Shown: one piece after another, positions 1-64,000 of the stretch | Numbering within the stretch: the first letter of the stretch is position 1 | How the letters are laid out: each line of letters begins with the position of its first letter | Origin: a virus | Direction: 5' to 3' (one strand) | IMG/VR virus record: IMGVR_UViG_3300044648_000427 | DNA length: 64,000 nt | The notes under the pieces: generated by a model | Database searches by the model: none | The model's input: the letters and a program-made list of their open reading frames with translations, nothing else | What the model was told of the DNA's origin: nothing | Position numbers and translations under genes: made by a program

Positions 1-1
1 T

Positions 2-3000
2 GGTGCAAAAGTTAATGAATTCTTCACAGTTCTTGGAGAGGTAAGGAGTAAAGGTGGAGATGTAGTATCTACTGCTGGAGAAATCGGTTTAGCATTTACT
101 GATATTACTTCAAGACTTGATACTGCTAGACCAGCAGTACAAAATGCAATTTCAGTATTTGAAGATTTGGCTTCAAGCGGGCAATTTACCGCAGAAGAAA
201 TCGTTACAGCAATGGAGAATATGAGAAATGGTGTTGCTACTAATCTTCAAGGATTAAATGCTGAACAACAATTAGCTATGACAATTTTGACTAACTTTTT
301 CTATTTATTAGAAGGAGGAAGTGATGCAGAATTCTTTGATTTTCTTGCAACTAAAGGTATACCTGCTGTAAAAGGTTTGGCTGAAGAGGTTAAAGAAACC
401 AGTATCAGTATAGATGAATTTAATAAACAGATGCAACAAGCAGCAAATGATCAAGATGCTGTAGGTGCTCAATTTAATAAAACTTGGAATGAAATAAAAG
501 ATGTTGTACAAAATACTACAGACCCAACAAAAATTGAAGCATGGATCGAAAAACTTCAACAAATGGCAAATATTGAAGGAATTGATCCAAAAGTCAAAGC
601 TTTGATTGAAGAATTTATTCCCGTACTAACATTTTACAAGGATAACTTGGATGAAATAGGTAAATCGCAAGATGAGTTATCTAATATAACTCTTGCTCAC
701 GCACAAGCAGTAGGAGTAGATATGCAAACACTAGGGCCATTATTAGAACTTAAACGACAAGATATTGATCTTACAAATGAACAAATAATTGCAACCCAAA
801 ATAAAATAGCTAATCAAGCAACATCTAATGCAATGTCTTTGAGTGAAGAAGAAGCTGAGATACGCAAGAATCAAGCATATTATCAGACAATAATGTCACT
901 TACTGAAATGCAGGGAAAAGCACAGGAACAAATAGGAGTACAAGAAGCATTAGCTGCATCAGTACATGTACTAGAGGCTACATATGGTACGACATGGCCT
1001 GAAGGACTAGCTGTAACTGCTGAAAATATACAGATGGTTATATCTGCTGAAGAAGGTTTAATAAGTGCTCAAGAAGGTGTTGCTGCGGCACAAGTGGAAG
1101 CAGCAGGTGGGCTTACAGCTATGCAACAAGCAGAATTAGATCTTACTAATTCAATTGAAGAAAGTGCGAGAGCTTTAGGTGTAAGCCAAGCTGCGTTGAT
1201 TAGATATAATAGTGCAAAGAATCAATTTGGTATTGCTACAAATCAAGCAAGAAATCAATTATTAGCAGAAGGTCAAGCTGCAAATATCGCTGGAAGAAAT
1301 CTTCAAGGTATGGGATTTAGTATGCAACAAGCTAGAGCTGCAACATTAGGAGGTCAAGCACAGTTTAGAGCATTTGCAACAACTGTTCAAACTGATGCAG
1401 CTAGATCTAGATCATACGCACATGCATTAGCTCAAGCTCTTATTCAATTGGGTATGTCTGCTGCCAAAGCTTTTGCGATGGTACGTCAATCAATCGCTGC
1501 CGGAGAACAAGCCTACAAATTCCTCAAAACAGGTATGGGTTCTATGCCTGATATGAATATGAAGAAGTTTGGCGGAGGCGGCGGCGGTGGTGGCGGTGGT
1601 GGAGGTGGCGGAGGCTCCAAACAGAAAATTACCAAAGAAGAAAAAGAAGATATGCGTGAACAAGCCATACAGGATGCAATTAAAGAAGAAGCCGCAGTAA
1701 ATAGTTTGGTAAAATCCCTTATCGATGAAACTAGTGCAATACACAAATTAGGTTTGGAAACTGGCCTTAGTAGAAAGGAAATGGAACAATTTCAAAAGGC
1801 TACAGATGAATTTGGAATAGCTACCGAGAAGGCAAGAATTGAAATGCTTCTACTTATAGAAGCTCAATCAAAACAGCTTAAATTCCTTACTGATAGTACT
1901 GCAATTTATAAAGATTATATAAGGGCTAATATTGAAGGTATTACTAAGGCTAATGATTTTACTAGAGAAGTTAGATCTAATGTAAGATCGCTTGAAGCAC
2001 AACGAGAACAACTTTTCCAGATTACAAGAGCTTTAGGTATTACTCTTCCTTCCGCTTTACGTCCAACTGTAAAGAATCTTCAAGATTTAATTGCTGCATC
2101 TTATGGTAGTGAAGAAGCTATGGAAGCTTTACGTAAGAGTGCGTTGAGTGCAACAGACTTTTATCGTAAAACAATTGCTGATGCAAAGAAAGCAATTACT
2201 GACGCAAAGTTTGAAGAATTCGTAAAGAAGGAATTATTGTTTGAAAATCTTGGAGATGAATTTTTCAGGAATGTAAGTAGAGAACTTCAAGCTGAAATGA
2301 AATTAGATTCAATTTCTGATCAGCTTCAGAAACAGCTTGGATTAATTCAATTAAATCCAAAAATGTTTGAAATGAATGTCAGTGAAGCGGAATTGCGTGG
2401 TGGTGTACAAAACACTATTACTATGATTGAGGAAACAATTAGAGGTAGTGAAAGATTGACCGCTGCGTGGCAGCCGATATTAGATGGATTATATTCTGTA
2501 CTTAATGCTCCTGATGCTCATGATGCTATACAGGGTTTTGCACAACAATTCCCTGATATAATGGAACCCGCTTTGCTGGGCGTAGAAGAAGCTATGAAAG
2601 GTGTAGATACACAAATAGATGCTACATTTGATGATACTGCTAAAGAGAATGCTGCTGCTTATACAGAAACTGTAGAAAATCTTAAAGATAAAACTGAAGA
2701 GTTATATGAAGAATTACTTAAGGAAGCTAAAGCTGCAAATGAGGCCAGTAATTCCATGGGTGGCGGTGGAGGAGGAGGCGGCCTCGGTGGAGCGATGGGT
2801 GAAGCTATGGATGCAACTAATGATCTTACAATGGCAATGGGGCAAGTTGAACCAACTCTTTCTCAAATTACTGCTGCAACAGAAGTAGCAGCAGGAATTA
2901 TACCCGGTGAGTTTCAAGCCTTACCTCCTGCTATAAGACCTACATGGGAAACAATGCAACGTGACGCAGTAGCAACAATGATTCAGATGGGCACCTCCTT

Positions 3001-4399
3001 TGATCAACTTCCTCCAAGTCTTCAACAGGCTGTAGCTAAAATGCCTCCAGAAATGAGAGCAGCACTTGGTATTATGGAAAATGAAGCAGGAGCAACTACG
3101 GCAACAATAGCTGATGACTTTACAATACTTCCTCCAGCGGCAGGAGATGCAGGAACGGGGATGGTAGACGAGTTTGGTAATGCTATACCCGGTATATCAG
3201 ATGCTACTAAAACTGCTACAGATGATTCTATTACACAATTAGCTACACTTGCTCCAGAAGGAACTACAACTGGTAAAGATACTGCTACTAACTTAGATAC
3301 TGCACTTCAACAAGCTAAAGAATATGTTAGTGCTATAGTTGTAGAAATGGGAACAAGATTTTATAAGCTTGCTGAATTTGTTCAAAACACGTTTAATCCC
3401 AATTTTGCTACAATTGTAGATCAGGGGTTTGCTCAATTACCGCCACTTGTAGAAGTTCATGTAACTCAAATGCAGACTAATTATGATGTTCTTCAAACTT
3501 CTATGCCTGCTTCTACACAAACAACTGTAGATTCAGTAAACCTTGTACTTGATCAACTTCCCATTCATATGACAGGAGTAGTGAATATTATGCAAGTTAA
3601 TTATACTACTGGAATGCAAAAAATACAAATGCAAACTCAAACTACAATTAATGATATAACTACTCGTCTTGGTACTCTTGGCCCAGTAACTACAGGTATA
3701 GTAAATGAAATGGTTAAACAATTTACAACTGGAATGGCCAAATTCCCTCCTGCTGCACAACAAGCGGTTAATGCAGTAACTAATTCATTGGGAACATTAG
3801 TTCAAGTTACGGCTAATATTACTGCTAGAATGGCTCAATCATTTGCTCAACTTGCTTCTCAAGCAGCTCAACATATGGCTAGTCTACAAAAAGCGGCAGA
3901 AAAGAATTGGGATGCAATGGCAAAAGCGTCTGAAAAGGCAGCTCAAAGGGCAACCAAAGCAGTAAAAAGTATTCCAACATATCACCTCACTATACATGAA
4001 ATCCGTACGGTTCGTACTGGTGGTGGTAGTTTTGCAGAGGGAGGTGTTCAAATTGTTGATCATCCTTCTCACTTTACAGTTGGTGAAGGTGGTAGACCTG
4101 AGATCGTAAGTGTGATTCCACTTAAATCAGATATATTTGATAATAATGGTAAGGCGGATATGAGTCTTGATCTTAGTGGAACTGCTGATAGGATTTCCGA
4201 GACTCTGAAAATGCCCGGCCCTGAAGTTATGAATAATCCTTCTGCTGCTGTATCATTTAAATCTGCTGATATTGGCGGTGGAGGAGGAGGTTCAAGAACA
4301 ATTAATCTTAATATTAACCAACCAATTATTATGAATGACAGAGAGATTGGACGTAACATCGTTAACCAAACTTTCACTGATATGGATGGACAAACCTAA
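2..4399 (+). CDS. Tail tape measure protein (5'-truncated by window edge)
   Basis: Frame is open from nt 2 through the listed TTG at 167. Over 1460 aa, Ala/Gln-rich and helical. C-terminal FAEGG..VGEGGRPEIVSVIPL motif is typical of tape measure proteins. Followed by tail genes. Confidence 0.9.
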   Translation, partial: GAKVNEFFTVLGEVRSKGGDVVSTAGEIGLAFTDITSRLDTARPAVQNAISVFEDLASSGQFTAEEIVTAMENMRNGVATNLQGLNAEQQLAMTILTNFFYLLEGGSDAEFFDFLATKGIPAVKGLAEEVKETSISIDEFNKQMQQAANDQDAVGAQFNKTWNEIKDVVQNTTDPTKIEAWIEKLQQMANIEGIDPKVKALIEEFIPVLTFYKDNLDEIGKSQDELSNITLAHAQAVGVDMQTLGPLLELKRQDIDLTNEQIIATQNKIANQATSNAMSLSEEEAEIRKNQAYYQTIMSLTEMQGKAQEQIGVQEALAASVHVLEATYGTTWPEGLAVTAENIQMVISAEEGLISAQEGVAAAQVEAAGGLTAMQQAELDLTNSIEESARALGVSQAALIRYNSAKNQFGIATNQARNQLLAEGQAANIAGRNLQGMGFSMQQARAATLGGQAQFRAFATTVQTDAARSRSYAHALAQALIQLGMSAAKAFAMVRQSIAAGEQAYKFLKTGMGSMPDMNMKKFGGGGGGGGGGGGGGGSKQKITKEEKEDMREQAIQDAIKEEAAVNSLVKSLIDETSAIHKLGLETGLSRKEMEQFQKATDEFGIATEKARIEMLLLIEAQSKQLKFLTDSTAIYKDYIRANIEGITKANDFTREVRSNVRSLEAQREQLFQITRALGITLPSALRPTVKNLQDLIAASYGSEEAMEALRKSALSATDFYRKTIADAKKAITDAKFEEFVKKELLFENLGDEFFRNVSRELQAEMKLDSISDQLQKQLGLIQLNPKMFEMNVSEAELRGGVQNTITMIEETIRGSERLTAAWQPILDGLYSVLNAPDAHDAIQGFAQQFPDIMEPALLGVEEAMKGVDTQIDATFDDTAKENAAAYTETVENLKDKTEELYEELLKEAKAANEASNSMGGGGGGGGLGGAMGEAMDATNDLTMAMGQVEPTLSQITAATEVAAGIIPGEFQALPPAIRPTWETMQRDAVATMIQMGTSFDQLPPSLQQAVAKMPPEMRAALGIMENEAGATTATIADDFTILPPAAGDAGTGMVDEFGNAIPGISDATKTATDDSITQLATLAPEGTTTGKDTATNLDTALQQAKEYVSAIVVEMGTRFYKLAEFVQNTFNPNFATIVDQGFAQLPPLVEVHVTQMQTNYDVLQTSMPASTQTTVDSVNLVLDQLPIHMTGVVNIMQVNYTTGMQKIQMQTQTTINDITTRLGTLGPVTTGIVNEMVKQFTTGMAKFPPAAQQAVNAVTNSLGTLVQVTANITARMAQSFAQLASQAAQHMASLQKAAEKNWDAMAKASEKAAQRATKAVKSIPTYHLTIHEIRTVRTGGGSFAEGGVQIVDHPSHFTVGEGGRPEIVSVIPLKSDIFDNNGKADMSLDLSGTADRISETLKMPGPEVMNNPSAAVSFKSADIGGGGGGSRTINLNINQPIIMNDREIGRNIVNQTFTDMDGQT

Positions 4400-4439
4400 C
4401 CTTTTACTTCTCTTTTGTTGAGTATATGTTTTTTCCTTT

Positions 4440-6197
4440 GTGGTTATTCTTACTACTAGTGACGATCAATATATTGAACCTTTAAGAGTTAAAGTAGTAT
4501 TCAACGATCGAAAAGATACAATCACATATTATACTTTTGATTCGTTTGTTTATCCCAATACCATTAACATTATGTATGTTGATGTGAGTTTGGGAATTGG
4601 TCAAACTGGAACTTTCAAAATTGAGATTGAAGATTCAGCAAAGGCTATTGATTATCACGCCTTACTTGCAATGAAAATTTATATTTATGCTGGTAAAACT
4701 CAACAATCTTATACACCTTTAATTGTTGGAGTAATTCGTTCTGTTGAACAAAGTAGAGACGATACAGGTCTTCAAACTTATATTTTAAGTGGATATGGAT
4801 TAGCAATCGTATTTAATGAAACAGTTGTAAACTGGAGAAAAAGTGCCTTTAGACAAAGCCTTGATTCACTCAATCCTTCATTACAGGATATTTCTCACGA
4901 AGCTAATAATCTTGTCCGTCATCTTGTTACCAGTAGAGATGTATTCCCATTGCAGAACAGCGAATCAATTATTGAAAGATATAATCTGAGTGCTGATGCG
5001 ATTGATATTAGGGTAAAAGATTTTCTTTCTACAATTAATGAACAGAATGTTGAATCTTCTCATACAATGAATTTGTTGAGTAATGCCGTAGGTGGAATGT
5101 GGGGAGTGGATAGATTTGGTAGAGTGTTTTATAAATATGCTCAGTTTGAATATTCACCAATTGTAGTTAAAGATACTGTTGAGTCAACTGATCTTGCGGA
5201 TCGTACGTCATATTTTGCTGGGGCATGGAAAAGACTTATAAGTATCAAGAAAGAGGATGGATTTAGTAATAGGCTTTTCGCTAAAACTTCTTCACAGACA
5301 ATTGAAACTTTTATTGAATTAAATTCTCAAGGTTCTACGCCATTACTTGATAAGGCTGCTGCCCAAATGTGGGTTCCTAGTGCTAGCAAATTTACTAACA
5401 TGGGATTTTTGCTCCGTAAAGTAGGTGATCCTAAATCAACTCCAAGAAACATCGTTCAGGGAAGGATTGTTCATGATAACGGAGGCTATCCAACTGGATC
5501 GGAGGTTATAAGTTTTACTATTCCAATTGAAGATATAAAGAGAACACCAACTCCAATTTATCAATTTGATATTAATTTTGCGGGGGTCGATGTTACCGTA
5601 GGGCAAAAATATTGGGTAATACTCTTCCGTAGAGGAAGCAATAACAAAAATTACGTTGAATGGTTACACAATAATGACTTTAGTACTAATACAGAAGCAA
5701 TAAATAGAGTTAGTGCAGTATCAGATCCCAACGGAGATTATTCTTCATGGCCGGGTCTGAGGTGGAATTTACATAATTCCGGCCCCGTATATGCTTTTGC
5801 TACTTTTGATTCTCTTTCTCACTTGGTCTATGCGGAAGATCCTGTAAGCGTTGATAGGTATGGGCCGATTGAAAGCTTTATTGATGTTAGAGGTTTAGAT
5901 GATAACAGAACGATTGACAAATATTTACACACTTATTTACAATTTTCAGCACGTCCTATCATCTTTTACACTATTAATCGTGTTACAATTCCTGATAGTC
6001 TATTTATGCCGGGGCAACTTATCACCATCGTAGATAATTTAGGCGGTATGGAAAGATCAAAAAATATCAGTGCAGAAATTCAAGAAGTTAGATATGAATT
6101 TAATGTTGCTGAAGATGGACTTGGAACAAGGTACTGTGAAATCAGACCATTAGGATATTATGATCACCTGTTTGATTTGGAGGGTGTTTGTAGTTGA
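4440..6197 (+). CDS. Putative baseplate hub/tail-tip protein with internal beta-sandwich insert
   Basis: Directly after the TMP. Beta-rich, with the hub-like C-terminal pattern SVDRYG..E and PGQLITI. Confidence 0.6.
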   Translation: MVILTTSDDQYIEPLRVKVVFNDRKDTITYYTFDSFVYPNTINIMYVDVSLGIGQTGTFKIEIEDSAKAIDYHALLAMKIYIYAGKTQQSYTPLIVGVIRSVEQSRDDTGLQTYILSGYGLAIVFNETVVNWRKSAFRQSLDSLNPSLQDISHEANNLVRHLVTSRDVFPLQNSESIIERYNLSADAIDIRVKDFLSTINEQNVESSHTMNLLSNAVGGMWGVDRFGRVFYKYAQFEYSPIVVKDTVESTDLADRTSYFAGAWKRLISIKKEDGFSNRLFAKTSSQTIETFIELNSQGSTPLLDKAAAQMWVPSASKFTNMGFLLRKVGDPKSTPRNIVQGRIVHDNGGYPTGSEVISFTIPIEDIKRTPTPIYQFDINFAGVDVTVGQKYWVILFRRGSNNKNYVEWLHNNDFSTNTEAINRVSAVSDPNGDYSSWPGLRWNLHNSGPVYAFATFDSLSHLVYAEDPVSVDRYGPIESFIDVRGLDDNRTIDKYLHTYLQFSARPIIFYTINRVTIPDSLFMPGQLITIVDNLGGMERSKNISAEIQEVRYEFNVAEDGLGTRYCEIRPLGYYDHLFDLEGVCS

Positions 6198-6910
6198 AAG
6201 TACATAGTTCAGGTGGAATTAACCATTTCGATGTTGGGTATGAAGCGTTATGGGATAAAAGTGATTATAATAAAATTTCTAAACATTTTAATGAAATTAA
6301 TCAATTAACAAAAGAAATTAAAAATTTAACTATTAATAAATTTATATATCCCAAAGAACATATGATTAATTTTCAGATAGAAGATGAGATTAATTTTATT
6401 AAGCAAAAAAAATCAAGTTTAGTAAATATTTTTGAGGATCAACTTGAAAGAAGTTATAATGATCAAACTACTGTAATTGAACCACATGAAATAAATAAAT
6501 ATATAATTCCATTGAAAGTTAATAAACAAATTGATAGAGTTGTAGCTAGTGGTATGGCAAGACTAGCAGAGTTTTCAGTTGGTGAAAGTACCCAATTCTT
6601 TAATCATTATTCAGCGGGAACAGGAACGACTCCAGTTTATGCATCTGATACTGCACTTGTAGAAGAACTTGTAAGAGTTTCTATCGAACAGCAGGGTTAC
6701 GCAACAGCGTCAGGAGCGGTAATAAAATTTGGGGCGTACTTTCCCCCCGGTGTGCAAACAGCGACGATTACAGAAGCTGGAGTATTTGATCAGATGGTCG
6801 CAGGAGTTATGTTATTTAGGGTCGTTTACCCACTAGAAAAATCTCTGAACCATGTGCAATCTATAACTTTTTTTACATTATCACATGCAATATATATGTC
6901 TTCAATCTAG
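6194..6910 (+). CDS. Tail/baseplate protein with tail-collar-fibre-like domain
   Basis: C-terminal GTGTT..DTAL..E..R...ITEAGVF..G.ML motif recognised from phage tail-fibre N-termini. 4-nt overlap with the upstream gene. Confidence 0.6.
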   Translation: MKVHSSGGINHFDVGYEALWDKSDYNKISKHFNEINQLTKEIKNLTINKFIYPKEHMINFQIEDEINFIKQKKSSLVNIFEDQLERSYNDQTTVIEPHEINKYIIPLKVNKQIDRVVASGMARLAEFSVGESTQFFNHYSAGTGTTPVYASDTALVEELVRVSIEQQGYATASGAVIKFGAYFPPGVQTATITEAGVFDQMVAGVMLFRVVYPLEKSLNHVQSITFFTLSHAIYMSSI

Positions 6911-6917
6911 ACATATA

Positions 6918-7751
6918 TTATATTCCTCTTTTATTTAAATTTTTAATATATGTACAAATATTATTATCTTGTTTATTTATATATTGTAACATCATTTCAC
7001 CTTGGATTTTCTTGGTTACTAAATATGGAATAAAATGTGGAAGTAATGTAACAATATTATCAATTTTTCTTGTTTTTAGATCGTAAATTGGATTCCAATT
7101 ATTATTAGATTTGTTGATTTTTACAATAGATAGAGTTGCTAAAGGTTTTAATAATTCCCTAATTGATTTTACTAAATATGAATTTGTATTGACTAAGAAT
7201 GATAAAATTGGGGTATAAGTATTTCTTCTTCGATCAAACCCAAAACATATACTTCCTTCAGAATCTATAATACCCGAAATAAAACTTTTTTGTGTTTCAG
7301 TTAAGTTTTTTATTTTTATTATATCATTAATATCTAAATAATTATCTTTATTTTTTAATATATTTATACTCTTTCCATTCATTTTTTTACATTCTTGATG
7401 ATTTTTTTCACACTCTATTCCCTTGCACACATTTATAAGATTTTCAATTCTTGATTTTTTTGATATTAAATATGGATTAATAATTTCTGATAATCTAATT
7501 AAATCATTTATATTATATATCTCTATACTATGTCTGGGTTTATGAAGTGAAGATCTAGATCGTTTAGATACATTATAAGTATATTTATAGTTATCCTTAT
7601 TAAGAATATTAATAATATAATTTATAGTTTTTTCAGATGTATTAATAATTGATATACACTTTCTATACCATATTCCTTTATCTCGTCCAATATAAATTGA
7701 TCCATCTCCCTCAATAAACCCAGCTAAATACGCAGCTTCAGTATCTTTCAA
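6918..7751 (-). CDS. Free-standing double-motif LAGLIDADG homing endonuclease
   Basis: YLAGFIEGDGSI and FISGIIDSEGSI motifs. Very AT-rich and antisense to the tail operon. Confidence 0.85.
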   Translation of the reverse strand: MKDTEAAYLAGFIEGDGSIYIGRDKGIWYRKCISIINTSEKTINYIINILNKDNYKYTYNVSKRSRSSLHKPRHSIEIYNINDLIRLSEIINPYLISKKSRIENLINVCKGIECEKNHQECKKMNGKSINILKNKDNYLDINDIIKIKNLTETQKSFISGIIDSEGSICFGFDRRRNTYTPILSFLVNTNSYLVKSIRELLKPLATLSIVKINKSNNNWNPIYDLKTRKIDNIVTLLPHFIPYLVTKKIQGEMMLQYINKQDNNICTYIKNLNKRGI

Positions 7752-7800
7752 TTACTCTTTTTTAACAACATTTATATTTAAGCATTCCTATAATTTCTTT

Positions 7801-7908
7801 ATGAGATCCTTTCCCGAATTTTGCCCTTTATGTAAGAACAAGTTTTGGCAATATAATCATGGTAAAGGATATTATACTTGTTCAAGATGTCCTTATACAG
7901 TTGAGTAA
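7801..7908 (+). CDS. 35-aa Zn-ribbon microprotein (not in ORF track)
   Basis: MRSFPEFCPLCKNKFWQYNHGKGYYTCSRCPYTVE; TTTATA box about 30 nt upstream. Confidence 0.65.
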   Translation: MRSFPEFCPLCKNKFWQYNHGKGYYTCSRCPYTVE

Positions 7909-7942
7909 AAACCTTTATATTTAGCTATACCTATTATTCCTT

Positions 7943-8110
7943 ATGGATAAAATTGACCAATATGTGAATGACTTACTTGAAGCATTATATGTTGATCCTC
8001 ACAATAAGGATTATAAGATAACAGTAAATGCTGTATATTTAGCCGGTGAATTAATGGATAAAGGTTATTGTAGAATATCTGATGAAAATAAAAAAAGATT
8101 AGGTTGGTAA
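7943..8110 (+). CDS. 55-aa hypothetical protein (not in ORF track)
   Basis: Open frame MDKIDQY..RLGW with its own AAACCTTTATAT promoter at about 7908-7920. Confidence 0.6.
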   Translation: MDKIDQYVNDLLEALYVDPHNKDYKITVNAVYLAGELMDKGYCRISDENKKRLGW

Positions 8111-8150
8111 ATAAGAAAGACTTATATTATACAACTCTTATTTATATTTT

Positions 8151-8555
8151 ATGGTTACTGCTGAAGAACTAGTAAGATTCCACGAACAAGTTTGTAACAA
8201 GGCAAGAAGTCTTGTGACACCAAAAGGCAAGGATTATAGTTTAAATCACGAAAAAGATACATTAGCTAATCTTCGTATTCCCGCTAAACGTGGACGTACA
8301 AAAAATGATATTGAAACTATGAAAGTAATATTGGATCTTAAGGATGGAAGATTAGATTCTCTAACGGCAGATTTAAATAAGCCTATTAACTATGAAACAG
8401 TTGATGAAACGGTTTATGATAAAATTAATTATTTAATTTATTTACTTTATTTTTATCATGAACTAAAGTCAAAACGAACTTCTGCTCCAAGCATTCAAGC
8501 TATCGAAGCAGGAAGAATACAGTTTGGGGAATCAGGAATAGAAGAGGATCTTTAA
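8151..8555 (+). CDS. Nucleotide-modification-associated domain 1 (DUF1599/Nmad1)-like all-alpha protein
   Basis: K.xDY...DTLAN...K..RL...ETVDET..D.INY pattern. Confidence 0.65.
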   Translation: MVTAEELVRFHEQVCNKARSLVTPKGKDYSLNHEKDTLANLRIPAKRGRTKNDIETMKVILDLKDGRLDSLTADLNKPINYETVDETVYDKINYLIYLLYFYHELKSKRTSAPSIQAIEAGRIQFGESGIEEDL

Positions 8556-8722
8556 TCCACGAACTCAAATTTTATTCCACTATCATAGAGTAATTCTACA
8601 ATAGATTCATCTCCTTCAATTATCATTCCATCGAGCTTTATAGGCTTAGAATTTTTATTAGCATAAACTAGAAGGTGTTTAGCTTTAGCGAGGTTTTCAT
8701 AATCTAAGAATCTAATTTTCAT
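8552..8722 (-). CDS. 56-aa hypothetical protein (not in ORF track)
   Basis: Open frame MKIRFLDY..EFVD on the minus strand, with a TTTATAAA box about 30 nt upstream. Confidence 0.55.
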   Translation of the reverse strand: MKIRFLDYENLAKAKHLLVYANKNSKPIKLDGMIIEGDESIVELLYDSGIKFEFVD

Positions 8723-8760
8723 TAGTTGATTTATTTAAACACTAATTTATAAACGTTGTT

Positions 8761-8892
8761 ATGAGTTTTAAATATTTTCGCCCTGCTATACGAGGTCATG
8801 GCCCAAATTGTAAATGCAGTTTAGATTTTGGTGGGTGCGTTATAAAGAAACTTATTGAAAAACTAGAAAGGTTTGAGGAGCAAAATAAATGA
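8761..8892 (+). CDS. 43-aa peptide resembling the N-terminus of the downstream adhesin (not in ORF track)
   Basis: MSFKYFR..IKKLIEKLERFE versus MSFQDFR..IKALLQRLEKFE; ATGA overlap with 8889. Confidence 0.65.
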   Translation: MSFKYFRPAIRGHGPNCKCSLDFGGCVIKKLIEKLERFEEQNK

Positions 8893-11339
8893 GCTTTCAA
8901 GATTTTCGTAAATATAGTAGCTCTCGTCAAAATTCTAAAATTAAAGCTCTTCTCCAACGTTTAGAGAAATTCGAATCTGAAGCTAATCCTGTTGAAAACA
9001 ATAACCTTTTTGCATTAGGTTTTACTAGTCGTAACTTTCTTACTTTTCATGATAATCTTGCTTTTTCCCGTTTACATACTCTTGCAGATGATGATGATTA
9101 TAAATTAACTGCTGAACCTGACGGGAATTTATTTAAATTATGGTTTACGTTTGACGGAATAACGGAATTAGAGGATCATGCGTTATGGGGTCATATAGGT
9201 ACTATTTACGGCGATAGCGGCTGTGACGCATTGGCCGAAGGTGTCTATGAGGGAATAGGAGCCGGAGGAACAATTTGTATGAAATTCAATGGAACCAATA
9301 AATATATTCAGGTTCTTCCATCGGAGCATTTAACAATAAATAATAAATCACAATTTTCAATTTTTATGCGTTTCAAAGTTGATGATGTAACTCAAACCCA
9401 AACCCTATTTGAAAAGTATGATGATTTAAATGGCTCATATGCTTACAAGGCAATCATAACAAACAGAAGAGTTGTATTTATGGTAAGTGTAAATGGAACA
9501 GGATATACCAAGGTTAATAACGCAAATTTGGTAAATAATACATGGTATGATGTTTGGATGAGACGTGATAATATTACACTAACAGTTTATGTAAATGGTT
9601 CAGATGCTACTGCTGGCTTAAATTCAGCAGGTTTCAGTGAAGAAGGTTTTAGTTCTGGTGGATTCACAACAAGATTTCCTCCAGTTGAATTTGAACCTAT
9701 TCCTACCGGTACAGGAGTGGGTACTTCATTACTTATAGGCGTGGATGGAACGTTACAGTCATTCTTTAAGGGTTATATTCAGGATTTTCGCATTTGGGGA
9801 AAACTTGTATCTTCTACTGAGATTTCTAATCAATGGACAAACAAAGTAAGTGTTTCAAATATTGCTTTTGAGCGATGTGCCGTTGTAGGATATGCTCCAA
9901 TACGTTCTGCGAGGAGAAGAAGTTTTACGGAAACAATCACATTTGTTGATTCTCTTACCGTAACTTATAAACCTACTAATCCAAAGTTACGTTCTATTTC
10001 TAATAGTGTTACTTTTAGTGATTCAATTACCCCTCTTACGAACGTTATCAAACCTGCTAATGTAGATGATACATTTACTTTTGGTGATTCTATATCAATA
10101 TTTAGAGGAGCAACTCAGGTCAAAGTAGGAGCAATAGTAAAATCTACTCAAACAACAGGTTTACCTCTTACTGTCAATTATGCAACAGACGTTGGATTTA
10201 GACCAAAATTTATGTTATTTTGGGGGTCAAATGCAACATCATATAATTCATTCAGCCAAGATCCTAGATTTTTCATGGGTTTTTCTGATGGTACAAATAA
10301 TATTGCTTATTGTGCAAGTTCAAATGATGGTACAGATACAACTGATACTGCAAAGGGTTTATATAATTCTGCAATTCTTGGAATAGACTATGACAATAAT
10401 CTTGAATTTAAAGCAAATTGTACATTTTCAGATACAGGATTTAGTCTTATTTATTCTAATAACAATAATGTTGCTTCTATTATTAATTTTGTTGCTATAG
10501 GAGGATCTACAATTACTAATATAAAGGTGGGAAGTTTTGCTCAACCAACATCTGCTACTGGCCTATTTTCAGTTACGGATGTAGGATTTAGTTCTGATGC
10601 TGTATTTTTATTGCCTACTCAATTTGCTACTATAAATTCGAAGACAGTTAATTTTGGCTTTTCCTTTGGGGCATTTAATACAAGTCAGGAATTTTCTATT
10701 TCAGGAACAGATCAAGATAACGTTGGAACAACAGTAACTAGGAGAATTTCACGTAGCGATAGACTTATTACAATGTTAGGATCAGAACCTACTGGAATTC
10801 ATACTGTTATGAAGATGGCTGATCTATCAGAGATTACACCAACTGGGTTTGATCTTAATTATGATGTTAATCAGGCTACAGGTGCAACAGCGGGATTATG
10901 TGGATATGCAGCACTCAAAGGGATTAAATGTGCAATTGGAAAATTTACCGTAGCATCTGGTACTGGTATTCAGACAGTTACTAATTCTAGTATTTCATTC
11001 AAACCATTAGTAATGATATTTATGTCTCATGGAAGAGTAGTTCAAACTAATACTACTCCATTAACAGAATGTAAACTTTCAATAGGTGCAGCGGTTGATT
11101 CTTTAAATCGACGTTCATCTCATTTACACAGTGCAGATGCTTTAGGAGAAGGAACTGCGGTACATCAAGGAAAATCAAATTCTACTTTAACTGTGTTCGA
11201 AGCAAACGATAGTCACAGTAATTCAACTACACAATTAAGTTTTGATATTGTCTCTATGAATCAGGGGGAATTTACTATAAATAAAACTGTATATAATACA
11301 AGCAATACTATAGATATTCATTACATTGCGTTAGCTTAA
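8889..11339 (+). CDS. LamG (ConA-like) domain tail adhesin/receptor-binding protein
   Basis: LamG signature FNGTNKYI..FSI.MRFK..NTWY.V...VYVNG..IG...FKGYIQDFRIW. C-terminal repeats of VGF.P-type beta domains. Confidence 0.75.
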   Translation: MSFQDFRKYSSSRQNSKIKALLQRLEKFESEANPVENNNLFALGFTSRNFLTFHDNLAFSRLHTLADDDDYKLTAEPDGNLFKLWFTFDGITELEDHALWGHIGTIYGDSGCDALAEGVYEGIGAGGTICMKFNGTNKYIQVLPSEHLTINNKSQFSIFMRFKVDDVTQTQTLFEKYDDLNGSYAYKAIITNRRVVFMVSVNGTGYTKVNNANLVNNTWYDVWMRRDNITLTVYVNGSDATAGLNSAGFSEEGFSSGGFTTRFPPVEFEPIPTGTGVGTSLLIGVDGTLQSFFKGYIQDFRIWGKLVSSTEISNQWTNKVSVSNIAFERCAVVGYAPIRSARRRSFTETITFVDSLTVTYKPTNPKLRSISNSVTFSDSITPLTNVIKPANVDDTFTFGDSISIFRGATQVKVGAIVKSTQTTGLPLTVNYATDVGFRPKFMLFWGSNATSYNSFSQDPRFFMGFSDGTNNIAYCASSNDGTDTTDTAKGLYNSAILGIDYDNNLEFKANCTFSDTGFSLIYSNNNNVASIINFVAIGGSTITNIKVGSFAQPTSATGLFSVTDVGFSSDAVFLLPTQFATINSKTVNFGFSFGAFNTSQEFSISGTDQDNVGTTVTRRISRSDRLITMLGSEPTGIHTVMKMADLSEITPTGFDLNYDVNQATGATAGLCGYAALKGIKCAIGKFTVASGTGIQTVTNSSISFKPLVMIFMSHGRVVQTNTTPLTECKLSIGAAVDSLNRRSSHLHSADALGEGTAVHQGKSNSTLTVFEANDSHSNSTTQLSFDIVSMNQGEFTINKTVYNTSNTIDIHYIALA

Positions 11340-11375
11340 TAGTTATTAAATGTTTCTATATAATATCATTTTCTG

Positions 11376-12347
11376 ATGTCTAGTGAGATTCTTGTTTCCC
11401 TTTTAGGTGGAGCTTGGGTCGGAGAGAATAATCTTTCTGCTCCACGTATGAATGCTAAAACCGTTTGGGTTGGAACGGGTGCAGCTTTATCTAATCTTTC
11501 TCCCACTTATCCCGGTCAGATAGCAGTATGTAGTTCAACCGAAAGTGGATTTATTAAAGATTCTGTTTATTATCGTGATACAGATAATGCAGGATGGTTA
11601 TTCCTATCAATGTCTAAGCATACTCATAATGTTGACGATCATTTATCAGGTGGTCTTTATACTGATATAATGTATGATAATCTTATGAATGCTTATCAAT
11701 GGGGTTCATTAAGTGTTACAAAGGAAATGTTTCATAATATTGTAGCTGGTTCGGCAACAATTACCAATGATTTAAGTTCTGCGTCCGGAAAAGTTGTTTT
11801 AGATTCTGGGGCTATTGCTAATGATTATGCACAGAGCGTAGTACCGCCGGGGGCTAAATTATCTTTTGCACGTAAATCTAGGTTATTAGCGAAAGTTGGA
11901 GTTACGTTTGGAGGTAGTGGAGTAACAAATTACATTACAAGAATTGGTGTTGCTGGGGAAGATATTAACGGAGCAAATACTACAAGTAATAAATATGGTA
12001 TTGAAGCTTGTTCTCAAGATTCTCAGGTTAATTGGATGATATTTAGTGCTAATGCAGGAACTAGAACTGGAGGAACAGTAACAAGTTCTCCTGTAGATGC
12101 TGGTTATGATTCAAGTGGTAAAGGTTATAGATTAGATCATACACCGAACCTTGATATAAAATTTTATAATAATGGTGTAAATTGTGGTGCTAATTGTACA
12201 AAAACAAGTAATAATCCAAATTCTGGAAATACAGGAACAGATTATGTATTACGATTAGGAATAAAATCTACTAATACCAATGCGAAGAAGATGGCGTTAT
12301 TCGGTATTAGACTTATAGGAACCATTTCAGATGCCGCTTGGGCATAG
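11376..12347 (+). CDS. Putative tail fibre/virion beta-rich protein
   Basis: Gly/Ser/Thr/Asn-rich, in tail-module context, with a TAGTT-type promoter. Confidence 0.5.
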   Translation: MSSEILVSLLGGAWVGENNLSAPRMNAKTVWVGTGAALSNLSPTYPGQIAVCSSTESGFIKDSVYYRDTDNAGWLFLSMSKHTHNVDDHLSGGLYTDIMYDNLMNAYQWGSLSVTKEMFHNIVAGSATITNDLSSASGKVVLDSGAIANDYAQSVVPPGAKLSFARKSRLLAKVGVTFGGSGVTNYITRIGVAGEDINGANTTSNKYGIEACSQDSQVNWMIFSANAGTRTGGTVTSSPVDAGYDSSGKGYRLDHTPNLDIKFYNNGVNCGANCTKTSNNPNSGNTGTDYVLRLGIKSTNTNAKKMALFGIRLIGTISDAAWA

Positions 12348-12735
12348 AGAATTAGTTCGACTCAAGATGACTCCTCAGGAGGTTAATAATTTTAACCCTC
12401 CACAAGGAATTGATATTACTTGGCATGATTATGATTATTATCAAGGAGAAGTTACAGCTTCAATTACGGGGCTAGAATGGTCAGCTCCTGATGATACATA
12501 TTTAGTATATAAAGAAGAAGTTAATCATATGTTAGCTGATTTGAAGATTGCTCAAGATGGAATTAGAAGTAGTAAATATCCAATACCATTTATTCGTAGT
12601 ATTGATACACGTAAAAGTTTTCTTGAAGATACTGAATATGATTATTTAATTAGTAAAGGAAAAACTAACACTGAAACTTTTTATGGTAAAAATAGAAAAA
12701 CATATAAGTTAGAAACTGTAGGATTTGTAGTATGA
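12331..12735 (+). CDS. Hypothetical protein (possible tail fibre accessory)
   Basis: Overlaps the previous gene; no recognisable motif. Confidence 0.5.
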   Translation: MPLGHRELVRLKMTPQEVNNFNPPQGIDITWHDYDYYQGEVTASITGLEWSAPDDTYLVYKEEVNHMLADLKIAQDGIRSSKYPIPFIRSIDTRKSFLEDTEYDYLISKGKTNTETFYGKNRKTYKLETVGFVV

Positions 12736-12950
12736 TAGATTCAAAATCAACTACAATAGTGTTTCATACAGTAAGTAAAAATGATGGTATGTTAATTCAG
12801 GTTAGTAAAAGATTTATAGATGATTTATTAGAGTGCTTTGATGACAGACTAGAAAAGCTTACAAAATTTAGTAATACAAGGGAAGAACAACATGATAGAA
12901 TTATTAGCTATAGAAATCAAATTATGAAACAAATAACACGATTAACATAA
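12732..12950 (+). CDS. Hypothetical protein
   Basis: ATGA-type coupling to the upstream gene. Confidence 0.5.
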   Translation: MIDSKSTTIVFHTVSKNDGMLIQVSKRFIDDLLECFDDRLEKLTKFSNTREEQHDRIISYRNQIMKQITRLT

Positions 12951-12956
12951 TGACTG

Positions 12957-13268
12957 ATGAATGTTTCCTTACAAATAAGACTTGATAATTCATTACTGAA
13001 AAATATAGTAAAAAATGGGATATTCCCAGATTCCTTAGAGAATGTACTAGCATTACGAGTACATGATTTATTAAGAAAATATACTATTCCCTATAAAGAT
13101 ATTTATAGAAAAGTAACACGCTCACAGGGAGTATTATTCAGTTTATATGAAATAAGTATAACAATTATTGATATTGAATTTGATATAGGTCAGTTAAAAC
13201 TTTTATTCACAGAATGTCTTAATCCATTCGCTCATCAGATTAGAAAGATAAATATGGTAGTTCATTAA
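12957..13268 (+). CDS. Hypothetical protein
   Basis: Open frame in the operon. Confidence 0.5.
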   Translation: MNVSLQIRLDNSLLKNIVKNGIFPDSLENVLALRVHDLLRKYTIPYKDIYRKVTRSQGVLFSLYEISITIIDIEFDIGQLKLLFTECLNPFAHQIRKINMVVH

Positions 13269-13310
13269 TCAATAGTTCATTAAATGTAACAAACGCATGG
13301 ACTCTCATCC

Positions 13311-16300
13311 ATGGTTGTTCTGCCTAATGATATTAGATTCTTTTATTCAGGTGGTACTGATAATCAAAATCCACTTGCAAGTTTAGGTGGCCAAATTTCT
13401 GTTACTCAAATTATTAATGAATCTCAAGAAAACGTCTTCAATAATGTTACATTAATTGAAGCTGATAACGGATTAACAGATTACCGTTGTTTTTACGTAA
13501 AAAATGTAGGTCAAGAATTATGGAGAAATGCGGTTATTTGGCGAGAACAAGGTACACAATCTGGATTTGATAGTATTGGTATTGGGTTAGGAACTTCTAT
13601 AATTGATGGTACTGAACAAATAGTATTAGATAGGTTTACAGCTCCTATAAACGTTAATTTTGCTGGCCCTGATAGTAAGGAAAGTGCTTTACTGCTAGGT
13701 GATCTTGCCCCCGGTTCACATAAAGCAATTTGGGTAAGAAGGATAGTAGAACCTTTAGCAAGAACATTCAAGAACAATACATTTAAATTAAGAGTTGAAT
13801 TAGGAAATCCCGCTGGTAGCGGTGGTGGCGGAGGAACGCCACCGGGAAATCCGCCCGGTCTGCCCGGAACTGGTGGCGGTGGAGGAACTGGAACGGGATG
13901 TCAGACAGGATATCATAAAGTAAATGGTGTGTGTATTCCTGATACAGTACCTCCTATTACTGGAGGTGGAGGAGAAAATATTTTATGGCAATCTACTGCA
14001 TGGTCTAATGGTCATGATAGAACAATTACCTCTCATAATGCTAGAGATCCCGATGATCCTACATTATCATTTGGTGCTGGTGAAAACAGAGAATTAATTA
14101 TTAAAGGTGCATCAGATCCCGGATTTGTTAATCATACAGGTGCCAGAACTCGTATATATGTAGATCAATTTGGTACTACTACTAATCATTATAATGCTTC
14201 ACTAGAAATTCAAAAGTTTTATATTAATTCTTCACTCGATGGGTTATCTCTTAGATTACGTTCACGTCATAATGAAGATGATCCCACAACTAATCGTTTT
14301 GGAGGCTATAATATGTCAGTACATCATACAGAAATTGAAGCTCAACGTGAAAATTATCATAACGATCATACTAGTCTTACACCTTCTACTATATCCCTTC
14401 CTCATGCATTGGTAAATGGAACCGAGTATGGTATAAGATATTCATGCAGAGATACAACAGATGGAAAAGTAGAATTAAAAATGGAATTAAAAGGTGGTGC
14501 ATATGGAACAAGTTATGTTGAAGTAGCTAAAGCATATGATAATAATCCATCATCCTATATGCTTGATAAACAACTTTACCTTAATAATCGTTCGTATTTC
14601 TGGATAAGGACTAATGGAGATGCTCCAGAAGATGTTAGATATGGTTTTGTTGTTTTCAGAGATTTAGACAAAAGTTCTGTTACATCATGCCCTGCTGGGT
14701 ATACACTTAAAAATGGGGTCTGTGTTGCTGATACACTTCCTACTACTCAACCTCCTCCTTCAGGTGGTGGAGGGGCTACAATTGCAGATTATACAGCTAC
14801 GGCAGTTGGTGATACTACTTGTGGTAGTACAGCTCAAACTATTGTTAGTAGAATCGTAGGTAGAAATCCTAATTTCCATATACCTTTAGGTGATTATACA
14901 TATACCAGTTCAACTGCTTGTTGGTTATCCATGATGACTCCTCTAAAATCTAAAATATTTTCTATGAATATTGGAAATCATGATGATGAAGAAGATGAAA
15001 GTAACACGTTACGATCACAATATTTATCTTGGGTTAATTTATCTCAACCATACCATGCTTTTACATTTCGGAATACATTTGTACTTACCCTTTATACTTA
15101 TGCTCCGTTTGGGTTTGGTTCTGGTTCAGCTCAATTTCAATTTGCACAACAGCAATTAGCGGCTGCGAGGGCTAACCCTGCGATTGACTGGATTATTGTT
15201 AATTTCCACAAACCAATTTATACTGCTGCATCTAATCATTCTGGTTATACAGCTTTTCGTGATGTTTATCACCCATTATTCGATCAATATAAAGTAGATT
15301 TATGTTTATCTGGGCACGTACACAATTATCAGCGTACTAAACCACTTAAATATACTGGTACTGGAACTGGTAATAGTATAGCTAACAATCAGACTACAGG
15401 TTATATAAATCTTGTTAATCCGATATTTGTAATTGCCGGGTGTGGAGGAAGAGAAATAAGTTCAATTAGTGACCAACCATCCTATAATGCTGGTCAACGT
15501 GAAGGATATGGTTATGTACTTATGTCATGGTCAAACAATGGTAAAAAGCTTACATGTAGACATTATGATCAAACAGATACTTTACGTGATGAATGGACAA
15601 TGGACAAAACTGCGGTCAGCCAACCCCCACCACCCCCCAGCGGAGGAGGGGGAACAACGCCACCACCAACTACAGGAGGCCAAATAGATAGTAATGGAAT
15701 TAAATGGTTACTAGCAACAGGTCAACAATCTGTAATTCCTAATTCAAGATATGATAAAAGTGGAGATGAAAATGATTTTCGTTGGTCAGAAGTTTATCCT
15801 AATTTGAGAGATAATGGATTTGAAGTTACAGCATATGGTATATTTGAGACTACTAATGGTGATGCTCATTTTGCTCTCAAACATTGGGGAGGAAATCATA
15901 GTGGAGATTGTCAATATAGCGAAGGAGGGAGTTGTTGCTGTTGGTATGACACGGGTATACGTGAAAATGGAGCGGTACAATTACAAATTGAGCGACCTCA
16001 CCCCTCAAATGATGACTTTAGTGCTACTACATTTATGAGTAATATTGGAGTAGGTATGTCTAATAATACTATTGGCCTTAAATGGATAATATATCCAATT
16101 CAAGAAGGTGGAGATGTTGATCGTGGTGGAGTAAAGTTGAAAATGTATGTAGATACTAGTGGATTTTCAGCAAGTAAACCACAAAATCAATGGAGATTAG
16201 TGTATGATATTACGGACACTGGACAAATATTAGGTGATTATCCAGCTCCAGAAGAACAGGAAATTGAAGTTCGTAATTCAGATACTAATGATACTGTTAT

Positions 16301-18191
16301 GTATGGTGGAGGAATTCACTGGAGAAGATTAAGTAGGGCTGATATTAATGCAGGGGGTACGAGTGGCGGTGGTGGAACTACACCTCCCCCATCTTCACCA
16401 GCTCAACCTCCTACAAATGTTACATACTATTATGATTCAACTACCACACAAAACACACCACAAACTATAGATGCAGAAGAGTATGATAGTACAGAAGGTA
16501 TTATTGCATGTAGGCCAAATAATGGTATCACCTCAACAGTAATTTCAGGTGGATATATTAATGTTAAAAGTAATAATTCTTCTGGTGGTATATATATTGA
16601 CTACTGGAAGAAACCTCGGTTTACTCAGGATAATTTACCGGGATTTAATCAGGTAGTCTCATTTTCCTTTCTGTATGAAGGACAAGGAAGTATTACTGTT
16701 AAATCTGCAAATGAAATGACAGAAACAAATTGGGATAATCTTGATACTGTATTCGGTGGGTTCATGGTATTTTTAAATACTTCCCTAGTTACTACGGAGG
16801 GATATTCTAATGAAGTAAGTTTCCGAGCAAGATATTATGATAATATAAACAGTCCAGATCTCGCTGTACCACAACCGAGCTGGCTAGGACGTAATTCTCC
16901 AAGAACTCCTGTAGGTACATATCCTTTTCCAGCAGGAAAAACATTTGTAAATGGGAACATTTATAAAGTATTTATTACTTATCGAACTAATCAAACAGCA
17001 CAAACTGTTGTAATAACTGTATGGTTAGACTTTAGTGATGGAGTTGGATGGAGAAAAATTGTTGATTCTCATACATTTGATAGACTTAATTGGCTTCCGG
17101 GTACTGTTCCACAAGGCTATGATGATACGGAACAGATTGAACAAGGGCCTGACTTAATAAAACGACATAGAATAGTTATACGTAACAATAATGTAGATCA
17201 AGGATCTAATACTGATCTAAAGGTTAAAGATATAAAAATTGGTACAATGCCATATTTACCAGATCCTATAATTACTAATCCCCCCGGCGGCGGTGGAACA
17301 ACAAATCCACCTCCAGACGATCCAGATCCTCCATCCGGAACTTCTGGTAATGACGCAAATGGTGTAAAAATGATTTATCCAACTAAGGCAAGTGGAGATA
17401 CATTTTTATGGGATTTGTCAGGTTCTAATTCCCGAATTGCTGGGCAAAATGTAACTGCTGTTAGAAGTACATCAGGTGGCCCATGGGCATTTAGTAAGAA
17501 TTCAACAAATCCATTCCGTATATATATTTATACAAAAGAAAATAGTATTAGTAATATAAATACAACTCAATTATCTACCATTCCCCCTATAAGTACATTT
17601 AATCATAATTCACTTGCAACTTTAGGTTATTTCTATCAAGCTAGGGATTGGAAAAACATTGAATTTACAATTTACTTTTCTACAGACATGATTGTAGTAA
17701 ATGATCAAGAATTACCAAGTACTCAAACATCTTTCTTAAGTTTAATTGCTAGATCTGCTAATCATACTACTGCTAATGGTGGATGTGGAGGATCATCATA
17801 TCATGCTGATTTTAATATTCAAACAGGTGGTATTAGATTTAAAAAAGAGCAATATCATAGTTCATATGCTACTGATTCATTTACTGCTACGAATATTGGT
17901 TCCTCACAGGGTAGGTGGATGGGTCTGAAATTCGTCGTTTGGAATAGATCATCTGATGGAAAAGTTGAAATGGAAATATGGGTAGATAAAGATGCAACAA
18001 ATAGTTGGGTAAAATATTTAGGAAAAATTGATGCTGATGATTGGGGAACTGGAGCAGCTCAATGTGCGGGAACGCCGCCGGGTAAAAAGATTACTTGGGG
18101 ATCACCTGTTACAATGTTAAAAATGGATGTAACTCAAACAACGTTATTTATATCATACTTGTCTGTTAGAGAGATTACTCCTCCAAGTTAA
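13311..18191 (+). CDS. Giant multidomain virion appendage: N-terminal tail-anchor domain, lectin/lyase-like beta domains, calcineurin-like metallophosphoesterase
   Basis: N-terminal YSGG..N..P..SLGG..YRCFYVKN..IWVRR phage structural motif. Intact phosphoesterase motifs GD, GDY, GNHD, H, GHVH at about 14790-15605. Pro/Gly linkers. Confidence 0.75.
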   Translation: MVVLPNDIRFFYSGGTDNQNPLASLGGQISVTQIINESQENVFNNVTLIEADNGLTDYRCFYVKNVGQELWRNAVIWREQGTQSGFDSIGIGLGTSIIDGTEQIVLDRFTAPINVNFAGPDSKESALLLGDLAPGSHKAIWVRRIVEPLARTFKNNTFKLRVELGNPAGSGGGGGTPPGNPPGLPGTGGGGGTGTGCQTGYHKVNGVCIPDTVPPITGGGGENILWQSTAWSNGHDRTITSHNARDPDDPTLSFGAGENRELIIKGASDPGFVNHTGARTRIYVDQFGTTTNHYNASLEIQKFYINSSLDGLSLRLRSRHNEDDPTTNRFGGYNMSVHHTEIEAQRENYHNDHTSLTPSTISLPHALVNGTEYGIRYSCRDTTDGKVELKMELKGGAYGTSYVEVAKAYDNNPSSYMLDKQLYLNNRSYFWIRTNGDAPEDVRYGFVVFRDLDKSSVTSCPAGYTLKNGVCVADTLPTTQPPPSGGGGATIADYTATAVGDTTCGSTAQTIVSRIVGRNPNFHIPLGDYTYTSSTACWLSMMTPLKSKIFSMNIGNHDDEEDESNTLRSQYLSWVNLSQPYHAFTFRNTFVLTLYTYAPFGFGSGSAQFQFAQQQLAAARANPAIDWIIVNFHKPIYTAASNHSGYTAFRDVYHPLFDQYKVDLCLSGHVHNYQRTKPLKYTGTGTGNSIANNQTTGYINLVNPIFVIAGCGGREISSISDQPSYNAGQREGYGYVLMSWSNNGKKLTCRHYDQTDTLRDEWTMDKTAVSQPPPPPSGGGGTTPPPTTGGQIDSNGIKWLLATGQQSVIPNSRYDKSGDENDFRWSEVYPNLRDNGFEVTAYGIFETTNGDAHFALKHWGGNHSGDCQYSEGGSCCCWYDTGIRENGAVQLQIERPHPSNDDFSATTFMSNIGVGMSNNTIGLKWIIYPIQEGGDVDRGGVKLKMYVDTSGFSASKPQNQWRLVYDITDTGQILGDYPAPEEQEIEVRNSDTNDTVMYGGGIHWRRLSRADINAGGTSGGGGTTPPPSSPAQPPTNVTYYYDSTTTQNTPQTIDAEEYDSTEGIIACRPNNGITSTVISGGYINVKSNNSSGGIYIDYWKKPRFTQDNLPGFNQVVSFSFLYEGQGSITVKSANEMTETNWDNLDTVFGGFMVFLNTSLVTTEGYSNEVSFRARYYDNINSPDLAVPQPSWLGRNSPRTPVGTYPFPAGKTFVNGNIYKVFITYRTNQTAQTVVITVWLDFSDGVGWRKIVDSHTFDRLNWLPGTVPQGYDDTEQIEQGPDLIKRHRIVIRNNNVDQGSNTDLKVKDIKIGTMPYLPDPIITNPPGGGGTTNPPPDDPDPPSGTSGNDANGVKMIYPTKASGDTFLWDLSGSNSRIAGQNVTAVRSTSGGPWAFSKNSTNPFRIYIYTKENSISNINTTQLSTIPPISTFNHNSLATLGYFYQARDWKNIEFTIYFSTDMIVVNDQELPSTQTSFLSLIARSANHTTANGGCGGSSYHADFNIQTGGIRFKKEQYHSSYATDSFTATNIGSSQGRWMGLKFVVWNRSSDGKVEMEIWVDKDATNSWVKYLGKIDADDWGTGAAQCAGTPPGKKITWGSPVTMLKMDVTQTTLFISYLSVREITPPS

Positions 18192-19681
18192 ATATATACT
18201 GTACAAGCAAGATCATAAGTAAGATCTTCCACATAATGACTACTAGGATTGGGTTCACGTCGTACTAAACAAGTTCTTGAACCATCATAAGGATCACTTT
18301 GATTAATCCCTACTTTTAGATATGTTTGAGCTGTTCCTTCAGTATAAACTAATACTAATCTATCATCTTTAGCCATACGATGAGAATTGTTTAAATCCTC
18401 AAAATACACTACTGTATCACCTTGAGGTAATGTAGTAACATCAATTGAACCAAATGTTGTAACTATATCATTTCCTGAATTCTTCTTGATATATAAAGTT
18501 GCCGTTCCTATAGCTCCTCCATATTTTGACATAATCATATCAACACGTCGAATTTTCTTTCCAATAAGTTGAGATTTATCATTTACATTATTATTTTGAA
18601 CAGAATTATCATGAGCGATTAAACCCACATGATCTCTATTATGATCAAGCGTTATATCATGAGTTTTCGGAACAGTAAATAGTACTTGTAATGGAGGAAC
18701 ATCAACTAGTAATCCTGAACAACCATCTGATTCATTAAAGTTAATATTATATACACCAATAAGGTTTGCAAAAACGGCTCCTGTAATAGGCTCTTCTACT
18801 GGTGGTGGGTCAGTTGATCCCGGTGGTGGATCTGGGTCAGGGTCAGGGTCAGGATCTGGGTTACTTCCTCCAAGTAAAGTTATATCAATCTCTCTGATAC
18901 TTAATTTCTTGAATGTTACATTCCCATTACCTCCTTCCCATTTGTAAAATACATATGGCCCTCCATGAATTCCTATATAATCTGGGCCTCCGTCGGCACT
19001 TCCTGTTCCAGTAGTTTTTTGACATGCTCCAGCTTGTGATCCCCATCCTCCAGAATCAACGAATTCATCTACTTTTACCCATGTATTAGTTTCATCTGCA
19101 TCGATATAAGTTTCTCCTCTAACATTAGTATTATTATTAATATTAAAAATTACAAATTTAAAACCTACCCATTTATCCTTAGGGGCAGTTACTGCTGTGG
19201 TCTTCTCAGGTGTTGATGATTGATTAACATGCCACTGTTCTTTGACAAAGCGAACCTTACCTGTTTTTAGGTTAAATGTGGATTTATAGGCAAATCCTTC
19301 GCATTTTTTATCTGAAAAATGTCTACCAGTTCTAACATAAAAAGCCATAACTTTATCAGATGTTCCAGAATAATTAAAATATGCAGTAACTTCAATATTT
19401 TTCCAGTCTTTAGCATCCATATAATAGCCTCGTTCTTTCAATGTATTATGATTAGTAGTTATATTTGATTGAACAAATCCTGCACTGGTTGTTATTCCTA
19501 TTCTAACATCATCTTGTTTAGTAATAGTATAATCTTCTGATGCTGATCTATAGGTAATTGTACCGTTATCTCCATATATATCTACTCTTCCATCCGCCAT
19601 AGGGTTAGTATCAATAACCCATGATTCCCCGTTAATTTTGGATGGATAAATCATTTGTACACCTAATTGATCATTAGCCAT
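18188..19681 (-). CDS. Two-domain beta protein; N-terminal domain paralogous to the C-terminal domain of 13311
   Basis: GVQMIYPSK..DWKNIEVTAYF..KEQWH..WVGFKFVIFN matches GVKMIYPTK..DWKNIEFTIYF..KEQYH..WMGLKFVVWN. DP-repeat linker. Confidence 0.75.
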   Translation of the reverse strand: MANDQLGVQMIYPSKINGESWVIDTNPMADGRVDIYGDNGTITYRSASEDYTITKQDDVRIGITTSAGFVQSNITTNHNTLKERGYYMDAKDWKNIEVTAYFNYSGTSDKVMAFYVRTGRHFSDKKCEGFAYKSTFNLKTGKVRFVKEQWHVNQSSTPEKTTAVTAPKDKWVGFKFVIFNINNNTNVRGETYIDADETNTWVKVDEFVDSGGWGSQAGACQKTTGTGSADGGPDYIGIHGGPYVFYKWEGGNGNVTFKKLSIREIDITLLGGSNPDPDPDPDPDPPPGSTDPPPVEEPITGAVFANLIGVYNINFNESDGCSGLLVDVPPLQVLFTVPKTHDITLDHNRDHVGLIAHDNSVQNNNVNDKSQLIGKKIRRVDMIMSKYGGAIGTATLYIKKNSGNDIVTTFGSIDVTTLPQGDTVVYFEDLNNSHRMAKDDRLVLVYTEGTAQTYLKVGINQSDPYDGSRTCLVRREPNPSSHYVEDLTYDLACTVYI

Positions 19682-19776
19682 AAGATCTGAGCTTAGATTT
19701 TGGTATTTATGACAACTAAGTTTACCTTATTTCAGTTTCAATAGTTGTTTTGTTTGATTTATTTAAAAGTTTTCAT

Positions 19777-19965
19777 ATGAAGTTACAGAAAGGAGCGATT
19801 CTATCAAAGAATAATGCAAGTTACATTACATGTGTGAAATGCGGCAGAGAGTTAAATATCTTTAATGAATACGATTATTATGATCTAAATGGATCATTCA
19901 TTAAAGAATGCTGCGGGAAAATTCACACACTTACTCAACATACTTATATCTTCCAATATAACTAA
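19777..19965 (+). CDS. Small Zn-finger protein
   Basis: CVKC...CCGKIH. ATG 19777 is preferred over TTG 19750 from promoter spacing. Confidence 0.55.
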   Translation: MKLQKGAILSKNNASYITCVKCGRELNIFNEYDYYDLNGSFIKECCGKIHTLTQHTYIFQYN

Positions 19966-20011
19966 GAGGAATCTTAGTTCTCTTTTTTATCTTTCCTTAT
20001 AATTTCTCCAT

Positions 20012-20689
20012 ATGACTAAGAATAAAGAGCTAAAGAAGCTCGGAGAGCAAATTGACGAACTTGAAGAAGGAGAAATCAAGAAACAATTAAGTATCAATTA
20101 TCGTAATATTTTACACAACAACGGTGAATTACCTTGTGATGGCATTTGGAATGCAGCAATGGGTAAATGTGACGAATTTGATGAAACAAGTATCCCTCCA
20201 AAAGTATCAGCAGGAAGAAATAGAACAGTAGATGTAGGTGAATCTGTTACTTTAGCCGGAGAAATTAAAGATTTTAAAAATTATCTGGTATATAAAGGAT
20301 GGAATCAAGTAACTCATCCATCGGTTCCATTAGTACAACAAGAAGGTTCAGCAGATGGTTCAACTCTTATCATTCATCCAGTGAAGGAAGGAGAATATAC
20401 ATATCAATTTACTGCAACAGATGTAAAAGGACATAGTGGTTCGGATACAGTAGTTGTAACAGTAAAATCAAAGGAAAGCAGAAAAGCAGAAAGAGAAGCA
20501 AAAGAAAAGAAAGAAGCTGAAGAAAAGGAACAAGCAGAGAAACAAGCTAAAGAAAATAAAATAATTGAAGAAAAACCAAAACCAATTGTTGAAGAAAAGA
20601 AACCAATTGAAGAAAAAAAACCAAACTTTCAAGGCTTTTTAAAGGCTGACGAGGAATTTAAACCAAAAGAATTCAATAGAGGTAAATAA
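20012..20689 (+). CDS. PKD/Ig-like domain protein with charged coiled tail
   Basis: PPKVSAG..V.L.G..W.Q..G.YT.QFTATD..G..GSDTVVVTV. Confidence 0.75.
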   Translation: MTKNKELKKLGEQIDELEEGEIKKQLSINYRNILHNNGELPCDGIWNAAMGKCDEFDETSIPPKVSAGRNRTVDVGESVTLAGEIKDFKNYLVYKGWNQVTHPSVPLVQQEGSADGSTLIIHPVKEGEYTYQFTATDVKGHSGSDTVVVTVKSKESRKAEREAKEKKEAEEKEQAEKQAKENKIIEEKPKPIVEEKKPIEEKKPNFQGFLKADEEFKPKEFNRGK

Positions 20690-20692
20690 TCA

Positions 20693-21469
20693 ATGTACAA
20701 AAACACCGTAATTGTTGCAGCAATAGTGTTTATAACCCTATTTACTGCTTCAGTTACAACTTTTTCTCAAAAAGAAGAAGTACAACAAGTTATTTTAACT
20801 GATTTCATAAAACAATATACTGATTACGGTCAACATGCTGACCCAGCTTATAGAGAAATTTATAATGTATTAAACTTATTTGACAATAAAGTAAATACAA
20901 CTTATTCATTCTGGTCGCAACTTGGTGACTCAGGATTCGTCGCAGACTTGAAAGGCCCGATGGAACAACAAGTTTGTGGTGCTGAATTATATGTTTTTAA
21001 TCCTCAAAATTCTCCCTTTGTTTTACGTCTGGGAGATAAAGAAATCACAGGATCGTTAGATTCTACAGTTAAAAAAATAGATATTCCTGATTGTGTTAAA
21101 CAAATAGATAAAATTTCTTTAGATATTGATGGTAGTACTTCAACTGATCTGGAAAATGCAAAATGGACAACACTAGAAGAACTTAAGATTTTCACAAAGA
21201 ATGTTATACCTCCAGTATGTCCTCCAAATACAAAATGGGATGCAGATTTACAAAAATGTGTTCCAATTAATCCACCAATTGATAACGGTACAGATATTAC
21301 AAATTCAAACATAACTTTGAATGTATCAGGTTCAACAATTACAATAAATGCTGATGAGACAAGTGAAATTATCATCCCACAAAAACAATCTCTAATTCCA
21401 GAAAAGGAAGATGAAGATGAGGATGAGGATGAAAAGAAAGACAAAAAGAAAAAAGGAGATAAAGATTAA
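20693..21469 (+). CDS. Secreted/membrane-anchored discoidin(F5/8)-like protein
   Basis: N-terminal basic plus hydrophobic signal. FDN...WS...DL...W..LEELKIF pattern, Cys hairpin, acidic/basic tail. Confidence 0.6.
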   Translation: MYKNTVIVAAIVFITLFTASVTTFSQKEEVQQVILTDFIKQYTDYGQHADPAYREIYNVLNLFDNKVNTTYSFWSQLGDSGFVADLKGPMEQQVCGAELYVFNPQNSPFVLRLGDKEITGSLDSTVKKIDIPDCVKQIDKISLDIDGSTSTDLENAKWTTLEELKIFTKNVIPPVCPPNTKWDADLQKCVPINPPIDNGTDITNSNITLNVSGSTITINADETSEIIIPQKQSLIPEKEDEDEDEDEKKDKKKKGDKD

Positions 21470-24400
21470 TGATAAAAATAATTGCATTCGGTGATACTGA
21501 TACAACTTCAGACGCCTCAAGCATTATGGCTCAAATGGTAAAAGAGCCAAATGTAGATGTATTTTTAGGCTTAGGGGATTATCCTTATGCAGGCCGATCT
21601 ACAAAATGGTGTAGCATGGTAGATCAACATTTCACCCCAGAACTAAAAGGAAGATTAATGCTTAATCAAGGAAACCATGAAGATGAAGAATCAGAAACAG
21701 AAGCTTCTCAACAAGATATAGAAAAATGGGTAAATGATCATAATAGTAAACATCCACAATATAAAATGGATAAACTCGATATTACTCCACCTGAAGCAAA
21801 TGGCGGAGATTCAACATGGGAAAAACCTACATGGTTAACCTCACGACAAGTAGGCAATGTCTACATTATAAATATGAATACTCAAGACATGGATGTTGAG
21901 TTCAAGAGGAATCAATATAATTGGGTACTTGCTGAAATTAATAAAGCTAAACAATTAAAAGCTGAAGGTAAAATTGATTGGATAATCAATACAGCTCATA
22001 AACCTTGGTTTACTTTAAAATCCAGCCACAGCCCTTATACAGCAGTTAGAAAGATTTATAGTGATCTATTTAAAGATGTTGTAGATTTCAACCTTCACGG
22101 TCATAATCATAATACACAATTATGGTTGCCAATGGTTGCAGACGATACAAGTGGTAATGGAACTGGTACACAACTTTTCACTTATGCTTCAGATGGTAAG
22201 ACTTTTGATTTCACTAAATCTCATGGATGGCTGACCATAGTTTCGGGGCATGCTGGCCATGAACACAATGGAATTAAAGAGACTGGAAATAAAAATTGTA
22301 TGTGGTTTAATGATACGGCTTTTGGATATACTGTAATAGAAATTGACGGTAAAAAAGCTCATGTTATAGCAAAAGATGAAACAGGAGATACTATGTTTGA
22401 ATACTTTGTAACAAAAGAAGGTGGAACTCCAGATGATAATCCACTAGCTAAATTACTCGTTCCTTCACAAGTAGCAGTTGGATCAACTGTAACACTTGAT
22501 GGAAGTCAATCTGTTGCTGATACATTAACAATTACACAGACCTTGGGAACACCTGTAAATCTCACAGATGCAGGCAAATTCAAGAAATCATTTGTCGTAC
22601 CTGACGCTAATTCTATAATGGCAGCAGGTAACTTCGCATTGGGTTTCCAAGCAGTAGCACAAAAAGGAACCAAACAATCTATAGCACAAGTATCAATACA
22701 AGTTACTACAACAGATCCAGCAGATCCACCAGTGGCTAAATTAACTGCTCCAACAAGTGCAATAGCAGGATCAAAGGTTATACTGAATGCAAATGGATCA
22801 ACTAATTATGATAGTCTGGTATTTTCACAAATATCTGGGCCAAACGTTTTAATTGAACCACTCGATGCATTAAGGAAACAGTTTAACGCACCAAATACTC
22901 CCACACAATTAGGATTTGAACTTAAAGCTATTAAGGGCACACAACAATCAACAGCTCAAGCAACCATACAAATTAATTCTGAATCTTCAACTGGAGAGAC
23001 AAAACTCATACCAATCAGCGTTGCAGCATCAGGGCAAGATTTAGGCAAAGAAGCTTCAAAAGCCGCAGATGGAAATTTCGAATCCAGATGGTCATGTGAT
23101 GGAGATGGAGAATGGATAGAATTTAAATTTGATAAAGTTTATCCGATTACCAAAGTAAAATTAACATGTTATCATTATGATAAAACATATAAATTTGAAA
23201 TTAAAGGAAAACAATTCGAAAATCCAGCAGGAAGACCAGTAAATTCATTAGTAGAATATGACTTGAAAGACCTTAACATTATAAGTGATACAGTAAGGAT
23301 AATTGGACATGGAAATAATCTAACTACATATAACTCTTTCCGAGAAATTGAATTCTATTCTGGAACCGCAGACCCACGTCATTGTCAACCGGGTTGGCAC
23401 TGGGATGATACGTTAAAACGTTGTATACCAGATTTGGAACCACCTATAAATCCAAATAATAAACCACCAGTTGCAAATGCAGGACAAGATCAAACTGTAG
23501 CTCCAAAATCTACGGTAACACTAAATGGATTGGCTAGCTCAGACCCAGATGGAACGATAAGTTCATATTCATGGACTCAGTTAAGCGGCCCAACAGTAAG
23601 TATAAGTAATGCAAATACAGCAGTTGCTTCATTTATTGCACCAGATCTTGATACGCCACAACCACAAACTCCAATAGCGGTAATAACGCCAAACACGCTT
23701 ACAGGATTAAAAGGTTCAACTTTAACAGTTTCAGGTACAAGTTCTCAAAATGCAAGTACATACAAATGGGTAGCAAGTTCTGGAAATTCAATATCCGGTT
23801 CAAGCACTAATTCAACAGCTAACATTGTACTTTCTGGTACAGTTGGTAGTAATAATAGTGTAACTTTAACCGTTACAAATTCAACAGGGCAAACTAATAG
23901 TGTAACCAAAACTATAAATATAACGACAACTCCATCTACCGAACTAGATGCAGAAGCAGAAGCACTTATATTAGCCAAAGTTGGTGAAACAGTTTTACTA
24001 AAAGATAACGGTTCTAAAGGAGCAATTACACGTCATGAATGGCTAAAAGAAACACCTGATGCACAAGCAATTCAATTAATTGCCAATTCAAGTGCAAAAT
24101 TCGGAGCTAAATTCATTGCAACAAGCAATATGGTAGATAAAGATATTAGATTCAGATTAAGGGTTTTCGACGCTCAAAACAACTTTAATGATGATATAAC
24201 TGGCACTAAAGTATCAATTACCGCTGGAACTCCAAGTGGCGGATTCGGTCAAGATGCATTCGGAATGAAGATGCTTCTCAAACCAACAGGTAAGAAAATC
24301 GCTATGGAATGGGGTACAGACCACGAAAATGGCCAAAGATTTAACGTAAATCATGAATTCCATAATTATATAATGCAAGGGTACTTTAAGCTAGGATCAG

Positions 24401-26118
24401 GTCAAGATGCAATAAACCACAAGGGAGACGGCCCCAACCATGGAGGATGTACGTCAACAAGTAACTTTATCTGTCTATGGTATGAGCTTCATTTGGAGCT
24501 TTCCACAGGAAAAGGTGAATTACAATACGAATTCCCTCATCCAAAGAACAATAACGTTGACTCTTCAAAATTGGAATTATCCAAATCTATAGGCAAATTA
24601 AATGCTGGACAATGGATAGGATGGGCTACCGCTTATTACTGGGGTGCTGATGGATACAGGCATATAAAAGCCTTTGTTGATCCAAATCCATTCCCTAACA
24701 ACGATCCAAACCAAAAACCATTGAATAATTGGGATAATGTTGTATATGCAGTTGAAAGAGGTCAAATAGTACCAAATATTACAATGCCAAGAGACTTGCA
24801 GAAAGTAATAGATTCTGATGCGGGATTTGAAAGTGAAATCCGTATGAACAATGCAAATTCGGGAACAACTGATATGAAAAACGTATGGGTTATGGAAGTT
24901 GATCCAAAAGTAACAGGAATTCAACCATTAATGAACCAAACAATCAATTGGCAAGTATTACCTGACAAGAGTTCTAAAGAACGAAGAGCATTAGATGAAG
25001 AACGAGATAGAGAATTAGGTATAAATGATGATATAAAACCAAAGAAAATTAAAGAAGCTATAACTACCGCACTTCCAAAAGATTTACTATTCCAACTCAG
25101 AGTAACAGATAATAAAGGGTCTAGTAGCACAGATACAGTAAAGATTACTGTTTCAGACTCTTCACTCCCACCACCTCCAGATGATGTAGATGCTAAATTC
25201 CCTGAATTATTAGCAAAAGCAACACCCGGCAGTACATTCGTACTTGATGGTTCCCAATCAACAGGAAATATTACATCATGGAATATTAAACAAGATGAAG
25301 GCCCAACAGTTCAATTATTAGATAATCCGAAGAAATGTTCAAAACAGTTTACAATGCCAAATGAAAAAGTCAAATTTACTCTAACTGTAAGTAATTCAAC
25401 AAAATCAAATTCTGATACAATTACCGTAAATCCAGATGATGAACAGCCAACAGGTGATATATTATATGATTCAAATATTCATGGTAAATGGAATGATGGA
25501 AACAAACGAACTGTAGATGATAAAGAAGGAAATCAATCACCGGATGGAAAAGGATTTCATACTGCTGCATCAGGTAATCCTAGATTTATAATCGATGGTG
25601 ATGGTGTAGGACACTTAGAAGCAGATTCAGGACATGGCCGTATCTATATCCTAGCCAAAAACTACAATTCCAGACTAGAATTTGACTTTATGTTTGAAGA
25701 TGAAAATATAGATAACATATCTTTCAAGTTAAGAAGTAGACATCAAGAAGGTTCTGATTGTAAGAACAGATTTGGTGGTTTCGGGGGTGCCATAGATAGA
25801 GCAGGTGGAGAAATTGATTTCCAGACAGAAAGTTGTCATAACGAACACGAAAACAAGATTGCAAAACCAATTCCGCCATTCCAAACAGGTACATGGCATA
25901 AAGCGGCAATATCGGTATGGGATAAACCAGACAAAAGTGCAGTTAATCTGAAAGCAGAAATAGATGGTAAAGAAGTTTTAACCGGAGAACATAAGAATCC
26001 TCAACCCTATTATGTTGATGAGGCAAAATTCATGGAACAAAGTTATTTCTGGTTAAGAATAAATAATTCAAAGACAGGTAAAGTAGCCTTCAAAAATGTT
26101 AGATTAATTAAAATCTAA
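21469..26118 (+). CDS. Giant multidomain protein: metallophosphoesterase, multiple PKD, F5/8 discoidin, lectin/lyase-like domains
   Basis: GD, GDY, GNHE, H, GHNH motifs; ADGNFESRWS..GEWIEF discoidin; PPVANAGQDQTV PKD. Shares two domains with 13311. Confidence 0.8.
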   Translation: MIKIIAFGDTDTTSDASSIMAQMVKEPNVDVFLGLGDYPYAGRSTKWCSMVDQHFTPELKGRLMLNQGNHEDEESETEASQQDIEKWVNDHNSKHPQYKMDKLDITPPEANGGDSTWEKPTWLTSRQVGNVYIINMNTQDMDVEFKRNQYNWVLAEINKAKQLKAEGKIDWIINTAHKPWFTLKSSHSPYTAVRKIYSDLFKDVVDFNLHGHNHNTQLWLPMVADDTSGNGTGTQLFTYASDGKTFDFTKSHGWLTIVSGHAGHEHNGIKETGNKNCMWFNDTAFGYTVIEIDGKKAHVIAKDETGDTMFEYFVTKEGGTPDDNPLAKLLVPSQVAVGSTVTLDGSQSVADTLTITQTLGTPVNLTDAGKFKKSFVVPDANSIMAAGNFALGFQAVAQKGTKQSIAQVSIQVTTTDPADPPVAKLTAPTSAIAGSKVILNANGSTNYDSLVFSQISGPNVLIEPLDALRKQFNAPNTPTQLGFELKAIKGTQQSTAQATIQINSESSTGETKLIPISVAASGQDLGKEASKAADGNFESRWSCDGDGEWIEFKFDKVYPITKVKLTCYHYDKTYKFEIKGKQFENPAGRPVNSLVEYDLKDLNIISDTVRIIGHGNNLTTYNSFREIEFYSGTADPRHCQPGWHWDDTLKRCIPDLEPPINPNNKPPVANAGQDQTVAPKSTVTLNGLASSDPDGTISSYSWTQLSGPTVSISNANTAVASFIAPDLDTPQPQTPIAVITPNTLTGLKGSTLTVSGTSSQNASTYKWVASSGNSISGSSTNSTANIVLSGTVGSNNSVTLTVTNSTGQTNSVTKTINITTTPSTELDAEAEALILAKVGETVLLKDNGSKGAITRHEWLKETPDAQAIQLIANSSAKFGAKFIATSNMVDKDIRFRLRVFDAQNNFNDDITGTKVSITAGTPSGGFGQDAFGMKMLLKPTGKKIAMEWGTDHENGQRFNVNHEFHNYIMQGYFKLGSGQDAINHKGDGPNHGGCTSTSNFICLWYELHLELSTGKGELQYEFPHPKNNNVDSSKLELSKSIGKLNAGQWIGWATAYYWGADGYRHIKAFVDPNPFPNNDPNQKPLNNWDNVVYAVERGQIVPNITMPRDLQKVIDSDAGFESEIRMNNANSGTTDMKNVWVMEVDPKVTGIQPLMNQTINWQVLPDKSSKERRALDEERDRELGINDDIKPKKIKEAITTALPKDLLFQLRVTDNKGSSSTDTVKITVSDSSLPPPPDDVDAKFPELLAKATPGSTFVLDGSQSTGNITSWNIKQDEGPTVQLLDNPKKCSKQFTMPNEKVKFTLTVSNSTKSNSDTITVNPDDEQPTGDILYDSNIHGKWNDGNKRTVDDKEGNQSPDGKGFHTAASGNPRFIIDGDGVGHLEADSGHGRIYILAKNYNSRLEFDFMFEDENIDNISFKLRSRHQEGSDCKNRFGGFGGAIDRAGGEIDFQTESCHNEHENKIAKPIPPFQTGTWHKAAISVWDKPDKSAVNLKAEIDGKEVLTGEHKNPQPYYVDEAKFMEQSYFWLRINNSKTGKVAFKNVRLIKI

Positions 26119-26168
26119 CAACAATTTTTTTAATAACTCTCATTAATATTAATAATAAGTTTTCTTTT

Positions 26169-26600
26169 ATGAAACTAGCTATAATAATTGTCATTTTAAG
26201 TTTTCTTATAGGTGGTGCTTATATAGGACACGCCAATTATGTTCTTGAAAAATCACATATCCCAATAGATGAAGAAAAATATATATATTATCATATTCAA
26301 ACTGAGTATATTAAATTTATGATATTCTTACCTGTTGCCATATTTTATTTTATGATTGCTATTGTTATTTTTTGTATTCCTCATAATCCTCTTCCTTATG
26401 TAATATTTATAGGATTTACGGGAGCGTTCCTAGCAATAACAGCAATAAATATGTTTTTAGGTAATCCTTATCCACAGTTAAACATGACAACTAAATATGG
26501 ACATTACATTGATTTTCCTCTAGTAAAAACTTTTCAGACTATATCTATGATTGTAACTTTATATGTATATTACAAAAAGTTCTGTTCTAAAGTTGTATAG
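26169..26600 (+). CDS. Multi-pass membrane protein
   Basis: About 4 hydrophobic segments. Confidence 0.6.
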   Translation: MKLAIIIVILSFLIGGAYIGHANYVLEKSHIPIDEEKYIYYHIQTEYIKFMIFLPVAIFYFMIAIVIFCIPHNPLPYVIFIGFTGAFLAITAINMFLGNPYPQLNMTTKYGHYIDFPLVKTFQTISMIVTLYVYYKKFCSKVV

Positions 26601-26640
26601 TTCTCAATAAGAAATAATTAATATCATTTTTCACACATAA

Positions 26641-26823
26641 ATGGTATTCGCTTCATTAGAAACGGGAATCATAGCATTAATTGTAGGAATTGCATTAGTA
26701 TTAATTGCTAATAGAATTCCAATTCAACAATACGTCAATGCAGCTCTTTATATAATAGGTTTTATACTTATTGTACTTGCAATAGTTGCATTCTTGCTAT
26801 TTTTCGTGGGTATAGTAGCTTAG
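26641..26823 (+). CDS. Small two-TM membrane protein (possible holin-like)
   Basis: Two hydrophobic helices in 60 aa; the function is inference. Confidence 0.55.
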   Translation: MVFASLETGIIALIVGIALVLIANRIPIQQYVNAALYIIGFILIVLAIVAFLLFFVGIVA

Positions 26824-26864
26824 TATCCACAAACAATTTACTTTTAAACTACCCAACTTTTTTT

Positions 26865-27071
26865 TTAAAAATCATATTCATCTGTCTTATAAGTCTTTGG
26901 TATTTTACGTAGGTTAATTCGTTCAGCTATTCCTATTTTTTCTAAAATATTGCAAACTTTTTCAAGTATTTCAGCAACTTGTGATTGATATAATTTATGC
27001 TCTTTTGCTATTTGTTCGATACTTTTATTATCTAGCCAAGAACGAATGATGGAAATTTCAATATCGTTCAT
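26865..27071 (-). CDS. HTH DNA-binding protein
   Basis: KSIEQIAKEHKLYQSQVAEIL. Confidence 0.6.
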   Translation of the reverse strand: MNDIEISIIRSWLDNKSIEQIAKEHKLYQSQVAEILEKVCNILEKIGIAERINLRKIPKTYKTDEYDF

Positions 27072-27226
27072 TAAAACTCATTTTTACATTTTTTCTTTAA
27101 TTCTTGCCATCTTCTATGCCATAATATACCAAGTTTATATTCATCCCCACTTTCAAGTTTCTCTAATGCTTCTGCTATCTCCTCAAAAGAATCATAAACA
27201 ATTTCACGTAATTCTTTATCCTTCAT
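27071..27226 (-). CDS. 51-aa hypothetical protein (not in ORF track)
   Basis: MKDKELREIV..KNEF, TAATG-coupled to the HTH gene. Confidence 0.5.
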   Translation of the reverse strand: MKDKELREIVYDSFEEIAEALEKLESGDEYKLGILWHRRWQELKKKCKNEF

Positions 27227-27264
27227 AATTAAGTATATATAACTCTATGATCTATTTATTTGTT

Positions 27265-27594
27265 ATGAAAGATATGCTTGAAACTATATTTAACCTCCAA
27301 AAAGAACTAGACAAATTAGTTGGATTTACTAAGATGGATTATCAAGAAAAGGTAAACAACAATTTTATGGCAACCCTTCATGAAATATGTGAATTGCACG
27401 ATGAAACTAATTGGAAACATTGGAAAAAGACCAAAAAAGTTGAAAGTTATGAAAAAATACTTGAAGAATATGCAGATGTAATACATTTTATTGTTCAAAA
27501 AGCACTAATACATGGATTCACCTCAGAACAAGTTTTTGATGCTTATGTAAAGAAAAATCAAGTTAATCGTGAAAGGGTGGCAAATAACTATTGA
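27265..27594 (+). CDS. dut: Dimeric all-alpha dUTPase (dUTPase_2 family)
   Basis: LQ..LD, E..EL.DE..WK.WK, EEYADVIHF, Y..KN.VN.ER...Y. Start 27265 from TATA spacing. Confidence 0.85.
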   Translation: MKDMLETIFNLQKELDKLVGFTKMDYQEKVNNNFMATLHEICELHDETNWKHWKKTKKVESYEKILEEYADVIHFIVQKALIHGFTSEQVFDAYVKKNQVNRERVANNY

Positions 27595-27857
27595 CAGAAG
27601 TTCTCACTTTTCCCCCTGAACGTGTATGCGTTGATTGCGGCTCAAAAACTACATATGGAACTCAGTGGTATTATTTTGAAGATGGATTAACTTGTAATAG
27701 ATGTTATGAGAAAAGAAAATATAAAATGAGTAAACGTAAACGATTCTATAGGAAGACTGAAGTATGTTTATACTGCGGTGGCCCGTTCAGAAAGTCTACG
27801 TCTAATATAAAGTTTTGCAAAAATATATGCAAGAAAAAGTATAATATATTAAGATAA
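27591..27857 (+). CDS. Double Zn-finger protein
   Basis: CVDC..W..CNRC and CLYC..FC..C. Confidence 0.6.
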   Translation: MTEVLTFPPERVCVDCGSKTTYGTQWYYFEDGLTCNRCYEKRKYKMSKRKRFYRKTEVCLYCGGPFRKSTSNIKFCKNICKKKYNILR

Positions 27858-28724
27858 AAATATTTTTTTGTTGAAAAGTTCATCTCCTGATGAGCTTATC
27901 ATTTTTAGATGTATTCCATTTTGATCAAATGTAAATATCGGTGCTTGATAAGTTTCTCCATCCAAGTATTGCCATAATGGATTAGTTTCCTCTATTTTAT
28001 CCAATGAACGTCCAAGAGATCCAAATATACCCCAAACAATACCTAGATTATCTTCATTTGTTGTAGGTACTAGTTGGTTGTTAACCATCCTTAGATTATC
28101 AGAAATTTGAGTATCATGGTCATGCCCTTGAGTTACTAAATCAACAATATGAGCATAAGAATAAATCAAATTAATTATATTTTTATAATCTTTTATTTCT
28201 GATGGTTTATGATCACCACAGGAATATGCCATTTTTAAATTTTCATCCAACATACAACTCATAATCATCTTGTGCATGGCAATTACTACATATTCAATTT
28301 GACCTGCTAACTTTAACTGATTTGCTTTTTCCAACTCAGTATTTAGAAAATCTTTATTCATTTCTTGGGTGTCAAGAGCGATTACATAAACATCCTTATG
28401 TTCATAGGAATAAAAATTAGAATCTAGATTAAAATGTTCAGTAAGTTGTTCCCATGACTTTTCAGCTCCTTTTTCACTAGATTCGTGATTTCCTCTAACA
28501 ATTTTCACATGAAGCCCTTCTACCATATCAATCCAACATTGTTGATCATCTTGATATGAATAATCACCTAAACCCTGTAAAAGTTCTACGTTGTTGGATT
28601 TGATGTTATTTATATTCTTTTCGGCCTCTTCACTACATGTAAAATCACCTGCAAAACTAGCGTTAAACGCATAAGCAGAGGGCATACTAACCGCTAATAG
28701 TACTAAAATTATTTGTTTTATCAT
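27849..28724 (-). CDS. Secreted calcineurin-like metallophosphoesterase (purple-acid-phosphatase-like)
   Basis: Signal peptide ending AYA. Motifs AGD, GLGDY, RGNHE, MH, QGHDH. Confidence 0.8.
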   Translation of the reverse strand: MIKQIILVLLAVSMPSAYAFNASFAGDFTCSEEAEKNINNIKSNNVELLQGLGDYSYQDDQQCWIDMVEGLHVKIVRGNHESSEKGAEKSWEQLTEHFNLDSNFYSYEHKDVYVIALDTQEMNKDFLNTELEKANQLKLAGQIEYVVIAMHKMIMSCMLDENLKMAYSCGDHKPSEIKDYKNIINLIYSYAHIVDLVTQGHDHDTQISDNLRMVNNQLVPTTNEDNLGIVWGIFGSLGRSLDKIEETNPLWQYLDGETYQAPIFTFDQNGIHLKMISSSGDELFNKKIFLS

Positions 28725-28771
28725 TAAAATTATATAAAATTATTATAATAAAAGTGTTTTTAAAAAAAAAA

Positions 28772-29200
28772 TTATTGGGTTGGAACTGGTGCGTCTAGTT
28801 CAACTATTACCTTGTTTGGTTTCGTTAATGAGTTGATTAAACTTGAGAATTCTAGACCGTTAATGTTTCCGAGTATTGTTTCACCTTTTGTTGGACATGC
28901 ATCTCCTCCTTTTTTGAATTGGAAGTTGAATGCTAATGTAGATTCTTCAGCTAATTTTGATTGTGCTTGAAGATTACCTAATTGTGCGGTATAAATTGTT
29001 CCATTCACAGCATTAAGTACTTTCAGTTGAACCTTTACTTGACATTTCTTTGGTTTTTGTTCTTTGTCTTTTCCGGGTTTTTCTGGTTTTCCGGGTTTGT
29101 CTGGTTTTGCAGTTTGTGCGAAAACGTCGTCAACTATTGGTGCTGTAGCAATTCCGAAAACGGATGCTAACATTGCTAAGGTTAATATAAGTGTTTTCAT
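28772..29200 (-). CDS. Secreted protein with KP-repeat linker
   Basis: Signal peptide ..VFAQ, own TATA promoter. Confidence 0.6.
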   Translation of the reverse strand: MKTLILTLAMLASVFGIATAPIVDDVFAQTAKPDKPGKPEKPGKDKEQKPKKCQVKVQLKVLNAVNGTIYTAQLGNLQAQSKLAEESTLAFNFQFKKGGDACPTKGETILGNINGLEFSSLINSLTKPNKVIVELDAPVPTQ

Positions 29201-29247
29201 TGTAAGGTAAGTAATATATTCACTAGTATAAAAGCTTTACTAAAAAA

Positions 29248-29421
29248 TTAATTTGGATAAGATTTTAACTCATCCTGAATTATTGATATAAGTTCAAGAC
29301 CGTTTCTACGTGCTTTCTCATAATCTTGTTCTTCATATGCACTATAGATCATATTTTGCACAATCTGACACATTTTGAGCGAGATAAGCTCTAATGGATC
29401 ATCGGTAGAACTAAGTTTCAA
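29248..29421 (-). CDS. 57-aa hypothetical protein (not in ORF track)
   Basis: TTG overlapping the stop of 29418..29723; open to TAA. Confidence 0.45.
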   Translation of the reverse strand: MKLSSTDDPLELISLKMCQIVQNMIYSAYEEQDYEKARRNGLELISIIQDELKSYPN

Positions 29422-29723
29422 TTATTTACGCCTTGTGCCTTTTTAACTTCTTCTTTTGGAGCGTTCTGTAAAACTTTTCCTTCATCAGCTATGCTTTTTT
29501 CTTGTATACTATCAAGGAACTCTTGGGTTGGTACACATCTACCTAAATTGTTATCCCATTTCCATCCTTTACGACAGCCGTTCTCATCAAGCTTAAAGGT
29601 TTTACTTCCTGTTCGTGGATCGATGGTAAATTCATCATCATTGTTTTCTCCATTCTCAAAAGAGTTAATCAAGTTTTGGACTTCTTTATCGTTAGTTGCC
29701 TCTGTGGGCGGTTGATTTGCCAT
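29418..29723 (-). CDS. Small protein with Cys-hairpin motif
   Basis: CRKGWKWDNNLGRCVP; TAGTT promoter. Confidence 0.6.
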   Translation of the reverse strand: MANQPPTEATNDKEVQNLINSFENGENNDDEFTIDPRTGSKTFKLDENGCRKGWKWDNNLGRCVPTQEFLDSIQEKSIADEGKVLQNAPKEEVKKAQGVNN

Positions 29724-29793
29724 ATTTTAAGAATTGATTTTCTTGTTAATAAAAACTATAAGTTTATATTCGTGTTGATCCATTATATAATTA

Positions 29794-30366
29794 ATGTCAC
29801 AAACAGAATATACCCAATCAACATGGGACGAAATAACAGCAAATGATAACGATGTTTCGGACGAAGAATACCAACAATCGGTAAAAGGAAACTTACAATT
29901 AGCTGAAGAAGAGCCTAAAGCAAATAGGGGTAATTTACCGGGATTTGTAAAGTTCGCTAAAGGCGAGGAAAAAACTTTGTATTTCCCAAAACGAACTTCA
30001 GATGGAAGTATCAATGCAGGCAAACCTGTATATAAAGTTTACCTTGAGAACTTACCAGACAAGAACAAGAACCTTGTTCACGAGAAATTAGAGGACTTTG
30101 ACACCGATGAAAAATATCAAACATATGGAGAAGGAAAAAAGCCCGGTCTTAGATACTATGTAGAAGTTGTAGAATTAACACCACAAGGAAGTCGAAGAGC
30201 TACATTTGACATGGCTAAAACCAAATACGATCTAGTCTTTAGAGAGTTCCTTACACCAGACCAAAGAATTCTTACAATCAAGATGGGTAAAAATAGTACT
30301 GATGCACCAATCGTTAAATATCCATCAGCAGCTACTTTAAAGGCTTTATTGCCAAAATCCAAATAA
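29794..30366 (+). CDS. Putative ssDNA-binding protein
   Basis: First gene of the replication block. Acidic N-terminus and FVKF..GE beta pattern; function inferred from context. Confidence 0.4.
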   Translation: MSQTEYTQSTWDEITANDNDVSDEEYQQSVKGNLQLAEEEPKANRGNLPGFVKFAKGEEKTLYFPKRTSDGSINAGKPVYKVYLENLPDKNKNLVHEKLEDFDTDEKYQTYGEGKKPGLRYYVEVVELTPQGSRRATFDMAKTKYDLVFREFLTPDQRILTIKMGKNSTDAPIVKYPSAATLKALLPKSK

Positions 30367-30374
30367 CTTTTTTT

Positions 30375-30704
30375 TTGTTAAATTTATTTGAACATTTAAT
30401 TAATATTAAAGAAATTTTTATTGATGATTACGGTGTAGTTAGTTCAAGAAGTAAATACTTAGAACGAGCAAGATACGTACTTTATAGACAAAGAATTTTT
30501 GATCCTCCTGCAAAGTTAAAAATTGATAATTCAGACCTTCCTGAGTTTAAAGATGATGATTTACCTATGTCAACCATAGGAAATCCCGATAAAATTTCTC
30601 AATATAAACATTTATTAATCAGGGAAGCTGTAAAAGATATGTTTATGATGATCAATAAGGAAATTTATAATGAATTTAAAAATATTGAATATGAGGTGGT
30701 ATGA
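30375..30704 (+). CDS. Hypothetical protein
   Basis: Operon context; GAGGTGG SD leads into the next gene. Confidence 0.5.
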   Translation: MLNLFEHLINIKEIFIDDYGVVSSRSKYLERARYVLYRQRIFDPPAKLKIDNSDLPEFKDDDLPMSTIGNPDKISQYKHLLIREAVKDMFMMINKEIYNEFKNIEYEVV

Positions 30705-30707
30705 AGT

Positions 30708-32597
30708 TTGGATTTATGGGATATTCGACAGCAAAAAGCTGAAGAACGAAAAAAGAGACTTAGGGAACTTGCCGATAAAGTTAAATCGGATCGAATCACT
30801 TATATAACCAACGTAATACTTAAAGAGGTTCGCAAAGAACACAGACTTGTAATGCAGATATTATATGCATTATTTTCTATTTATACACCAAATCCAATTA
30901 ATTTAGCGATTAACGCCCCAACGGGTGAAGGTAAAACTTATGGATTGAAAAATGTAGCTAAACATTTTCCGGGAGATGACGTAGATCATCTCGGTGGAAT
31001 GTCGGAAAAAGCCCTATTTCACCGCAGGGGCGAAGTGGTGGTAAAAGAGGACGAAGATGAATATGCACCAATTGAAAAATATACTGATGAGATACATATA
31101 GAACTTGAAGAAATTGCCGAAGAAATGAAAGAATCTGATGATAAAGCTGGATTACGTGCAAAGCGTAGAGAATTACAAGAAAAGCTTGAACGTTATGAAG
31201 CTGAAGCAATAAAGCGAATTGATTTACGACAAAAAGCACTTGTTTTTCAAGATACTCCTGATGCAAAATTACTTGAAACCATTATGCCTTTACTTTCTCA
31301 TGATCAACCTAGAGTATTTTACGAATTTGTAAGCAAAAATAATAATGGAATTCAAACTACTCAAAATATGATTGAAGGATGGCCAAGTGTTATCTATTGT
31401 CAGGCAATTGATATAAGTGCAAGAGAAAGGTGGCCGGAGTTATTACGGCGATTTATAATTTGTAATCCAGAGATGACAAAAGAAAAATATGCTGAAGCAA
31501 TTGATCAGATTTACAAAAGCTCTTATACAGATAATAAATATGAACTTGAAGTTGTAACGAATGAGGAAAAACAAACCGTAAAAGGAATCATATTAGATAT
31601 TATTGAAACTCTTAAAGATCATTTTTCAGATAATCGCAGAAACTCCGTAATAATGCCCTTCAGAGATTCAGTTCAATCAAGTTTCAAAACTGATGGAGCT
31701 TTTGATGTTGGAGTGGCAATGAAAACACATGATTTATTAGTATTACTTTCCGTAGTAAACCTTAAGGAAAGACCGTATTTATTAACCAAAGAGGAAAAAC
31801 GAATTCCTTTTTGTACTTTTAAAGATTTAGAGGATGCATTATATATCAATGAATTTGTTTTTGGTGGACTTAGACAATATGTTCTACAATGGTATATTAG
31901 TGTATTTTATTATGAGTGGAATAGAAAAAATATGGACAATGATCTCGATGCGGAACAACGGTCAAGTAATTCAGCTCCAGTTATGGAATCGAAACCTGTA
32001 GCAAGAATAGGGGAATTAGTAAGACGAACCCAAGAAGTGTATGGTGGGGAAAAAGTTGCAGAAAGCGAGATAAAGAAAAAATATCTTAATCCACTCATTA
32101 ATCATGGTTATATCGACGAATTACAATCAGAGGTAAAAAGAGAAAAAGTTTATTATCCAACATCTCATGAAATAGTTACTCGATATGAGGTTAAGGATAA
32201 TTCCTTAAAATTAATCAAAAAACTTCAAGTACGTGACCCTTCCAAATATCCAAGTAAACGTTATTTAGCGGCTCAAATAATCGAAGATATGAAAGTAGAA
32301 CCGGGATGCAGAATTTGTGATGTTGATGGTCAAGATATTAGTGTTTCCGATTTGATTGAAAAATATTACACTTCTCCAGAAACACACTTTATGGAATTTA
32401 CTGATCTAAAACCAGAAGATATAGAAAAAATCACCAGTACTAATACACCTGTTACACAGAGATTAACTAATTGGACAAAAGAGAAAAAAGGTTTACAAGA
32501 AATTGTTTGTGAAAATTGTGGAAAAAGCTTTTTAGAGCAAGAGATGAAAGATCATAAAGAATTTGATAATTGTAAACCACGGCAGAAATTATTTTAA
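30708..32597 (+). CDS. AAA+ P-loop ATPase, probable replicative helicase-like protein
   Basis: Walker A APTGEGKT, degenerate Walker B LVFQD, Arg finger ELLRRF, C-terminal wHTH-like region and CENC..H..C finger. Confidence 0.65.
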   Translation: MDLWDIRQQKAEERKKRLRELADKVKSDRITYITNVILKEVRKEHRLVMQILYALFSIYTPNPINLAINAPTGEGKTYGLKNVAKHFPGDDVDHLGGMSEKALFHRRGEVVVKEDEDEYAPIEKYTDEIHIELEEIAEEMKESDDKAGLRAKRRELQEKLERYEAEAIKRIDLRQKALVFQDTPDAKLLETIMPLLSHDQPRVFYEFVSKNNNGIQTTQNMIEGWPSVIYCQAIDISARERWPELLRRFIICNPEMTKEKYAEAIDQIYKSSYTDNKYELEVVTNEEKQTVKGIILDIIETLKDHFSDNRRNSVIMPFRDSVQSSFKTDGAFDVGVAMKTHDLLVLLSVVNLKERPYLLTKEEKRIPFCTFKDLEDALYINEFVFGGLRQYVLQWYISVFYYEWNRKNMDNDLDAEQRSSNSAPVMESKPVARIGELVRRTQEVYGGEKVAESEIKKKYLNPLINHGYIDELQSEVKREKVYYPTSHEIVTRYEVKDNSLKLIKKLQVRDPSKYPSKRYLAAQIIEDMKVEPGCRICDVDGQDISVSDLIEKYYTSPETHFMEFTDLKPEDIEKITSTNTPVTQRLTNWTKEKKGLQEIVCENCGKSFLEQEMKDHKEFDNCKPRQKLF

Positions 32598-32630
32598 CAT
32601 TTATATTACCGACTGATCAATATAATACTG

Positions 32631-34517
32631 ATGATAACCGACTTGTTTCCATTTAAGACAATGAGAAATTCTCAACGTAAAGTTCTCGATGAAATTGAGG
32701 ATGCTTTTCGTTCAGGATATAGTCAAATTGTTCTAGAAGCTTCAACAGGATTTGGAAAAAGCCCCGTAGCAATTGCGGTAGCAAAGTTCCTAAAATCCTC
32801 ATACATTTGCACTTCGACAATAAATTTACAGGATCAATATCTTAGGGATTTTCCCTTTTTAAAGAAGGTAATTGGAAAAAATAATTTTGATTGTAAAGTC
32901 CAACTTGAACGAAAAGATGCGGGAATGTTTAACTGTGAAAGGTGCGAAACAAATGATCATGAACAATGTAAACATACTACAGTAGATAAAGCTCTTTGCG
33001 TGAATAAGCGTTATGTTTGTCCATATATGACGAATCGTGCTGATTATGATGAAGGATTTTACAATGATGAAGTACGCTTAAAACCTGAATTAATACAATT
33101 AATGGAAAATCCTAGAGATGTAAATACCCTTGATTGTTCTACAAGTTCCCAGACAAAAATTATGAACTTCTTTGCATGGGATCACTATAAAGAATTTGGA
33201 AATAATTGGAGTCCGTGCAATTATTATCATCAAAAGAATGTTGGTTTATTAAGTCCACACACAATATTCAATTATGCAATATTCAATAAAATGTCACAAG
33301 TGAAAAGAAAGACAGGTAAACCATATTTAGCCCCCAAAGGTATATTGATTCTTGATGAAGGACATTTATTCGAAAATGAGGTAATTGCTCATAACGGAGA
33401 AGAGCTTGAATTAGGAACAATAATGAATATTACTCATGATCAAATTAGAACAATGCCGGATCAACTTACATTCTCTCAATGGGTGGAATTTCTCAAGAAT
33501 GTATTAAGTTACACTCAAGTAAATATTGATGAATTACAGAACGAATTTGCTAGACTTGATGCAAGAAGAAAACAATTAAATCAAAGAGAGTTAAAAAGGT
33601 TTTACAATCTTCCTGACATTCTTAGGTATGTAGAGGAAAAATATGAAAAGTTACAAGATTTAACTATTCAAATGGAATTACATCCCGAAAATTGGATAAT
33701 AGATAGAAATGGTAATAAGTTAATTATTAAACCTCTAGATATTTCGGCTTATTGTAGGGAATTATATGAAGCAGGGAGTAGATTACTTGTAATGAGTGCT
33801 ACGATACTGGATAAAGATTTGTATTGTAACCAAATTGGATTAAATCCATCAGAAGTAAAATTCATTTCTATTGATAGTGAATTCCCTGTAGAAAACAGGC
33901 CAATATTCACACCGTATTTAGGAAAATTAAGTCGAGACAATATTGATCTTCCTGCTACGCATCAAGTAATAGCTAATAATTTGAACAAAATTATGGATCA
34001 ATATACTAATCAGCGTGGACTAATTCATATGCCTACTAATAAACTTATTGACCAGATACTACCATACCTTAAAGATCGACGACGTATTTACGTAATAAAG
34101 TCAATGACGTCAAGAGAGCGAGCAAGGGCATTAAAGGAATTTGAGGATGATCCAAGAGGTGTATTGATGAGTCCTAGTCTTTATGTTGGACTTGATTTGA
34201 AGGATGATTTGAGTAGGTTTCAAGTAATAGTAAAAATTCCCTATCCCAGCTTAGGAGATAAGTGGATAAAAGCTAAATTCGACCAGAACAAAAAATGGTA
34301 TACATGGCAAACTGTATTAAAGGTAATACAGGGATATGGTAGAAGTATAAGAAGTGTTGATGACTATGCAGATACATACATATTAGATTCAAACTTGGAT
34401 AATATAATCAGATTTTCTTCTTCCATGCTTCCCAAGTCATTTACTGATGCAATCAGATATGGAAAGAATAATCCAAACGCTAAAATAGGCGATAAGGTGA
34501 GAATAAAACATGGATAA
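32631..34517 (+). CDS. XPD/Rad3/DinG-family SF2 helicase
   Basis: Q motif, ASTGFGKS, Cys-rich Fe-S region, DEGH, GLDL, QGYGRSIRS. Confidence 0.92.
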   Translation: MITDLFPFKTMRNSQRKVLDEIEDAFRSGYSQIVLEASTGFGKSPVAIAVAKFLKSSYICTSTINLQDQYLRDFPFLKKVIGKNNFDCKVQLERKDAGMFNCERCETNDHEQCKHTTVDKALCVNKRYVCPYMTNRADYDEGFYNDEVRLKPELIQLMENPRDVNTLDCSTSSQTKIMNFFAWDHYKEFGNNWSPCNYYHQKNVGLLSPHTIFNYAIFNKMSQVKRKTGKPYLAPKGILILDEGHLFENEVIAHNGEELELGTIMNITHDQIRTMPDQLTFSQWVEFLKNVLSYTQVNIDELQNEFARLDARRKQLNQRELKRFYNLPDILRYVEEKYEKLQDLTIQMELHPENWIIDRNGNKLIIKPLDISAYCRELYEAGSRLLVMSATILDKDLYCNQIGLNPSEVKFISIDSEFPVENRPIFTPYLGKLSRDNIDLPATHQVIANNLNKIMDQYTNQRGLIHMPTNKLIDQILPYLKDRRRIYVIKSMTSRERARALKEFEDDPRGVLMSPSLYVGLDLKDDLSRFQVIVKIPYPSLGDKWIKAKFDQNKKWYTWQTVLKVIQGYGRSIRSVDDYADTYILDSNLDNIIRFSSSMLPKSFTDAIRYGKNNPNAKIGDKVRIKHG

Positions 34518-34644
34518 AAGTGTTATTAAAGTTGGAGGAAATCTTTCAAAAGAGGAGCTTGAGAAATTAGTGGAACAATTAAATATGGGTCATTGGATAG
34601 CAACAGATAAGAATGTTATTTGGGAAGTAATAGAAGATGAATAA
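34510..34644 (+). CDS. 44-aa hypothetical protein (not in ORF track)
   Basis: SD AAGGTGA, overlapping start and stop with its neighbours. Confidence 0.5.
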   Translation: MDKSVIKVGGNLSKEELEKLVEQLNMGHWIATDKNVIWEVIEDE

Positions 34645-34849
34645 GAGTCTTAAAAAAGAGATATATAATCGGTTAACTTTTTTTAGTGAGCAAAGAGATA
34701 AGTGGGAATACGATAAATGTACAAAAGATATTTTAAATATAATTAAAAAAAGAATAGAATATGAAATAGATCATACTAGTTTAGGTGATTGTCCAGAATG
34801 TTTTGGTGATGGTTTAAAAAGATTTGGAGAGATGTTAGATGAATCTTAG
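34637..34849 (+). CDS. Small helical protein, paralog family A
   Basis: L+.EI...DIL.II.KRI pattern. Confidence 0.55.
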   Translation: MNKSLKKEIYNRLTFFSEQRDKWEYDKCTKDILNIIKKRIEYEIDHTSLGDCPECFGDGLKRFGEMLDES

Positions 34850-35057
34850 AGAAGAAATTATTTCATCCTTACAAGATAGTAAATGGTTCATTGCGGGCGG
34901 ATCATGGGATCAACCAGCAGATGATATATTGGAAATATTCGAAAAAAGAATAGATGAACATATTAAAAAGATTGATAGTAAAAGATGTTGCCGATTAGAT
35001 AATAAACATGCTGATATCATTGAAGAGTTTAGAGATTTTAAGGAGATGTTAAGTTAA
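34839..35057 (+). CDS. Small helical protein, paralog family A
   Basis: MNLREEI..ADDILEIFEKRID. Confidence 0.6.
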   Translation: MNLREEIISSLQDSKWFIAGGSWDQPADDILEIFEKRIDEHIKKIDSKRCCRLDNKHADIIEEFRDFKEMLS

Positions 35058-35311
35058 TGTCTTATTATTTCGAACCAGAAGAAATACAAAAGGTACTCAA
35101 TAAATTCAGAGAAGTATTTGAATACACTGTAAACTTAAATCGTCCCTCCATTACCGTAAAGACTCATAGTAGACTCGCTATTGATATAATGGAAGCAATT
35201 AAAACAGATACACCATTTTATATTAGTTTTGTTTATGCAAGAGCATCAGAAACACTAGAAATTCTATGTGATCTTGATCATGAAAAGTGGAAAAATGACC
35301 AAAAAACTTAA
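35057..35311 (+). CDS. Hypothetical protein
   Basis: TAATG-coupled; SD AGGAG. Confidence 0.55.
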   Translation: MSYYFEPEEIQKVLNKFREVFEYTVNLNRPSITVKTHSRLAIDIMEAIKTDTPFYISFVYARASETLEILCDLDHEKWKNDQKT

Positions 35312-35336
35312 ATATAAATAGTTTAAATAACTATTA

Positions 35337-35792
35337 ATGAAATTTTTTTTATTTATTATGTTAGCAATAGGAATTTATCCTGCTTCCGCTGAACTACAAT
35401 TAGATGCTGATAAGGATACATTGTTGCTTGCTGAAAATGAGGGTAATATGACAGTTGATGATTTTGATTTAGCTGGAAAGATAACAAGGGTTATTGATGG
35501 AGATACATTAATAATTGAATCAGGAGAAAAGATTAGACTTTCAATTGTCAATACACCGGAAAGAGGTCAACAAGGATTCCAAGAAGCCAAACAATTTACT
35601 ATAGATTTATGTTTAGGTAAAGAAGCTTTGGTGGATCTTGATGATAAACAGAAGAAATCTTATGATCGTGTTGTAGGAGCTGTATTTTGTGATGGTGGAC
35701 AATTTCTTAACAAATTATTAATTGAAAAAGATTTAGCTATTATTTGGGATAAATATTGTCCTAAATCTGAGTTTGAGGAAATTCTTTGTTGA
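35337..35792 (+). CDS. Secreted thermonuclease (SNase family)
   Basis: Signal peptide ..ASA; RVIDGDT, IRL..VNTPE, YDRVVG. Confidence 0.88.
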   Translation: MKFFLFIMLAIGIYPASAELQLDADKDTLLLAENEGNMTVDDFDLAGKITRVIDGDTLIIESGEKIRLSIVNTPERGQQGFQEAKQFTIDLCLGKEALVDLDDKQKKSYDRVVGAVFCDGGQFLNKLLIEKDLAIIWDKYCPKSEFEEILC

Positions 35793-35804
35793 GGAGGATG
35801 TTAA

Positions 35805-36035
35805 ATGAATAATAGAAAAATAAAAATTTGTTGTAAAGGAATGAATCATTTAATTAAAGAAGCGATGCTTGGATTTGATTATTATTCTGATAGTGATAGA
35901 TTTTGTCTAATAGAACATAATGCAGCAGATGACGGTGATGGATATATCGATACATGGGAAAATTATGATATTGAAGTAAATTTTTGTCCTATTTGTGGGA
36001 AACAAGTTGAAAAGGAGAAATATAATGAATCTTAG
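35805..36035 (+). CDS. Small Zn-binding protein
   Basis: CC...NFCPICG. Confidence 0.6.
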   Translation: MNNRKIKICCKGMNHLIKEAMLGFDYYSDSDRFCLIEHNAADDGDGYIDTWENYDIEVNFCPICGKQVEKEKYNES

Positions 36036-36282
36036 AGAAGAAATCAATCAAGTTCTAACTACTGTAAAAGAGCATGCTTATTTAACTGGAATAACAAAAC
36101 CTAGAGATTCAGAGATTGCAAGTATATTTATGGTTATTGAAAAACGAATAGATTCAATCATGCAGAGAGAAATATCCGATTCACACCATTTCGAGATACA
36201 ACAAGCCAAAAATGATGTATCGACTATTGATGCAATAGTTAGAATATGTAGGGAGATTAAGGATGAATTGCGGATATTGTAA
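36025..36282 (+). CDS. Small helical protein, paralog family A
   Basis: First 20 nt identical to 34839 (atgaatcttagagaagaaat); SD AAGGAG. Confidence 0.6.
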   Translation: MNLREEINQVLTTVKEHAYLTGITKPRDSEIASIFMVIEKRIDSIMQREISDSHHFEIQQAKNDVSTIDAIVRICREIKDELRIL

Positions 36283-37118
36283 AGATAAAATAAATTTAGC
36301 CCTTAATGGATTTTCTGGTATAAAGGAAAAATTCTGTCAGACTTGCTGGAGTAAAATTTATTCTGTATATAAGGGTAATAGAATAGCGAAAGAAGAGCCT
36401 GAGATATTAAATTGGGTGGTAAAGATAAAAAATGAATAAATCTCAACAAATAACAATCCATTGTGAGGAATGTTCTAGGGATGCAACTGTAACAATAACA
36501 TATTTGATGAATTTAGGTAGATCTGGATGGAATGAATTACTATGTCCATCATGTTTTGCTTTTAAAATGATGACTGAATTACTAACGGAGAAAGAAAAAT
36601 GAAATGTTGTGATTGGTGTTATGAGGATTCCAATGTATTAATTGAAGTACTTAATCAAAAATATTGGGGGCCGAATAATGATTATAAAGAATCATATGAA
36701 AAAACAGAATTAGTTTGTACTAGATGTTTAGTTAAAGATGGGATGAATAATTTATGAAATCTGTTAATGAAATAAATCAAAAAATTGAAGAATTAAGGAA
36801 GGAATATCGTGAAATTGATAATAAATTTCCTTTCATTGAAGAAGATCAAAACAGTTTTTTAATTAACGAACTTCTTTCGGGTATAGCACAACAAATTAGG
36901 ATTTTACAATGGGTTATAGAAGAAAAATGATTTTACCTCCCATTTGTAAACATCAACTATATTGTGCAAATAATCATAAATATATGGATTGTCCTCAAAA
37001 AGGTTGTATTTGGGGTCATTGTGAAACTTGCGGTGTATGTTATAACCCGTTATTTGATTGTTCTAAATTACTTGATGAAGAGCTTCCTGAGAGTTTAAAG
37101 ATGGAAAAGCTTAAATAA
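36263..37118 (+). other. Run of five coupled microproteins, mostly CxxC Zn fingers (36263-36439, 36432-36602, 36599-36757, 36754-36930, 36927-37118)
   Basis: Translated by hand. Overlapping ATGA/ATGAATAA junctions; four of five have Cys pairs. Confidence 0.6.
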
Positions 37119-37139
37119 TTAAAACTACAAATACAAAGA

Positions 37140-37496
37140 GTGGAAAATCGTAACGTAATATTCATTGAACCTAAGGATTTATTAATTATTCCAAATAAAA
37201 ATGAATTGATTCGACAAACTAAAACTTATCGGAAATATGAAAAAGCTGATACTATTGTAATAAATAATGTTCTTTATACAATTACTCTTGAATTCTATGA
37301 TAATAAATTTCATGTAGAAGTCTACAGTTCAAAACTTAAAGGTATGGCATTAGGAGAATATCAACATTTTTGGAATAACTCAGATAATCCTGAAGGTGTA
37401 GAACATGATAGAACTCTTGCATTAGCAAGATTTATATATGATCAGATAATGTCTGAAGTTATAGAGATTGCAAGAGGAGATGAAGATGAATCATAG
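37140..37496 (+). CDS. Hypothetical protein
   Basis: CTTAAATA box about 30 nt upstream of the GTG. Confidence 0.55.
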   Translation: MENRNVIFIEPKDLLIIPNKNELIRQTKTYRKYEKADTIVINNVLYTITLEFYDNKFHVEVYSSKLKGMALGEYQHFWNNSDNPEGVEHDRTLALARFIYDQIMSEVIEIARGDEDES

Positions 37497-37596
37497 TTTT
37501 GTTAGATGTCCAGATTGTTTTATAGAATTTTGCACGGATTGTGGATACAAGAAAGACGTTCTTATTGATTTAGCGAGTGGAGAAAAACTTCCTTAA
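37486..37596 (+). CDS. 36-aa Zn-finger peptide (not in ORF track)
   Basis: CPDC..FCTDCG; SD GAGGAG. Confidence 0.55.
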   Translation: MNHSFVRCPDCFIEFCTDCGYKKDVLIDLASGEKLP

Positions 37597-37868
37597 TGAA
37601 AGACGATAACTATTTCAAAGAACAACGTAAAAAAGAGGACAAATTAAATCTTGGAGAATTACCTGAAATAGTTGAAGATCTCGAAGCAACAAGTATTACA
37701 TTATTTTTTGAAGATAAAAAACCAACATCTTTGAATGTAATTATGAAAGGTGGAATAAATAGTCATATGATGTACAAGATACAAAAATTATATAATTTAG
37801 ATCTAATTACCGTAAGTCCTGTAGATGAAGAACGTGTAGAGGTTAATTTAAGGTATATAGGATTGTAG
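37596..37868 (+). CDS. Hypothetical protein
   Basis: TAATG-coupled. Confidence 0.55.
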   Translation: MKDDNYFKEQRKKEDKLNLGELPEIVEDLEATSITLFFEDKKPTSLNVIMKGGINSHMMYKIQKLYNLDLITVSPVDEERVEVNLRYIGL

Positions 37869-37905
37869 TAATCCTTATAAGTTATAAATCTTTCTATTCT
37901 AATTC

Positions 37906-38184
37906 GTGGATGACAGTAAATACGTTGAAGCTTTAAAAAAGATAAAACAGGTTAAAGATGAAAATAAAAAGAAAGTAGAGAAGATTCGCAATGTAAATTT
38001 AGAGGAAAAGAAAAAAATAATCAACGCAATTGTTAATATAGAGATAGTGGAAAAGCTTATTAAGGAGGGAACCATATTCGATCCTAACCATAATGGCGGT
38101 GAATTGGCCTTCGTATACCCTGACGGAAATAGACTTGGCCTTATAGACGCTATTAGGGCTTTACGTTCATTATTAAACCAGTAG
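37906..38184 (+). CDS. Hypothetical protein
   Basis: Own TATA box. Confidence 0.5.
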   Translation: MDDSKYVEALKKIKQVKDENKKKVEKIRNVNLEEKKKIINAIVNIEIVEKLIKEGTIFDPNHNGGELAFVYPDGNRLGLIDAIRALRSLLNQ

Positions 38185-38206
38185 TTTTTTTAATCACCGA
38201 TTTCCA

Positions 38207-38776
38207 TTGTATGAATATTTGAGTAAACCGATCACCCTCAAGAAGCTAAACTATTACCGCTCTTTGGCTTTAGTGAAACGTAAAAAGAACAAGACTACAG
38301 CGGCAAATACTCCTAAAAAGAAGAAGAAAAAAACCCTGCGAGATAGAATGAACGCAGCTTCCCTTGGATTGTTCAATCGCAAAGATAAAGCTGGCAATAG
38401 AATATGTAGAAATATATTCTGTTCAAGATCCCCAAAAGATGGTTTCTATTGTTCAGTGACTTGTAGGAAAAAATTTTTTACCTATTATGAAAACAATTAT
38501 ATGTGGGCGAATGTCAGATTAAAAATATTCAAGCGTGATAGATACACATGCAAGATTTGTAAGACATTTTACCCAATCTGCGAGCTAGAATGTGATCACA
38601 TTAAACCAATTGACTTGATAAAGGAAAACGGTTATAAAGTCCTTAATCTTAGGGCATTTGATGAATATATTTATAGCGAAAAGAATTTAAGAACGTTATG
38701 TAAAGAATGTCATAAAGATGTTACAAAGGAATTTATGGCCGATAAAAGGCTTAAACTCAAGACCCTAAAATCTTGA
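38207..38776 (+). CDS. HNH endonuclease with Zn fingers
   Basis: W..VR..IFKRD.YTC.IC, LECDHI, NLRTLCKECH. In-frame TTG 38219 fits the TAGTT promoter spacing. Confidence 0.85.
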   Translation: MYEYLSKPITLKKLNYYRSLALVKRKKNKTTAANTPKKKKKKTLRDRMNAASLGLFNRKDKAGNRICRNIFCSRSPKDGFYCSVTCRKKFFTYYENNYMWANVRLKIFKRDRYTCKICKTFYPICELECDHIKPIDLIKENGYKVLNLRAFDEYIYSEKNLRTLCKECHKDVTKEFMADKRLKLKTLKS

Positions 38777-39131
38777 AAACATTTATAGCCAACTTTCTTA
38801 TTTGAAATAGGGGATTTAGTTTAGCCATTTCAGCAATAACGTTTTCTGCGTATAGCGGTCTTACCGTAGCAAGTATAGTATTATAGTTATTTTCATCATC
38901 TTGTGTTATTTTATATTTTGTTTGTATATGATAATCCCAATTGTAATATACGTAATTTGTAACATTCTTTAAAGAGGTAGCCTTGTATAGTAATTCATAA
39001 GTTTCATCTGTAACATTAACAATCTCACAAAATTCCTTGTGTTTTTCTACCATATGAGCTTTAAAGTTTTTCAAAATGTAATTATTATTACATACAGGAC
39101 ATAAAGTTTTACAAAAATCACCGTTAAGCAT
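38757..39131 (-). CDS. C2H2 Zn-finger protein
   Basis: CPVC..F..HM..KH. Confidence 0.6.
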   Translation of the reverse strand: MLNGDFCKTLCPVCNNNYILKNFKAHMVEKHKEFCEIVNVTDETYELLYKATSLKNVTNYVYYNWDYHIQTKYKITQDDENNYNTILATVRPLYAENVIAEMAKLNPLFQIRKLAINVFKILGS

Positions 39132-39159
39132 ATAAGTTAGTATCTTGAATCTCTTATTT

Positions 39160-39426
39160 ATGGCTTTCGATGAAGATCCTGATAAAGTTCAAAGAGAACA
39201 AATCAATAAAACACTTCAATTTGTGCAAGAACAAGAACGAATAGTTCAAAGGATGAATTATTCCATTAATAAACTTTATTCTATTATGGCTTCTTACCAT
39301 CCTCCAGACTCAGACCTGAAACCATTTTTTGATAGATTTGTAGTAATTCATGCTATGCTTAGGGTATTAGTTGCTGATGTTAAATTATACAATGAGCAAA
39401 ATTACACTGACTATATGAATGCATAA
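39160..39426 (+). CDS. Hypothetical helical protein
   Basis: Open frame; ATG 39160 preferred. Confidence 0.5.
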   Translation: MAFDEDPDKVQREQINKTLQFVQEQERIVQRMNYSINKLYSIMASYHPPDSDLKPFFDRFVVIHAMLRVLVADVKLYNEQNYTDYMNA

Positions 39427-39469
39427 AAAAAACAAAGTTTTTAAGTAGGGGCAACCCTAATGCATACAG

Positions 39470-42400
39470 ATGATTAAGGTTAAAAAACGTAATGGCAGTA
39501 TTGTTGATTTTAATAAAGATAAAATCGTGAGTGCTGTTAACAAAGCTTTGAAAGCAGCTAAAATTGAAGATAGTAAAATTGCTAAAGATGTAGCAATAAG
39601 CATTTATGAAAGCATCGATAAAGAACAGGTTTCAATTGATGAGATTCATGGAATGGTAGAAACCGAACTTATGGAAAAAGGGTTTAGCGATGCAGCAAGA
39701 TCCTACATACTTTACAGGTACAAGAAAAAGGAAAAATTTATTAAGGAGAGGCAAGAAAAAAGAAAATTACTCAATATTGAAGGACAATTAGATCCTGTTT
39801 CAGAGAAATTTTCATTAAACTCGTTGCGTGTACTCGAATCACGTTATTTGATTAAGGATGAAAATCTTAAGGTAATTGAAACTCCAACAGCGTTATTTGA
39901 ACGTATTGCTACCCATGTTGGATGTGCGAATATAATGTATGATGAGAAAGTGTTTGATAGGGAAGCTAAACATGAACCAAATACAGGTACAATAAGTGGG
40001 TTACTTACATGGAATAATGATTATTATATAAGAACTCCTGAAGAATATGAAAAAAGTGATTTACATATCGGTAAATATAGACTTAATGGATATAATTTAA
40101 AACAATTAGAACAACTTTATGGTAAATTATCTAATGAAAATAAGATGAAAGTATCTTTCGATGAAGTTTTAAGAATGGTTGCAGAAGGTGAATTTGACAA
40201 ATATGAAAAAACAATCAAATCTTATTTCGACCTTATGGTAAGCCAAAAATTTATGCCTAACACCCCAACGATCGCCAATGCAGGTAATAAACTTGGTCAA
40301 CTTTCCGCATGTTTCGTAATTGACATGAACGATAACATTGAATCTATAATGGATACAGCAAAAGATATGGCAATTATATTCAAATCCGGCGGTGGAGTAG
40401 GGATTAATTACGCTAAACTCCGTGAAGAGGGAGCAACGATTAGCACCACAAGCGGAACTTCTTCAGGGCCTTTAAGTTTTATGAACATAATCAATACAGT
40501 TACTGATACAGTTAAACAAGGTGGTAAAAGGCGTGGGGCAAATATGGGTAGTATGAATTCATCTCATCCTGATATATTAAAATTTATTCATGCCAAAGAA
40601 ACTCCGGGGATATTAGAAAACTTTAATGTATCTGTTGGTATTGATGGTAAATTTTGGGAGTGTTATAAAGAGAATAAGCCATATGAGTTGATTTCTCCAA
40701 GTAGCGGAAAGGTAAAAGCTACAGTTAATCCTCGTGATTTTATGAAAGAAATTTCTAGATCTGCATGGAATAGCAGCGAACCCGGCGTATTATTGTTTGA
40801 TAATGCAAACAAATATAACGTTATGAAGGGATTGAAAGGTGAATTAAATTCGACCAACCCTTGCGGAGAACAATATTTATATCCATATGAAAGTTGCATA
40901 GCGAAGAATACAAGAATATTAACTAAAGATGGATATAAATTTATCCAAGATATAAAACCCGGAGAAGAAATTGCAATAAATAAAAATGGTTATGCTTCAT
41001 TCTCTACGGTTAATACAATTATTAATAATGGAATAAAAAATATTTATGAAATTACTACTCATGAAGGATACACTGTTAAAGCAACAAACAATCATAAATT
41101 TTTAACCAAATCGGGGGAATGGGTTAGATTAGATGAACTCGCCGAAGAAACAGAATTAACAATCTCAGCTAAAGAACCTTATTGTTCAATCCAAACAAAT
41201 ACTGATAACTACAAAGAAGATGAAATGATAGGTTGGATTCATGGTGATGGATGGTTTACCGATAAAGTAGTAGGAATCAGTTTCAATGGTAAAGATGGTG
41301 ATTTTGATGTTAAACGACGTCTACTCCCGGTATTCCACAAAGTATTTAAAACTGAACATATTAGACCAATGTATGATAGTCCAGATAATTTCCAGCTTCA
41401 AACCGAGTCAAGCGGAGCAAAACAGATTTTAGTTGGTTTAGGTGTTAAATTCGGTAGAGCTGGACAAAGGAGGATTCCTGATTATATATGGGAAACTGAT
41501 TCAGTAAGACAAATAGCATTTTTAAGAGGATTATTTAGTGCAGATGGTTCCATTCAAAATAGATCTAATACTGCTGTACAACTTGCAAGCACTTCTAAGG
41601 AATTCTTACTTGATGTTCAATTATTATTACTACGATTTGGATTACATTCAACAATTTATACTACAGAGTTTAAAACAACAAAACGTAATCCTCAACATAA
41701 ATTGGCTTTAACCCAAGAAAATGCACGTAGATTTATGGATAGTATAGGATTTTTATCCGAACGAAAGAATTCTATGTTTAATAGAAATCCTCCAAAATAT
41801 TACAACTCCGATAAAAAGACTGTTAGAATAAAAAGTATTGTAGAATGTGGTAAAGAAGAGGTTTATGATATTGAAGTTGCTAATGAACATCAATTCATAG
41901 CCAATGGATTTGTAGTTCATAATTGTAATCTCGGATCTATAAATTTGACGAAATTCGTCAAAAATAAGCTATTTGACTTCGATTCTTTCGGTCAAGTGAT
42001 TGATATTTGTGTTGATTTTCTGGATTCCGTAATTGATGTAAATAAATATCCGGTAAATGAAATTGACAAGGAATCATGGAAAACACGAAGAATTGGTTTG
42101 GGAGTAATGGGATTAGGTGATTTACTCTTTATGCTTGAAATACCATACAATTCTGTAGAATCTTACGCTCTTCAAGAACAAATAGCTCAATTTCTTTCTT
42201 ATAGATCAATATCAAGGAGTATAAAATTAGCTAAACTGAGGGGTTCTTTTCCATATTTTGAACAGACTGAATGTAAACATGGAAAAGTTGATATTGCTGG
42301 TGTATGGGAAGGTGGAATTACTTCAAAAGCTCCAGTTGCTGATTGGCAAGAAGTTAAAGATGATATTCAGAAATATGGTTTAAGAAATGTAAATGTTGAT

Positions 42401-43177
42401 ATGGTAGCCCCAACAGGTTCAATATCTATGATTGCTGATTGTTCAAGTGGGATTGAACCAGTATTCGCTTTGGCGTTTGAGAAAAAGGTTGCGGTAGGAA
42501 ACTTTTATTATGTAAATCCATATTTGGAACTTTATCTTAAAAAGCATAATATTTTTTATGATGAAGAATTACTTAAAACTATTTCTAAATCAGGTTCATG
42601 TCAAAATGTAGATTTACCTGAAGAGGTTAAACGTATTTTTGTAACTTCAATGGATATTCATGGACTTGATCATGTAGTAGCTCAAGCAGTTTGGCAACGA
42701 TGGATGACAAATGCAGTTTCAAAAACTTGTAATTTGCCTAATAATGTAACTCCTGAAGATATTGAAAATATCTATTTATTTGCTCATGAAATGGGATTGA
42801 AGGGAATCACTATTTACCGTGATGGTAGTAGAAATACACAAGTTCTTTATACTGAAAATATGGAGAATAAACAATTAAATGCTACAGAATATTCAAGAAA
42901 TCTTTATCAACAAAAGATGATTAAAGGATTAGACGGAATGATTATGAAGGCACAAATGATAAATAAAGAAGTAACTCCTACAGTTGAAGAATTTTTTACA
43001 CAAAATAAGGAATTCAATCCAAACAATCATTCTGAATATGGTGAATCTGAACTAGAACCTTTACCCCGTTACAAAACTAGTAACATAGCAGATTGTCCTA
43101 AATGTGGTAAACGAATGGTTAAATTTGATGGATGCAAAAAATGTCCAGATCCTTCATGCGGGGAATCACTTTGTTAG
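39470..43177 (+). CDS. nrdJ: Class II (adenosylcobalamin-dependent) ribonucleotide reductase with ATP-cone, intein and C-terminal Zn ribbon
   Basis: VKKRNG ATP cone, FMPNTPT, SACF, GGGVG, RRGANM, TNPCGE, CNLGSINL, APTG, KGITIYRDGSR. No beta subunit nearby. Confidence 0.93.
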   Translation: MIKVKKRNGSIVDFNKDKIVSAVNKALKAAKIEDSKIAKDVAISIYESIDKEQVSIDEIHGMVETELMEKGFSDAARSYILYRYKKKEKFIKERQEKRKLLNIEGQLDPVSEKFSLNSLRVLESRYLIKDENLKVIETPTALFERIATHVGCANIMYDEKVFDREAKHEPNTGTISGLLTWNNDYYIRTPEEYEKSDLHIGKYRLNGYNLKQLEQLYGKLSNENKMKVSFDEVLRMVAEGEFDKYEKTIKSYFDLMVSQKFMPNTPTIANAGNKLGQLSACFVIDMNDNIESIMDTAKDMAIIFKSGGGVGINYAKLREEGATISTTSGTSSGPLSFMNIINTVTDTVKQGGKRRGANMGSMNSSHPDILKFIHAKETPGILENFNVSVGIDGKFWECYKENKPYELISPSSGKVKATVNPRDFMKEISRSAWNSSEPGVLLFDNANKYNVMKGLKGELNSTNPCGEQYLYPYESCIAKNTRILTKDGYKFIQDIKPGEEIAINKNGYASFSTVNTIINNGIKNIYEITTHEGYTVKATNNHKFLTKSGEWVRLDELAEETELTISAKEPYCSIQTNTDNYKEDEMIGWIHGDGWFTDKVVGISFNGKDGDFDVKRRLLPVFHKVFKTEHIRPMYDSPDNFQLQTESSGAKQILVGLGVKFGRAGQRRIPDYIWETDSVRQIAFLRGLFSADGSIQNRSNTAVQLASTSKEFLLDVQLLLLRFGLHSTIYTTEFKTTKRNPQHKLALTQENARRFMDSIGFLSERKNSMFNRNPPKYYNSDKKTVRIKSIVECGKEEVYDIEVANEHQFIANGFVVHNCNLGSINLTKFVKNKLFDFDSFGQVIDICVDFLDSVIDVNKYPVNEIDKESWKTRRIGLGVMGLGDLLFMLEIPYNSVESYALQEQIAQFLSYRSISRSIKLAKLRGSFPYFEQTECKHGKVDIAGVWEGGITSKAPVADWQEVKDDIQKYGLRNVNVDMVAPTGSISMIADCSSGIEPVFALAFEKKVAVGNFYYVNPYLELYLKKHNIFYDEELLKTISKSGSCQNVDLPEEVKRIFVTSMDIHGLDHVVAQAVWQRWMTNAVSKTCNLPNNVTPEDIENIYLFAHEMGLKGITIYRDGSRNTQVLYTENMENKQLNATEYSRNLYQQKMIKGLDGMIMKAQMINKEVTPTVEEFFTQNKEFNPNNHSEYGESELEPLPRYKTSNIADCPKCGKRMVKFDGCKKCPDPSCGESLC
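40895..41923 (+). mobile_element. 343-aa intein with LAGLIDADG homing endonuclease in nrdJ
   Basis: Begins CIAKNT and ends VVHN before Cys+1. Block B T.NHKF; motifs IGWIHGDG and FLRGLFSADG. Removal restores PYES-CNLGSINL. Confidence 0.93.
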
Positions 43178-43493
43178 TTCAACAACCTTGCAAAATTTGT
43201 TATCTAATTCATTCCTTTTTCATTTGTACATGTAGGTGTAAATGTCATAATGAATAAAGATCACTGTTACAAATGTAAAAGAGAAAAAACATCTTTTTGG
43301 GATAAGTTTTCAAATGTATTAACATATAAATGTTGGTGTAGGTGTCATAGTCATGTTGGATAAATACATACTTGAAGTTACAATCCAAATGCTTGAAGAT
43401 GAAATGAAAGATCCTTCCTTCGATTGCCGTATAATGCAAAGCCGCTTGAGGCGAGCAGCGGAATTGCTTATTATGCTTAAGCGGACAACATAA
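43171..43493 (+). other. Three coupled micro-ORFs (43171-43257, 43250-43363, 43353-43493); first two carry CxxC..CxCxCH
   Basis: Translated by hand; overlapping start and stop codons continue the nrdJ operon. Confidence 0.55.
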
Positions 43494-43531
43494 CAAAAAC
43501 ATTTATATATTTATTTATTCTATATATTATA

Positions 43532-43789
43532 ATGAGTATAGAACAACAAGTTTTGAAAATAACTCCAACAAGAGAACAGTTCAACAGATTCATTATTTGG
43601 CATACTGAAACATATAATCATGGTTCAAAATGGAGAGATGAAGATTTTGCAAGAAAACTCGATGTTTTTGAAAAAGAACTTGCAGAAACCGGTTCCATAA
43701 CACTAGCAGATGAATATGAAATAGAAACGTGGCAAGGTTTAGTAGAAGATAATTTTATAATAGATGAAGATTACCCAACCTTCCCATAG
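43532..43789 (+). CDS. Hypothetical acidic protein
   Basis: TTTATATA box 30 nt upstream. Confidence 0.6.
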   Translation: MSIEQQVLKITPTREQFNRFIIWHTETYNHGSKWRDEDFARKLDVFEKELAETGSITLADEYEIETWQGLVEDNFIIDEDYPTFP

Positions 43790-43852
43790 AACTAGCTCAG
43801 TTATCTTTTCCTCTGGGAAAAGATTTATATTACCTTAAGTATATAGGTCTAG

Positions 43853-43940
43853 TACCATCTATTGCCGTGCAGCGAAAGTTGGGAGAAAGTTGTTTTGAAG
43901 TGTTCAGCCAAATTTCCCCCTCAACGTTGGAGGGGGATAA
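43853..43940 (+). ncRNA. Candidate small RNA 1
   Basis: BRE/TATA GAAAAGATTTATAT at 43817-43830 with no start codon at the expected position. GAAA-capped stem 43870-43881 and 8-bp terminal stem 43915-43937. Confidence 0.45.
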
Positions 43941-43969
43941 AGTTTAAATATCCTTATGATTAATATAAA

Positions 43970-44039
43970 GTAGCGTCGTAAGGGGCCTCCGTAAAGTTGA
44001 ACTACGCCGGGAGGAAGAAATTCCTCCTATATACTTTTT
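43970..44039 (+). ncRNA. Candidate small RNA 2
   Basis: AAAGTTTAAATA promoter at 43939-43950. GC-rich body, GGAGGAA-GAAA-TTCCTCC hairpin at 44010-44027, then a T-tract. Confidence 0.5.
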
Positions 44040-44096
44040 AAGTTGTTTAAACATCCTTTATAAAGGTTTTTAAATTTACAACTGCAATTACCATTT

Positions 44097-45236
44097 ATGT
44101 TTATAACTGATCCACATTTACCAGTAAACGAGCGTATTAAACAGCTCGATATAAGGGAATCAAAGATTCTTGACGATATAAAAGGTTTGGATTTATCTCT
44201 CAGAGACACCCAAAATCGTATACAAGAAATACTTCATGACTGGTCATTAGTAATCGAAGAACAACATGTTTTAGGTTCATACATGAAACCTGTTAACACA
44301 ATTTGTAGTAGAATAATACAAATTCTGAAAGAAAATAATTTAGACGAATTAACCAAATATACATACAATTTACCTGATAGATTCAAACAATTAAAGTATC
44401 AACATGCAGGATTATTTGGAGCCGCATATAAGAACACACCATTCAAATCTGCGGATGATGTAGTTCAAAGTGAACTTGATAATTACCGAGAATTAGAAAA
44501 GGAAGAATACGTTAAGAATATGCTTTCTTCAGAACGTAAATTCCCTGTTTTTCTGCCCGCTAACACACCGCTTGACGGAATGACAAAAGATGAAATAAGA
44601 AGACGATATGAATTGATTAAGGAAGCAAAATCTAGATTACGAGAAGAAATGAGTAACCTTGAAGAATCAATAAAACTCAACAATATTGCTCTAGTTGAAG
44701 AAAAGCTTGAAGAGCATATAAGTACGGATAAACCAGAAGCAAGAGAAACGGAATTCTCTCAAGCTATAGGAAGTACAATATTTGAACTAAATAAACTTGT
44801 TTCAACACTTGAACAACTAAAAGAGAAAGTATATCAATTTCCTCCTAATGATGATGATGCTGCTCCATACACAATAGGATTTAACGAATTTATGAGTGAA
44901 TTAATTAAAGGAATAAATAGATTCATACAACCCATTAAAGACGAAAAATGGACTAACTCTTGGAGTAATTGGTTCCAAACAGCTAATCTTGAATATGATC
45001 ACGGCAAACATGCAGCAGGAAAGATGTCAGCGGCTCCTTCGCATAAAGGAATAATGCGTCCTATGACTAGAGAGATTGTAGGTGATTCTAGAGATAAAGT
45101 ATTTAATCAAGCATTGGAATTCGTAAAAATGGTTAGCATGTTTGACCAACTAACTGATTATCACGAGAAATACATACGCCCAAGAATTCTCGATCGCAAG
45201 ATTCGTCTGAGCCCAAAATTGAGTGAACAAGCTTAA
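44097..45236 (+). CDS. Hypothetical helical/coiled-coil protein
   Basis: 379-aa ORF with TATA box and T-rich terminator. Confidence 0.7.
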   Translation: MFITDPHLPVNERIKQLDIRESKILDDIKGLDLSLRDTQNRIQEILHDWSLVIEEQHVLGSYMKPVNTICSRIIQILKENNLDELTKYTYNLPDRFKQLKYQHAGLFGAAYKNTPFKSADDVVQSELDNYRELEKEEYVKNMLSSERKFPVFLPANTPLDGMTKDEIRRRYELIKEAKSRLREEMSNLEESIKLNNIALVEEKLEEHISTDKPEARETEFSQAIGSTIFELNKLVSTLEQLKEKVYQFPPNDDDAAPYTIGFNEFMSELIKGINRFIQPIKDEKWTNSWSNWFQTANLEYDHGKHAAGKMSAAPSHKGIMRPMTREIVGDSRDKVFNQALEFVKMVSMFDQLTDYHEKYIRPRILDRKIRLSPKLSEQA

Positions 45237-45293
45237 CTTAACTTTTTTTTAACCAAAAACTTTATATATTTTGATCATAGCAACCTTTATATA

Positions 45294-45476
45294 TTGACAG
45301 AAAAGTCTTATAAAATAATAAAGTATTGGTCATCGAATAATCAACCGAACAACTGTACGATTAACATACCTAAACAGTTTGTTAAAGAACATAATTTATT
45401 GAATAGCCAATTTCTAATGGTAACTTCAATTGAAAATGGTATTTTAATTCAGCCGCTAAAGGAGGTTAAAAAATGA
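45294..45476 (+). CDS. AbrB/SpoVT-like DNA-binding protein
   Basis: TINIPK.F...........ENGILIQPL. Confidence 0.65.
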   Translation: MTEKSYKIIKYWSSNNQPNNCTINIPKQFVKEHNLLNSQFLMVTSIENGILIQPLKEVKK

Positions 45477-45652
45477 GTAAAAGTGAGTACAGAATAAGTC
45501 GTTGGTGGCATACAAATAGCAGAAAAGAATCTATCACTGTTTATATTCCAAGAAAATTTGCAGATGCTCATAAAATGATGGAAAATCCCTATGTACAGAT
45601 AATAAATAGAGAAGACGGCGTACTAATTAAACCTTTGGAACCTACAAATTGA
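45473..45652 (+). CDS. AbrB/SpoVT-like DNA-binding protein, tandem paralog (not in ORF track)
   Basis: ITVYIPRKFA...EDGVLIKPL; SD GGAGG. Confidence 0.65.
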   Translation: MSKSEYRISRWWHTNSRKESITVYIPRKFADAHKMMENPYVQIINREDGVLIKPLEPTN

Positions 45653-46242
45653 AAGTCAACAAAGTTACAACAGTAGACATAAATGACGTTAAACTCGATC
45701 CTGCAAATCCGAACGTAATGGATCAGGATGAAATGGATAGATTACGTAAAAGTATGGAGACTTATGGATTCCTTACCCCGCTTGTTCTTGATCAAAACAA
45801 TATGCTTGTAGATGGTGAACATAGATTTACTGTTTTCAAAGAATATAATATTAAGGAAATTCCATGTATAAAACTAAAATTTAATTCAGAAGCGGAAAGG
45901 CGGACTTTACGTCAGGTTATGAATAAACTTTCTGGTACTCACGATATTGAAAAAGACCTCAAAGAGCTTGAAATAATCATGGAAAATGATGCTCAAATGC
46001 TTGAAGAGCTTACAGGAATCACCGAAAAAGAAATAGAAGATATGCGAGCGGAATTATCGGATGAGCCGCATTTCCAAATGCCGAAAAGCGATTTTGAGCC
46101 CGAAGAACAAGAGGAAAAACATGTATTACATATTCCTGTTTCCGATGGACTATTAAGTAAAATAAAGTTTATAATGAAGAAAAGAAATATAGATGATTAT
46201 GAGGAATTACTAGAATGGTTAACATCTCAATCAGAGGTTTAA
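45649..46242 (+). CDS. ParB/Srx-like nuclease domain protein
   Basis: NPN.M...L..S...YGF..P.V......VDGEHR. Confidence 0.85.
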   Translation: MKVNKVTTVDINDVKLDPANPNVMDQDEMDRLRKSMETYGFLTPLVLDQNNMLVDGEHRFTVFKEYNIKEIPCIKLKFNSEAERRTLRQVMNKLSGTHDIEKDLKELEIIMENDAQMLEELTGITEKEIEDMRAELSDEPHFQMPKSDFEPEEQEEKHVLHIPVSDGLLSKIKFIMKKRNIDDYEELLEWLTSQSEV

Positions 46243-46557
46243 TCTCTTTATTCTATCTACTCTAAATTCCTCACATGAATTATAATTAAATGAAATATAT
46301 TCTAAAATTTGAATAATAATTTTACAATATAATCGTAAATTTTCGCCCTTATTTAACTTACCTTTAAGGTATTTTCTTATGACGCTTGGAAACGTTGTTC
46401 GGTAATATTTTTTCAGGTCTATTTCAGGATCAAGGTAACTGGAATCGATATATGATGAGAATTTTTTTGTGAACGCTACTGGATTACCATGGTGATCTAG
46501 AATAAGTATGTCTAATTCTTCCATTCTATTCAATACTTCAGGAGCTACCACTTGCAC
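46231..46557 (-). CDS. Hypothetical protein
   Basis: TAGTT element 34 nt upstream. Confidence 0.5.
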   Translation of the reverse strand: MQVVAPEVLNRMEELDILILDHHGNPVAFTKKFSSYIDSSYLDPEIDLKKYYRTTFPSVIRKYLKGKLNKGENLRLYCKIIIQILEYISFNYNSCEEFRVDRIKRLNL

Positions 46558-46614
46558 AAGTAGAATAGAAAGTTAGAGTTTATGTAAACTACCAGAAGAG
46601 TTAAATACTTTTAC

Positions 46615-47850
46615 TTGTATTTATTCGTTATGACAAAATTAAGTCCACAAGAATTAGCTATAATTAAGGAAGCTGGGGATTCTTATATAAGTCCAAGCCG
46701 ATATAAAATGGCTGTTGTAAATGGAATAAGGCAAAAACTTGAAGAAGAAGATCCAGACTTTACCAATGCAGAAATGTCACAAATGTTCGAATTTCTTGCA
46801 TCTTATGCTACCGATAAACACGAAAGATTAATGGTTGATTCCTTAAGAGAAAAACTAAAAAGATTTAAATTTCCTCCAGATGGTGTTGAACGATAAGTTT
46901 ATTAGTTGTTTATCGTAATAAATCAGATATGTTTGATAGGTTGTTATATCTGAACGATAGTTATCCCCCAAAAAGCCAGTTTGTTGTAAGCAATTGTGTA
47001 AATATCATCAGTGAGATTTACAAAGAATTAAGAAAAAAATACAGGATTCCTCAATATGTAGACAATTACAATAGTTTTGAATCATATTTAAAAGAAAATG
47101 ATATAGAAGAAATTTACATAAAGGATTTACCGGATATATGTAAAGCTATACTTGGATATACGGTAGATAACGGGCTAAAATTACCAAATTATTTGCAACG
47201 TAGAGTACGTAAACTTCAAGACTTTTTTGATATAACTGAAGGAAGAAATTAATCTCCCTTCATGGTAAAGCTTAAATAGTAGTATTTCACTATTACTATT
47301 GGTAAAGTTTATTGGTAAATATCAAGGATGTAAGAACTAAAGTAGATCAAGGTAAATACTTGAGTCTAAAAGAAAAAAGAGAATATCTCAGATGGTGTAT
47401 AAATCAAGAAGTTGATAACAAGCAAATTATTGATCAATTTAGTAAGTATGATTTAAATATTTCACAGTTCGTTTTTATGCTGAATGATCTAAGGGCAAAT
47501 TTACGGTCTAATTGACTCATATAATTGATGAATATAAACAAAGATTTCTTCAAAATACTAATCTTTTTATAAAGCGTTTTCATATAGAAAATGATATAGA
47601 ATTTGATAATGTTATTCCTAATGGGGCTACTATGCCTTCTCATACTGAAATGAGAGATCAAGTTATATTGAATGTAGAACTTGAAGCAAGAGATGGAAGT
47701 CGTCCACTGTATGGTGAACTTGGAGATGAGACTTTTAGACTTCACCAAATGCAAACTCATATTGAACCTTTATACCCTTATGAATTAGATAGAAATAGAA
47801 TAAATAATGTGCATACTTTTAGGTTAAAATATTTTATAGTTAAAAATTAA
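46615..47850 (+). other. Four hypothetical proteins (46615-46896, 46929-47252, 47312-47515, 47512-47850)
   Basis: Co-oriented ORFs, several with TATA boxes; no recognisable motifs. Confidence 0.5.
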
Positions 47851-47856
47851 AAAAAA

Positions 47857-48075
47857 TTATTTTTGCTTTCGGGCTTTTCTCATCACAACTTCATCCCCTC
47901 GCATTTCAAATATTACTGAATCTGGATAATTCCAGTTTTCAATTATATCTTTTGGGATATAGGCTTGTGTGCCTCTTGTTGGATGATGGGTTACACTAGA
48001 TTTAAATTTTCTTGTACCCTCAGCATATTTTTTACCATTAAAAACTAAATAATCGGTCATAAAGAAGAAATGCAA
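47857..48075 (-). CDS. AbrB/SpoVT-like DNA-binding protein
   Basis: GTQAYIPKDI......DSVIFEM.GDEVVMRK. Confidence 0.6.
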   Translation of the reverse strand: MHFFFMTDYLVFNGKKYAEGTRKFKSSVTHHPTRGTQAYIPKDIIENWNYPDSVIFEMRGDEVVMRKARKQK

Positions 48076-48128
48076 TCTGTGATATTTGGGAAGTAATGTT
48101 TAAATAGAAGAGAGTTTAATATTATTTA

Positions 48129-48220
48129 GGTTCCGTCCGGCTGGCAAAAGGGTGTTAGCCTGTAAAATCCGGACTACGAGGTAGATTAGTCTTTGACTAT
48201 TCAAGCCTCAGGTTCCTCCA
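48129..48220 (+). ncRNA. Candidate structured small RNA 3
   Basis: TTTAAATA box about 30 nt upstream, GC-rich intergenic segment. G-U-containing stem 48139-48160 favours the + strand; further stems downstream. Confidence 0.5.
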
Positions 48221-48574
48221 TTAACCCCTACGAATCATAATTCCCCTTTTTGACATCACACAGTCATAAGTATGAATAAATATAAATTCATTATTCTCTT
48301 TGGGATGTGCAGTAATTTCACCATAATTACTACCAATATGACATTTATCTACTAAAATTGTCAATATAACATGCCAATTTTCTACAAGATACATCCTGAA
48401 TACATCATCAAATAATATACCTCTTGGAGCTTCATCAAGAGTTTTCATACCTTCTAAATTATCTACTAAGTCAACTTGATCTAAACCATATGGAATAGTC
48501 TCAACCACTTCTGGAACCACAAAGGAAAACCTATCATTATTTACAGAAAATTCAGTAATATAAATTGGGTTCAA
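48221..48574 (-). CDS. Hypothetical protein
   Basis: SD GGTGAGG, coupled to the upstream gene. Confidence 0.55.
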   Translation of the reverse strand: MNPIYITEFSVNNDRFSFVVPEVVETIPYGLDQVDLVDNLEGMKTLDEAPRGILFDDVFRMYLVENWHVILTILVDKCHIGSNYGEITAHPKENNEFIFIHTYDCVMSKRGIMIRRG

Positions 48575-49041
48575 AGTAATTGCCTCACCATCCTTTTACA
48601 TTGTAGTCTTACAAACGTTATATCTCTATAAGTTTCATACTTCATTAACTCTTTACCCAAATCACGTTGTTTGTATTCATGTTCTACACCATCAATCCAA
48701 TATTTACTAGGAGGTTGACTATTATATATTTCCCGATTTCGCTTTTGCATAAACGGTTCTAAATCCCATGCATGAGCACAATCAAACCCCACATACCATA
48801 AATTGTCATTTTCCTCTTCCCAAAAATCACTGAATGTTAATCCACCATGAACATCCAACCATATATCATCATAATGCTTTTTATAATATTTATGCCCTTC
48901 AGGTAGTCCTACATAACCACAAAGATGACCAAAATCAGGGTGACGAACAATAAGACATTTATAACCCTTGTAAGTAAAGGTTTCTCTGTTAGGTTCAGAT
49001 TTTATCTTCTCCAGAACACGATCTAGTTTATCCACAAACAA
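48571..49041 (-). CDS. Conserved phage hypothetical protein (HGGLT/GFDCAH family)
   Basis: GHLCGYVG.P..H, DVHGGLTF, WYVGFDCAH. Confidence 0.75.
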   Translation of the reverse strand: MFVDKLDRVLEKIKSEPNRETFTYKGYKCLIVRHPDFGHLCGYVGLPEGHKYYKKHYDDIWLDVHGGLTFSDFWEEENDNLWYVGFDCAHAWDLEPFMQKRNREIYNSQPPSKYWIDGVEHEYKQRDLGKELMKYETYRDITFVRLQCKRMVRQLL

Positions 49042-49077
49042 ACATATTAACTAACCTACCTATAAGTCTTTCCAATA

Positions 49078-49091
49078 ATTCCACGTGGAAT
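49078..49091. promoter_or_regulatory. Perfect 14-bp palindrome ATTCCACGTGGAAT between divergent promoters
   Basis: Seen directly; the operator role is inference. Confidence 0.45.
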
Positions 49092-49172
49092 AGGATTTTT
49101 ATATAATTTTTTCCCCCATTTAGGAAGCCTTTTCCACAAAACTTAAATAGTTCAAAATATCTCTGCTCTTTC

Positions 49173-49796
49173 ATGACCGAAGAAACCGTTCAAGCGGAAG
49201 AAATGATTAACACGCCTGAGGCTAAGCAAGATGCATTATTTACTGATCCTTCCAAAGATAATGTAAAAATTACTTCTGGTTCTACACAGCAATCTACCGA
49301 TGTTACCATTGAATCCGAGTTACTTAATAACACATTACGTTTTATGGTACTAAGAGGTAAAGCATGGCCTAATGTCCATCAAGCATACATACATTTAAGC
49401 ATGATTTTCATGAACCCTGCATGGTATGGAGAAAATGATTTAGCTACAAAAGTTAACGACAATTTCAAGAAAGCTCCCTTCACCGCAGATCAAACCAAAC
49501 AGGCGTTGAAGCGATTAGCCGAAATAGGAATTTTGGAAACCAAGCAAGTCAAAGGTAGTCCGAAATACAAAGTATCAAGATTAGGTAGTGCGATTATCTC
49601 ACAGGATAATATTCTGCTCCAATTACTTGGATTTAAACAGCCCGAACAACCACCACAACCACAGCCACAACCTGAAGCATCAGCAACGTTAGAAGCTTCT
49701 ACAGAAGCTGCAATTCCTGAACCAGTATTAAATATAGCAGAAGAACAACAAAAACCCATTGATACTGATTCTGAACAGGATAACACTCCAGCTTAA
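49173..49796 (+). CDS. Winged-helix DNA-binding protein with disordered termini
   Basis: QTKQALKRLAEIGILE.....PKYKVSRLG. Confidence 0.65.
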   Translation: MTEETVQAEEMINTPEAKQDALFTDPSKDNVKITSGSTQQSTDVTIESELLNNTLRFMVLRGKAWPNVHQAYIHLSMIFMNPAWYGENDLATKVNDNFKKAPFTADQTKQALKRLAEIGILETKQVKGSPKYKVSRLGSAIISQDNILLQLLGFKQPEQPPQPQPQPEASATLEASTEAAIPEPVLNIAEEQQKPIDTDSEQDNTPA

Positions 49797-50086
49797 ATTT
49801 TTTCCTTACAGCGTTTAACGGCAAAAACGTGCTGCGGCCATTGTGGATATTGGTATAGTGAAATAACAGAGCCGCATCTTTTACAAACCCCTTCTACTTC
49901 TTTAAATTTAAAACCATCAAGTAAACTTTTCCATTCTGAACTTTCCATATTATCTTTAACTGCTTTGGTAGATTCATGACCGAGTAATCTGCACTTGAAA
50001 TTATGGGGTTTAGTGCATCCTTCCTCAAGCTCCAAAGAGTACAAGAAAAATTTTAAATCAATAAAAGACTTTAACATATGATTCAT
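49793..50086 (-). CDS. Hypothetical Zn-binding protein
   Basis: CRLLGH...CKRCG. Confidence 0.5.
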   Translation of the reverse strand: MNHMLKSFIDLKFFLYSLELEEGCTKPHNFKCRLLGHESTKAVKDNMESSEWKSLLDGFKFKEVEGVCKRCGSVISLYQYPQWPQHVFAVKRCKEKI

Positions 50087-50424
50087 AATGATAACATGTA
50101 TGTGATGTGAATTGAAGGTTATGAGAATTAGAATTTTCTTTTTTCGTGGGAATTTTTTTTATTTTATTGGCACATAAGCAAGGATTTTATTTTTTATTTT
50201 TGAACCTTCAAGCCTTTTTTATTTCACAATATTTTAATTTTTTAATTCAGGCACTCAAGCCGGGAATTTTTTTTGCCAAAAAAAAAACTTTTAAGGGCGA
50301 AACGTTTATATATGGGAAGTTTAATCGAAACATTTATATTACACTAAGAAAATTTAAACAAATTAAAATAATTCTAGTTTAAAAATTGGTTATATTAAAA
50401 AGGAAAATAGTGGGTTATGATGAA

Positions 50425-51198
50425 TTATAACTCACACATTTTACATGTATCAGCATTTCCGATTTTAAGATAGACAAAATTTTCACTAACACCTAAGCAA
50501 AAGTCTTTATATTGATTTTCATCCTCATTATAATTCAACCAAGCAGATCTCGCATCAAAAAATGTAACTTTTTTGAGGTATTTGCCATTTTCATCACCAA
50601 CAATGAAAAAGTCATTACAGCTATTGCACTCATACATACCTACTTTTTGTTTACCTTCAATAAATCTTTCAAATTCTAATCGCTTTTCTTCCTGTTTCTT
50701 TCTAATTCTATCATATTTACGTAATTTTGTTATATATTCCTTATATTCAGGTAACTTTGTTAAATCTTTAGTTTGAATAAGTCCATCGGTGTCCATTAAA
50801 TCGGCAACAATTTTTTCAATCAATTTAGAATCACCTTCAACTAATAGATTAAGTTTTTCTATCGTTTCACTTGTAGCCACATTAAATTGAAAAGGCGAAT
50901 CATAAACAAATTTTTCACCTACAAGCTTAACAACTGGAGGAATATAAGCCCTTTGTTCTGTCATAAACGATTCATAATTTTTCTTAAATCCTTCATGAAG
51001 TTTATTAATTTTTTTCACAGTTTGTGGATCTAATCGCAATCCATTAACAAAACTTTCTTCGATTAAATAACCATCATCCAATATAACAGCGTTATATAGA
51101 GGATCAAATTTTGCTGGTTTTCCATCAATTGTAGCAGAAAAATCTTCGTTAACTCTTACCGAGTATTCTTGACCATTTTTATTTAATGTAAAATTCAT
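50425..51198 (-). CDS. Hypothetical protein with C-terminal Zn ribbon
   Basis: CNSC...CKMC. Confidence 0.6.
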   Translation of the reverse strand: MNFTLNKNGQEYSVRVNEDFSATIDGKPAKFDPLYNAVILDDGYLIEESFVNGLRLDPQTVKKINKLHEGFKKNYESFMTEQRAYIPPVVKLVGEKFVYDSPFQFNVATSETIEKLNLLVEGDSKLIEKIVADLMDTDGLIQTKDLTKLPEYKEYITKLRKYDRIRKKQEEKRLEFERFIEGKQKVGMYECNSCNDFFIVGDENGKYLKKVTFFDARSAWLNYNEDENQYKDFCLGVSENFVYLKIGNADTCKMCEL

Positions 51199-51739
51199 TT
51201 ACTATAGGAGTTTTCATTTTGCCATTTAAAAACCTTTCTACAAAATCACCGATTGATTCAATATCATAAGTATGATTATATGGTCTACGGATTAAATACC
51301 CTTTATTTCCGAACAAATCAATAACGTCTCTAGAATCATCAATCATTATGTCAACATTAGCTAAAGTTTTATCTAAACTATTATTCACTACAACAAATCC
51401 ATCTACTTTCATACTCCATTTTTTCAAAACATTTATAACGTTGGGAATTGTCTTTACGTTTCTTCTAGTCACTATTATAATTTGATGATTTTTTCCATGA
51501 AGTTTTTTGAAGTGCAAATTTATGTCTGATTCATATGGTCTAATAGAATTAAAATCATTAATCCAAATAAAGTCTAAAAGACTTATAAAATTATTCACAG
51601 AAGTTCCTAAAATCTTATGTGCGTGATAATCGATTATATCGGAAGATTTAAAATTAGTTCCATAACGGAGATTAAATTCATTTAGTGTAGGTGTGAGGAC
51701 ATCTAACAATGTGCCGTCAACATCTATTCCCAGCTTCAA
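51179..51739 (-). CDS. 5'(3')-deoxyribonucleotidase (NT5C, HAD superfamily)
   Basis: IDVDGTL, VT.R, K, IDD, PYN. Confidence 0.85.
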   Translation of the reverse strand: MKLGIDVDGTLLDVLTPTLNEFNLRYGTNFKSSDIIDYHAHKILGTSVNNFISLLDFIWINDFNSIRPYESDINLHFKKLHGKNHQIIIVTRRNVKTIPNVINVLKKWSMKVDGFVVVNNSLDKTLANVDIMIDDSRDVIDLFGNKGYLIRRPYNHTYDIESIGDFVERFLNGKMKTPIVNEFYIK

Positions 51740-51804
51740 TTTTGACTTCGCTTCTTCCTATAATAAAAAATGAGTTACTTATATATAAATGTTAGGAAAT
51801 TTTT

Positions 51805-53560
51805 TTATCCATATAATATAATCTTACAAAAATCATATCCTCTATTAGTAAGTTTATATTCATTGCTACCTTCAACTTTTTCTACAAATCCAATGTTTGA
51901 TAATCCCTTGATAGCATTACTGGCATCGGGATTAAGAGCATTATACGCAAATTGCTTTTTTGGATATAAAAGATGAAGCATAGTTTTTTCATATTCGGTT
52001 AAAAATAATAAAATATGATGTGTGTTCATTACGTTATTTCCTTACTTTCTACTTTCTGTTTAAATTCTTCTGAGGCTTCTCCTGCCATCCATTTCATTAC
52101 TTCTTGTAATACTATCCATACATGATGTGTTTCTTCCTTTTGACCATCCAAAAGTTTTGTAAGTTTATCTGCTACTTCTTGTGCGATTTTTGGATTATCC
52201 TTTCTTGCTTCATATAGATAAAGTCCGAATCCAGAAAATCCATCATAGATGTTGTATTGAGATATTAGTTTACACATCTCTATTGCTTTTTCTTTTGTTC
52301 CGCCAAAAATATATTCTCTTACAAGTTCTTTGTCATCGGTAATAAATATGTCTTTATCTTTCATGATTATTCCTCATCCTCCGAATCACCAGCTATACGT
52401 CTACATTCTTTACAATCAGCTTCGGTATCAAATTCTTCTTTAAATCCCTCATTACCACATTCAGCACAAGTAAAAAATTCTTCTAATTTACCGTCATTTT
52501 CCATATAAACGTGACCATCTTCCTCATCATATAGAAATACATATCCACTATTAGCATTAAACGCTAATTTAAATCCACCTAGACTTAAATCTGAATCTAA
52601 ATAAAGTTCTAGTAGATCTTTTGCATCCGATAACTCTCTATATCCCCAATTGGTAAAATCAGCTTCATATACATTCATTTAGTTTTCCCTCTCTTCTCTT
52701 GCTTTAGATACCCTTTTAGTTATAGGTTTATCTTTTGATTCACTTTCATATTCTTCTATAAGACTTAATATAGTTTCTGTAGCACTTTCAGAATTTACAC
52801 TAAAACTCTCATATTCATCATATACAACAGAATCTCCTATTACATAAGCTATATTCCTTTTAAATTCTTGGAATTTTTTTATTTCTTCTGTAATTACCAT
52901 ACTAAAGCTCAAACTCCCTATGCACATAAATTTGTGATGGATTAATCAATAATCCTTTGTCTTGTGCATCTAACAAAACTTCCCAAATTTCATCAATTTG
53001 AGCTTCTTCCGCATCTTCGTAAATCCAATTTCCGCCACTCAATAAAACTACAACCTGTCCTTCGCCTATTAAATGTTCAAGATGTGCGACTATGCCGCCA
53101 TCCTTTGTATATTTCACAGTGATTTCTGTTCTCATAAAGTTCTATTGATCAGTTGGTAATATAAAGGTTGTGATTATTTCATCAAAACATTTGTTGTGAA
53201 ATGAATAAGGAATAGCAGCATCATCAATACGTAAATCTTCGACTTTTTCCTTTAGAACTTTTCTAGAATAAAATTGGTTTGGAACATATTGTTGAGAAAG
53301 AATTAAGATTATCCAATCCCCTTTTTTGTAACCCTTTTTGCACTTGAGGCATCTCACTTTAACTTACCTCTAAGCTCAGTAATAAATTTAATTACTGCAT
53401 TGTAACAACTTGTATCAATCTTATTTTGTTCTTTCATCATCATAATATAATAGAGCATATCATTAATTTGATCTTCTATTTGTTTTATAATCTCTTCCGC
53501 ACAACAATTAACGTTATCACTTTCTAGGATTACTTCGGTAACAATATCTTTAAATGTCAA
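51805..53560 (-). other. Cluster of seven small leftward genes (incl. wHTH-like 51805-52029, Zn-finger 52367-52678, family-A paralogs 52679-52927 and 53354-53560)
   Basis: Tightly packed ORFs with SD motifs and overlaps. Confidence 0.55.
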
Positions 53561-53607
53561 ATTCCTTGCACTCCATAAAAATAATTGGTTAGATAGGTAT
53601 AAATATC

Positions 53608-54291
53608 TTACTTTTTATGTCTCTCTTTATATCTTTTATTTTTATATTTATTCTTACATATAAAACTACAATGTTTTTTAGTAGGAGATATTTTTATATT
53701 TATAATAAATTTTTTCGAACAATTTAAACAAATCTTACTTATATTAACAATAGTTTCTTTTCGTTTTTTCCAAGTTAATTTGGAATGACATGAACTACAT
53801 ATAGTGATAGTATCTTTTAATGGATTATTTTTATGATATTTATAATGATGTATGCTAAGAAGTTTTATTGGAGTAATTTCTCCTTTATAATTTATGTAAT
53901 TATCTCCTATTCCTTTATTACATATTTTACATTTATCCTCACGCACTTTCTCTCTATCCTTTATACGTAACCTTTTATCTATAAATAAAAATTCTTGATA
54001 TGTATATTTCTTTCTGCGATTACTTATTTTTTCCTTATTGTTAGCAACATAATTTTTATTTTTAATTCTGATTTTTTCTTTATGAATTTTACGATAAATA
54101 GCATTAGATATATTTTTCCTTAGTCTATATTCAGGATCATTTTTCTTTCGTTGAATATATTCTCTATTTTGTTGTCTCTTTCTCTCTAGCAAAATTGGAT
54201 CATTATTGATTTTTATTCTTTGTTCTTTAGCATATTGTAAATAATATTCTTTATTCTTAGCATATTCTTTTTTAGTAGGCAAAATATACAA
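53608..54291 (-). CDS. HNH-type (His-Me finger) homing endonuclease-like protein
   Basis: Lys/Arg-rich repeats, CKIC..LSIHH....TICSSCH, C-terminal Zn finger; very AT-rich. Confidence 0.6.
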   Translation of the reverse strand: MYILPTKKEYAKNKEYYLQYAKEQRIKINNDPILLERKRQQNREYIQRKKNDPEYRLRKNISNAIYRKIHKEKIRIKNKNYVANNKEKISNRRKKYTYQEFLFIDKRLRIKDREKVREDKCKICNKGIGDNYINYKGEITPIKLLSIHHYKYHKNNPLKDTITICSSCHSKLTWKKRKETIVNISKICLNCSKKFIINIKISPTKKHCSFICKNKYKNKRYKERHKK

Positions 54292-54321
54292 CTAATATAA
54301 AAAAAATCATATTAATAAACT

Positions 54322-55347
54322 TTATGTTTGAACATCTAACCCCCTATTAATATCGTCAGGTATTTTATATTTTTCCATTGTATTGATTATTTCATCTATA
54401 TATTGAAACGATGGCCTGTTTTTACACAATATAGCGACCCTATCAGCATTTCTAATATATCTAGGATCTAAGTCTGCTGTTTGTTCGGCAACATATTTAG
54501 CTAATTCTTCATTGATATAATTATATTTCTTTTGCAACATTTTTATACATACTTCGATATATTCATCTCGTGTATATGCTTTCATATATACTATCATAAA
54601 TCTAGATCGTAATGCTTCAATTAACCTATCAGCTCTATTACAAGTAGCAATTATCTTCATTTGTTTAACATCTATTTTAACACGTTTTTTAGAATTAGTT
54701 GTTTGCCATATTCCCCTAGAAAGTAAATTTAATAATGCTTTTTGTTCATTTTTATCAATCGATTCTAATTCATCTGTCATTAAAAGCCCACTCTTAAGCT
54801 CGTTTTGATGTTCTTCTAAATATTCCCCAAGTCCAGCTTTTGTTAGTGTGCTACAATCAAGATAATGACAATTCATACCTTGAGGACGTAATTCGGCTTC
54901 CATTGATTCTAAAAAGACGGTTTTGGCAACAGAAGGTGATCCGATCATTAAAAAATGTACTGGTTTTGACGAATTTACTATATCCCTTAATCTATCTTTA
55001 ATGTCAGGATACCCTATTATGTTATTAAGTTCAAGTTTATAGAACTTTGGCTTTTGAATTTCTTCAATTTTGGAATTAGGTTTAACCTCTAATTTTGTTA
55101 TTTGATTTATTTCAATATTACTCTTTTCATACAATACCTTACCTTCAAAGAAAAATCCCCATTGGTTAGCATCGTATCTATCATCATATCTATAACGTTT
55201 TATAGCTTGTAAGAATCGCCAGTCGTATACAGTAGCATACTCACAATCTATGTTAGGGCAATACCCTTCAACGCAATCATCCTCATACCCATCGGGTATA
55301 AAAGGTTGTAAGTATTTACTACAATTAGGACATATATCGTCATTCAT
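54322..55347 (-). CDS. AAA+ ATPase with N-terminal Zn ribbon
   Basis: GSPSVAKT, LMTDE, ATCN, ALRSRF. Confidence 0.8.
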   Translation of the reverse strand: MNDDICPNCSKYLQPFIPDGYEDDCVEGYCPNIDCEYATVYDWRFLQAIKRYRYDDRYDANQWGFFFEGKVLYEKSNIEINQITKLEVKPNSKIEEIQKPKFYKLELNNIIGYPDIKDRLRDIVNSSKPVHFLMIGSPSVAKTVFLESMEAELRPQGMNCHYLDCSTLTKAGLGEYLEEHQNELKSGLLMTDELESIDKNEQKALLNLLSRGIWQTTNSKKRVKIDVKQMKIIATCNRADRLIEALRSRFMIVYMKAYTRDEYIEVCIKMLQKKYNYINEELAKYVAEQTADLDPRYIRNADRVAILCKNRPSFQYIDEIINTMEKYKIPDDINRGLDVQT

Positions 55348-55721
55348 AAGCCTAGAAAATTTTTCACCTCATTTACATGATGGCATAATTTGCCATTGTT
55401 TAACCCTGTTTTCACGTACATCGTAGCCCATTGGCAATTACAGTCTATTTCGTGATCGCTAACCGTCACAGTATATATTTTGCCTTCATTGCAACTCCTA
55501 TATATAAATACATTATCGCTAAGTTGTAGTGCTAATTGAATCTTTTCTTTTTCAAATAATTCGTTCCTAATCATATCGTATATATATTCCGTTTCCCAAA
55601 GTTCATAAGGAAATGTAGCAAGACGTTGAAAGCTATCGTTTATCATTTTGTATATTGTAAACCTATCATTTTTTTCAGGTGTAGCAAATAATACAAATTT
55701 ATCTATTTTTTTTCTTCCCAA
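55344..55721 (-). CDS. SWIM Zn-finger protein
   Basis: Y.V......CNC............CHH. Confidence 0.7.
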   Translation of the reverse strand: MGRKKIDKFVLFATPEKNDRFTIYKMINDSFQRLATFPYELWETEYIYDMIRNELFEKEKIQLALQLSDNVFIYRSCNEGKIYTVTVSDHEIDCNCQWATMYVKTGLNNGKLCHHVNEVKNFLGL

Positions 55722-55728
55722 TTTTCTT

Positions 55729-55944
55729 TCACCTTGTAAACATATGTGCGTTTCTCGCTAATTTATACCATATCGTAGCTATTGTTGCAAGAACAATCAA
55801 GAAAATAAAAAATCCATGCCCATTCATATCAAAAATTCCATCCGAAGTAAAGTCTACAATTACATATCCTACATAACAAATAACATACATAAATAACAAA
55901 ATCGTCCATTGCATTGATGTAAATTTATTTTTTACTTGGTTCAT
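55729..55944 (-). CDS. Small two-TM membrane protein
   Basis: Two hydrophobic helices. Confidence 0.55.
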   Translation of the reverse strand: MNQVKNKFTSMQWTILLFMYVICYVGYVIVDFTSDGIFDMNGHGFFIFLIVLATIATIWYKLARNAHMFTR

Positions 55945-56265
55945 TTTCCATCACTCAAAGAGCTAATTTTATCATCTAATGTTTCAATCAATTCATTATT
56001 GATTATAGTTTTAATTAATTTCAAATACTCTATTTGTTTGTCTTTTACTGCTAAAAGTATCAATATCATTGTATGTAATTGATTTCCAATAGTTTGAAGA
56101 TCTGTCTTATACTCCGTTCCTTGACCCAAGAAAAGCGTTTTACTATCCATATTTACGGACATGCCAAAAGTCATTCTCAAATCTAGTGAGTTTAGCAATT
56201 CATTAACGGCACTTACCATAGAATGAATGTTGTGTTCCTTCCATTCAAAATTTTGTGTTCCCATG
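55941..56265 (-). CDS. Hypothetical protein
   Basis: Second ATG (MGTQNF, approximately 56264) lies about 31 nt from the TTTATAT box. Confidence 0.5.
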
Positions 56266-56337
56266 TTAATATCTATCATCAGTAGGGAATATAAACCTTT
56301 TCAAAATCTATATATAGCCGACTAACCAATAACTATT

Positions 56338-56526
56338 ATGATGAGTTATATATTTGATAATGATGGAAAATACATGATAATTAAAGGGAGGTCTAAAGAC
56401 ATATTTAAGGTGTATTATGAAAAAAATAAGTTTTATTTTGTAAAAAAAGGAATATTCTGTATGTGTAAACAATGGGAAGAAACTCAAAAATGTGAACATT
56501 TTGATATTGTAAATAATATATATTAA
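56338..56526 (+). CDS. SWIM Zn-finger microprotein
   Basis: F.V...CMC.......CEH. Confidence 0.6.
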   Translation: MMSYIFDNDGKYMIIKGRSKDIFKVYYEKNKFYFVKKGIFCMCKQWEETQKCEHFDIVNNIY

Positions 56527-58780
56527 TCAATCCTTAATATATTAGTTACAAGTAAAAATTTCCTTTTATACCTTTTAACATCAAATATTACGAATGAATC
56601 ATGTTTTTTACAAAACCAATATCCTTTTAAATCTCTACGCATAATTCTATGTGATAAATTTATTAATGAATGAGTTTGATTAAGCATTAAAGCTACTACA
56701 TGACTACTTGCACCTAAATTCCACGATAAACTAATTGGATCAGGATCAGAATAATAAAAAAGTTTTTTCCCACATTCTATACAATGTGGCTTATTCTCGA
56801 TTTTCTTCATAAAAGCACATATTACACTTCCTTGTATTATATAAAGTTATAATTCTAAATGTTGTAGGAGAATAACATTTAGGACATTGGTTTTTATTTG
56901 TTAGTTTCAACTTTTTTCCAGCCCTTATAATCAGAAACAATTTCCCACAAATATTTTTCTAATTGTTGTAAATCTATATAATTATCCCAATGTATAGAAT
57001 TATCAGATTCATCTTGATGATAAAAACTTGCTTGGTCACTTGCATAATTATGAATAGCAGTAATAGCAAGTTCTAATTGCCTTTTTGTTATTTTCCCAAT
57101 ATCTACAAAGGTTTTTCTGTCTTGCTCAATCTTTTTAAGCATTTCTTCGTAAGTCAAAAACAGTCCACTCCTAAATAAGATATTCCTGTCTTAATTCATC
57201 CTCACTAAACAGCTCGTAAAAATAAAACTCTCTAAAATCATCACCAATATGCCCATAAGAAAGAAAGTCACCTTTAATTGAGTTTAAATCCCTTGTCATA
57301 CCATTTGTTTCATTTTCTAAAGCGTATGATTTCATACCCTTTGCAATTTGTTCGTAAATCGCATCATTTGTAAATGTTTCATCATATCCATAATCCTCAA
57401 TCATCCATTCTACACCATTAGCTTCGGCTAAATCCCAAATTAAATCATAATCTATTGATTCAATTAAGCTTTCAACTGTTGGATAAGAATCTATTTCTCG
57501 TTGTAATCGTTCTTCACATTCCTTACAAATTTCGTAAGAATCTATGTCTCCTAAACATTCCCTGCAAATTTCTTTGCTATTTTGAGTTGTGTTCATGCAA
57601 GTAATATAGTTAGTTGGTTATATATACTTTACTCGTTTAAAACTTTCTTGATATTTTGAAGAGTTTGTAAATGTTCTTCTAGTGTAGGTAGAAAGCTCAA
57701 GTATTGACCAAATTCCTTATCAAAGATCATTAAATTTTGTAATTGTATTATTTTCTCATTTACAAGTTCAAGAAGAATGAATTTCTCTCTATTCCCCAAC
57801 TTCATATATATACCCCGTGCTAACATTTATAACCATTTTACAGTAATCAATTCCATATTTATGTGCTAATTCTTTTTCCAATTCTATTAAATCTTCTCGC
57901 TTTTCCTTTACCCTTTGCCAGTCCTCATCGGACAGTTTCTTCATAATTTCTCAACTGATCAAGGTCAATCGAAAAAAAGTGTCTCCCATTTCTGCATCTA
58001 AATATCTGTATATCATTTCCTACATTATACCTTTTCCCACTTTTCGTAATATTTGAAGTTGAACTGCATTTCGGACACTTGTTACTTTTCACAAAATCTC
58101 TTATCTGTTTAGTTGTTATTTTAAACTTTTCCATCAAAATCTATTCACAATAATATTGTAGGTAAGTTAGTAATTTAAACGTTTACCTTGAGAATTAAAG
58201 CTCTAGTAATCATGTAATACATTAACTCAATTAATTGATTTTCTTCATCATCAGTTAAGTCGAAATTCGGATTATCCTTTTTATAATTCCATTTAGCAGA
58301 TACTATAATATTTAGAAGTAGTGCCTTTATATCATATTCAAGGTTTGTTTCTACAACGATTTTTCCTCTCTTTATTCTTATTCCTTCATATCGCACAAGC
58401 TTAAAAAATACTTGCTCTGACAATGAAAGAAATTCTCTTGTTAATTCAGGATGATTATTTATATATCCTGCAAGTGTGTTAATGTTACTCATAAATAGAA
58501 TTAGATTAGTTGGTTATATAAATGTATATGTTAAAAAAAATTAATTGTTTAGCTATATTTCAGTCAATACTGTATCAATTACCATTAAAATCGGTAAAAG
58601 TTCTGACGTTTTTGCACTCTCAATATAGACCTCTGATTCTTGATCAGTATCATACACTTTAATTAGTTGGTTTGACCTGTTTTCTTTCTTGACCTCATAT
58701 TGAAAACCACAATTAAAACGGACTTTTATTACATGGTTAATATGTTCAAGAATTTGTTTTACTTGTTTATCGTTACCCAA
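56523..58780 (-). other. Cluster of small leftward early-type genes (56523-56810, 56894-57157, 57171-57596, 57629-57805, 57789-57944, Zn-ribbon 57925-58137, 58175-58492, 58553-58780)
   Basis: Most have their own TATA box about 30 nt upstream. Confidence 0.55.
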
Positions 58781-58856
58781 TATTACTATAGTTAATCAGT
58801 AGGTAATATAAATGTATAAAAAGAAGGTTTATATTGCACACTAACTGATTACCTTT

Positions 58857-59601
58857 ATGGGTTGGCTAACAAAAGAAGAATTTGATACAACATATAAGGA
58901 AATAAAAAATATAATTAACAATAATAAAATAAGATGTTCTTGTGGTAATACGATTAAACCAGAAAACCTAAGACATAGTTTTGATCAATACGATAACACT
59001 TATTGGATTTACGCAAATTGTCCTAATTGTTCATATGACCTAAATTATCAGAAAATTCTAAGACAAAGGGATGTATGATGTATTTCTTTCTTGAAAAACA
59101 TAAATACATAAGTAATAGTTTTTACCCAACATCTTTTGAGTTTATTCAGGCTAAGAACTTGAATGAAATTAAAAAATTCCTAATTAGCTCGGTAAGAGGT
59201 AAAGCGAAAGAGATAAGACATTATTATGATAATCCTTATCATATATTTGATTTTCTCGACTTGAATGATATTAATTATGTTATTAGGTTTGGAAAAGTAT
59301 CAAAAAAAGAAGTAGATGATACATTAAAAGAATTTGATGATGTAAAGGTAATTACGCTATGAGTGATCATATTTACGTTGTAAGAAATCCAGCAAGATTG
59401 CAAGATAACATATATGCCAAACAAATAATATACAACCAAGAAGTTATGACCAGTATATCAAAAGATGATGTTGAATATCTACATAAAATAGTTCATGAAA
59501 AACTTGATAATGAAGGTGTTTGGAGTGTTCAAGAAGAAAATGCTTGTGATCTTGTTGATTTATTGTATGAATATTTTTTTGAATCAAATAATGAAATATA
59601 A
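58857..59601 (+). other. Three-gene rightward operon (Zn finger 58857-59078, 59075-59362, 59359-59601)
   Basis: AAGGTTTATAT promoter; ATGA coupling. Confidence 0.55.
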
Positions 59602-59604
59602 ATG

Positions 59605-60186
59605 TTATGGGATTTTATATCCAGCATCGAATAATTTTCTAGTTACTAATTCTATTGAATCATCTAATTTCTTTCGTTCTATATTATGTTGACCTAATTT
59701 TTCTAATCCTCCACCTATCGCTTTATAAGCATGAGAAAATACATCTGTTAATGCTTCATGTAATTCTTTATCACATTCTTCCGAATGATTTTTACCTTTA
59801 GTCCAACTACATTTTATACCTTCATGAATTTTATATTCAGGGTTAATAAATAAGTTTTGAACATCTCTTAAATATAATTCTTCATTCTTATGAGTATATA
59901 TAACTTCAATTTGATCCAAGTCAAAATATGGAGTATGATCAGGAAAAGTTATTCCCTCATATTCAGCAAACCATTCATTTTGTGGTTGCCATTTACCAGA
60001 TTTAAACACCTCTACATTGTAAACTGCAATGGCTCGATCAGGGTATAAGTAATCATCTATATTACCACTTATGATTAAACCTTCTTTAAGTATTATTACT
60101 ACTGGCGTATCAAAGTTATCTTCTAAATATTTTCTTTGTTTAGGTATTTTTACAAAATCCTTAGGTATTTGTTTTAATATATTCAT
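59605..60186 (-). CDS. Hypothetical protein with possible Sm/Lsm-like fold
   Basis: PVVIILKEGLIISGNIDDY..AIAVYNVE resembles the Sm1 motif. Confidence 0.4.
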   Translation of the reverse strand: MNILKQIPKDFVKIPKQRKYLEDNFDTPVVIILKEGLIISGNIDDYLYPDRAIAVYNVEVFKSGKWQPQNEWFAEYEGITFPDHTPYFDLDQIEVIYTHKNEELYLRDVQNLFINPEYKIHEGIKCSWTKGKNHSEECDKELHEALTDVFSHAYKAIGGGLEKLGQHNIERKKLDDSIELVTRKLFDAGYKIP

Positions 60187-60350
60187 ATCTTTTAGTTAGT
60201 TTATTGGTAATATAAACCTTTAAAACTCTATCTTTTTCATATTATTCCATCTACAAGTATGACAAGTAAAAGTGCAACATTGATAGTTAATTGGTTCACT
60301 TAGTTCAATTCTATTCTGTCTATTGCAATATGTGCATCTTGGATTATATT

Positions 60351-61083
60351 TCATTTTAACAATTCCTCCAAATATTCAATCATATATTCAAAATGTTCAT
60401 AACCCGAATAGACTAATTTTCCACCCTGTTTTTCATCTTCATACCCTAATTCTTTTTGTTCTTCTCTTAATTCTTTAATCATTTCTTTTATTTTATTTTC
60501 TAATTGATTCATCTTACCAATTCTCCTATACATAAAATTTCTTCTAAACATCAAGTTCGTTAGATTTCAAGTTTGTAGTATTTCAAATTATCTGCACTCC
60601 TAAACATTTAAGATTTTCTACAACTCTATTTTTATGCCACTCAAAATCTTCCTTTGACATTCTTTTTCCGTAATATTTACCCCTTGCATAAGTTATGGAA
60701 ATGTCGTTATCATAAACTACACCAGTAGTATTTTCTGGAGTAATTTCCAAAGATAAATACTCATTTCCTACTTTATATTGTAAAACTGCTGATTTATCCC
60801 AATGCAAATAATTAGAGACTGTGTGCATAGTTTTAATCATTGTATGAATATATTCAATAGACATTTTTATATAACTATAATCCTCTTTGCACATACATTG
60901 AAAGCATTTAGGATTTTGCCTAAATTCATCCTCAATTATATTAAATAATCTTATAGATTTATAGAGAGATTTTCCACCATCATAAACGTCCATTTCACAT
61001 TTTACACATTCATAGTTATAAGTGTCTGTAGAAGGAAAATAATGTAGTCTCTTACTGCGTTTAAATGGTTTGAATTGACTCAT
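60351..61083 (-). other. Two hypothetical proteins (60351-60554, Zn-finger 60583-61083)
   Basis: ORF track; CVKC..CFQC in the second. Confidence 0.5.
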
Positions 61084-61337
61084 TTAAAAATTACCCTCTC
61101 GTAGTTATGCCATTCACTTTTTGGAACTTCGTAAATATCTGGACTATTCAATAGTTCATGTTTATATACACTTCCAAACTCATTTTCGATTCCTTCGACA
61201 AAAGCTTCCCATATATTTGTTGTTTTGGTTTGCTTAGTCACGAACCATCGCCAACCCGTAGTCGATTCGAATATACTTAATATTTTTTTCTGTTTTCCGT
61301 ATAAGTCAATATATGCTGTTTTTTCGTTTTCACTCAT
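61080..61337 (-). CDS. DUF2958-like protein
   Basis: F....GW.WFVT.......AFVEG.E.EFG.V...EL. Confidence 0.6.
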   Translation of the reverse strand: MSENEKTAYIDLYGKQKKILSIFESTTGWRWFVTKQTKTTNIWEAFVEGIENEFGSVYKHELLNSPDIYEVPKSEWHNYERVIFK

Positions 61338-61368
61338 AAAAGTAATTGGTGAGTAGGTAATATAAAGG

Positions 61369-61560
61369 TTACTCGATATGAATATTTTCCTTACTCAAAT
61401 CTATCATTATCCTTAATCTTTTACAATCACATTTAGTCAAAGGTGAAAGATCAGAATTAGTGTGCGTATGTCCATCATTGTTGGGTATTAATTCTTGACA
61501 AGAACTTGTATGAGAATGTGCTGCATGACCACATAAACAGATCCTTAATGTATATTCCAT
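61369..61560 (-). CDS. Small Cys/His Zn-binding protein
   Basis: CLCGH...H...C....CDC. Confidence 0.55.
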   Translation of the reverse strand: MEYTLRICLCGHAAHSHTSSCQELIPNNDGHTHTNSDLSPLTKCDCKRLRIMIDLSKENIHIE

Positions 61561-61592
61561 AAAAAAAAGTTAGTTAGTAAGTAATATAAAGG

Positions 61593-62207
61593 TTATGGAA
61601 TTTTATCTAAATATGATATTGCGTTAAACAAATTATGTTTATTATCTTTGAAAAAACCTAAACCATTATTACAACTATTACATAGTATTCCTCTTACTTT
61701 ACCAGTTTTATGATCATGATCTACATGAGGTTTTATTAATATTTTATAACATATGGCACATTCATTATTTTGAATTTCTAATAGTTGTTTATATTCTTTA
61801 TTAGTTAGATTATATCTATGTTTTAAATACCATTCTTTATTATGATTTGGATTATTTTCTTTCCATCTTTTTAATACTTCAGGATGATCTTTATTATATT
61901 TTTTATGACGTTTACTTTCCTTTTCTCTATTTCTTTCACGATAATTTTTATCACTCTTTTGTTTTTTTTCAGGATTTTCTTTTCTCCATTTAATTCTTTG
62001 TTTCTTTAACTTTTCCGAGTTATTTTTATGATATTCTTTGTCATATTCTTTTTTCCGTTCCTTGTTTATTTTATGATATTCTTTACGATATTCTTGTAAT
62101 TTAATTTTATTTCTTTCACAATATTCTTTATAATACTTTCTTATTTTATCCTTATTACTTTGATAATATATTTTATCATATTCCTTTTTCTTATCCTTAA
62201 CATTCAA
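61593..62207 (-). CDS. Endonuclease VII-domain homing endonuclease
   Basis: Q...CAIC, HVDHDH.TGKVRG.LC..CN.GLG.FKDN; Lys-rich N-terminal repeats. Confidence 0.85.
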   Translation of the reverse strand: MNVKDKKKEYDKIYYQSNKDKIRKYYKEYCERNKIKLQEYRKEYHKINKERKKEYDKEYHKNNSEKLKKQRIKWRKENPEKKQKSDKNYRERNREKESKRHKKYNKDHPEVLKRWKENNPNHNKEWYLKHRYNLTNKEYKQLLEIQNNECAICYKILIKPHVDHDHKTGKVRGILCNSCNNGLGFFKDNKHNLFNAISYLDKIP

Positions 62208-62237
62208 TTATAAATAAAAAAATAAAAAAAATGAAAC

Positions 62238-62381
62238 TTATAAAGTTATCGGATCTTCCATAATTTCACCTAGTATTATTGATTTACATCGTAAACATTT
62301 GTATTTTTGAATTTTTCCTTTTCTGTTATAATGAAAACCTGCTCTCTGGGTTTTAGGATTTCCACATTTTTTGCACTTCAA
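62238..62381 (-). CDS. 47-aa Zn-ribbon protein (not in ORF track)
   Basis: CKKC.......G.......IQKYKCLRC. Confidence 0.55.
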   Translation of the reverse strand: MKCKKCGNPKTQRAGFHYNRKGKIQKYKCLRCKSIILGEIMEDPITL

Positions 62382-63928
62382 GGTCTTTCATCCTCAACGA
62401 TAACTTCATGATATTTGTCATTATCAAACTTTTCAATTAAACTAATTATCTTGTCAGCTACTTTAGTTGAATCACCTTCGAGATAACATGAATCATAATC
62501 ATCTTGCATTACACTGAAAGAATTATCTAACAGTGTAATTAATTCGTTCCTAAAAGCTAGGAACTTTTTGACTTCTGGACTGATCAATGTATTCCATCCT
62601 CTTCTAAAATATCTCTTAAAGTATTTGTAGCCCATTCCATAGCCCTTTTTTGTGTTTTTGCGTGTCTATCTCCACCTAAATAGGATTCAAAAAACGATTC
62701 ATAACTTTCCCTTTCATCTTCTGGAGGATATAATATTTTATATTCATATCCTCCATATTCATCTTTAACTTCAAATACTGTAACTTCATAATCTCCATAT
62801 TCTGCTTTCATTACACTTTGTTCATCATATCCCCCACTATTTTCATCTTTATTTGCACAAAATACAGTTTCCGTATCTTCATACCATCCTAATTCGAATT
62901 TTTTTATTTTCTGACTCATTTTAATATTCCCATCCTTTTTCATTATATCTATCGACTTGTTTCTCACTTTTTAAGAAAAAATCATCATATTCTATCGCAA
63001 TTTTATGATCATCTGTTAATTTTTTATGAATAAAATCTAAGGCTTCATCTGCTGAATTGCAATAAGCTAAATCCTTCTTTTTGCCCAAGTTATAGTATAC
63101 TGTAAAAAAGTTACTTTCATCAAGTAAATCATCTATTCCTAACTTGTATTGTATTATTCTCATAGCTTCCCATTTATTCATTTTAACAATCTACCTCTTT
63201 CCATAATGTATGTATGTATGTATGGGTTATATATAGTTATCATTCACCATTCCCATTTTTTGAAGTGAAACAATTTTTACAAATCAAATTACCATTAAGA
63301 ATTGTATATTCATCTATTCTATATCCACAACTTGAACAAAATACATTCATTTCAGCATTTCCTTAATTTTCTTTATAAGTGTCATATCTACTGGTTTATC
63401 GTGATTCAAGTATATATCATCAAGCTTAGCATTAATCAGTAATAATAATTGTTCAGTTAATCCACTAACTGTAGTTTGATCATAAAACCTAAACTTATGG
63501 ATAAGCTCAAAAATTTCTTTATATAAAAGACTACTCAACTTTCAAACCCTCCCTGCCTAACTTGATTTTCTTGAAACTCTTTGACTTCGCTAATGTAAAT
63601 ATCTATAAGTTTATACTTTGTAAGACAAAAATTATAGTATTCTTTTGCAGCTTGATAATCTTCGAAGGCTTTAGTTGTTATACTTTCAATAACTATCTCG
63701 GTTACGAAAAATTTAAACTTCATTTTCTTCCAACCCAAAATCCGTATACTCTTCACTCTCAAAATCACACTCATTACAGAAATAAATATATGAATCTCCA
63801 TGAAGTTTATCTTCGGTTTCTTCAATTTTAAACCATCCATTTTTATACGCTTGTGTAATATGTTTCGTTACTATCGCAGACCTTCTTATTTCGTTTGAAT
63901 CACATTCAGGACAAGTAACAACGTTCAA
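62378..63928 (-). other. Cluster of small leftward genes (62378-62635, 62584-62967, 62921-63181, 63347-63538, 63535-63840, 63713-63928)
   Basis: ORF track; true starts are probably downstream ATGs at the overlaps. Confidence 0.5.
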
Positions 63929-64000
63929 TCGTATACACTCCTATAGTCAATTTACCATATCCTCACTATGTTCATACCCACACGATAAACATCTATAAGT

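Follow-up and report, generated by a model that had tools for sequence, protein, structure and literature searches.

A TA[G/C]TT element in the BRE position ahead of virion genes of a soil archaeal virus and its relatives

How does a virus without a known RNA polymerase of its own set its virion genes apart from the rest of its genome? For transcription, archaeal viruses are believed to rely entirely on the RNA polymerase of the host and on promoters of the host's BRE/TATA type, and how they time their virion genes is little understood (PMC5569661; bioRxiv 10.64898/2026.09.13.751334). Here we analysed a 64,000-nt stretch of DNA (the window) from IMG/VR record IMGVR_UViG_3300044648_000427, which belongs to a large soil virus of ammonia-oxidising archaea. 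In this virus and its relatives, genes for tail, neck and fibre proteins have the sequence TA(G/C)TT ~35 bases ahead of their start codons. The virion genes covered here are of these kinds, together with genes for small membrane proteins.

TA[G/C]TT boxes in the window

The initial annotation had placed TAGTT upstream of nine start codons and the variants TACTT and TAACT upstream of two more. Each site was rechecked in the sequence, and all 11 coordinates are correct (Table 1). As a list of class members it needs amendment at three points: a candidate box at 26598 had been missed, and two of the nine TAGTT sites (before 38219 and 46557) are doubtful. In AT-rich lineages, the distance from the first base of the box to the start codon of the first gene is 34-39 nt, and the extended consensus reads TA[G/C]TT-[C/A]-W-[C/T]-W-W-N-W. 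The TA[G/C]TT motif holds only ~9 bits of information and a PWM scan finds equally scoring matches within coding regions, so that the sites are not definable from sequence alone.

Table 1. Boxes of the TA[G/C]TT class, candidate and doubtful sites, and one canonical promoter of the window
Element	Positions	Strand	Start codon and gene
TACTT box TACTTCTCTTTT	4405..4416	+	35 nt 5' of GTG 4440; operon of 585-aa and 238-aa genes
TAGTT box	8723..8734	+	38 nt 5' of ATG 8761; 42-aa ORF
TAGTTATTAAAT box	11340..11351	+	36 nt 5' of ATG 11376
TAGTTCATTAA, two tandem copies 15 nt apart	13258..13284	+	proximal copy 13273, 38 nt 5' of ATG 13311
TAGTTGTCATAA box	19707..19718	-	37 nt 5' of ATG 19681
TAGTT box	19742..19753	+	35 nt 5' of ATG 19777; 62-aa Cys-rich ORF
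TAGTTCTCTTTT box	19975..19986	+	37 nt 5' of ATG 20012
TAACT variant, candidate member	26134..26145	+	35 nt 5' of ATG 26169
TAGTTCTCAATA, candidate (PWM 11.7)	26598..26609	+	43 nt 5' of ATG 26641; 60-aa membrane protein
TAGTTTTTATTA box	29747..29758	-	35 nt 5' of ATG 29723; 101-aa and 57-aa genes
TAGTT, doubtful	38182..38193	+	37 nt 5' of TTG 38219, within HNH endonuclease ORF 38207-38776
TAGTTTACATAA, doubtful	46580..46591	-	34 nt 5' of GTG 46557; 108-aa ORF
Canonical example: A-rich BRE, TTTATATT, ACCGACTGA	32594..32621	+	TATA starts 31 nt before ATG 32631 (helicase)

The 42-aa ORF at 8761 is followed by a Shine-Dalgarno site and then by an 816-aa Laminin_G_3 lectin gene at 8889. The 11376 operon comprises a 323-aa Mtd_N-like fibre protein, tied to Mtd_N by an Atlas search, and three more genes. 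The gene at 13311 encodes a 1626-aa Metallophos appendage protein and that at 19681 a 497-aa carbohydrate-binding-like protein (Atlas search). The box at 19975, the best-scoring PWM match in the window, heads an operon encoding a 225-aa PKD protein, a 258-aa protein and a 1549-aa Metallophos/PKD protein. The boxes at 19742 (+) and 19718 (-) stand back-to-back. Further downstream, the candidate at 26134 precedes a 143-aa membrane protein rich in transmembrane segments, and the TAG of the 26598 box doubles as the stop codon of that protein's ORF (26169-26600). The box at 29747 (-) is located outside the virion block. The TAGTT at 38182 is probably not a class member: the preceding ORF (37906-38184) terminates in this TAG, and TTG 38219 is not the first start of its frame, an earlier in-frame TTG lying at 38207. 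The GTG-start ORF at 46557 did not pass the coding-potential filter.

Promoter geometry and two promoter classes

The canonical archaeal TATA box is A/T-rich, ~8 bp long and centred ~26 nt 5' of the start site, with transcription starting ~25 nt 3' of the box. In the window, canonical TTTATAT boxes start at -32..-29 from the ATG, which places TA[G/C]TT at the BRE position, as the initial annotation had proposed. Likewise, the TA[G/C]TT-to-ATG spacing in AT-rich lineages equals the BRE position of canonical leaderless promoters. The archaeal BRE, as Qureshi and Jackson are quoted in PMC11065993, is purine-rich and lies directly 5' of TATA, with G preferred at -6 and A at -3; in the present class the slot holds TA[G/C]TT instead of a purine-rich sequence. 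Shine-Dalgarno-like motifs were found at none of 41 TA[G/C]TT genes and none of 16 canonical first genes, compared to 19 of 37 operon-internal genes, which indicates that the first genes of both classes are probably transcribed without leaders. Together with the spacing to the start codon, the lack of Shine-Dalgarno sites would put TA[G/C]TT in the BRE slot of a promoter that yields leaderless transcripts and has a degenerate TATA box, and from this geometry and the gene content we infer promoter function.

The weak TATA core described earlier was also found, in that only a degenerate A/T box follows TA[G/C]TT. Positions +6, +8, +9 and +11 after the box T are 89-100% A/T, yet only 2 of 36 sites come within one mismatch of the TATA consensus at +5..+8, where +5 and +7 are often C. 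On the other side of the box, positions -10..-1 carry no information and no fixed TATA lies 23-30 nt upstream.

The two promoter classes of the initial annotation are indeed present and distinct in consensus. The canonical class of the window has the consensus aaAAcgTTTATATTACCNACTRA with A-rich BREs, and none of the 16 window promoters within one mismatch of TTTATATA has TA[G/C]TT at -43..-34. The classes also differ in the genes they serve. Headed by the box are the tail tube (PF18906), Neck1/tail-completion (phrog_5) and a 2110-aa tape-measure-like protein, together with fibre-type genes encoding lectin, PKD and Mtd_N-like proteins, whereas small genes and DNA-metabolism genes have an ordinary strong TATA promoter. 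Inside structural modules, the genes with canonical promoters are those for NUMOD3 or HNH endonucleases and further small genes that have been inserted. Where two genes diverge from a common spacer of 38-46 nt, the box flanks the TATA region towards the virion gene and an A-rich BRE flanks it towards the other gene, as seen at 8722/8761 in the window and at 16460/16507 in the relative L111, the latter pair having one common TATA.

Enrichment, partition and conservation in relatives

Within the window, TAGTT is not over-represented, with 201 copies compared to 212 in shuffles. With our own gene set and longest starts, five sites occupy -38..-34 where 1.1 would be expected (p=0.006, uncorrected), a combination that ranks ~158 among 61,200 k-mer/position tests. 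For motif discovery, which the initial annotation had named as a check, de novo expectation-maximisation (EM) was applied to the window promoters that lack a canonical TATA, and it failed to find the motif. Owing to the modest uncorrected enrichment and this failure, the window by itself is no proof of the motif.

The box does set the virion block apart from the other DNA of the window. Of 13 transcription units between 4.4 and 26.7 kb, eight carry the box, compared to 2 of 40 elsewhere in the window (Fisher p=5e-5), and the reverse-complement controls gave 0 and 2, respectively. This partition and the gene functions bear out the earlier claim that the box marks virion genes.

Moreover, the box is retained before orthologous genes in relatives at 29-94% protein identity, and the flanking DNA has diverged. 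TAGTT precedes the orthologue of the 323-aa gene (11376) in each of eight lineages (8/8), even where protein identity falls to 29%, and TAGTTA..AAAT is the sole invariant block in the alignment of orthologous upstream regions (A1). The box also precedes orthologues of four other genes. TACTTCT is kept at -35 in the 4440 orthologues L004:3978 and L024:16374; TA[G/C]TTCAYT is kept for 13311 in L012, L003, L009 and L007; and TAGTTCTCTT is kept for 20012 in L012:8732 and L009:9936. For 19681, the box is kept in L012:8396 (-37) and in L009 (-40, start corrected), the L007 orthologue of this 497-aa gene being an exception with its box at -53 or -77. In addition, the box of 19777 is kept in L012:8492, and the 8761 orthologues have TAGTT/TACTT in L003:6631 and TAGTC in L009:206. 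In distant, GC-richer relatives, the offset drifts to -41..-48 and the bases after the box are not A/T-rich.

A held-out test was provided by L024, a relative at 70% identity whose held-out DNA consists of structural genes (tail tube, neck and tape-measure-like). Eight of its 12 units have the box at -43..-34 (binomial P=9e-10), compared to none in the reverse complement and a mean of 0.67 and a maximum of 5 in 2000 shuffles. In L111, 2 of 5 further units have the box, and in the early-gene control L001 only 1 of 12. Altogether, the window partition, the conservation in eight lineages and the held-out test in L024 show that the motif exceeds chance.

How the element may be read

We consider it rather probable that TA[G/C]TT functions as a core-promoter element and defines a second promoter class of this virus lineage, read by a putative virus-specified protein for late virion expression; the late timing, like the promoter function, is deduced from geometry and gene content. 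The data show the element, its position, its conservation and the genes it goes with. It heads nearly all virion units, including those for the tail tube, the neck and the tape-measure-like protein, those for lectin/PKD/phosphoesterase fibres and those for small membrane proteins, and the strong canonical promoter (A-rich BRE plus TTTATAT) is instead used by small, DNA-metabolism and inserted homing-endonuclease genes. According to this model, TA[G/C]TT would fill the BRE slot, and immediately 3' of it an A/T-rich box of degenerate sequence would stand in for the consensus TATA. Standard host TBP/TFB may serve the weak-TATA promoters poorly, and a virus-specified protein, itself the product of canonical-promoter genes, would read TA[G/C]TT and recruit or replace TFB. 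The TA[G/C]TT promoters would then fire only with this protein, resulting in delayed (late) virion gene expression. The candidate reader might be a divergent TFB-/TBP-like factor or a TFB-remodelling factor. In ~90 kb made up of the window and flanking DNA, less than half of the genome, none of ~150 proteins matched a TFIIB or TBP family. Most of the small proteins in this set are without family.

Several other readings have to be weighed. A chance or compositional effect in AT-rich intergenic DNA, with start codons picked to fit, would agree with the lack of overall TAGTT enrichment, the weak in-window statistics, the failure of EM and the two liberally chosen starts (38219 and 46557); it is nevertheless ruled out, at practically no residual probability, by the L024 result (P=9e-10, reverse-complement control 0), the 8/8 lineages and the Fisher value of 5e-5. 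It is very improbable that transcription begins at the box from an upstream TATA, which would make the conserved bases an initiator or the first bases of a ~35-nt leader with its role in the RNA. A T followed by a purine is a typical archaeal initiator dinucleotide, offsets reach -41..-48 in distant relatives and A/T-rich DNA lies 5' of some sites, but no positionally fixed TATA is present 23-30 nt 5' of the motif, nothing is conserved at -10..-1, Shine-Dalgarno sites number 0/41 against half of the operon-internal genes, and the tight 34-39-nt spacing in AT-rich lineages is that of the canonical BRE.

The remaining readings dispense with a viral activator. A host TFB paralogue, perhaps induced or favoured late, might read the box as its BRE, the virus borrowing a host promoter class with no viral factor needed. 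Soil Nitrososphaeraceae genomes have 8-20 TFIIB-repeat matches, pointing to ~4-10 TFB genes per candidate host genome; paralogues such as Sulfolobus TFB2 are known to drive gene subsets (bioRxiv 10.64898/2026.09.06.749720); and the lack of a viral TFB or TBP in the ~90 kb would fit as well. However, three AT-rich Nitrososphaeraceae genomes, which may differ from the true host, gave 14 occurrences of TA[G/C]TT at -43..-34 in their 481 transcription units, compared to 16.5 expected, whereas the leaderless TATA signal (-34..-27) stands out clearly by the same method, with a count of 62 compared to 19 at a control offset. As no TA[G/C]TT class is seen in these genomes, a virus-specified factor is favoured; a paralogue with very few targets would escape such a comparison, and we regard the borrowed class as unlikely rather than negligible. 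Slightly more doubtful still is the absence of any dedicated activator, with TA[G/C]TT being either a conserved weak promoter for standard TBP/TFB that gives low or balanced virion expression, or an operator at which an early repressor acts until it is titrated away, for instance as the genome replicates. The weak TATA cores and the low information content of the motif are consistent with it, and the archaeal viral regulators described so far are mostly repressors at or near BRE/TATA, such as SvtR and F55 (PMC5569661). Against the weak-promoter variant, such a promoter has no need of an invariant 5-mer, but TA[G/C]TT is fixed across lineages whose fibre proteins are 29-35% identical and neighbouring bases vary.

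The favoured reading, a virus-specified protein acting on TA[G/C]TT, has partial parallels elsewhere. In the middle promoters of T4, the place of the -35 element is taken by a MotA box at -30; here, too, the upstream recognition element would be swapped and the downstream element stay host-like. T4 late promoters, TATAAATA, are read by gp55/gp33 with the sliding clamp (T4 late transcription is reviewed in PMC2988020). In both viruses, a short virus-specific box sets apart a promoter class for virion or later genes, and other promoters remain in use for homing endonucleases and inserted small genes. They differ in that T4 works with sigma-70, compared to archaeal TBP/TFB/RNAP here, where the reading factor is only putative. 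Nucleocytoplasmic large DNA viruses and poxviruses also have late motifs (PMC5294985), for example of the TAAAT type, and their own RNA polymerase and factors. The likeness lies in a short A/T-rich late-class motif kept across a viral lineage before structural genes, whereas archaeal viruses, in the account of PMC5569661, are not known to encode RNA polymerase.

Among archaeal systems, conserved early-gene regulatory sequences are described for SIRV2 and other viruses in PMC11065993, and a GTC motif 3' of the TATA box for SIRV1/2 in PMC5569661. In these viruses, and presumably here, virus-wide sequences around BRE/TATA mark a temporal class, and the canonical class of the window fits the early-gene consensus of PMC11065993 well. 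The TA[G/C]TT class does not: that consensus combines a perfect TATA with a strong BRE rich in purines before single small genes, early or anti-defence, whereas here the BRE is replaced, the TATA degenerate and virion genes are marked. TFB-paralogue subsets, including the Halobacterium TFB/TBP families cited in bioRxiv 10.64898/2026.09.06.749720, resemble this class in driving a gene subset via the general-factor slot and not a distal activator site, but Sulfolobus TFB2 promoters keep similar BRE and TATA and differ in spacing (same source), whereas here the sequence at the BRE position differs. Activator-dependent promoters with weak BRE/TATA include those of TFB-RF1 and Ptr2, named in PMC5569661, and of EarA, cited in PMC11065993. 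Weak core elements would need help in recruiting TBP/TFB in these cases and in ours. Activators of the TFB-RF1, Ptr2 and EarA type bind 5' of the BRE; in contrast, the element described here is in the BRE slot, with nothing conserved further 5'.

Our literature search found no paper describing a BRE-slot virion-gene promoter class of this type, and it appears to be the first promoter class of a 'virion/late' kind to be defined by sequence for an archaeal virus, lateness being deduced from the genes it heads. More tentatively, we propose that tailed viruses of soil ammonia-oxidising archaea might possess a sigma-factor-like late switch, in which a virus protein reads the non-purine TA[G/C]TT in the BRE slot and redirects host RNA polymerase away from consensus BRE/TATA promoters to virion promoters; the switch would be conserved across lineages whose fibre proteins share just ~30% identity. 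If true, a conserved promoter class limited to virion genes would be the first for an archaeal virus. The 5-12 bp element offers a handle for mutation, for use as bait for the factor and for tests against single TFB paralogues. Moreover, the box could separate virion from early modules in the genomes of uncultivated thaumarchaeal viruses, where most proteins are without family.

Gene content and canonical promoters

The 64-kb window is densely coding with 32% G+C, and no tRNA gene was found in it. Its proteins include a Laminin_G_3 lectin, PKD and calcineurin-type phosphoesterase giants, a helicase, a dUTPase, endonuclease VII and HNH/LAGLIDADG endonucleases, in addition to a ribonucleotide reductase whose gene is split by an intein that carries a LAGLIDADG endonuclease (matches to Pfam RNR barrel, ATP-cone, Intein_splicing and LAGLIDADG_3). 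Searches of viral contigs (exact DNA and single proteins) and of metagenome contigs (exact DNA) gave no match to the window, and the reductase used as bait for a host genome recovered nothing. In an Atlas search the 497-aa protein had neighbours in Nitrososphaerota, and the promoter geometry of the virus matches that of Nitrososphaeraceae genomes; both agree with a putative ammonia-oxidising archaeal host.

Positional k-mer analysis of 90 upstream regions identified TTTAT at -32 to -28 (19 compared to 3.3 expected, p=2e-9) and an AGGAG peak at about -17 to -12. Expectation maximization (EM) gave aaAAcgTTTATATTACCaACT as the consensus of this canonical class, and a box within one mismatch of TTTATATA precedes 16 first genes, starting mostly at -29 to -32 (range -29 to -37). 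A Shine-Dalgarno-like motif precedes 19 of the 37 operon-internal genes and is absent from first genes, which are thus very probably leaderless, so that the distance to the ATG approximates that to the transcription start.

An extended consensus, aaAAcgTTTATAT(T/A)ACCNACT(G/A)A, is common to the canonical, early-type promoters and might serve this class as an operator or promoter-proximal element. A reading of ACCNACTRA, 3' of early TATA boxes, as an inverted TA[G/C]TT box found no support, the reverse complement being TYAGTNGGT and TAGTT occurring in just two of about 10 copies. At several early-type promoters the TATA box is separated from the start codon by a microsatellite of the (CATA)n/(ACAT)n type, such as CATACATACATACATAC. 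Homing-type endonuclease genes (HNH, NUMOD3 and endonuclease VII-like) lie within or adjoining virion modules; each of the NUMOD3 and endonuclease VII-like genes comes with a canonical TATA promoter of its own, and none is clear for the HNH gene of the window.

Coordinates of promoter-associated and other sequence features in the window and in loci from relatives (L-numbers)
Feature	Sequence	Coordinates	Strand
Extended early-type consensus	window	32594-32621	
Extended early-type consensus	window	53136-53170	-
Extended early-type consensus	window	57597-57630	-
Extended early-type consensus	window	58493-58525	-
Extended early-type consensus	window	58781-58815	-
Extended early-type consensus	window	60187-60220	-
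Extended early-type consensus	window	61338-61370	-
Extended early-type consensus	L024	7480-7551	
Extended early-type consensus	L001	2321-2380	-
Early-type promoter with microsatellite	window	63182-63215	-
Early-type promoter with microsatellite	L001	4310-4349	
Early-type promoter with microsatellite	L001	5680-5708	
Early-type promoter with microsatellite	L001	8990-9026	
Homing-type endonuclease gene	window	38207-38776	
Homing-type endonuclease gene	L024	3260-4318	
Homing-type endonuclease gene	L111	16926-17666	
Intein-split ribonucleotide reductase gene	window	39470-43177	
42-aa ORF, diverged copy of lectin N-terminus	window	8761-8891	
Tandem duplicate of promoter core	window	13258-13287	
Overlong annotated start of 516-aa orthologue	L009	9560-9940	-

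The TA[G/C]TT box and virion genes

The initial annotation had listed eleven sites at which TAGTT or a variant lies about 35 nt upstream of a start codon, and all eleven coordinates proved correct. The positional enrichment that it expected was recovered in part: with an independent gene set, five TAGTT sites fall at -38 to -34 (p=0.006, uncorrected), but this ranks about 158th of 61,200 tests. TAGTT occurs 201 times in the window compared to 212, without over-representation, and position-aware motif discovery did not bring the box out, as EM on the 35 window promoters without canonical TATA misses TA[G/C]TT and returns a Shine-Dalgarno motif and a BRE-like word. Taken alone, the window statistics are weak. 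The tie to the virion block is clearer, with the box at -43 to -34 in 8/13 transcription units of 4.4-26.7 kb compared to 2/40 elsewhere (Fisher 5e-5; reverse-complement controls 0 and 2).

Several of the listed start codons were generous choices: the ATG at 19777 is internal; 38219 is the HNH endonuclease ORF's second TTG, where the TAG of TAGTT is the preceding stop codon; and 46557 heads a GTG ORF that failed the coding filter. The fourth, 8761, starts a 42-aa ORF that duplicates the N-terminus of the 816-aa lectin gene (MSFKYFRP... compared to MSFQDFRK...) and is joined to it by a TAAATG stop-start overlap, with a Shine-Dalgarno site before the lectin gene; the TAGTT promoter thus drives the 42-aa remnant first. 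A further site at 49148, before 49173, was not accepted as a member, its TAGTT overlapping a canonical-type box, CTTAAATA.

Held-out structural DNA came from L024, a 70%-identity relative, and L111, both reached via a 2110-aa homologue of the truncated first ORF of the window and representing DNA that in relatives lies upstream of it. In L024, the box occupies -43 to -34 in 8/12 new transcription units (binomial P=9e-10), and the narrower range of the initial annotation, -38 to -34, in 4/12 (P=4e-5); the reverse complement gave 0, and 2000 dinucleotide shuffles averaged 0.67 and never exceeded 5. As had been proposed, structural genes are among these units, including the tail tube (PF18906), the 2110-aa tape-measure-like protein and a Neck1/tail-completion protein (phrog_5, E=1e-14). 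Three of the exceptions, a NUMOD3 homing endonuclease and two small genes, have a recognisable TATA-type box, and the fourth has neither element. In L111 the box precedes 2/5 units; of the remainder, two are headed by canonical TATA promoters (a 122-aa gene and an HNH/endonuclease VII-like gene), and a hexapeptide-transferase gene has an A/T-rich stretch only. In the early-gene stretch past the window end (L001), 1/12 units carries the box.

The box is also retained before orthologous genes. The 323-aa protein (11376-12347; AlphaFold pLDDT 43 from an alignment of 9 sequences) has homologues of 49-94% identity, and of 29-35% identity in JGI metagenomes, on contigs syntenic with the window. TAGTT precedes its gene in 8/8 lineages, three deep relatives included, and TAGTTA..AAAT is the sole invariant block of a five-lineage upstream alignment, the flanking columns not being conserved. 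In L019, the single relative lacking TAGTT, the orthologue has a Shine-Dalgarno site in its place, which indicates that it is operon-internal there. Orthologues of 13311 keep TA[G/C]TTCAYT in five lineages, those of 4440 keep TACTTCT at -35 in three, and those of 20012 keep TAGTTCTCTT in three. The promoter core TAGTTCATTAA stands in a tandem duplicate of 15-nt period in the window, the distal copy of which has decayed to TAATACATTAA in the 87%-identity relative L012. For 19681, the box is found in L012 and, after start correction, in L009, with L007 as an exception (box at -53 or -77). The L009 orthologue of the 497-aa protein is annotated from a TTG (9666) as 516 aa, which overextends it: MTDDQFGV..., its conserved N-terminus, starts from an ATG further downstream, and TAGTT stands at -40 from that ATG. 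Altogether, there is strong support for the TA[G/C]TT cis-element and for its association with virion genes.

Anatomy and position of the box

The motif derived from 26 sites outside the window is TA[G/C]TT-[C/A]-W-[C/T]-W-W-N-W, with ~9 bits in total and no information at -10 to -1 relative to the box. The weak TATA-like cores of the initial annotation were borne out: among 36 dereplicated sites, only two have a TATA consensus with at most one mismatch at +5 to +8, positions +6, +8, +9 and +11 after the box are 89-100% A/T, and no TATA-like box lies at a fixed distance 5' of TA[G/C]TT. None of 41 TA[G/C]TT genes has a Shine-Dalgarno-like motif. A position weight matrix (PWM) cannot define membership, since it finds equal-scoring matches inside genes of the window.

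As the canonical TATA starts at about -31, TA[G/C]TT at -34 to -39 occupies the BRE slot, in agreement with the original placement. In divergent pairs the virion gene has the box on its side of the TATA region, and the opposite side has an A-rich BRE; the pair 16460/16507 of L111 has one common TATA box, and the pair 8722/8761 of the window shares a 38-nt spacer with two TATA-like boxes. Such a layout would be expected of an orientation-setting, BRE-like element. A terminator reading was rejected, a T-run following the box at some sites only. Deep relatives that are GC-richer have the box at -41 to -48 without A/T-rich DNA 3' of it, for which short leaders are one possibility. TA[G/C]TT probably acts as a promoter element at the BRE position.

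Candidate readers of the box

The initial annotation had suggested an alternative TFB or a viral activator as the reader. No TFIIB or TBP family match was found among ~105 window and 46 flank proteins, and many small viral proteins are zinc ribbons or have no family. Five AT-rich soil Nitrososphaeraceae genomes, found via the archaeal amoA forward primer, have 8-20 TFIIB cyclin-repeat matches each, equivalent to ~4-10 TFB genes (paralogues). TFB paralogues are able to drive gene subsets, but the TFB2 promoters reported retain a similar BRE (bioRxiv 10.64898/2026.09.06.749720). In 481 Nitrososphaeraceae transcription units of three genomes, the TATA signal stands at -34 to -27 from start codons (62 compared to 19 at a control offset), indicating widespread leaderless transcripts. 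TA[G/C]TT at -43 to -34 in these units is at background (14 compared to 16.5 expected), although the genomes may not be those of the true host. Within that same limit the class thus appears virus-specific, and this makes a virus-specified reader more likely than a host promoter class borrowed by the virus.

According to reviews, archaeal viruses lack an RNA polymerase of their own and have host-like BRE/TATA promoters, and their known regulators are mostly repressors (PMC5569661). Conserved early-gene regulatory sequences surround strong promoters in archaeal viruses (PMC11065993), which the canonical class of the window resembles. In the literature searched, we found no archaeal virus reported to have an element at the BRE position that is specific to virion genes. 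The nearest functional analogies include the middle and late promoters of T4, and likewise the late motifs of large eukaryotic DNA viruses. It is reasonable to infer that virion genes of this virus may be timed late through a dedicated, probably viral, factor.

Follow-up and report, generated by a model that had tools for sequence, protein, structure and literature searches.

Purple acid phosphatases (PAPs) are classical phosphate-scavenging enzymes, and the calcineurin-like/PAP fold also includes lipid and nucleotide phosphodiesterases; acid sphingomyelinase has the same fold. The phi29 appendage protein gp12 and the GDPD domains in baseplate or Tal proteins of staphylococcal and lactobacillal phages are virion-borne teichoic-acid phosphodiesterases. 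Concanavalin A (ConA)-like tail proteins of phages, represented by the C-terminal domain of TM4 gp23 (PDB 9n6a), the Douge baseplate protein (8zdo), and the "evolved Dit" CBM2 of Lactobacillus phage J-1 (5ly8), join a constant part, which attaches to the virion, to distal modules that bind sugar and can be exchanged. Microbacterium phages of clusters EK1 and EG have been noted to carry PAP-like genes, whose function was stated to be unknown (PMC13560708, PMC12352085), and a phosphate-scavenging role was considered for phage PAP genes in PMC13560708.

We analyzed a window of 64,000 nucleotides (IMG/VR record IMGVR_UViG_3300044648_000427) from an uncultured tailed virus from soil, in which three proteins, P0001, P0002, and P0003, re-sort common modules. 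Judging from the similarity of its modules, its base composition, and the style of its promoters, its host is probably a soil ammonia-oxidizing archaeon of the Nitrososphaeraceae. The viral enzymes have the same type of catalytic domain, with the same five metal-ligand motifs including GDxxY, as the PAPs of sweet potato (1xzw) and kidney bean (4dhl/1kbp), but unlike the plant enzymes and the Microbacterium phage PAP genes they are set in multimodule proteins of 1500 to 1600 residues. The fold of modules A and D is that of the TM4, Douge, and J-1 domains (Z scores of 12.8 to 15.9), with which the logic of attachment and exchange is shared; however, there is no sequence similarity to those proteins, and the virus strings several modules together with an enzyme, sourced from secreted proteins of its archaeal host. 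The logic proposed here is also that of phi29 gp12 and the GDPD phages, namely, particle-borne cleavage of phosphate esters in a phosphate-containing surface polymer, but those systems use beta-helix or GDPD folds and their hosts are bacteria with teichoic acids; we know of no phosphate-linked surface polymer in Nitrososphaeraceae. Secreted PAP/ConA-like/CBM32 proteins of the Nitrososphaeraceae (e.g., a 1402-residue protein encoded in L073) have an enzyme of the same clade, module D, and the same enzyme-D order, and they differ in having signal peptides or membrane anchors and in lacking the phage anchor domain. The original prediction that these proteins have no described equivalent in archaeal tailed viruses held for archaeal viruses within what was searched and has to be qualified by the PAP-like genes of the Microbacterium phages.

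Results

The three open reading frames encode P0001 (13311-18191, plus strand; 1626 amino acids [aa]), P0002 (21469-26118, plus strand; 1549 aa), and P0003 (18188-19681, minus strand; 497 aa). With profiles built in this analysis, the module order was anchor-A-metallophosphoesterase (MPE)-B-C-D in P0001 and MPE-PKD-discoidin-PKD-B-PKD-A in P0002. In BLASTP comparisons, the phosphoesterases of P0001 and P0002 matched with an E value of 1e-21, module A (residues 223 to 452 versus 1330 to 1544) with 2e-19, and module B (approximately 800 to 1000 versus 935 to 1136) with 3e-6 (2e-8 in phmmer), while module D of P0001 (1346 to 1626) matched residues 2 to 265 of P0003 (9e-35). The original prediction had proposed that the two giant proteins reuse the same modules in a different order, that D recurs in the gene at 18188, and that A and B are each marked by a sequence motif; both orders were reproduced, as was the recurrence of D, and the motifs were found in both copies of each module. 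A set of 165 metagenome proteins showed these modules in no fewer than 20 architectures; the set was chosen for containing modules A to D, so that its adjacency counts are biased. None of the three N termini was signal peptide-like, as had been noted for the two giants.

P0001 starts with a 170-residue "anchor" domain (13311..13820, plus strand; PHROG 13135, E = 3.5e-14), followed on the same strand by module A (residues 223 to 454; 13977..14672), the type 1 MPE (residues 488 to 770; 14772..15620), and module B (residues 791 to 1009; 15681..16337), for which a representative search yielded 52 close relatives. Module C (residues 1031 to 1335; 16401..17315) was also found as a separate module in metagenome and host proteins, and its hhalign probability to module A (89.5%) concerned the last 85 columns only. 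Module D (residues 1346 to 1626; 17346..18188) ends the protein. The D copy of P0003 (residues 2 to 268; 18878..19678, minus strand) has one change (W251 to H) among the D-family conserved residues that were checked, the rest being kept, and it is followed by a further shuffled module, E (residues 296 to 497; 18191..18796, minus strand), of which more than 20 metagenome proteins have one copy or tandem copies and which also occurs in viral contig L083.

P0002, encoded on the plus strand, begins with a type 2 MPE (residues 1 to 320; 21469..22428) and contains a CBM32/discoidin domain (residues 506 to 640; 22984..23388) that matched Pfam F5_F8_type_C below the curated cutoff (E = 2.7e-5) and the CBM32 of AlyQ in the PDB (E = 1.5e-6). 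PKD/K319L-like Ig domains follow at approximately residues 660 to 920 (23446..24228; PF22352 in three stretches, E = 1.3e-31; KIAA0319L in the PDB), and more PKD-like repeats lie at approximately residues 325 to 505 and 1160 to 1320. Its module B (residues 927 to 1143; 24247..24897) is a divergent copy in which several residues invariant in the B family are missing. In the terminal module A (residues 1330 to 1549; 25456..26115), two exceptions were found among the A-family conserved residues checked (N71, which is H in P0001, and A74 to S).

Pfam Metallophos (PF00149) matched residues 507 to 673 of P0001 (E = 9e-12) and residues 3 to 215 of P0002 (E = 1.6e-10). All five motifs (GDxx, GDxxY, GNH[D/E], HxP, and GHxH) are kept in both enzymes, in agreement with the earlier claim of intact metal-binding motifs. 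The P0001 enzyme matched 1xzw (E = 2.5e-14) in an alignment that brought the H and GHxH motifs into register, and lupin diphosphonucleotide phosphatase (3zk4) was among the PDB matches. By sequence, both enzymes are of the PAP type, predicted to be binuclear metallophosphoesterases; the plant-type N-terminal fibronectin-like domain was not detected beside the viral enzyme. In the tree, the type 2 enzyme of P0002 formed a clade apart from type 1. A third, small phosphoesterase gene outside the shuffled proteins (27849..28724, minus strand; Pfam Metallophos, E = 0.002; our own MPE profile, E = 1e-38) belongs to a related enzyme family with a long tree branch. No relatives of the enzyme were found by tblastn in 50,697 phage records.

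Profile alignment linked modules A, B, and D at hhalign probabilities of 95 to 98% (B versus D, 98.4%), as expected if the modules are homologous, and a conserved strand of basic residues and His plus a Glu-x-x-His hairpin are common to all three; on sequence grounds, they are distant homologs that make up three branches of one unnamed family. AlphaFold2 models of A (pLDDT, 92) and D (pLDDT, 87; pTM, 0.89) adopted a ConA-like lectin fold. Foldseek matched both models to legume and L-type lectins (E of approximately 1e-6), and their best VIA-align neighbors were the TM4 gp23 receptor-binding domain, YesU, the GALC lectin domain, CBM66, and the Douge baseplate protein (Z scores of 13.6 to 15.9). 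Neighbors in BFVD were actinophage minor tail and receptor-binding proteins and proteins of HHTV-2 and HGTV-1. Of the folds anticipated, PL7/PL14 lyase or ConA, the second was recovered, with ConA-like lectins nearest; PL7 and PL14, together with PL20 and GH16, ranked 2 to 4 Z units lower (Z scores of 11.7 to 13.1), and no sequence link to PL7, PL14, or PF14099 was found.

The original prediction had also placed a virion anchor at the N terminus of P0001, and indirect evidence agrees with this. Among complete metagenome open reading frames with the domain, 80 of 81 encode stand-alone proteins of 165 to 175 aa, flanked by tail protein phrog_6079 (four loci), another tail protein, or major head or portal genes. 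A homolog in KVP40 (KVP40.0353) lies between gp15 and gp16, and another is found among structural genes of an Alteromonas schitovirus; homologs were unnamed in every record found. Since relatives of the anchor are kept among particle genes of unrelated phages, the particle probably displays at least P0001. Of 14 related metagenome proteins, 13 have the domain at the N terminus and one has it internally, with variable cargo behind it, and 14 of 15 fused forms carry a phosphoesterase, the distal modules varying. P0002 and P0003 lack the anchor; a shared promoter box and shared modules suggest that they too may be displayed.

The predicted TAGTT promoter boxes were located 38 nucleotides (nt) upstream of the P0001 start codon (13273..13277, plus strand), 37 nt upstream of the P0003 start (19714..19718, minus strand), and 37 nt upstream of gene 20012 (19975..19979, plus strand). 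Gene 20012 heads an operon of abutting or overlapping genes (20012-20693-P0002), in which two small genes co-oriented with P0002 (20012..21469, plus strand) encode a protein with PKD and Lys/Glu-rich repeats and a 258-aa protein. Upstream of P0001, the order of genes 4440, 6194, 8889, 11376, and 12331 (4440..13268, plus strand) is kept in L083 (blastp E values of 1e-107, 2e-45, 4e-18, 2e-33, and 5e-5, respectively), where this block is followed by an anchor-MPE gene and then by D- and E-module genes. Gene 6194 has a weak tail fiber PHROG match, and gene 8889 has a Laminin_G_3 domain.

Module D gave 199 matches in genome contigs, mostly of Nitrososphaeraceae; module A was found in 17 of 121 Nitrososphaeraceae genomes and the type 1 enzyme in 54 of 121, in up to 20 or more copies. 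Signal peptide-like N termini were present in 51 of 69 cellular proteins with modules (almost all D), and host architectures include signal peptide (SP)-MPE, CBM32x2-MPE, MPE-D, and SP-CBM32-CBM32-D. Viral and host enzyme copies share 39 to 42% identity (39% between the P0001 enzyme and a Nitrososphaeraceae secreted protein), and anchor-linked enzymes adjoin the host clade in the tree. Taken at the level of sequence, the shuffled modules, including the enzyme-D fusion, which is frequent in host genomes, are part of the secreted or surface repertoire of the host lineage, which bears out their description as host-type surface modules.

Discussion

Whether modules A, B, and D bind or cleave bears directly on how these proteins may be understood. 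They had been predicted to be catalytic, and one could envisage jelly-roll scaffolds with polysaccharide lyase or hydrolase activity within multienzyme depolymerases that strip exopolysaccharide (EPS) or S-layer glycans, the phosphoesterase being one activity among several. Each family has beta-strands rich in invariant Arg, His, Glu, Lys, and Asp residues, which fits such a reading, as do the His...Glu-x-x-His core common to A, B, and D and the host SP-CBM32-CBM32-D layout, a layout typical of carbohydrate-active enzymes; an atlas lead pointed to PF14099 and DUF6772, one Massilia protein fuses a PF14099 lyase domain to D, and the structural neighbors include PL7, PL14, PL20, and GH16 enzymes. 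However, even at lax thresholds the modules matched no lyase or hydrolase family in Pfam, NCBIfam, or PDB sequences, hhalign with the PF14099 domain of the Massilia protein gave probabilities of at most 3%, both His residues of the D family are less than 90% conserved, and P0002 B has lost invariant residues. Because the nearest solved structures of the A and D models are noncatalytic lectins, CBM66, and mycobacteriophage receptor-binding domains (Z scores of approximately 14 to 16), with PL7, PL14, and GH16 lower, the models by themselves neither demonstrate nor exclude catalysis; they make binding domains more likely than enzymes, and we consider the depolymerase reading unlikely. The invariant charged residues and the host layout would suit a catalytic domain as well.

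The phosphoesterase raises a different question. PAPs are usually broad-specificity monoesterases, for which phosphate scavenging is an equally natural role, and P0001 to P0003 might be auxiliary host-like phosphatases, synthesized late and then set free at lysis or kept on cell debris, that supply the infected population with phosphate taken from organic phosphorus, a task that PAP paralogs of the host presumably also perform. The massive expansion of the enzyme family in the host lineage, the third phosphoesterase gene, the scavenging role of PAPs in general, and the lack of an anchor in P0002 and P0003 are in keeping with this, but export signals are absent from all three proteins, the P0001 enzyme is fused to a domain with kin in phage structural modules (a fusion kept in 14 of 15 relatives), and the P0001 gene lies within a conserved block that includes a tail fiber-like gene; we therefore regard such a role as improbable. 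A virion-borne enzyme could instead aid penetration by acting on phospho-head-groups of the archaeal membrane or on nucleic acid of the extracellular matrix, given the lipid and nucleotide phosphodiesterases of this fold, the match to 3zk4, and the fact that, to our knowledge, an S-layer is all that ammonia-oxidizing archaea have outside their membrane. The modules that recur beside the enzyme, however, are of the lectin-like and CBM32 kinds and thus suggest carbohydrate as the ligand, and we regard membrane or nucleic acid targets as very unlikely.

About evenly balanced between right and wrong, in our estimate, is the reading that P0001 is a large modular protein serving as an appendage or decoration of a Nitrososphaeraceae virus, that P0002 and P0003 probably are too, and that the enzyme acts on host surface material. 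In this virus clade, the anchor domain has been extended by cargo, almost always a PAP-type enzyme and then variable sets of ConA-like modules, accompanied by CBM32 and PKD domains, and display on the particle would dispense with signal peptides. The lectin-like modules may provide multivalent binding to the envelope, S-layer glycan, or EPS ligands of the host's own proteins. The phosphoesterase would cleave a phosphate mono- or diester in host surface material, for which a phosphorylated glycan, EPS, or S-layer substrate is conjectural, and such cleavage may open the path to the receptor or release particles.

Module composition of P0001, P0002, and P0003

The three window proteins that reshuffle common modules are encoded by P0001 (13311-18191, plus strand, 1,626 amino acids), P0002 (21469-26118, plus strand, 1,549 amino acids), which is the final gene of the tight 20012-20693-21469 operon, and P0003 (18188-19681, minus strand, 497 amino acids), which is convergent with P0001 and overlaps its stop codon. 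The homologies between these proteins claimed in the original prediction were all seen by pairwise BLASTP (enzyme, 1e-21; module A, 2e-19; module B, 3e-6; module D, 9e-35), and the domain orders it gave for P0001 (anchor, A, metallophosphoesterase [MPE], B, C, D) and P0002 (MPE, PKD, discoidin, PKD, B, PKD, A) were recovered with module profiles built in this analysis.

By Pfam, P0001 contains a Metallophos domain only (E = 9e-12), P0002 contains Metallophos (E = 1.6e-10), K319L-type PKD domains, and a weak F5/8-type-C (CBM32) domain (24.7 bits, under the 28.2 cut-off), and P0003 has no match. Residues 516-631 of P0002 match the CBM32 domain of AlyQ in the PDB (E = 1.5e-6). Modules A to D had no match in Pfam, NCBIfam, or PHROGs, lax Pfam and NCBIfam thresholds included, and no sequence match in the PDB with single sequences or profiles, again at lax thresholds. 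Upon comparison of P0001 residues 790-1626 with 1.84 billion representative proteins, 511 matches were obtained, with B, C, and D each matching independently and in many contexts; 15 long relatives were found for module A. Profiles mapped onto 165 retrieved proteins gave at least 20 distinct module orders (D, DD, DA, DB, BA, ABCD, CB, and DDDD among them), and another shuffled module, named E here, makes up the last 200 residues of P0003. A to D are real, mobile, unnamed modules. In the IMG/VR scan, module A was not found and module D was found at one locus, on the second viral contig (L083). A metagenome orthologue of P0001 (P0006, 1,923 amino acids) carries an extra NHL/SMP-30 beta-propeller block between B and C, an insertion which indicates that module gain is ongoing in this type of protein.

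Some further features were observed in the window. A degenerate Lys/Glu-rich repeat of 12 to 24 nt is located at 20483-20621, inside the PKD-domain gene 20012-20689 and shortly upstream of P0002. A 39-nt inverted repeat (77% complementary) has its arms at 17348-17386 and 19638-19676, where the two convergent D modules start; since it codes for the most conserved D-family peptide, ND..GV.MIYP[TS]K, conservation at the protein level may account for it. The 816-residue protein encoded at 8889-11339, the fourth lectin-fold protein of the same gene block, has two Laminin_G_3 (ConA-like) stretches, and its first 340 residues are kept in L083. A ribonucleotide reductase large subunit with ATP-cone (39470-43177) is split by an intein with a LAGLIDADG endonuclease domain (Pfam).

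Fold of the modules

In hhalign comparisons of non-overlapping module sets, B and D scored 98.4% (E = 6e-15), A and D 95.4% (E = 2e-8), A and C 89.5% (confined to the final 85 columns), and A and B 36%. A, B, and D have a common core made up of a strand with a basic residue and His at its end, a turn rich in Gly, and a Glu-x-x-His hairpin. AlphaFold models of A (pLDDT 92, pTM 0.90) and D (pLDDT 87, pTM 0.89) have the two-sheet curved beta-sandwich (jelly-roll) of the ConA-like superfamily, and B is tied in via its hhalign score with D. By Foldseek, both models fall among legume and L-type lectins (E of about 1e-6, TM 0.4 to 0.55, probability 1.00). In a fold-neighbor scan independent of Foldseek (VIA; 48,161 chains), the top neighbors common to A and D were the TM4 gp23 receptor-binding domain, YesU (1oq1), the galactocerebrosidase lectin domain, CBM66, and a baseplate protein of mycobacteriophage Douge (Z = 13.6 to 15.9; best over 180 to 190 residues). 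GH16 enzymes scored a Z of about 13, and PL7, PL14, and PL20 lyases scored 11.7 to 12.6, lower than the binding domains. As this neighbor list is a smooth continuum, it settles the ConA-like fold and does not settle function. Among predicted viral structures, the models had as neighbors minor tail proteins and receptor-binding proteins of actinophages, along with proteins from two tailed viruses of haloarchaea, HHTV-2 and HGTV-1. Modules A, B, and D form a single superfamily with a lectin-type fold.

Structure prediction and Foldseek had been expected to yield a PL7/PL14 lyase or a ConA fold. The ConA fold was found for A and D, and no link to the lyases was seen at the sequence level: profiles for PL7, PL14, and PL20 (Alginate_lyase2 and PF14099 included) gave no Pfam match to A to D or to 30 D-family members at E values up to 1.

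Phosphoesterases

All five metal-binding motifs (seven metal ligands; GDxG/GDxx, GDxxY, GNH[D/E], a VxxH-type His, and GHxH) were found in order in both P0001 and P0002, as had been claimed. The P0001 enzyme matches the plant purple acid phosphatase (PAP) 1xzw (E = 2.5e-14), and the alignment spans the His and GHxH motifs. PAPs of plants and bacteria have a two-domain layout, with an N-terminal fibronectin-like Pur_ac_phosph_N domain and a Metallophos_C extension; Pfam found neither in P0001 and P0002, and Metallophos_C was seen only in the relative P0008. In a tree of 57 domains, the P0001 (type 1) enzyme is placed in an anchor-linked clade adjoining a clade of host enzymes, and the P0002 (type 2) enzyme groups apart from it, with metagenome proteins, in a clade that has full support. 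Recent duplication as the source of the two enzymes was ruled out by these separate, well-supported clades. A third, small enzyme gene is located at 27849-28724. No match was obtained by tblastn of the two MPEs, the B-C-D region, or the upstream 1,465-residue open reading frame (ORF) against 50,697 phage records. In the half of the crAss-like IAS virus record that was covered, neither Pfam nor the enzyme profile gave a match.

Related modules and enzymes in cellular genomes

When one genome from each prokaryote species was scanned for module D, 199 encoding stretches were obtained, most in Nitrososphaeraceae and related ammonia-oxidizer metagenome-assembled genomes (MAGs), often several per genome, and a minority in Archangium, Kofleriaceae, Dokdonella, and Massilia. 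Two Kofleriaceae MAGs (L030, 3315-6780; L051, 3356-7993) carry tandem arrays of three to four D-domain paralogues with signal peptide (SP)-like N termini followed by Cys (lipoprotein-like); given these arrays in myxobacteria, the D family is not confined to archaea. In cellular proteins, D is combined with CBM32 pairs, PKD and cadherin-like domains, a PF14099 lyase domain (Massilia), or the same phosphoesterase. Kinship of the modules to the D-fused Massilia lyase domain was rejected (hhalign, ≤3%).

Among 121 sampled Nitrososphaeraceae genomes, module A was present in 17, mainly as stand-alone proteins of 230 to 290 residues, and the type 1 enzyme was present in 54, frequently in at least 20 copies (53 of 120 when the unpublished genome G082 is left out, with the claims unaffected). 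The type 2 enzyme is rare among these genomes, with 2 of the 121 positive at E = 1e-30. Host architectures at the best loci were SP-MPE, CBM32-CBM32-MPE, and MPE-D, and one Nitrososphaeraceae protein of 1,402 residues (SP-LamG-LamG-SpaA-MPE-D) has an enzyme 39% identical to that of P0001 (E = 1e-66). The PAP-type MPE shows a very large expansion in the host family (G001 to G125; loci L092 to L111), fused to CBM32 or D; the literature searched on Nitrososphaera and purple acid phosphatase or metallophosphoesterase does not describe it and contained nothing relevant.

An SP-like or anchor-like hydrophobic N terminus was present in 51 of the 69 cellular proteins with these modules (nearly all D) and absent from P0001, P0002, and P0003. 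The viral phosphoesterase proteins indeed lack signal peptides, and the prediction of host-type modules is upheld by the occurrence of D, A, and the type 1 enzyme in Nitrososphaeraceae and by the SP-like N termini of most module-bearing cellular proteins.

Predicted anchor domain

P0001 residues 1-170 (the anchor) match PHROG 13135, with homologues in 55 phage records by tblastn. The homologue in KVP40 (215075-215623) is flanked by tail gene 15 and terminase gene 16, and in an Alteromonas schitovirus the portal gene is found two genes downstream of the homologue. A metagenome scan gave 159 anchor relatives (loci L117 to L194 among them), with occurrences in marine, sludge, and soil samples; in the best 80 loci, 80 of 81 complete ORFs were stand-alone and about 165 to 175 residues long. 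The anchor gene directly followed a phrog_6079 "tail protein" gene in four examined loci and, in the others examined, was near another tail protein gene or directly after that of the major head protein, with the portal gene close downstream in one. Judged from sequence and gene order, PHROG 13135 is a widespread stand-alone phage protein, typically encoded directly behind the phrog_6079 "tail protein."

Cargo is fused to the anchor in the clade of the window's virus, where the anchor is N terminal in 13 of 14 relatives and internal in one. A phosphoesterase is present in 14 of 15 anchor proteins (P0001 included), with A, B, C, and D behind it in differing combinations, and at least eight different module orders follow the anchor in the relatives. 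A putative attachment domain with exchangeable distal modules, the layout of phage receptor-binding and fiber proteins, was found in P0001 only; P0002 and P0003 have no recognized attachment domain. In L083 (92.7 kb), window genes 4440, 6194, 8889, 11376, and 12331 have counterparts in conserved order, and after that block the contig encodes a minimal 487-residue anchor-enzyme protein and then separate D-, D-, and D-D-E-E-E-module genes. Judged from this minimal fusion and the variable modules of the relatives, anchor and enzyme form the conserved core, to which lectin-like modules are added as variable accessories.

Putative promoter boxes

The predicted TAGTT promoters were located at −37 or −38 before P0001, P0003, and the P0002 operon, with further boxes before 11376 (TAGTT, −36) and 4440 (TACTT, −35). 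TA[G/C]TT at −35 to −38 is found upstream of starts 4440, 11376, 13311, 19681 (minus strand), 20012, 29723 (minus strand), and 46557 (minus strand), against an overall TAGTT background of 1.6 per kb per strand. Most other genes carry ordinary TATA-like boxes (TTTATA or TTAAATA type). The TA[G/C]TT box looks like a distinct promoter class covering all transcription units of P0001 to P0003.

Discussion

We propose that the N-terminal domain of P0001 fixes the protein to the particle, from which the enzyme and four ConA-like modules would project. The modules would bind envelope or extracellular polymeric substance (EPS) glycans recognized by the homologous host proteins, and the enzyme, by its predicted activity, would cleave a phosphate ester in envelope or EPS material. 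P0002 and P0003 may be coexpressed partners, attached by other means or released.

Three other readings have to be weighed. The ConA-like modules might themselves be catalytic. Every family (A, B, and D) has many invariant charged residues, which would fit a conserved binding site as well as they would fit catalysis; both His residues of the D family are less than 90% conserved, several B-family invariants are lost in the P0002 copy, and lyases rank below binding domains among the fold neighbors. In the fullest form of this idea, A, B, and D would make up a new class of enzymes that process surface glycans or phospho-glycans; soil ammonia oxidizers would have them in dozens of secreted proteins, in tandem with an adjacent PAP-type phosphoesterase, and the virus would have captured the complete set onto a particle protein as a multienzyme depolymerase. 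We consider this improbable; if true, it would be, among viruses of Nitrososphaerota, the first described system of virion enzymes that degrade the envelope. The enzymes might also be set free at lysis to scavenge phosphate, a reading to be set beside both the unanchored P0002 and the anchor-enzyme core of P0001 and its relatives. Finally, the substrate might be a lipid or a nucleotide; the motifs and the PAP match speak for the type of enzyme, and carbohydrate ligands are suggested by the lectin-like modules that accompany it. We favor display of P0001 on the particle, with binding modules beside a phosphoesterase.

It is well established that phage tail proteins can carry sugar-binding modules of the ConA-like type, and the archaeal tailed viruses HHTV-2 and HGTV-1 likewise have ConA-like modules, by fold. 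The claim of no described equivalent in archaeal tailed viruses stands for the literature searched on viruses of soil nitrifiers and ammonia-oxidizing archaea, in which none of the domains is mentioned. The novelty lies in the combination: in this clade of archaeal viruses the anchor-PAP fusion is conserved, a host family of secreted enzyme-lectin proteins, itself undescribed, is reused wholesale, and four or five of the domain families are unnamed. PAP-like genes have been reported in Microbacterium phages, where their function is stated to be unknown (PMC13560708, PMC12352085), and the locus adds an archaeal-virus case to scattered reports of putative PAP-like enzymes on phage appendages.

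From this locus, four or five domain families can be defined that are still unnamed (A to D, plus module E at the C terminus of P0003), and exchange between host and virus extends to them and to the PAP-type enzyme. PHROG 13135, a widespread small phage protein, could serve as a platform for cargo display. To our knowledge, almost nothing is known of how viruses of soil ammonia oxidizers recognize and cross the host envelope, and equally little of the roles of the large secreted phosphoesterase and lectin-like families in Nitrososphaeraceae. The locus joins these two questions, and it offers constructs for testing which surface molecule is bound and cut on archaea that are uncultivable or slow growing.
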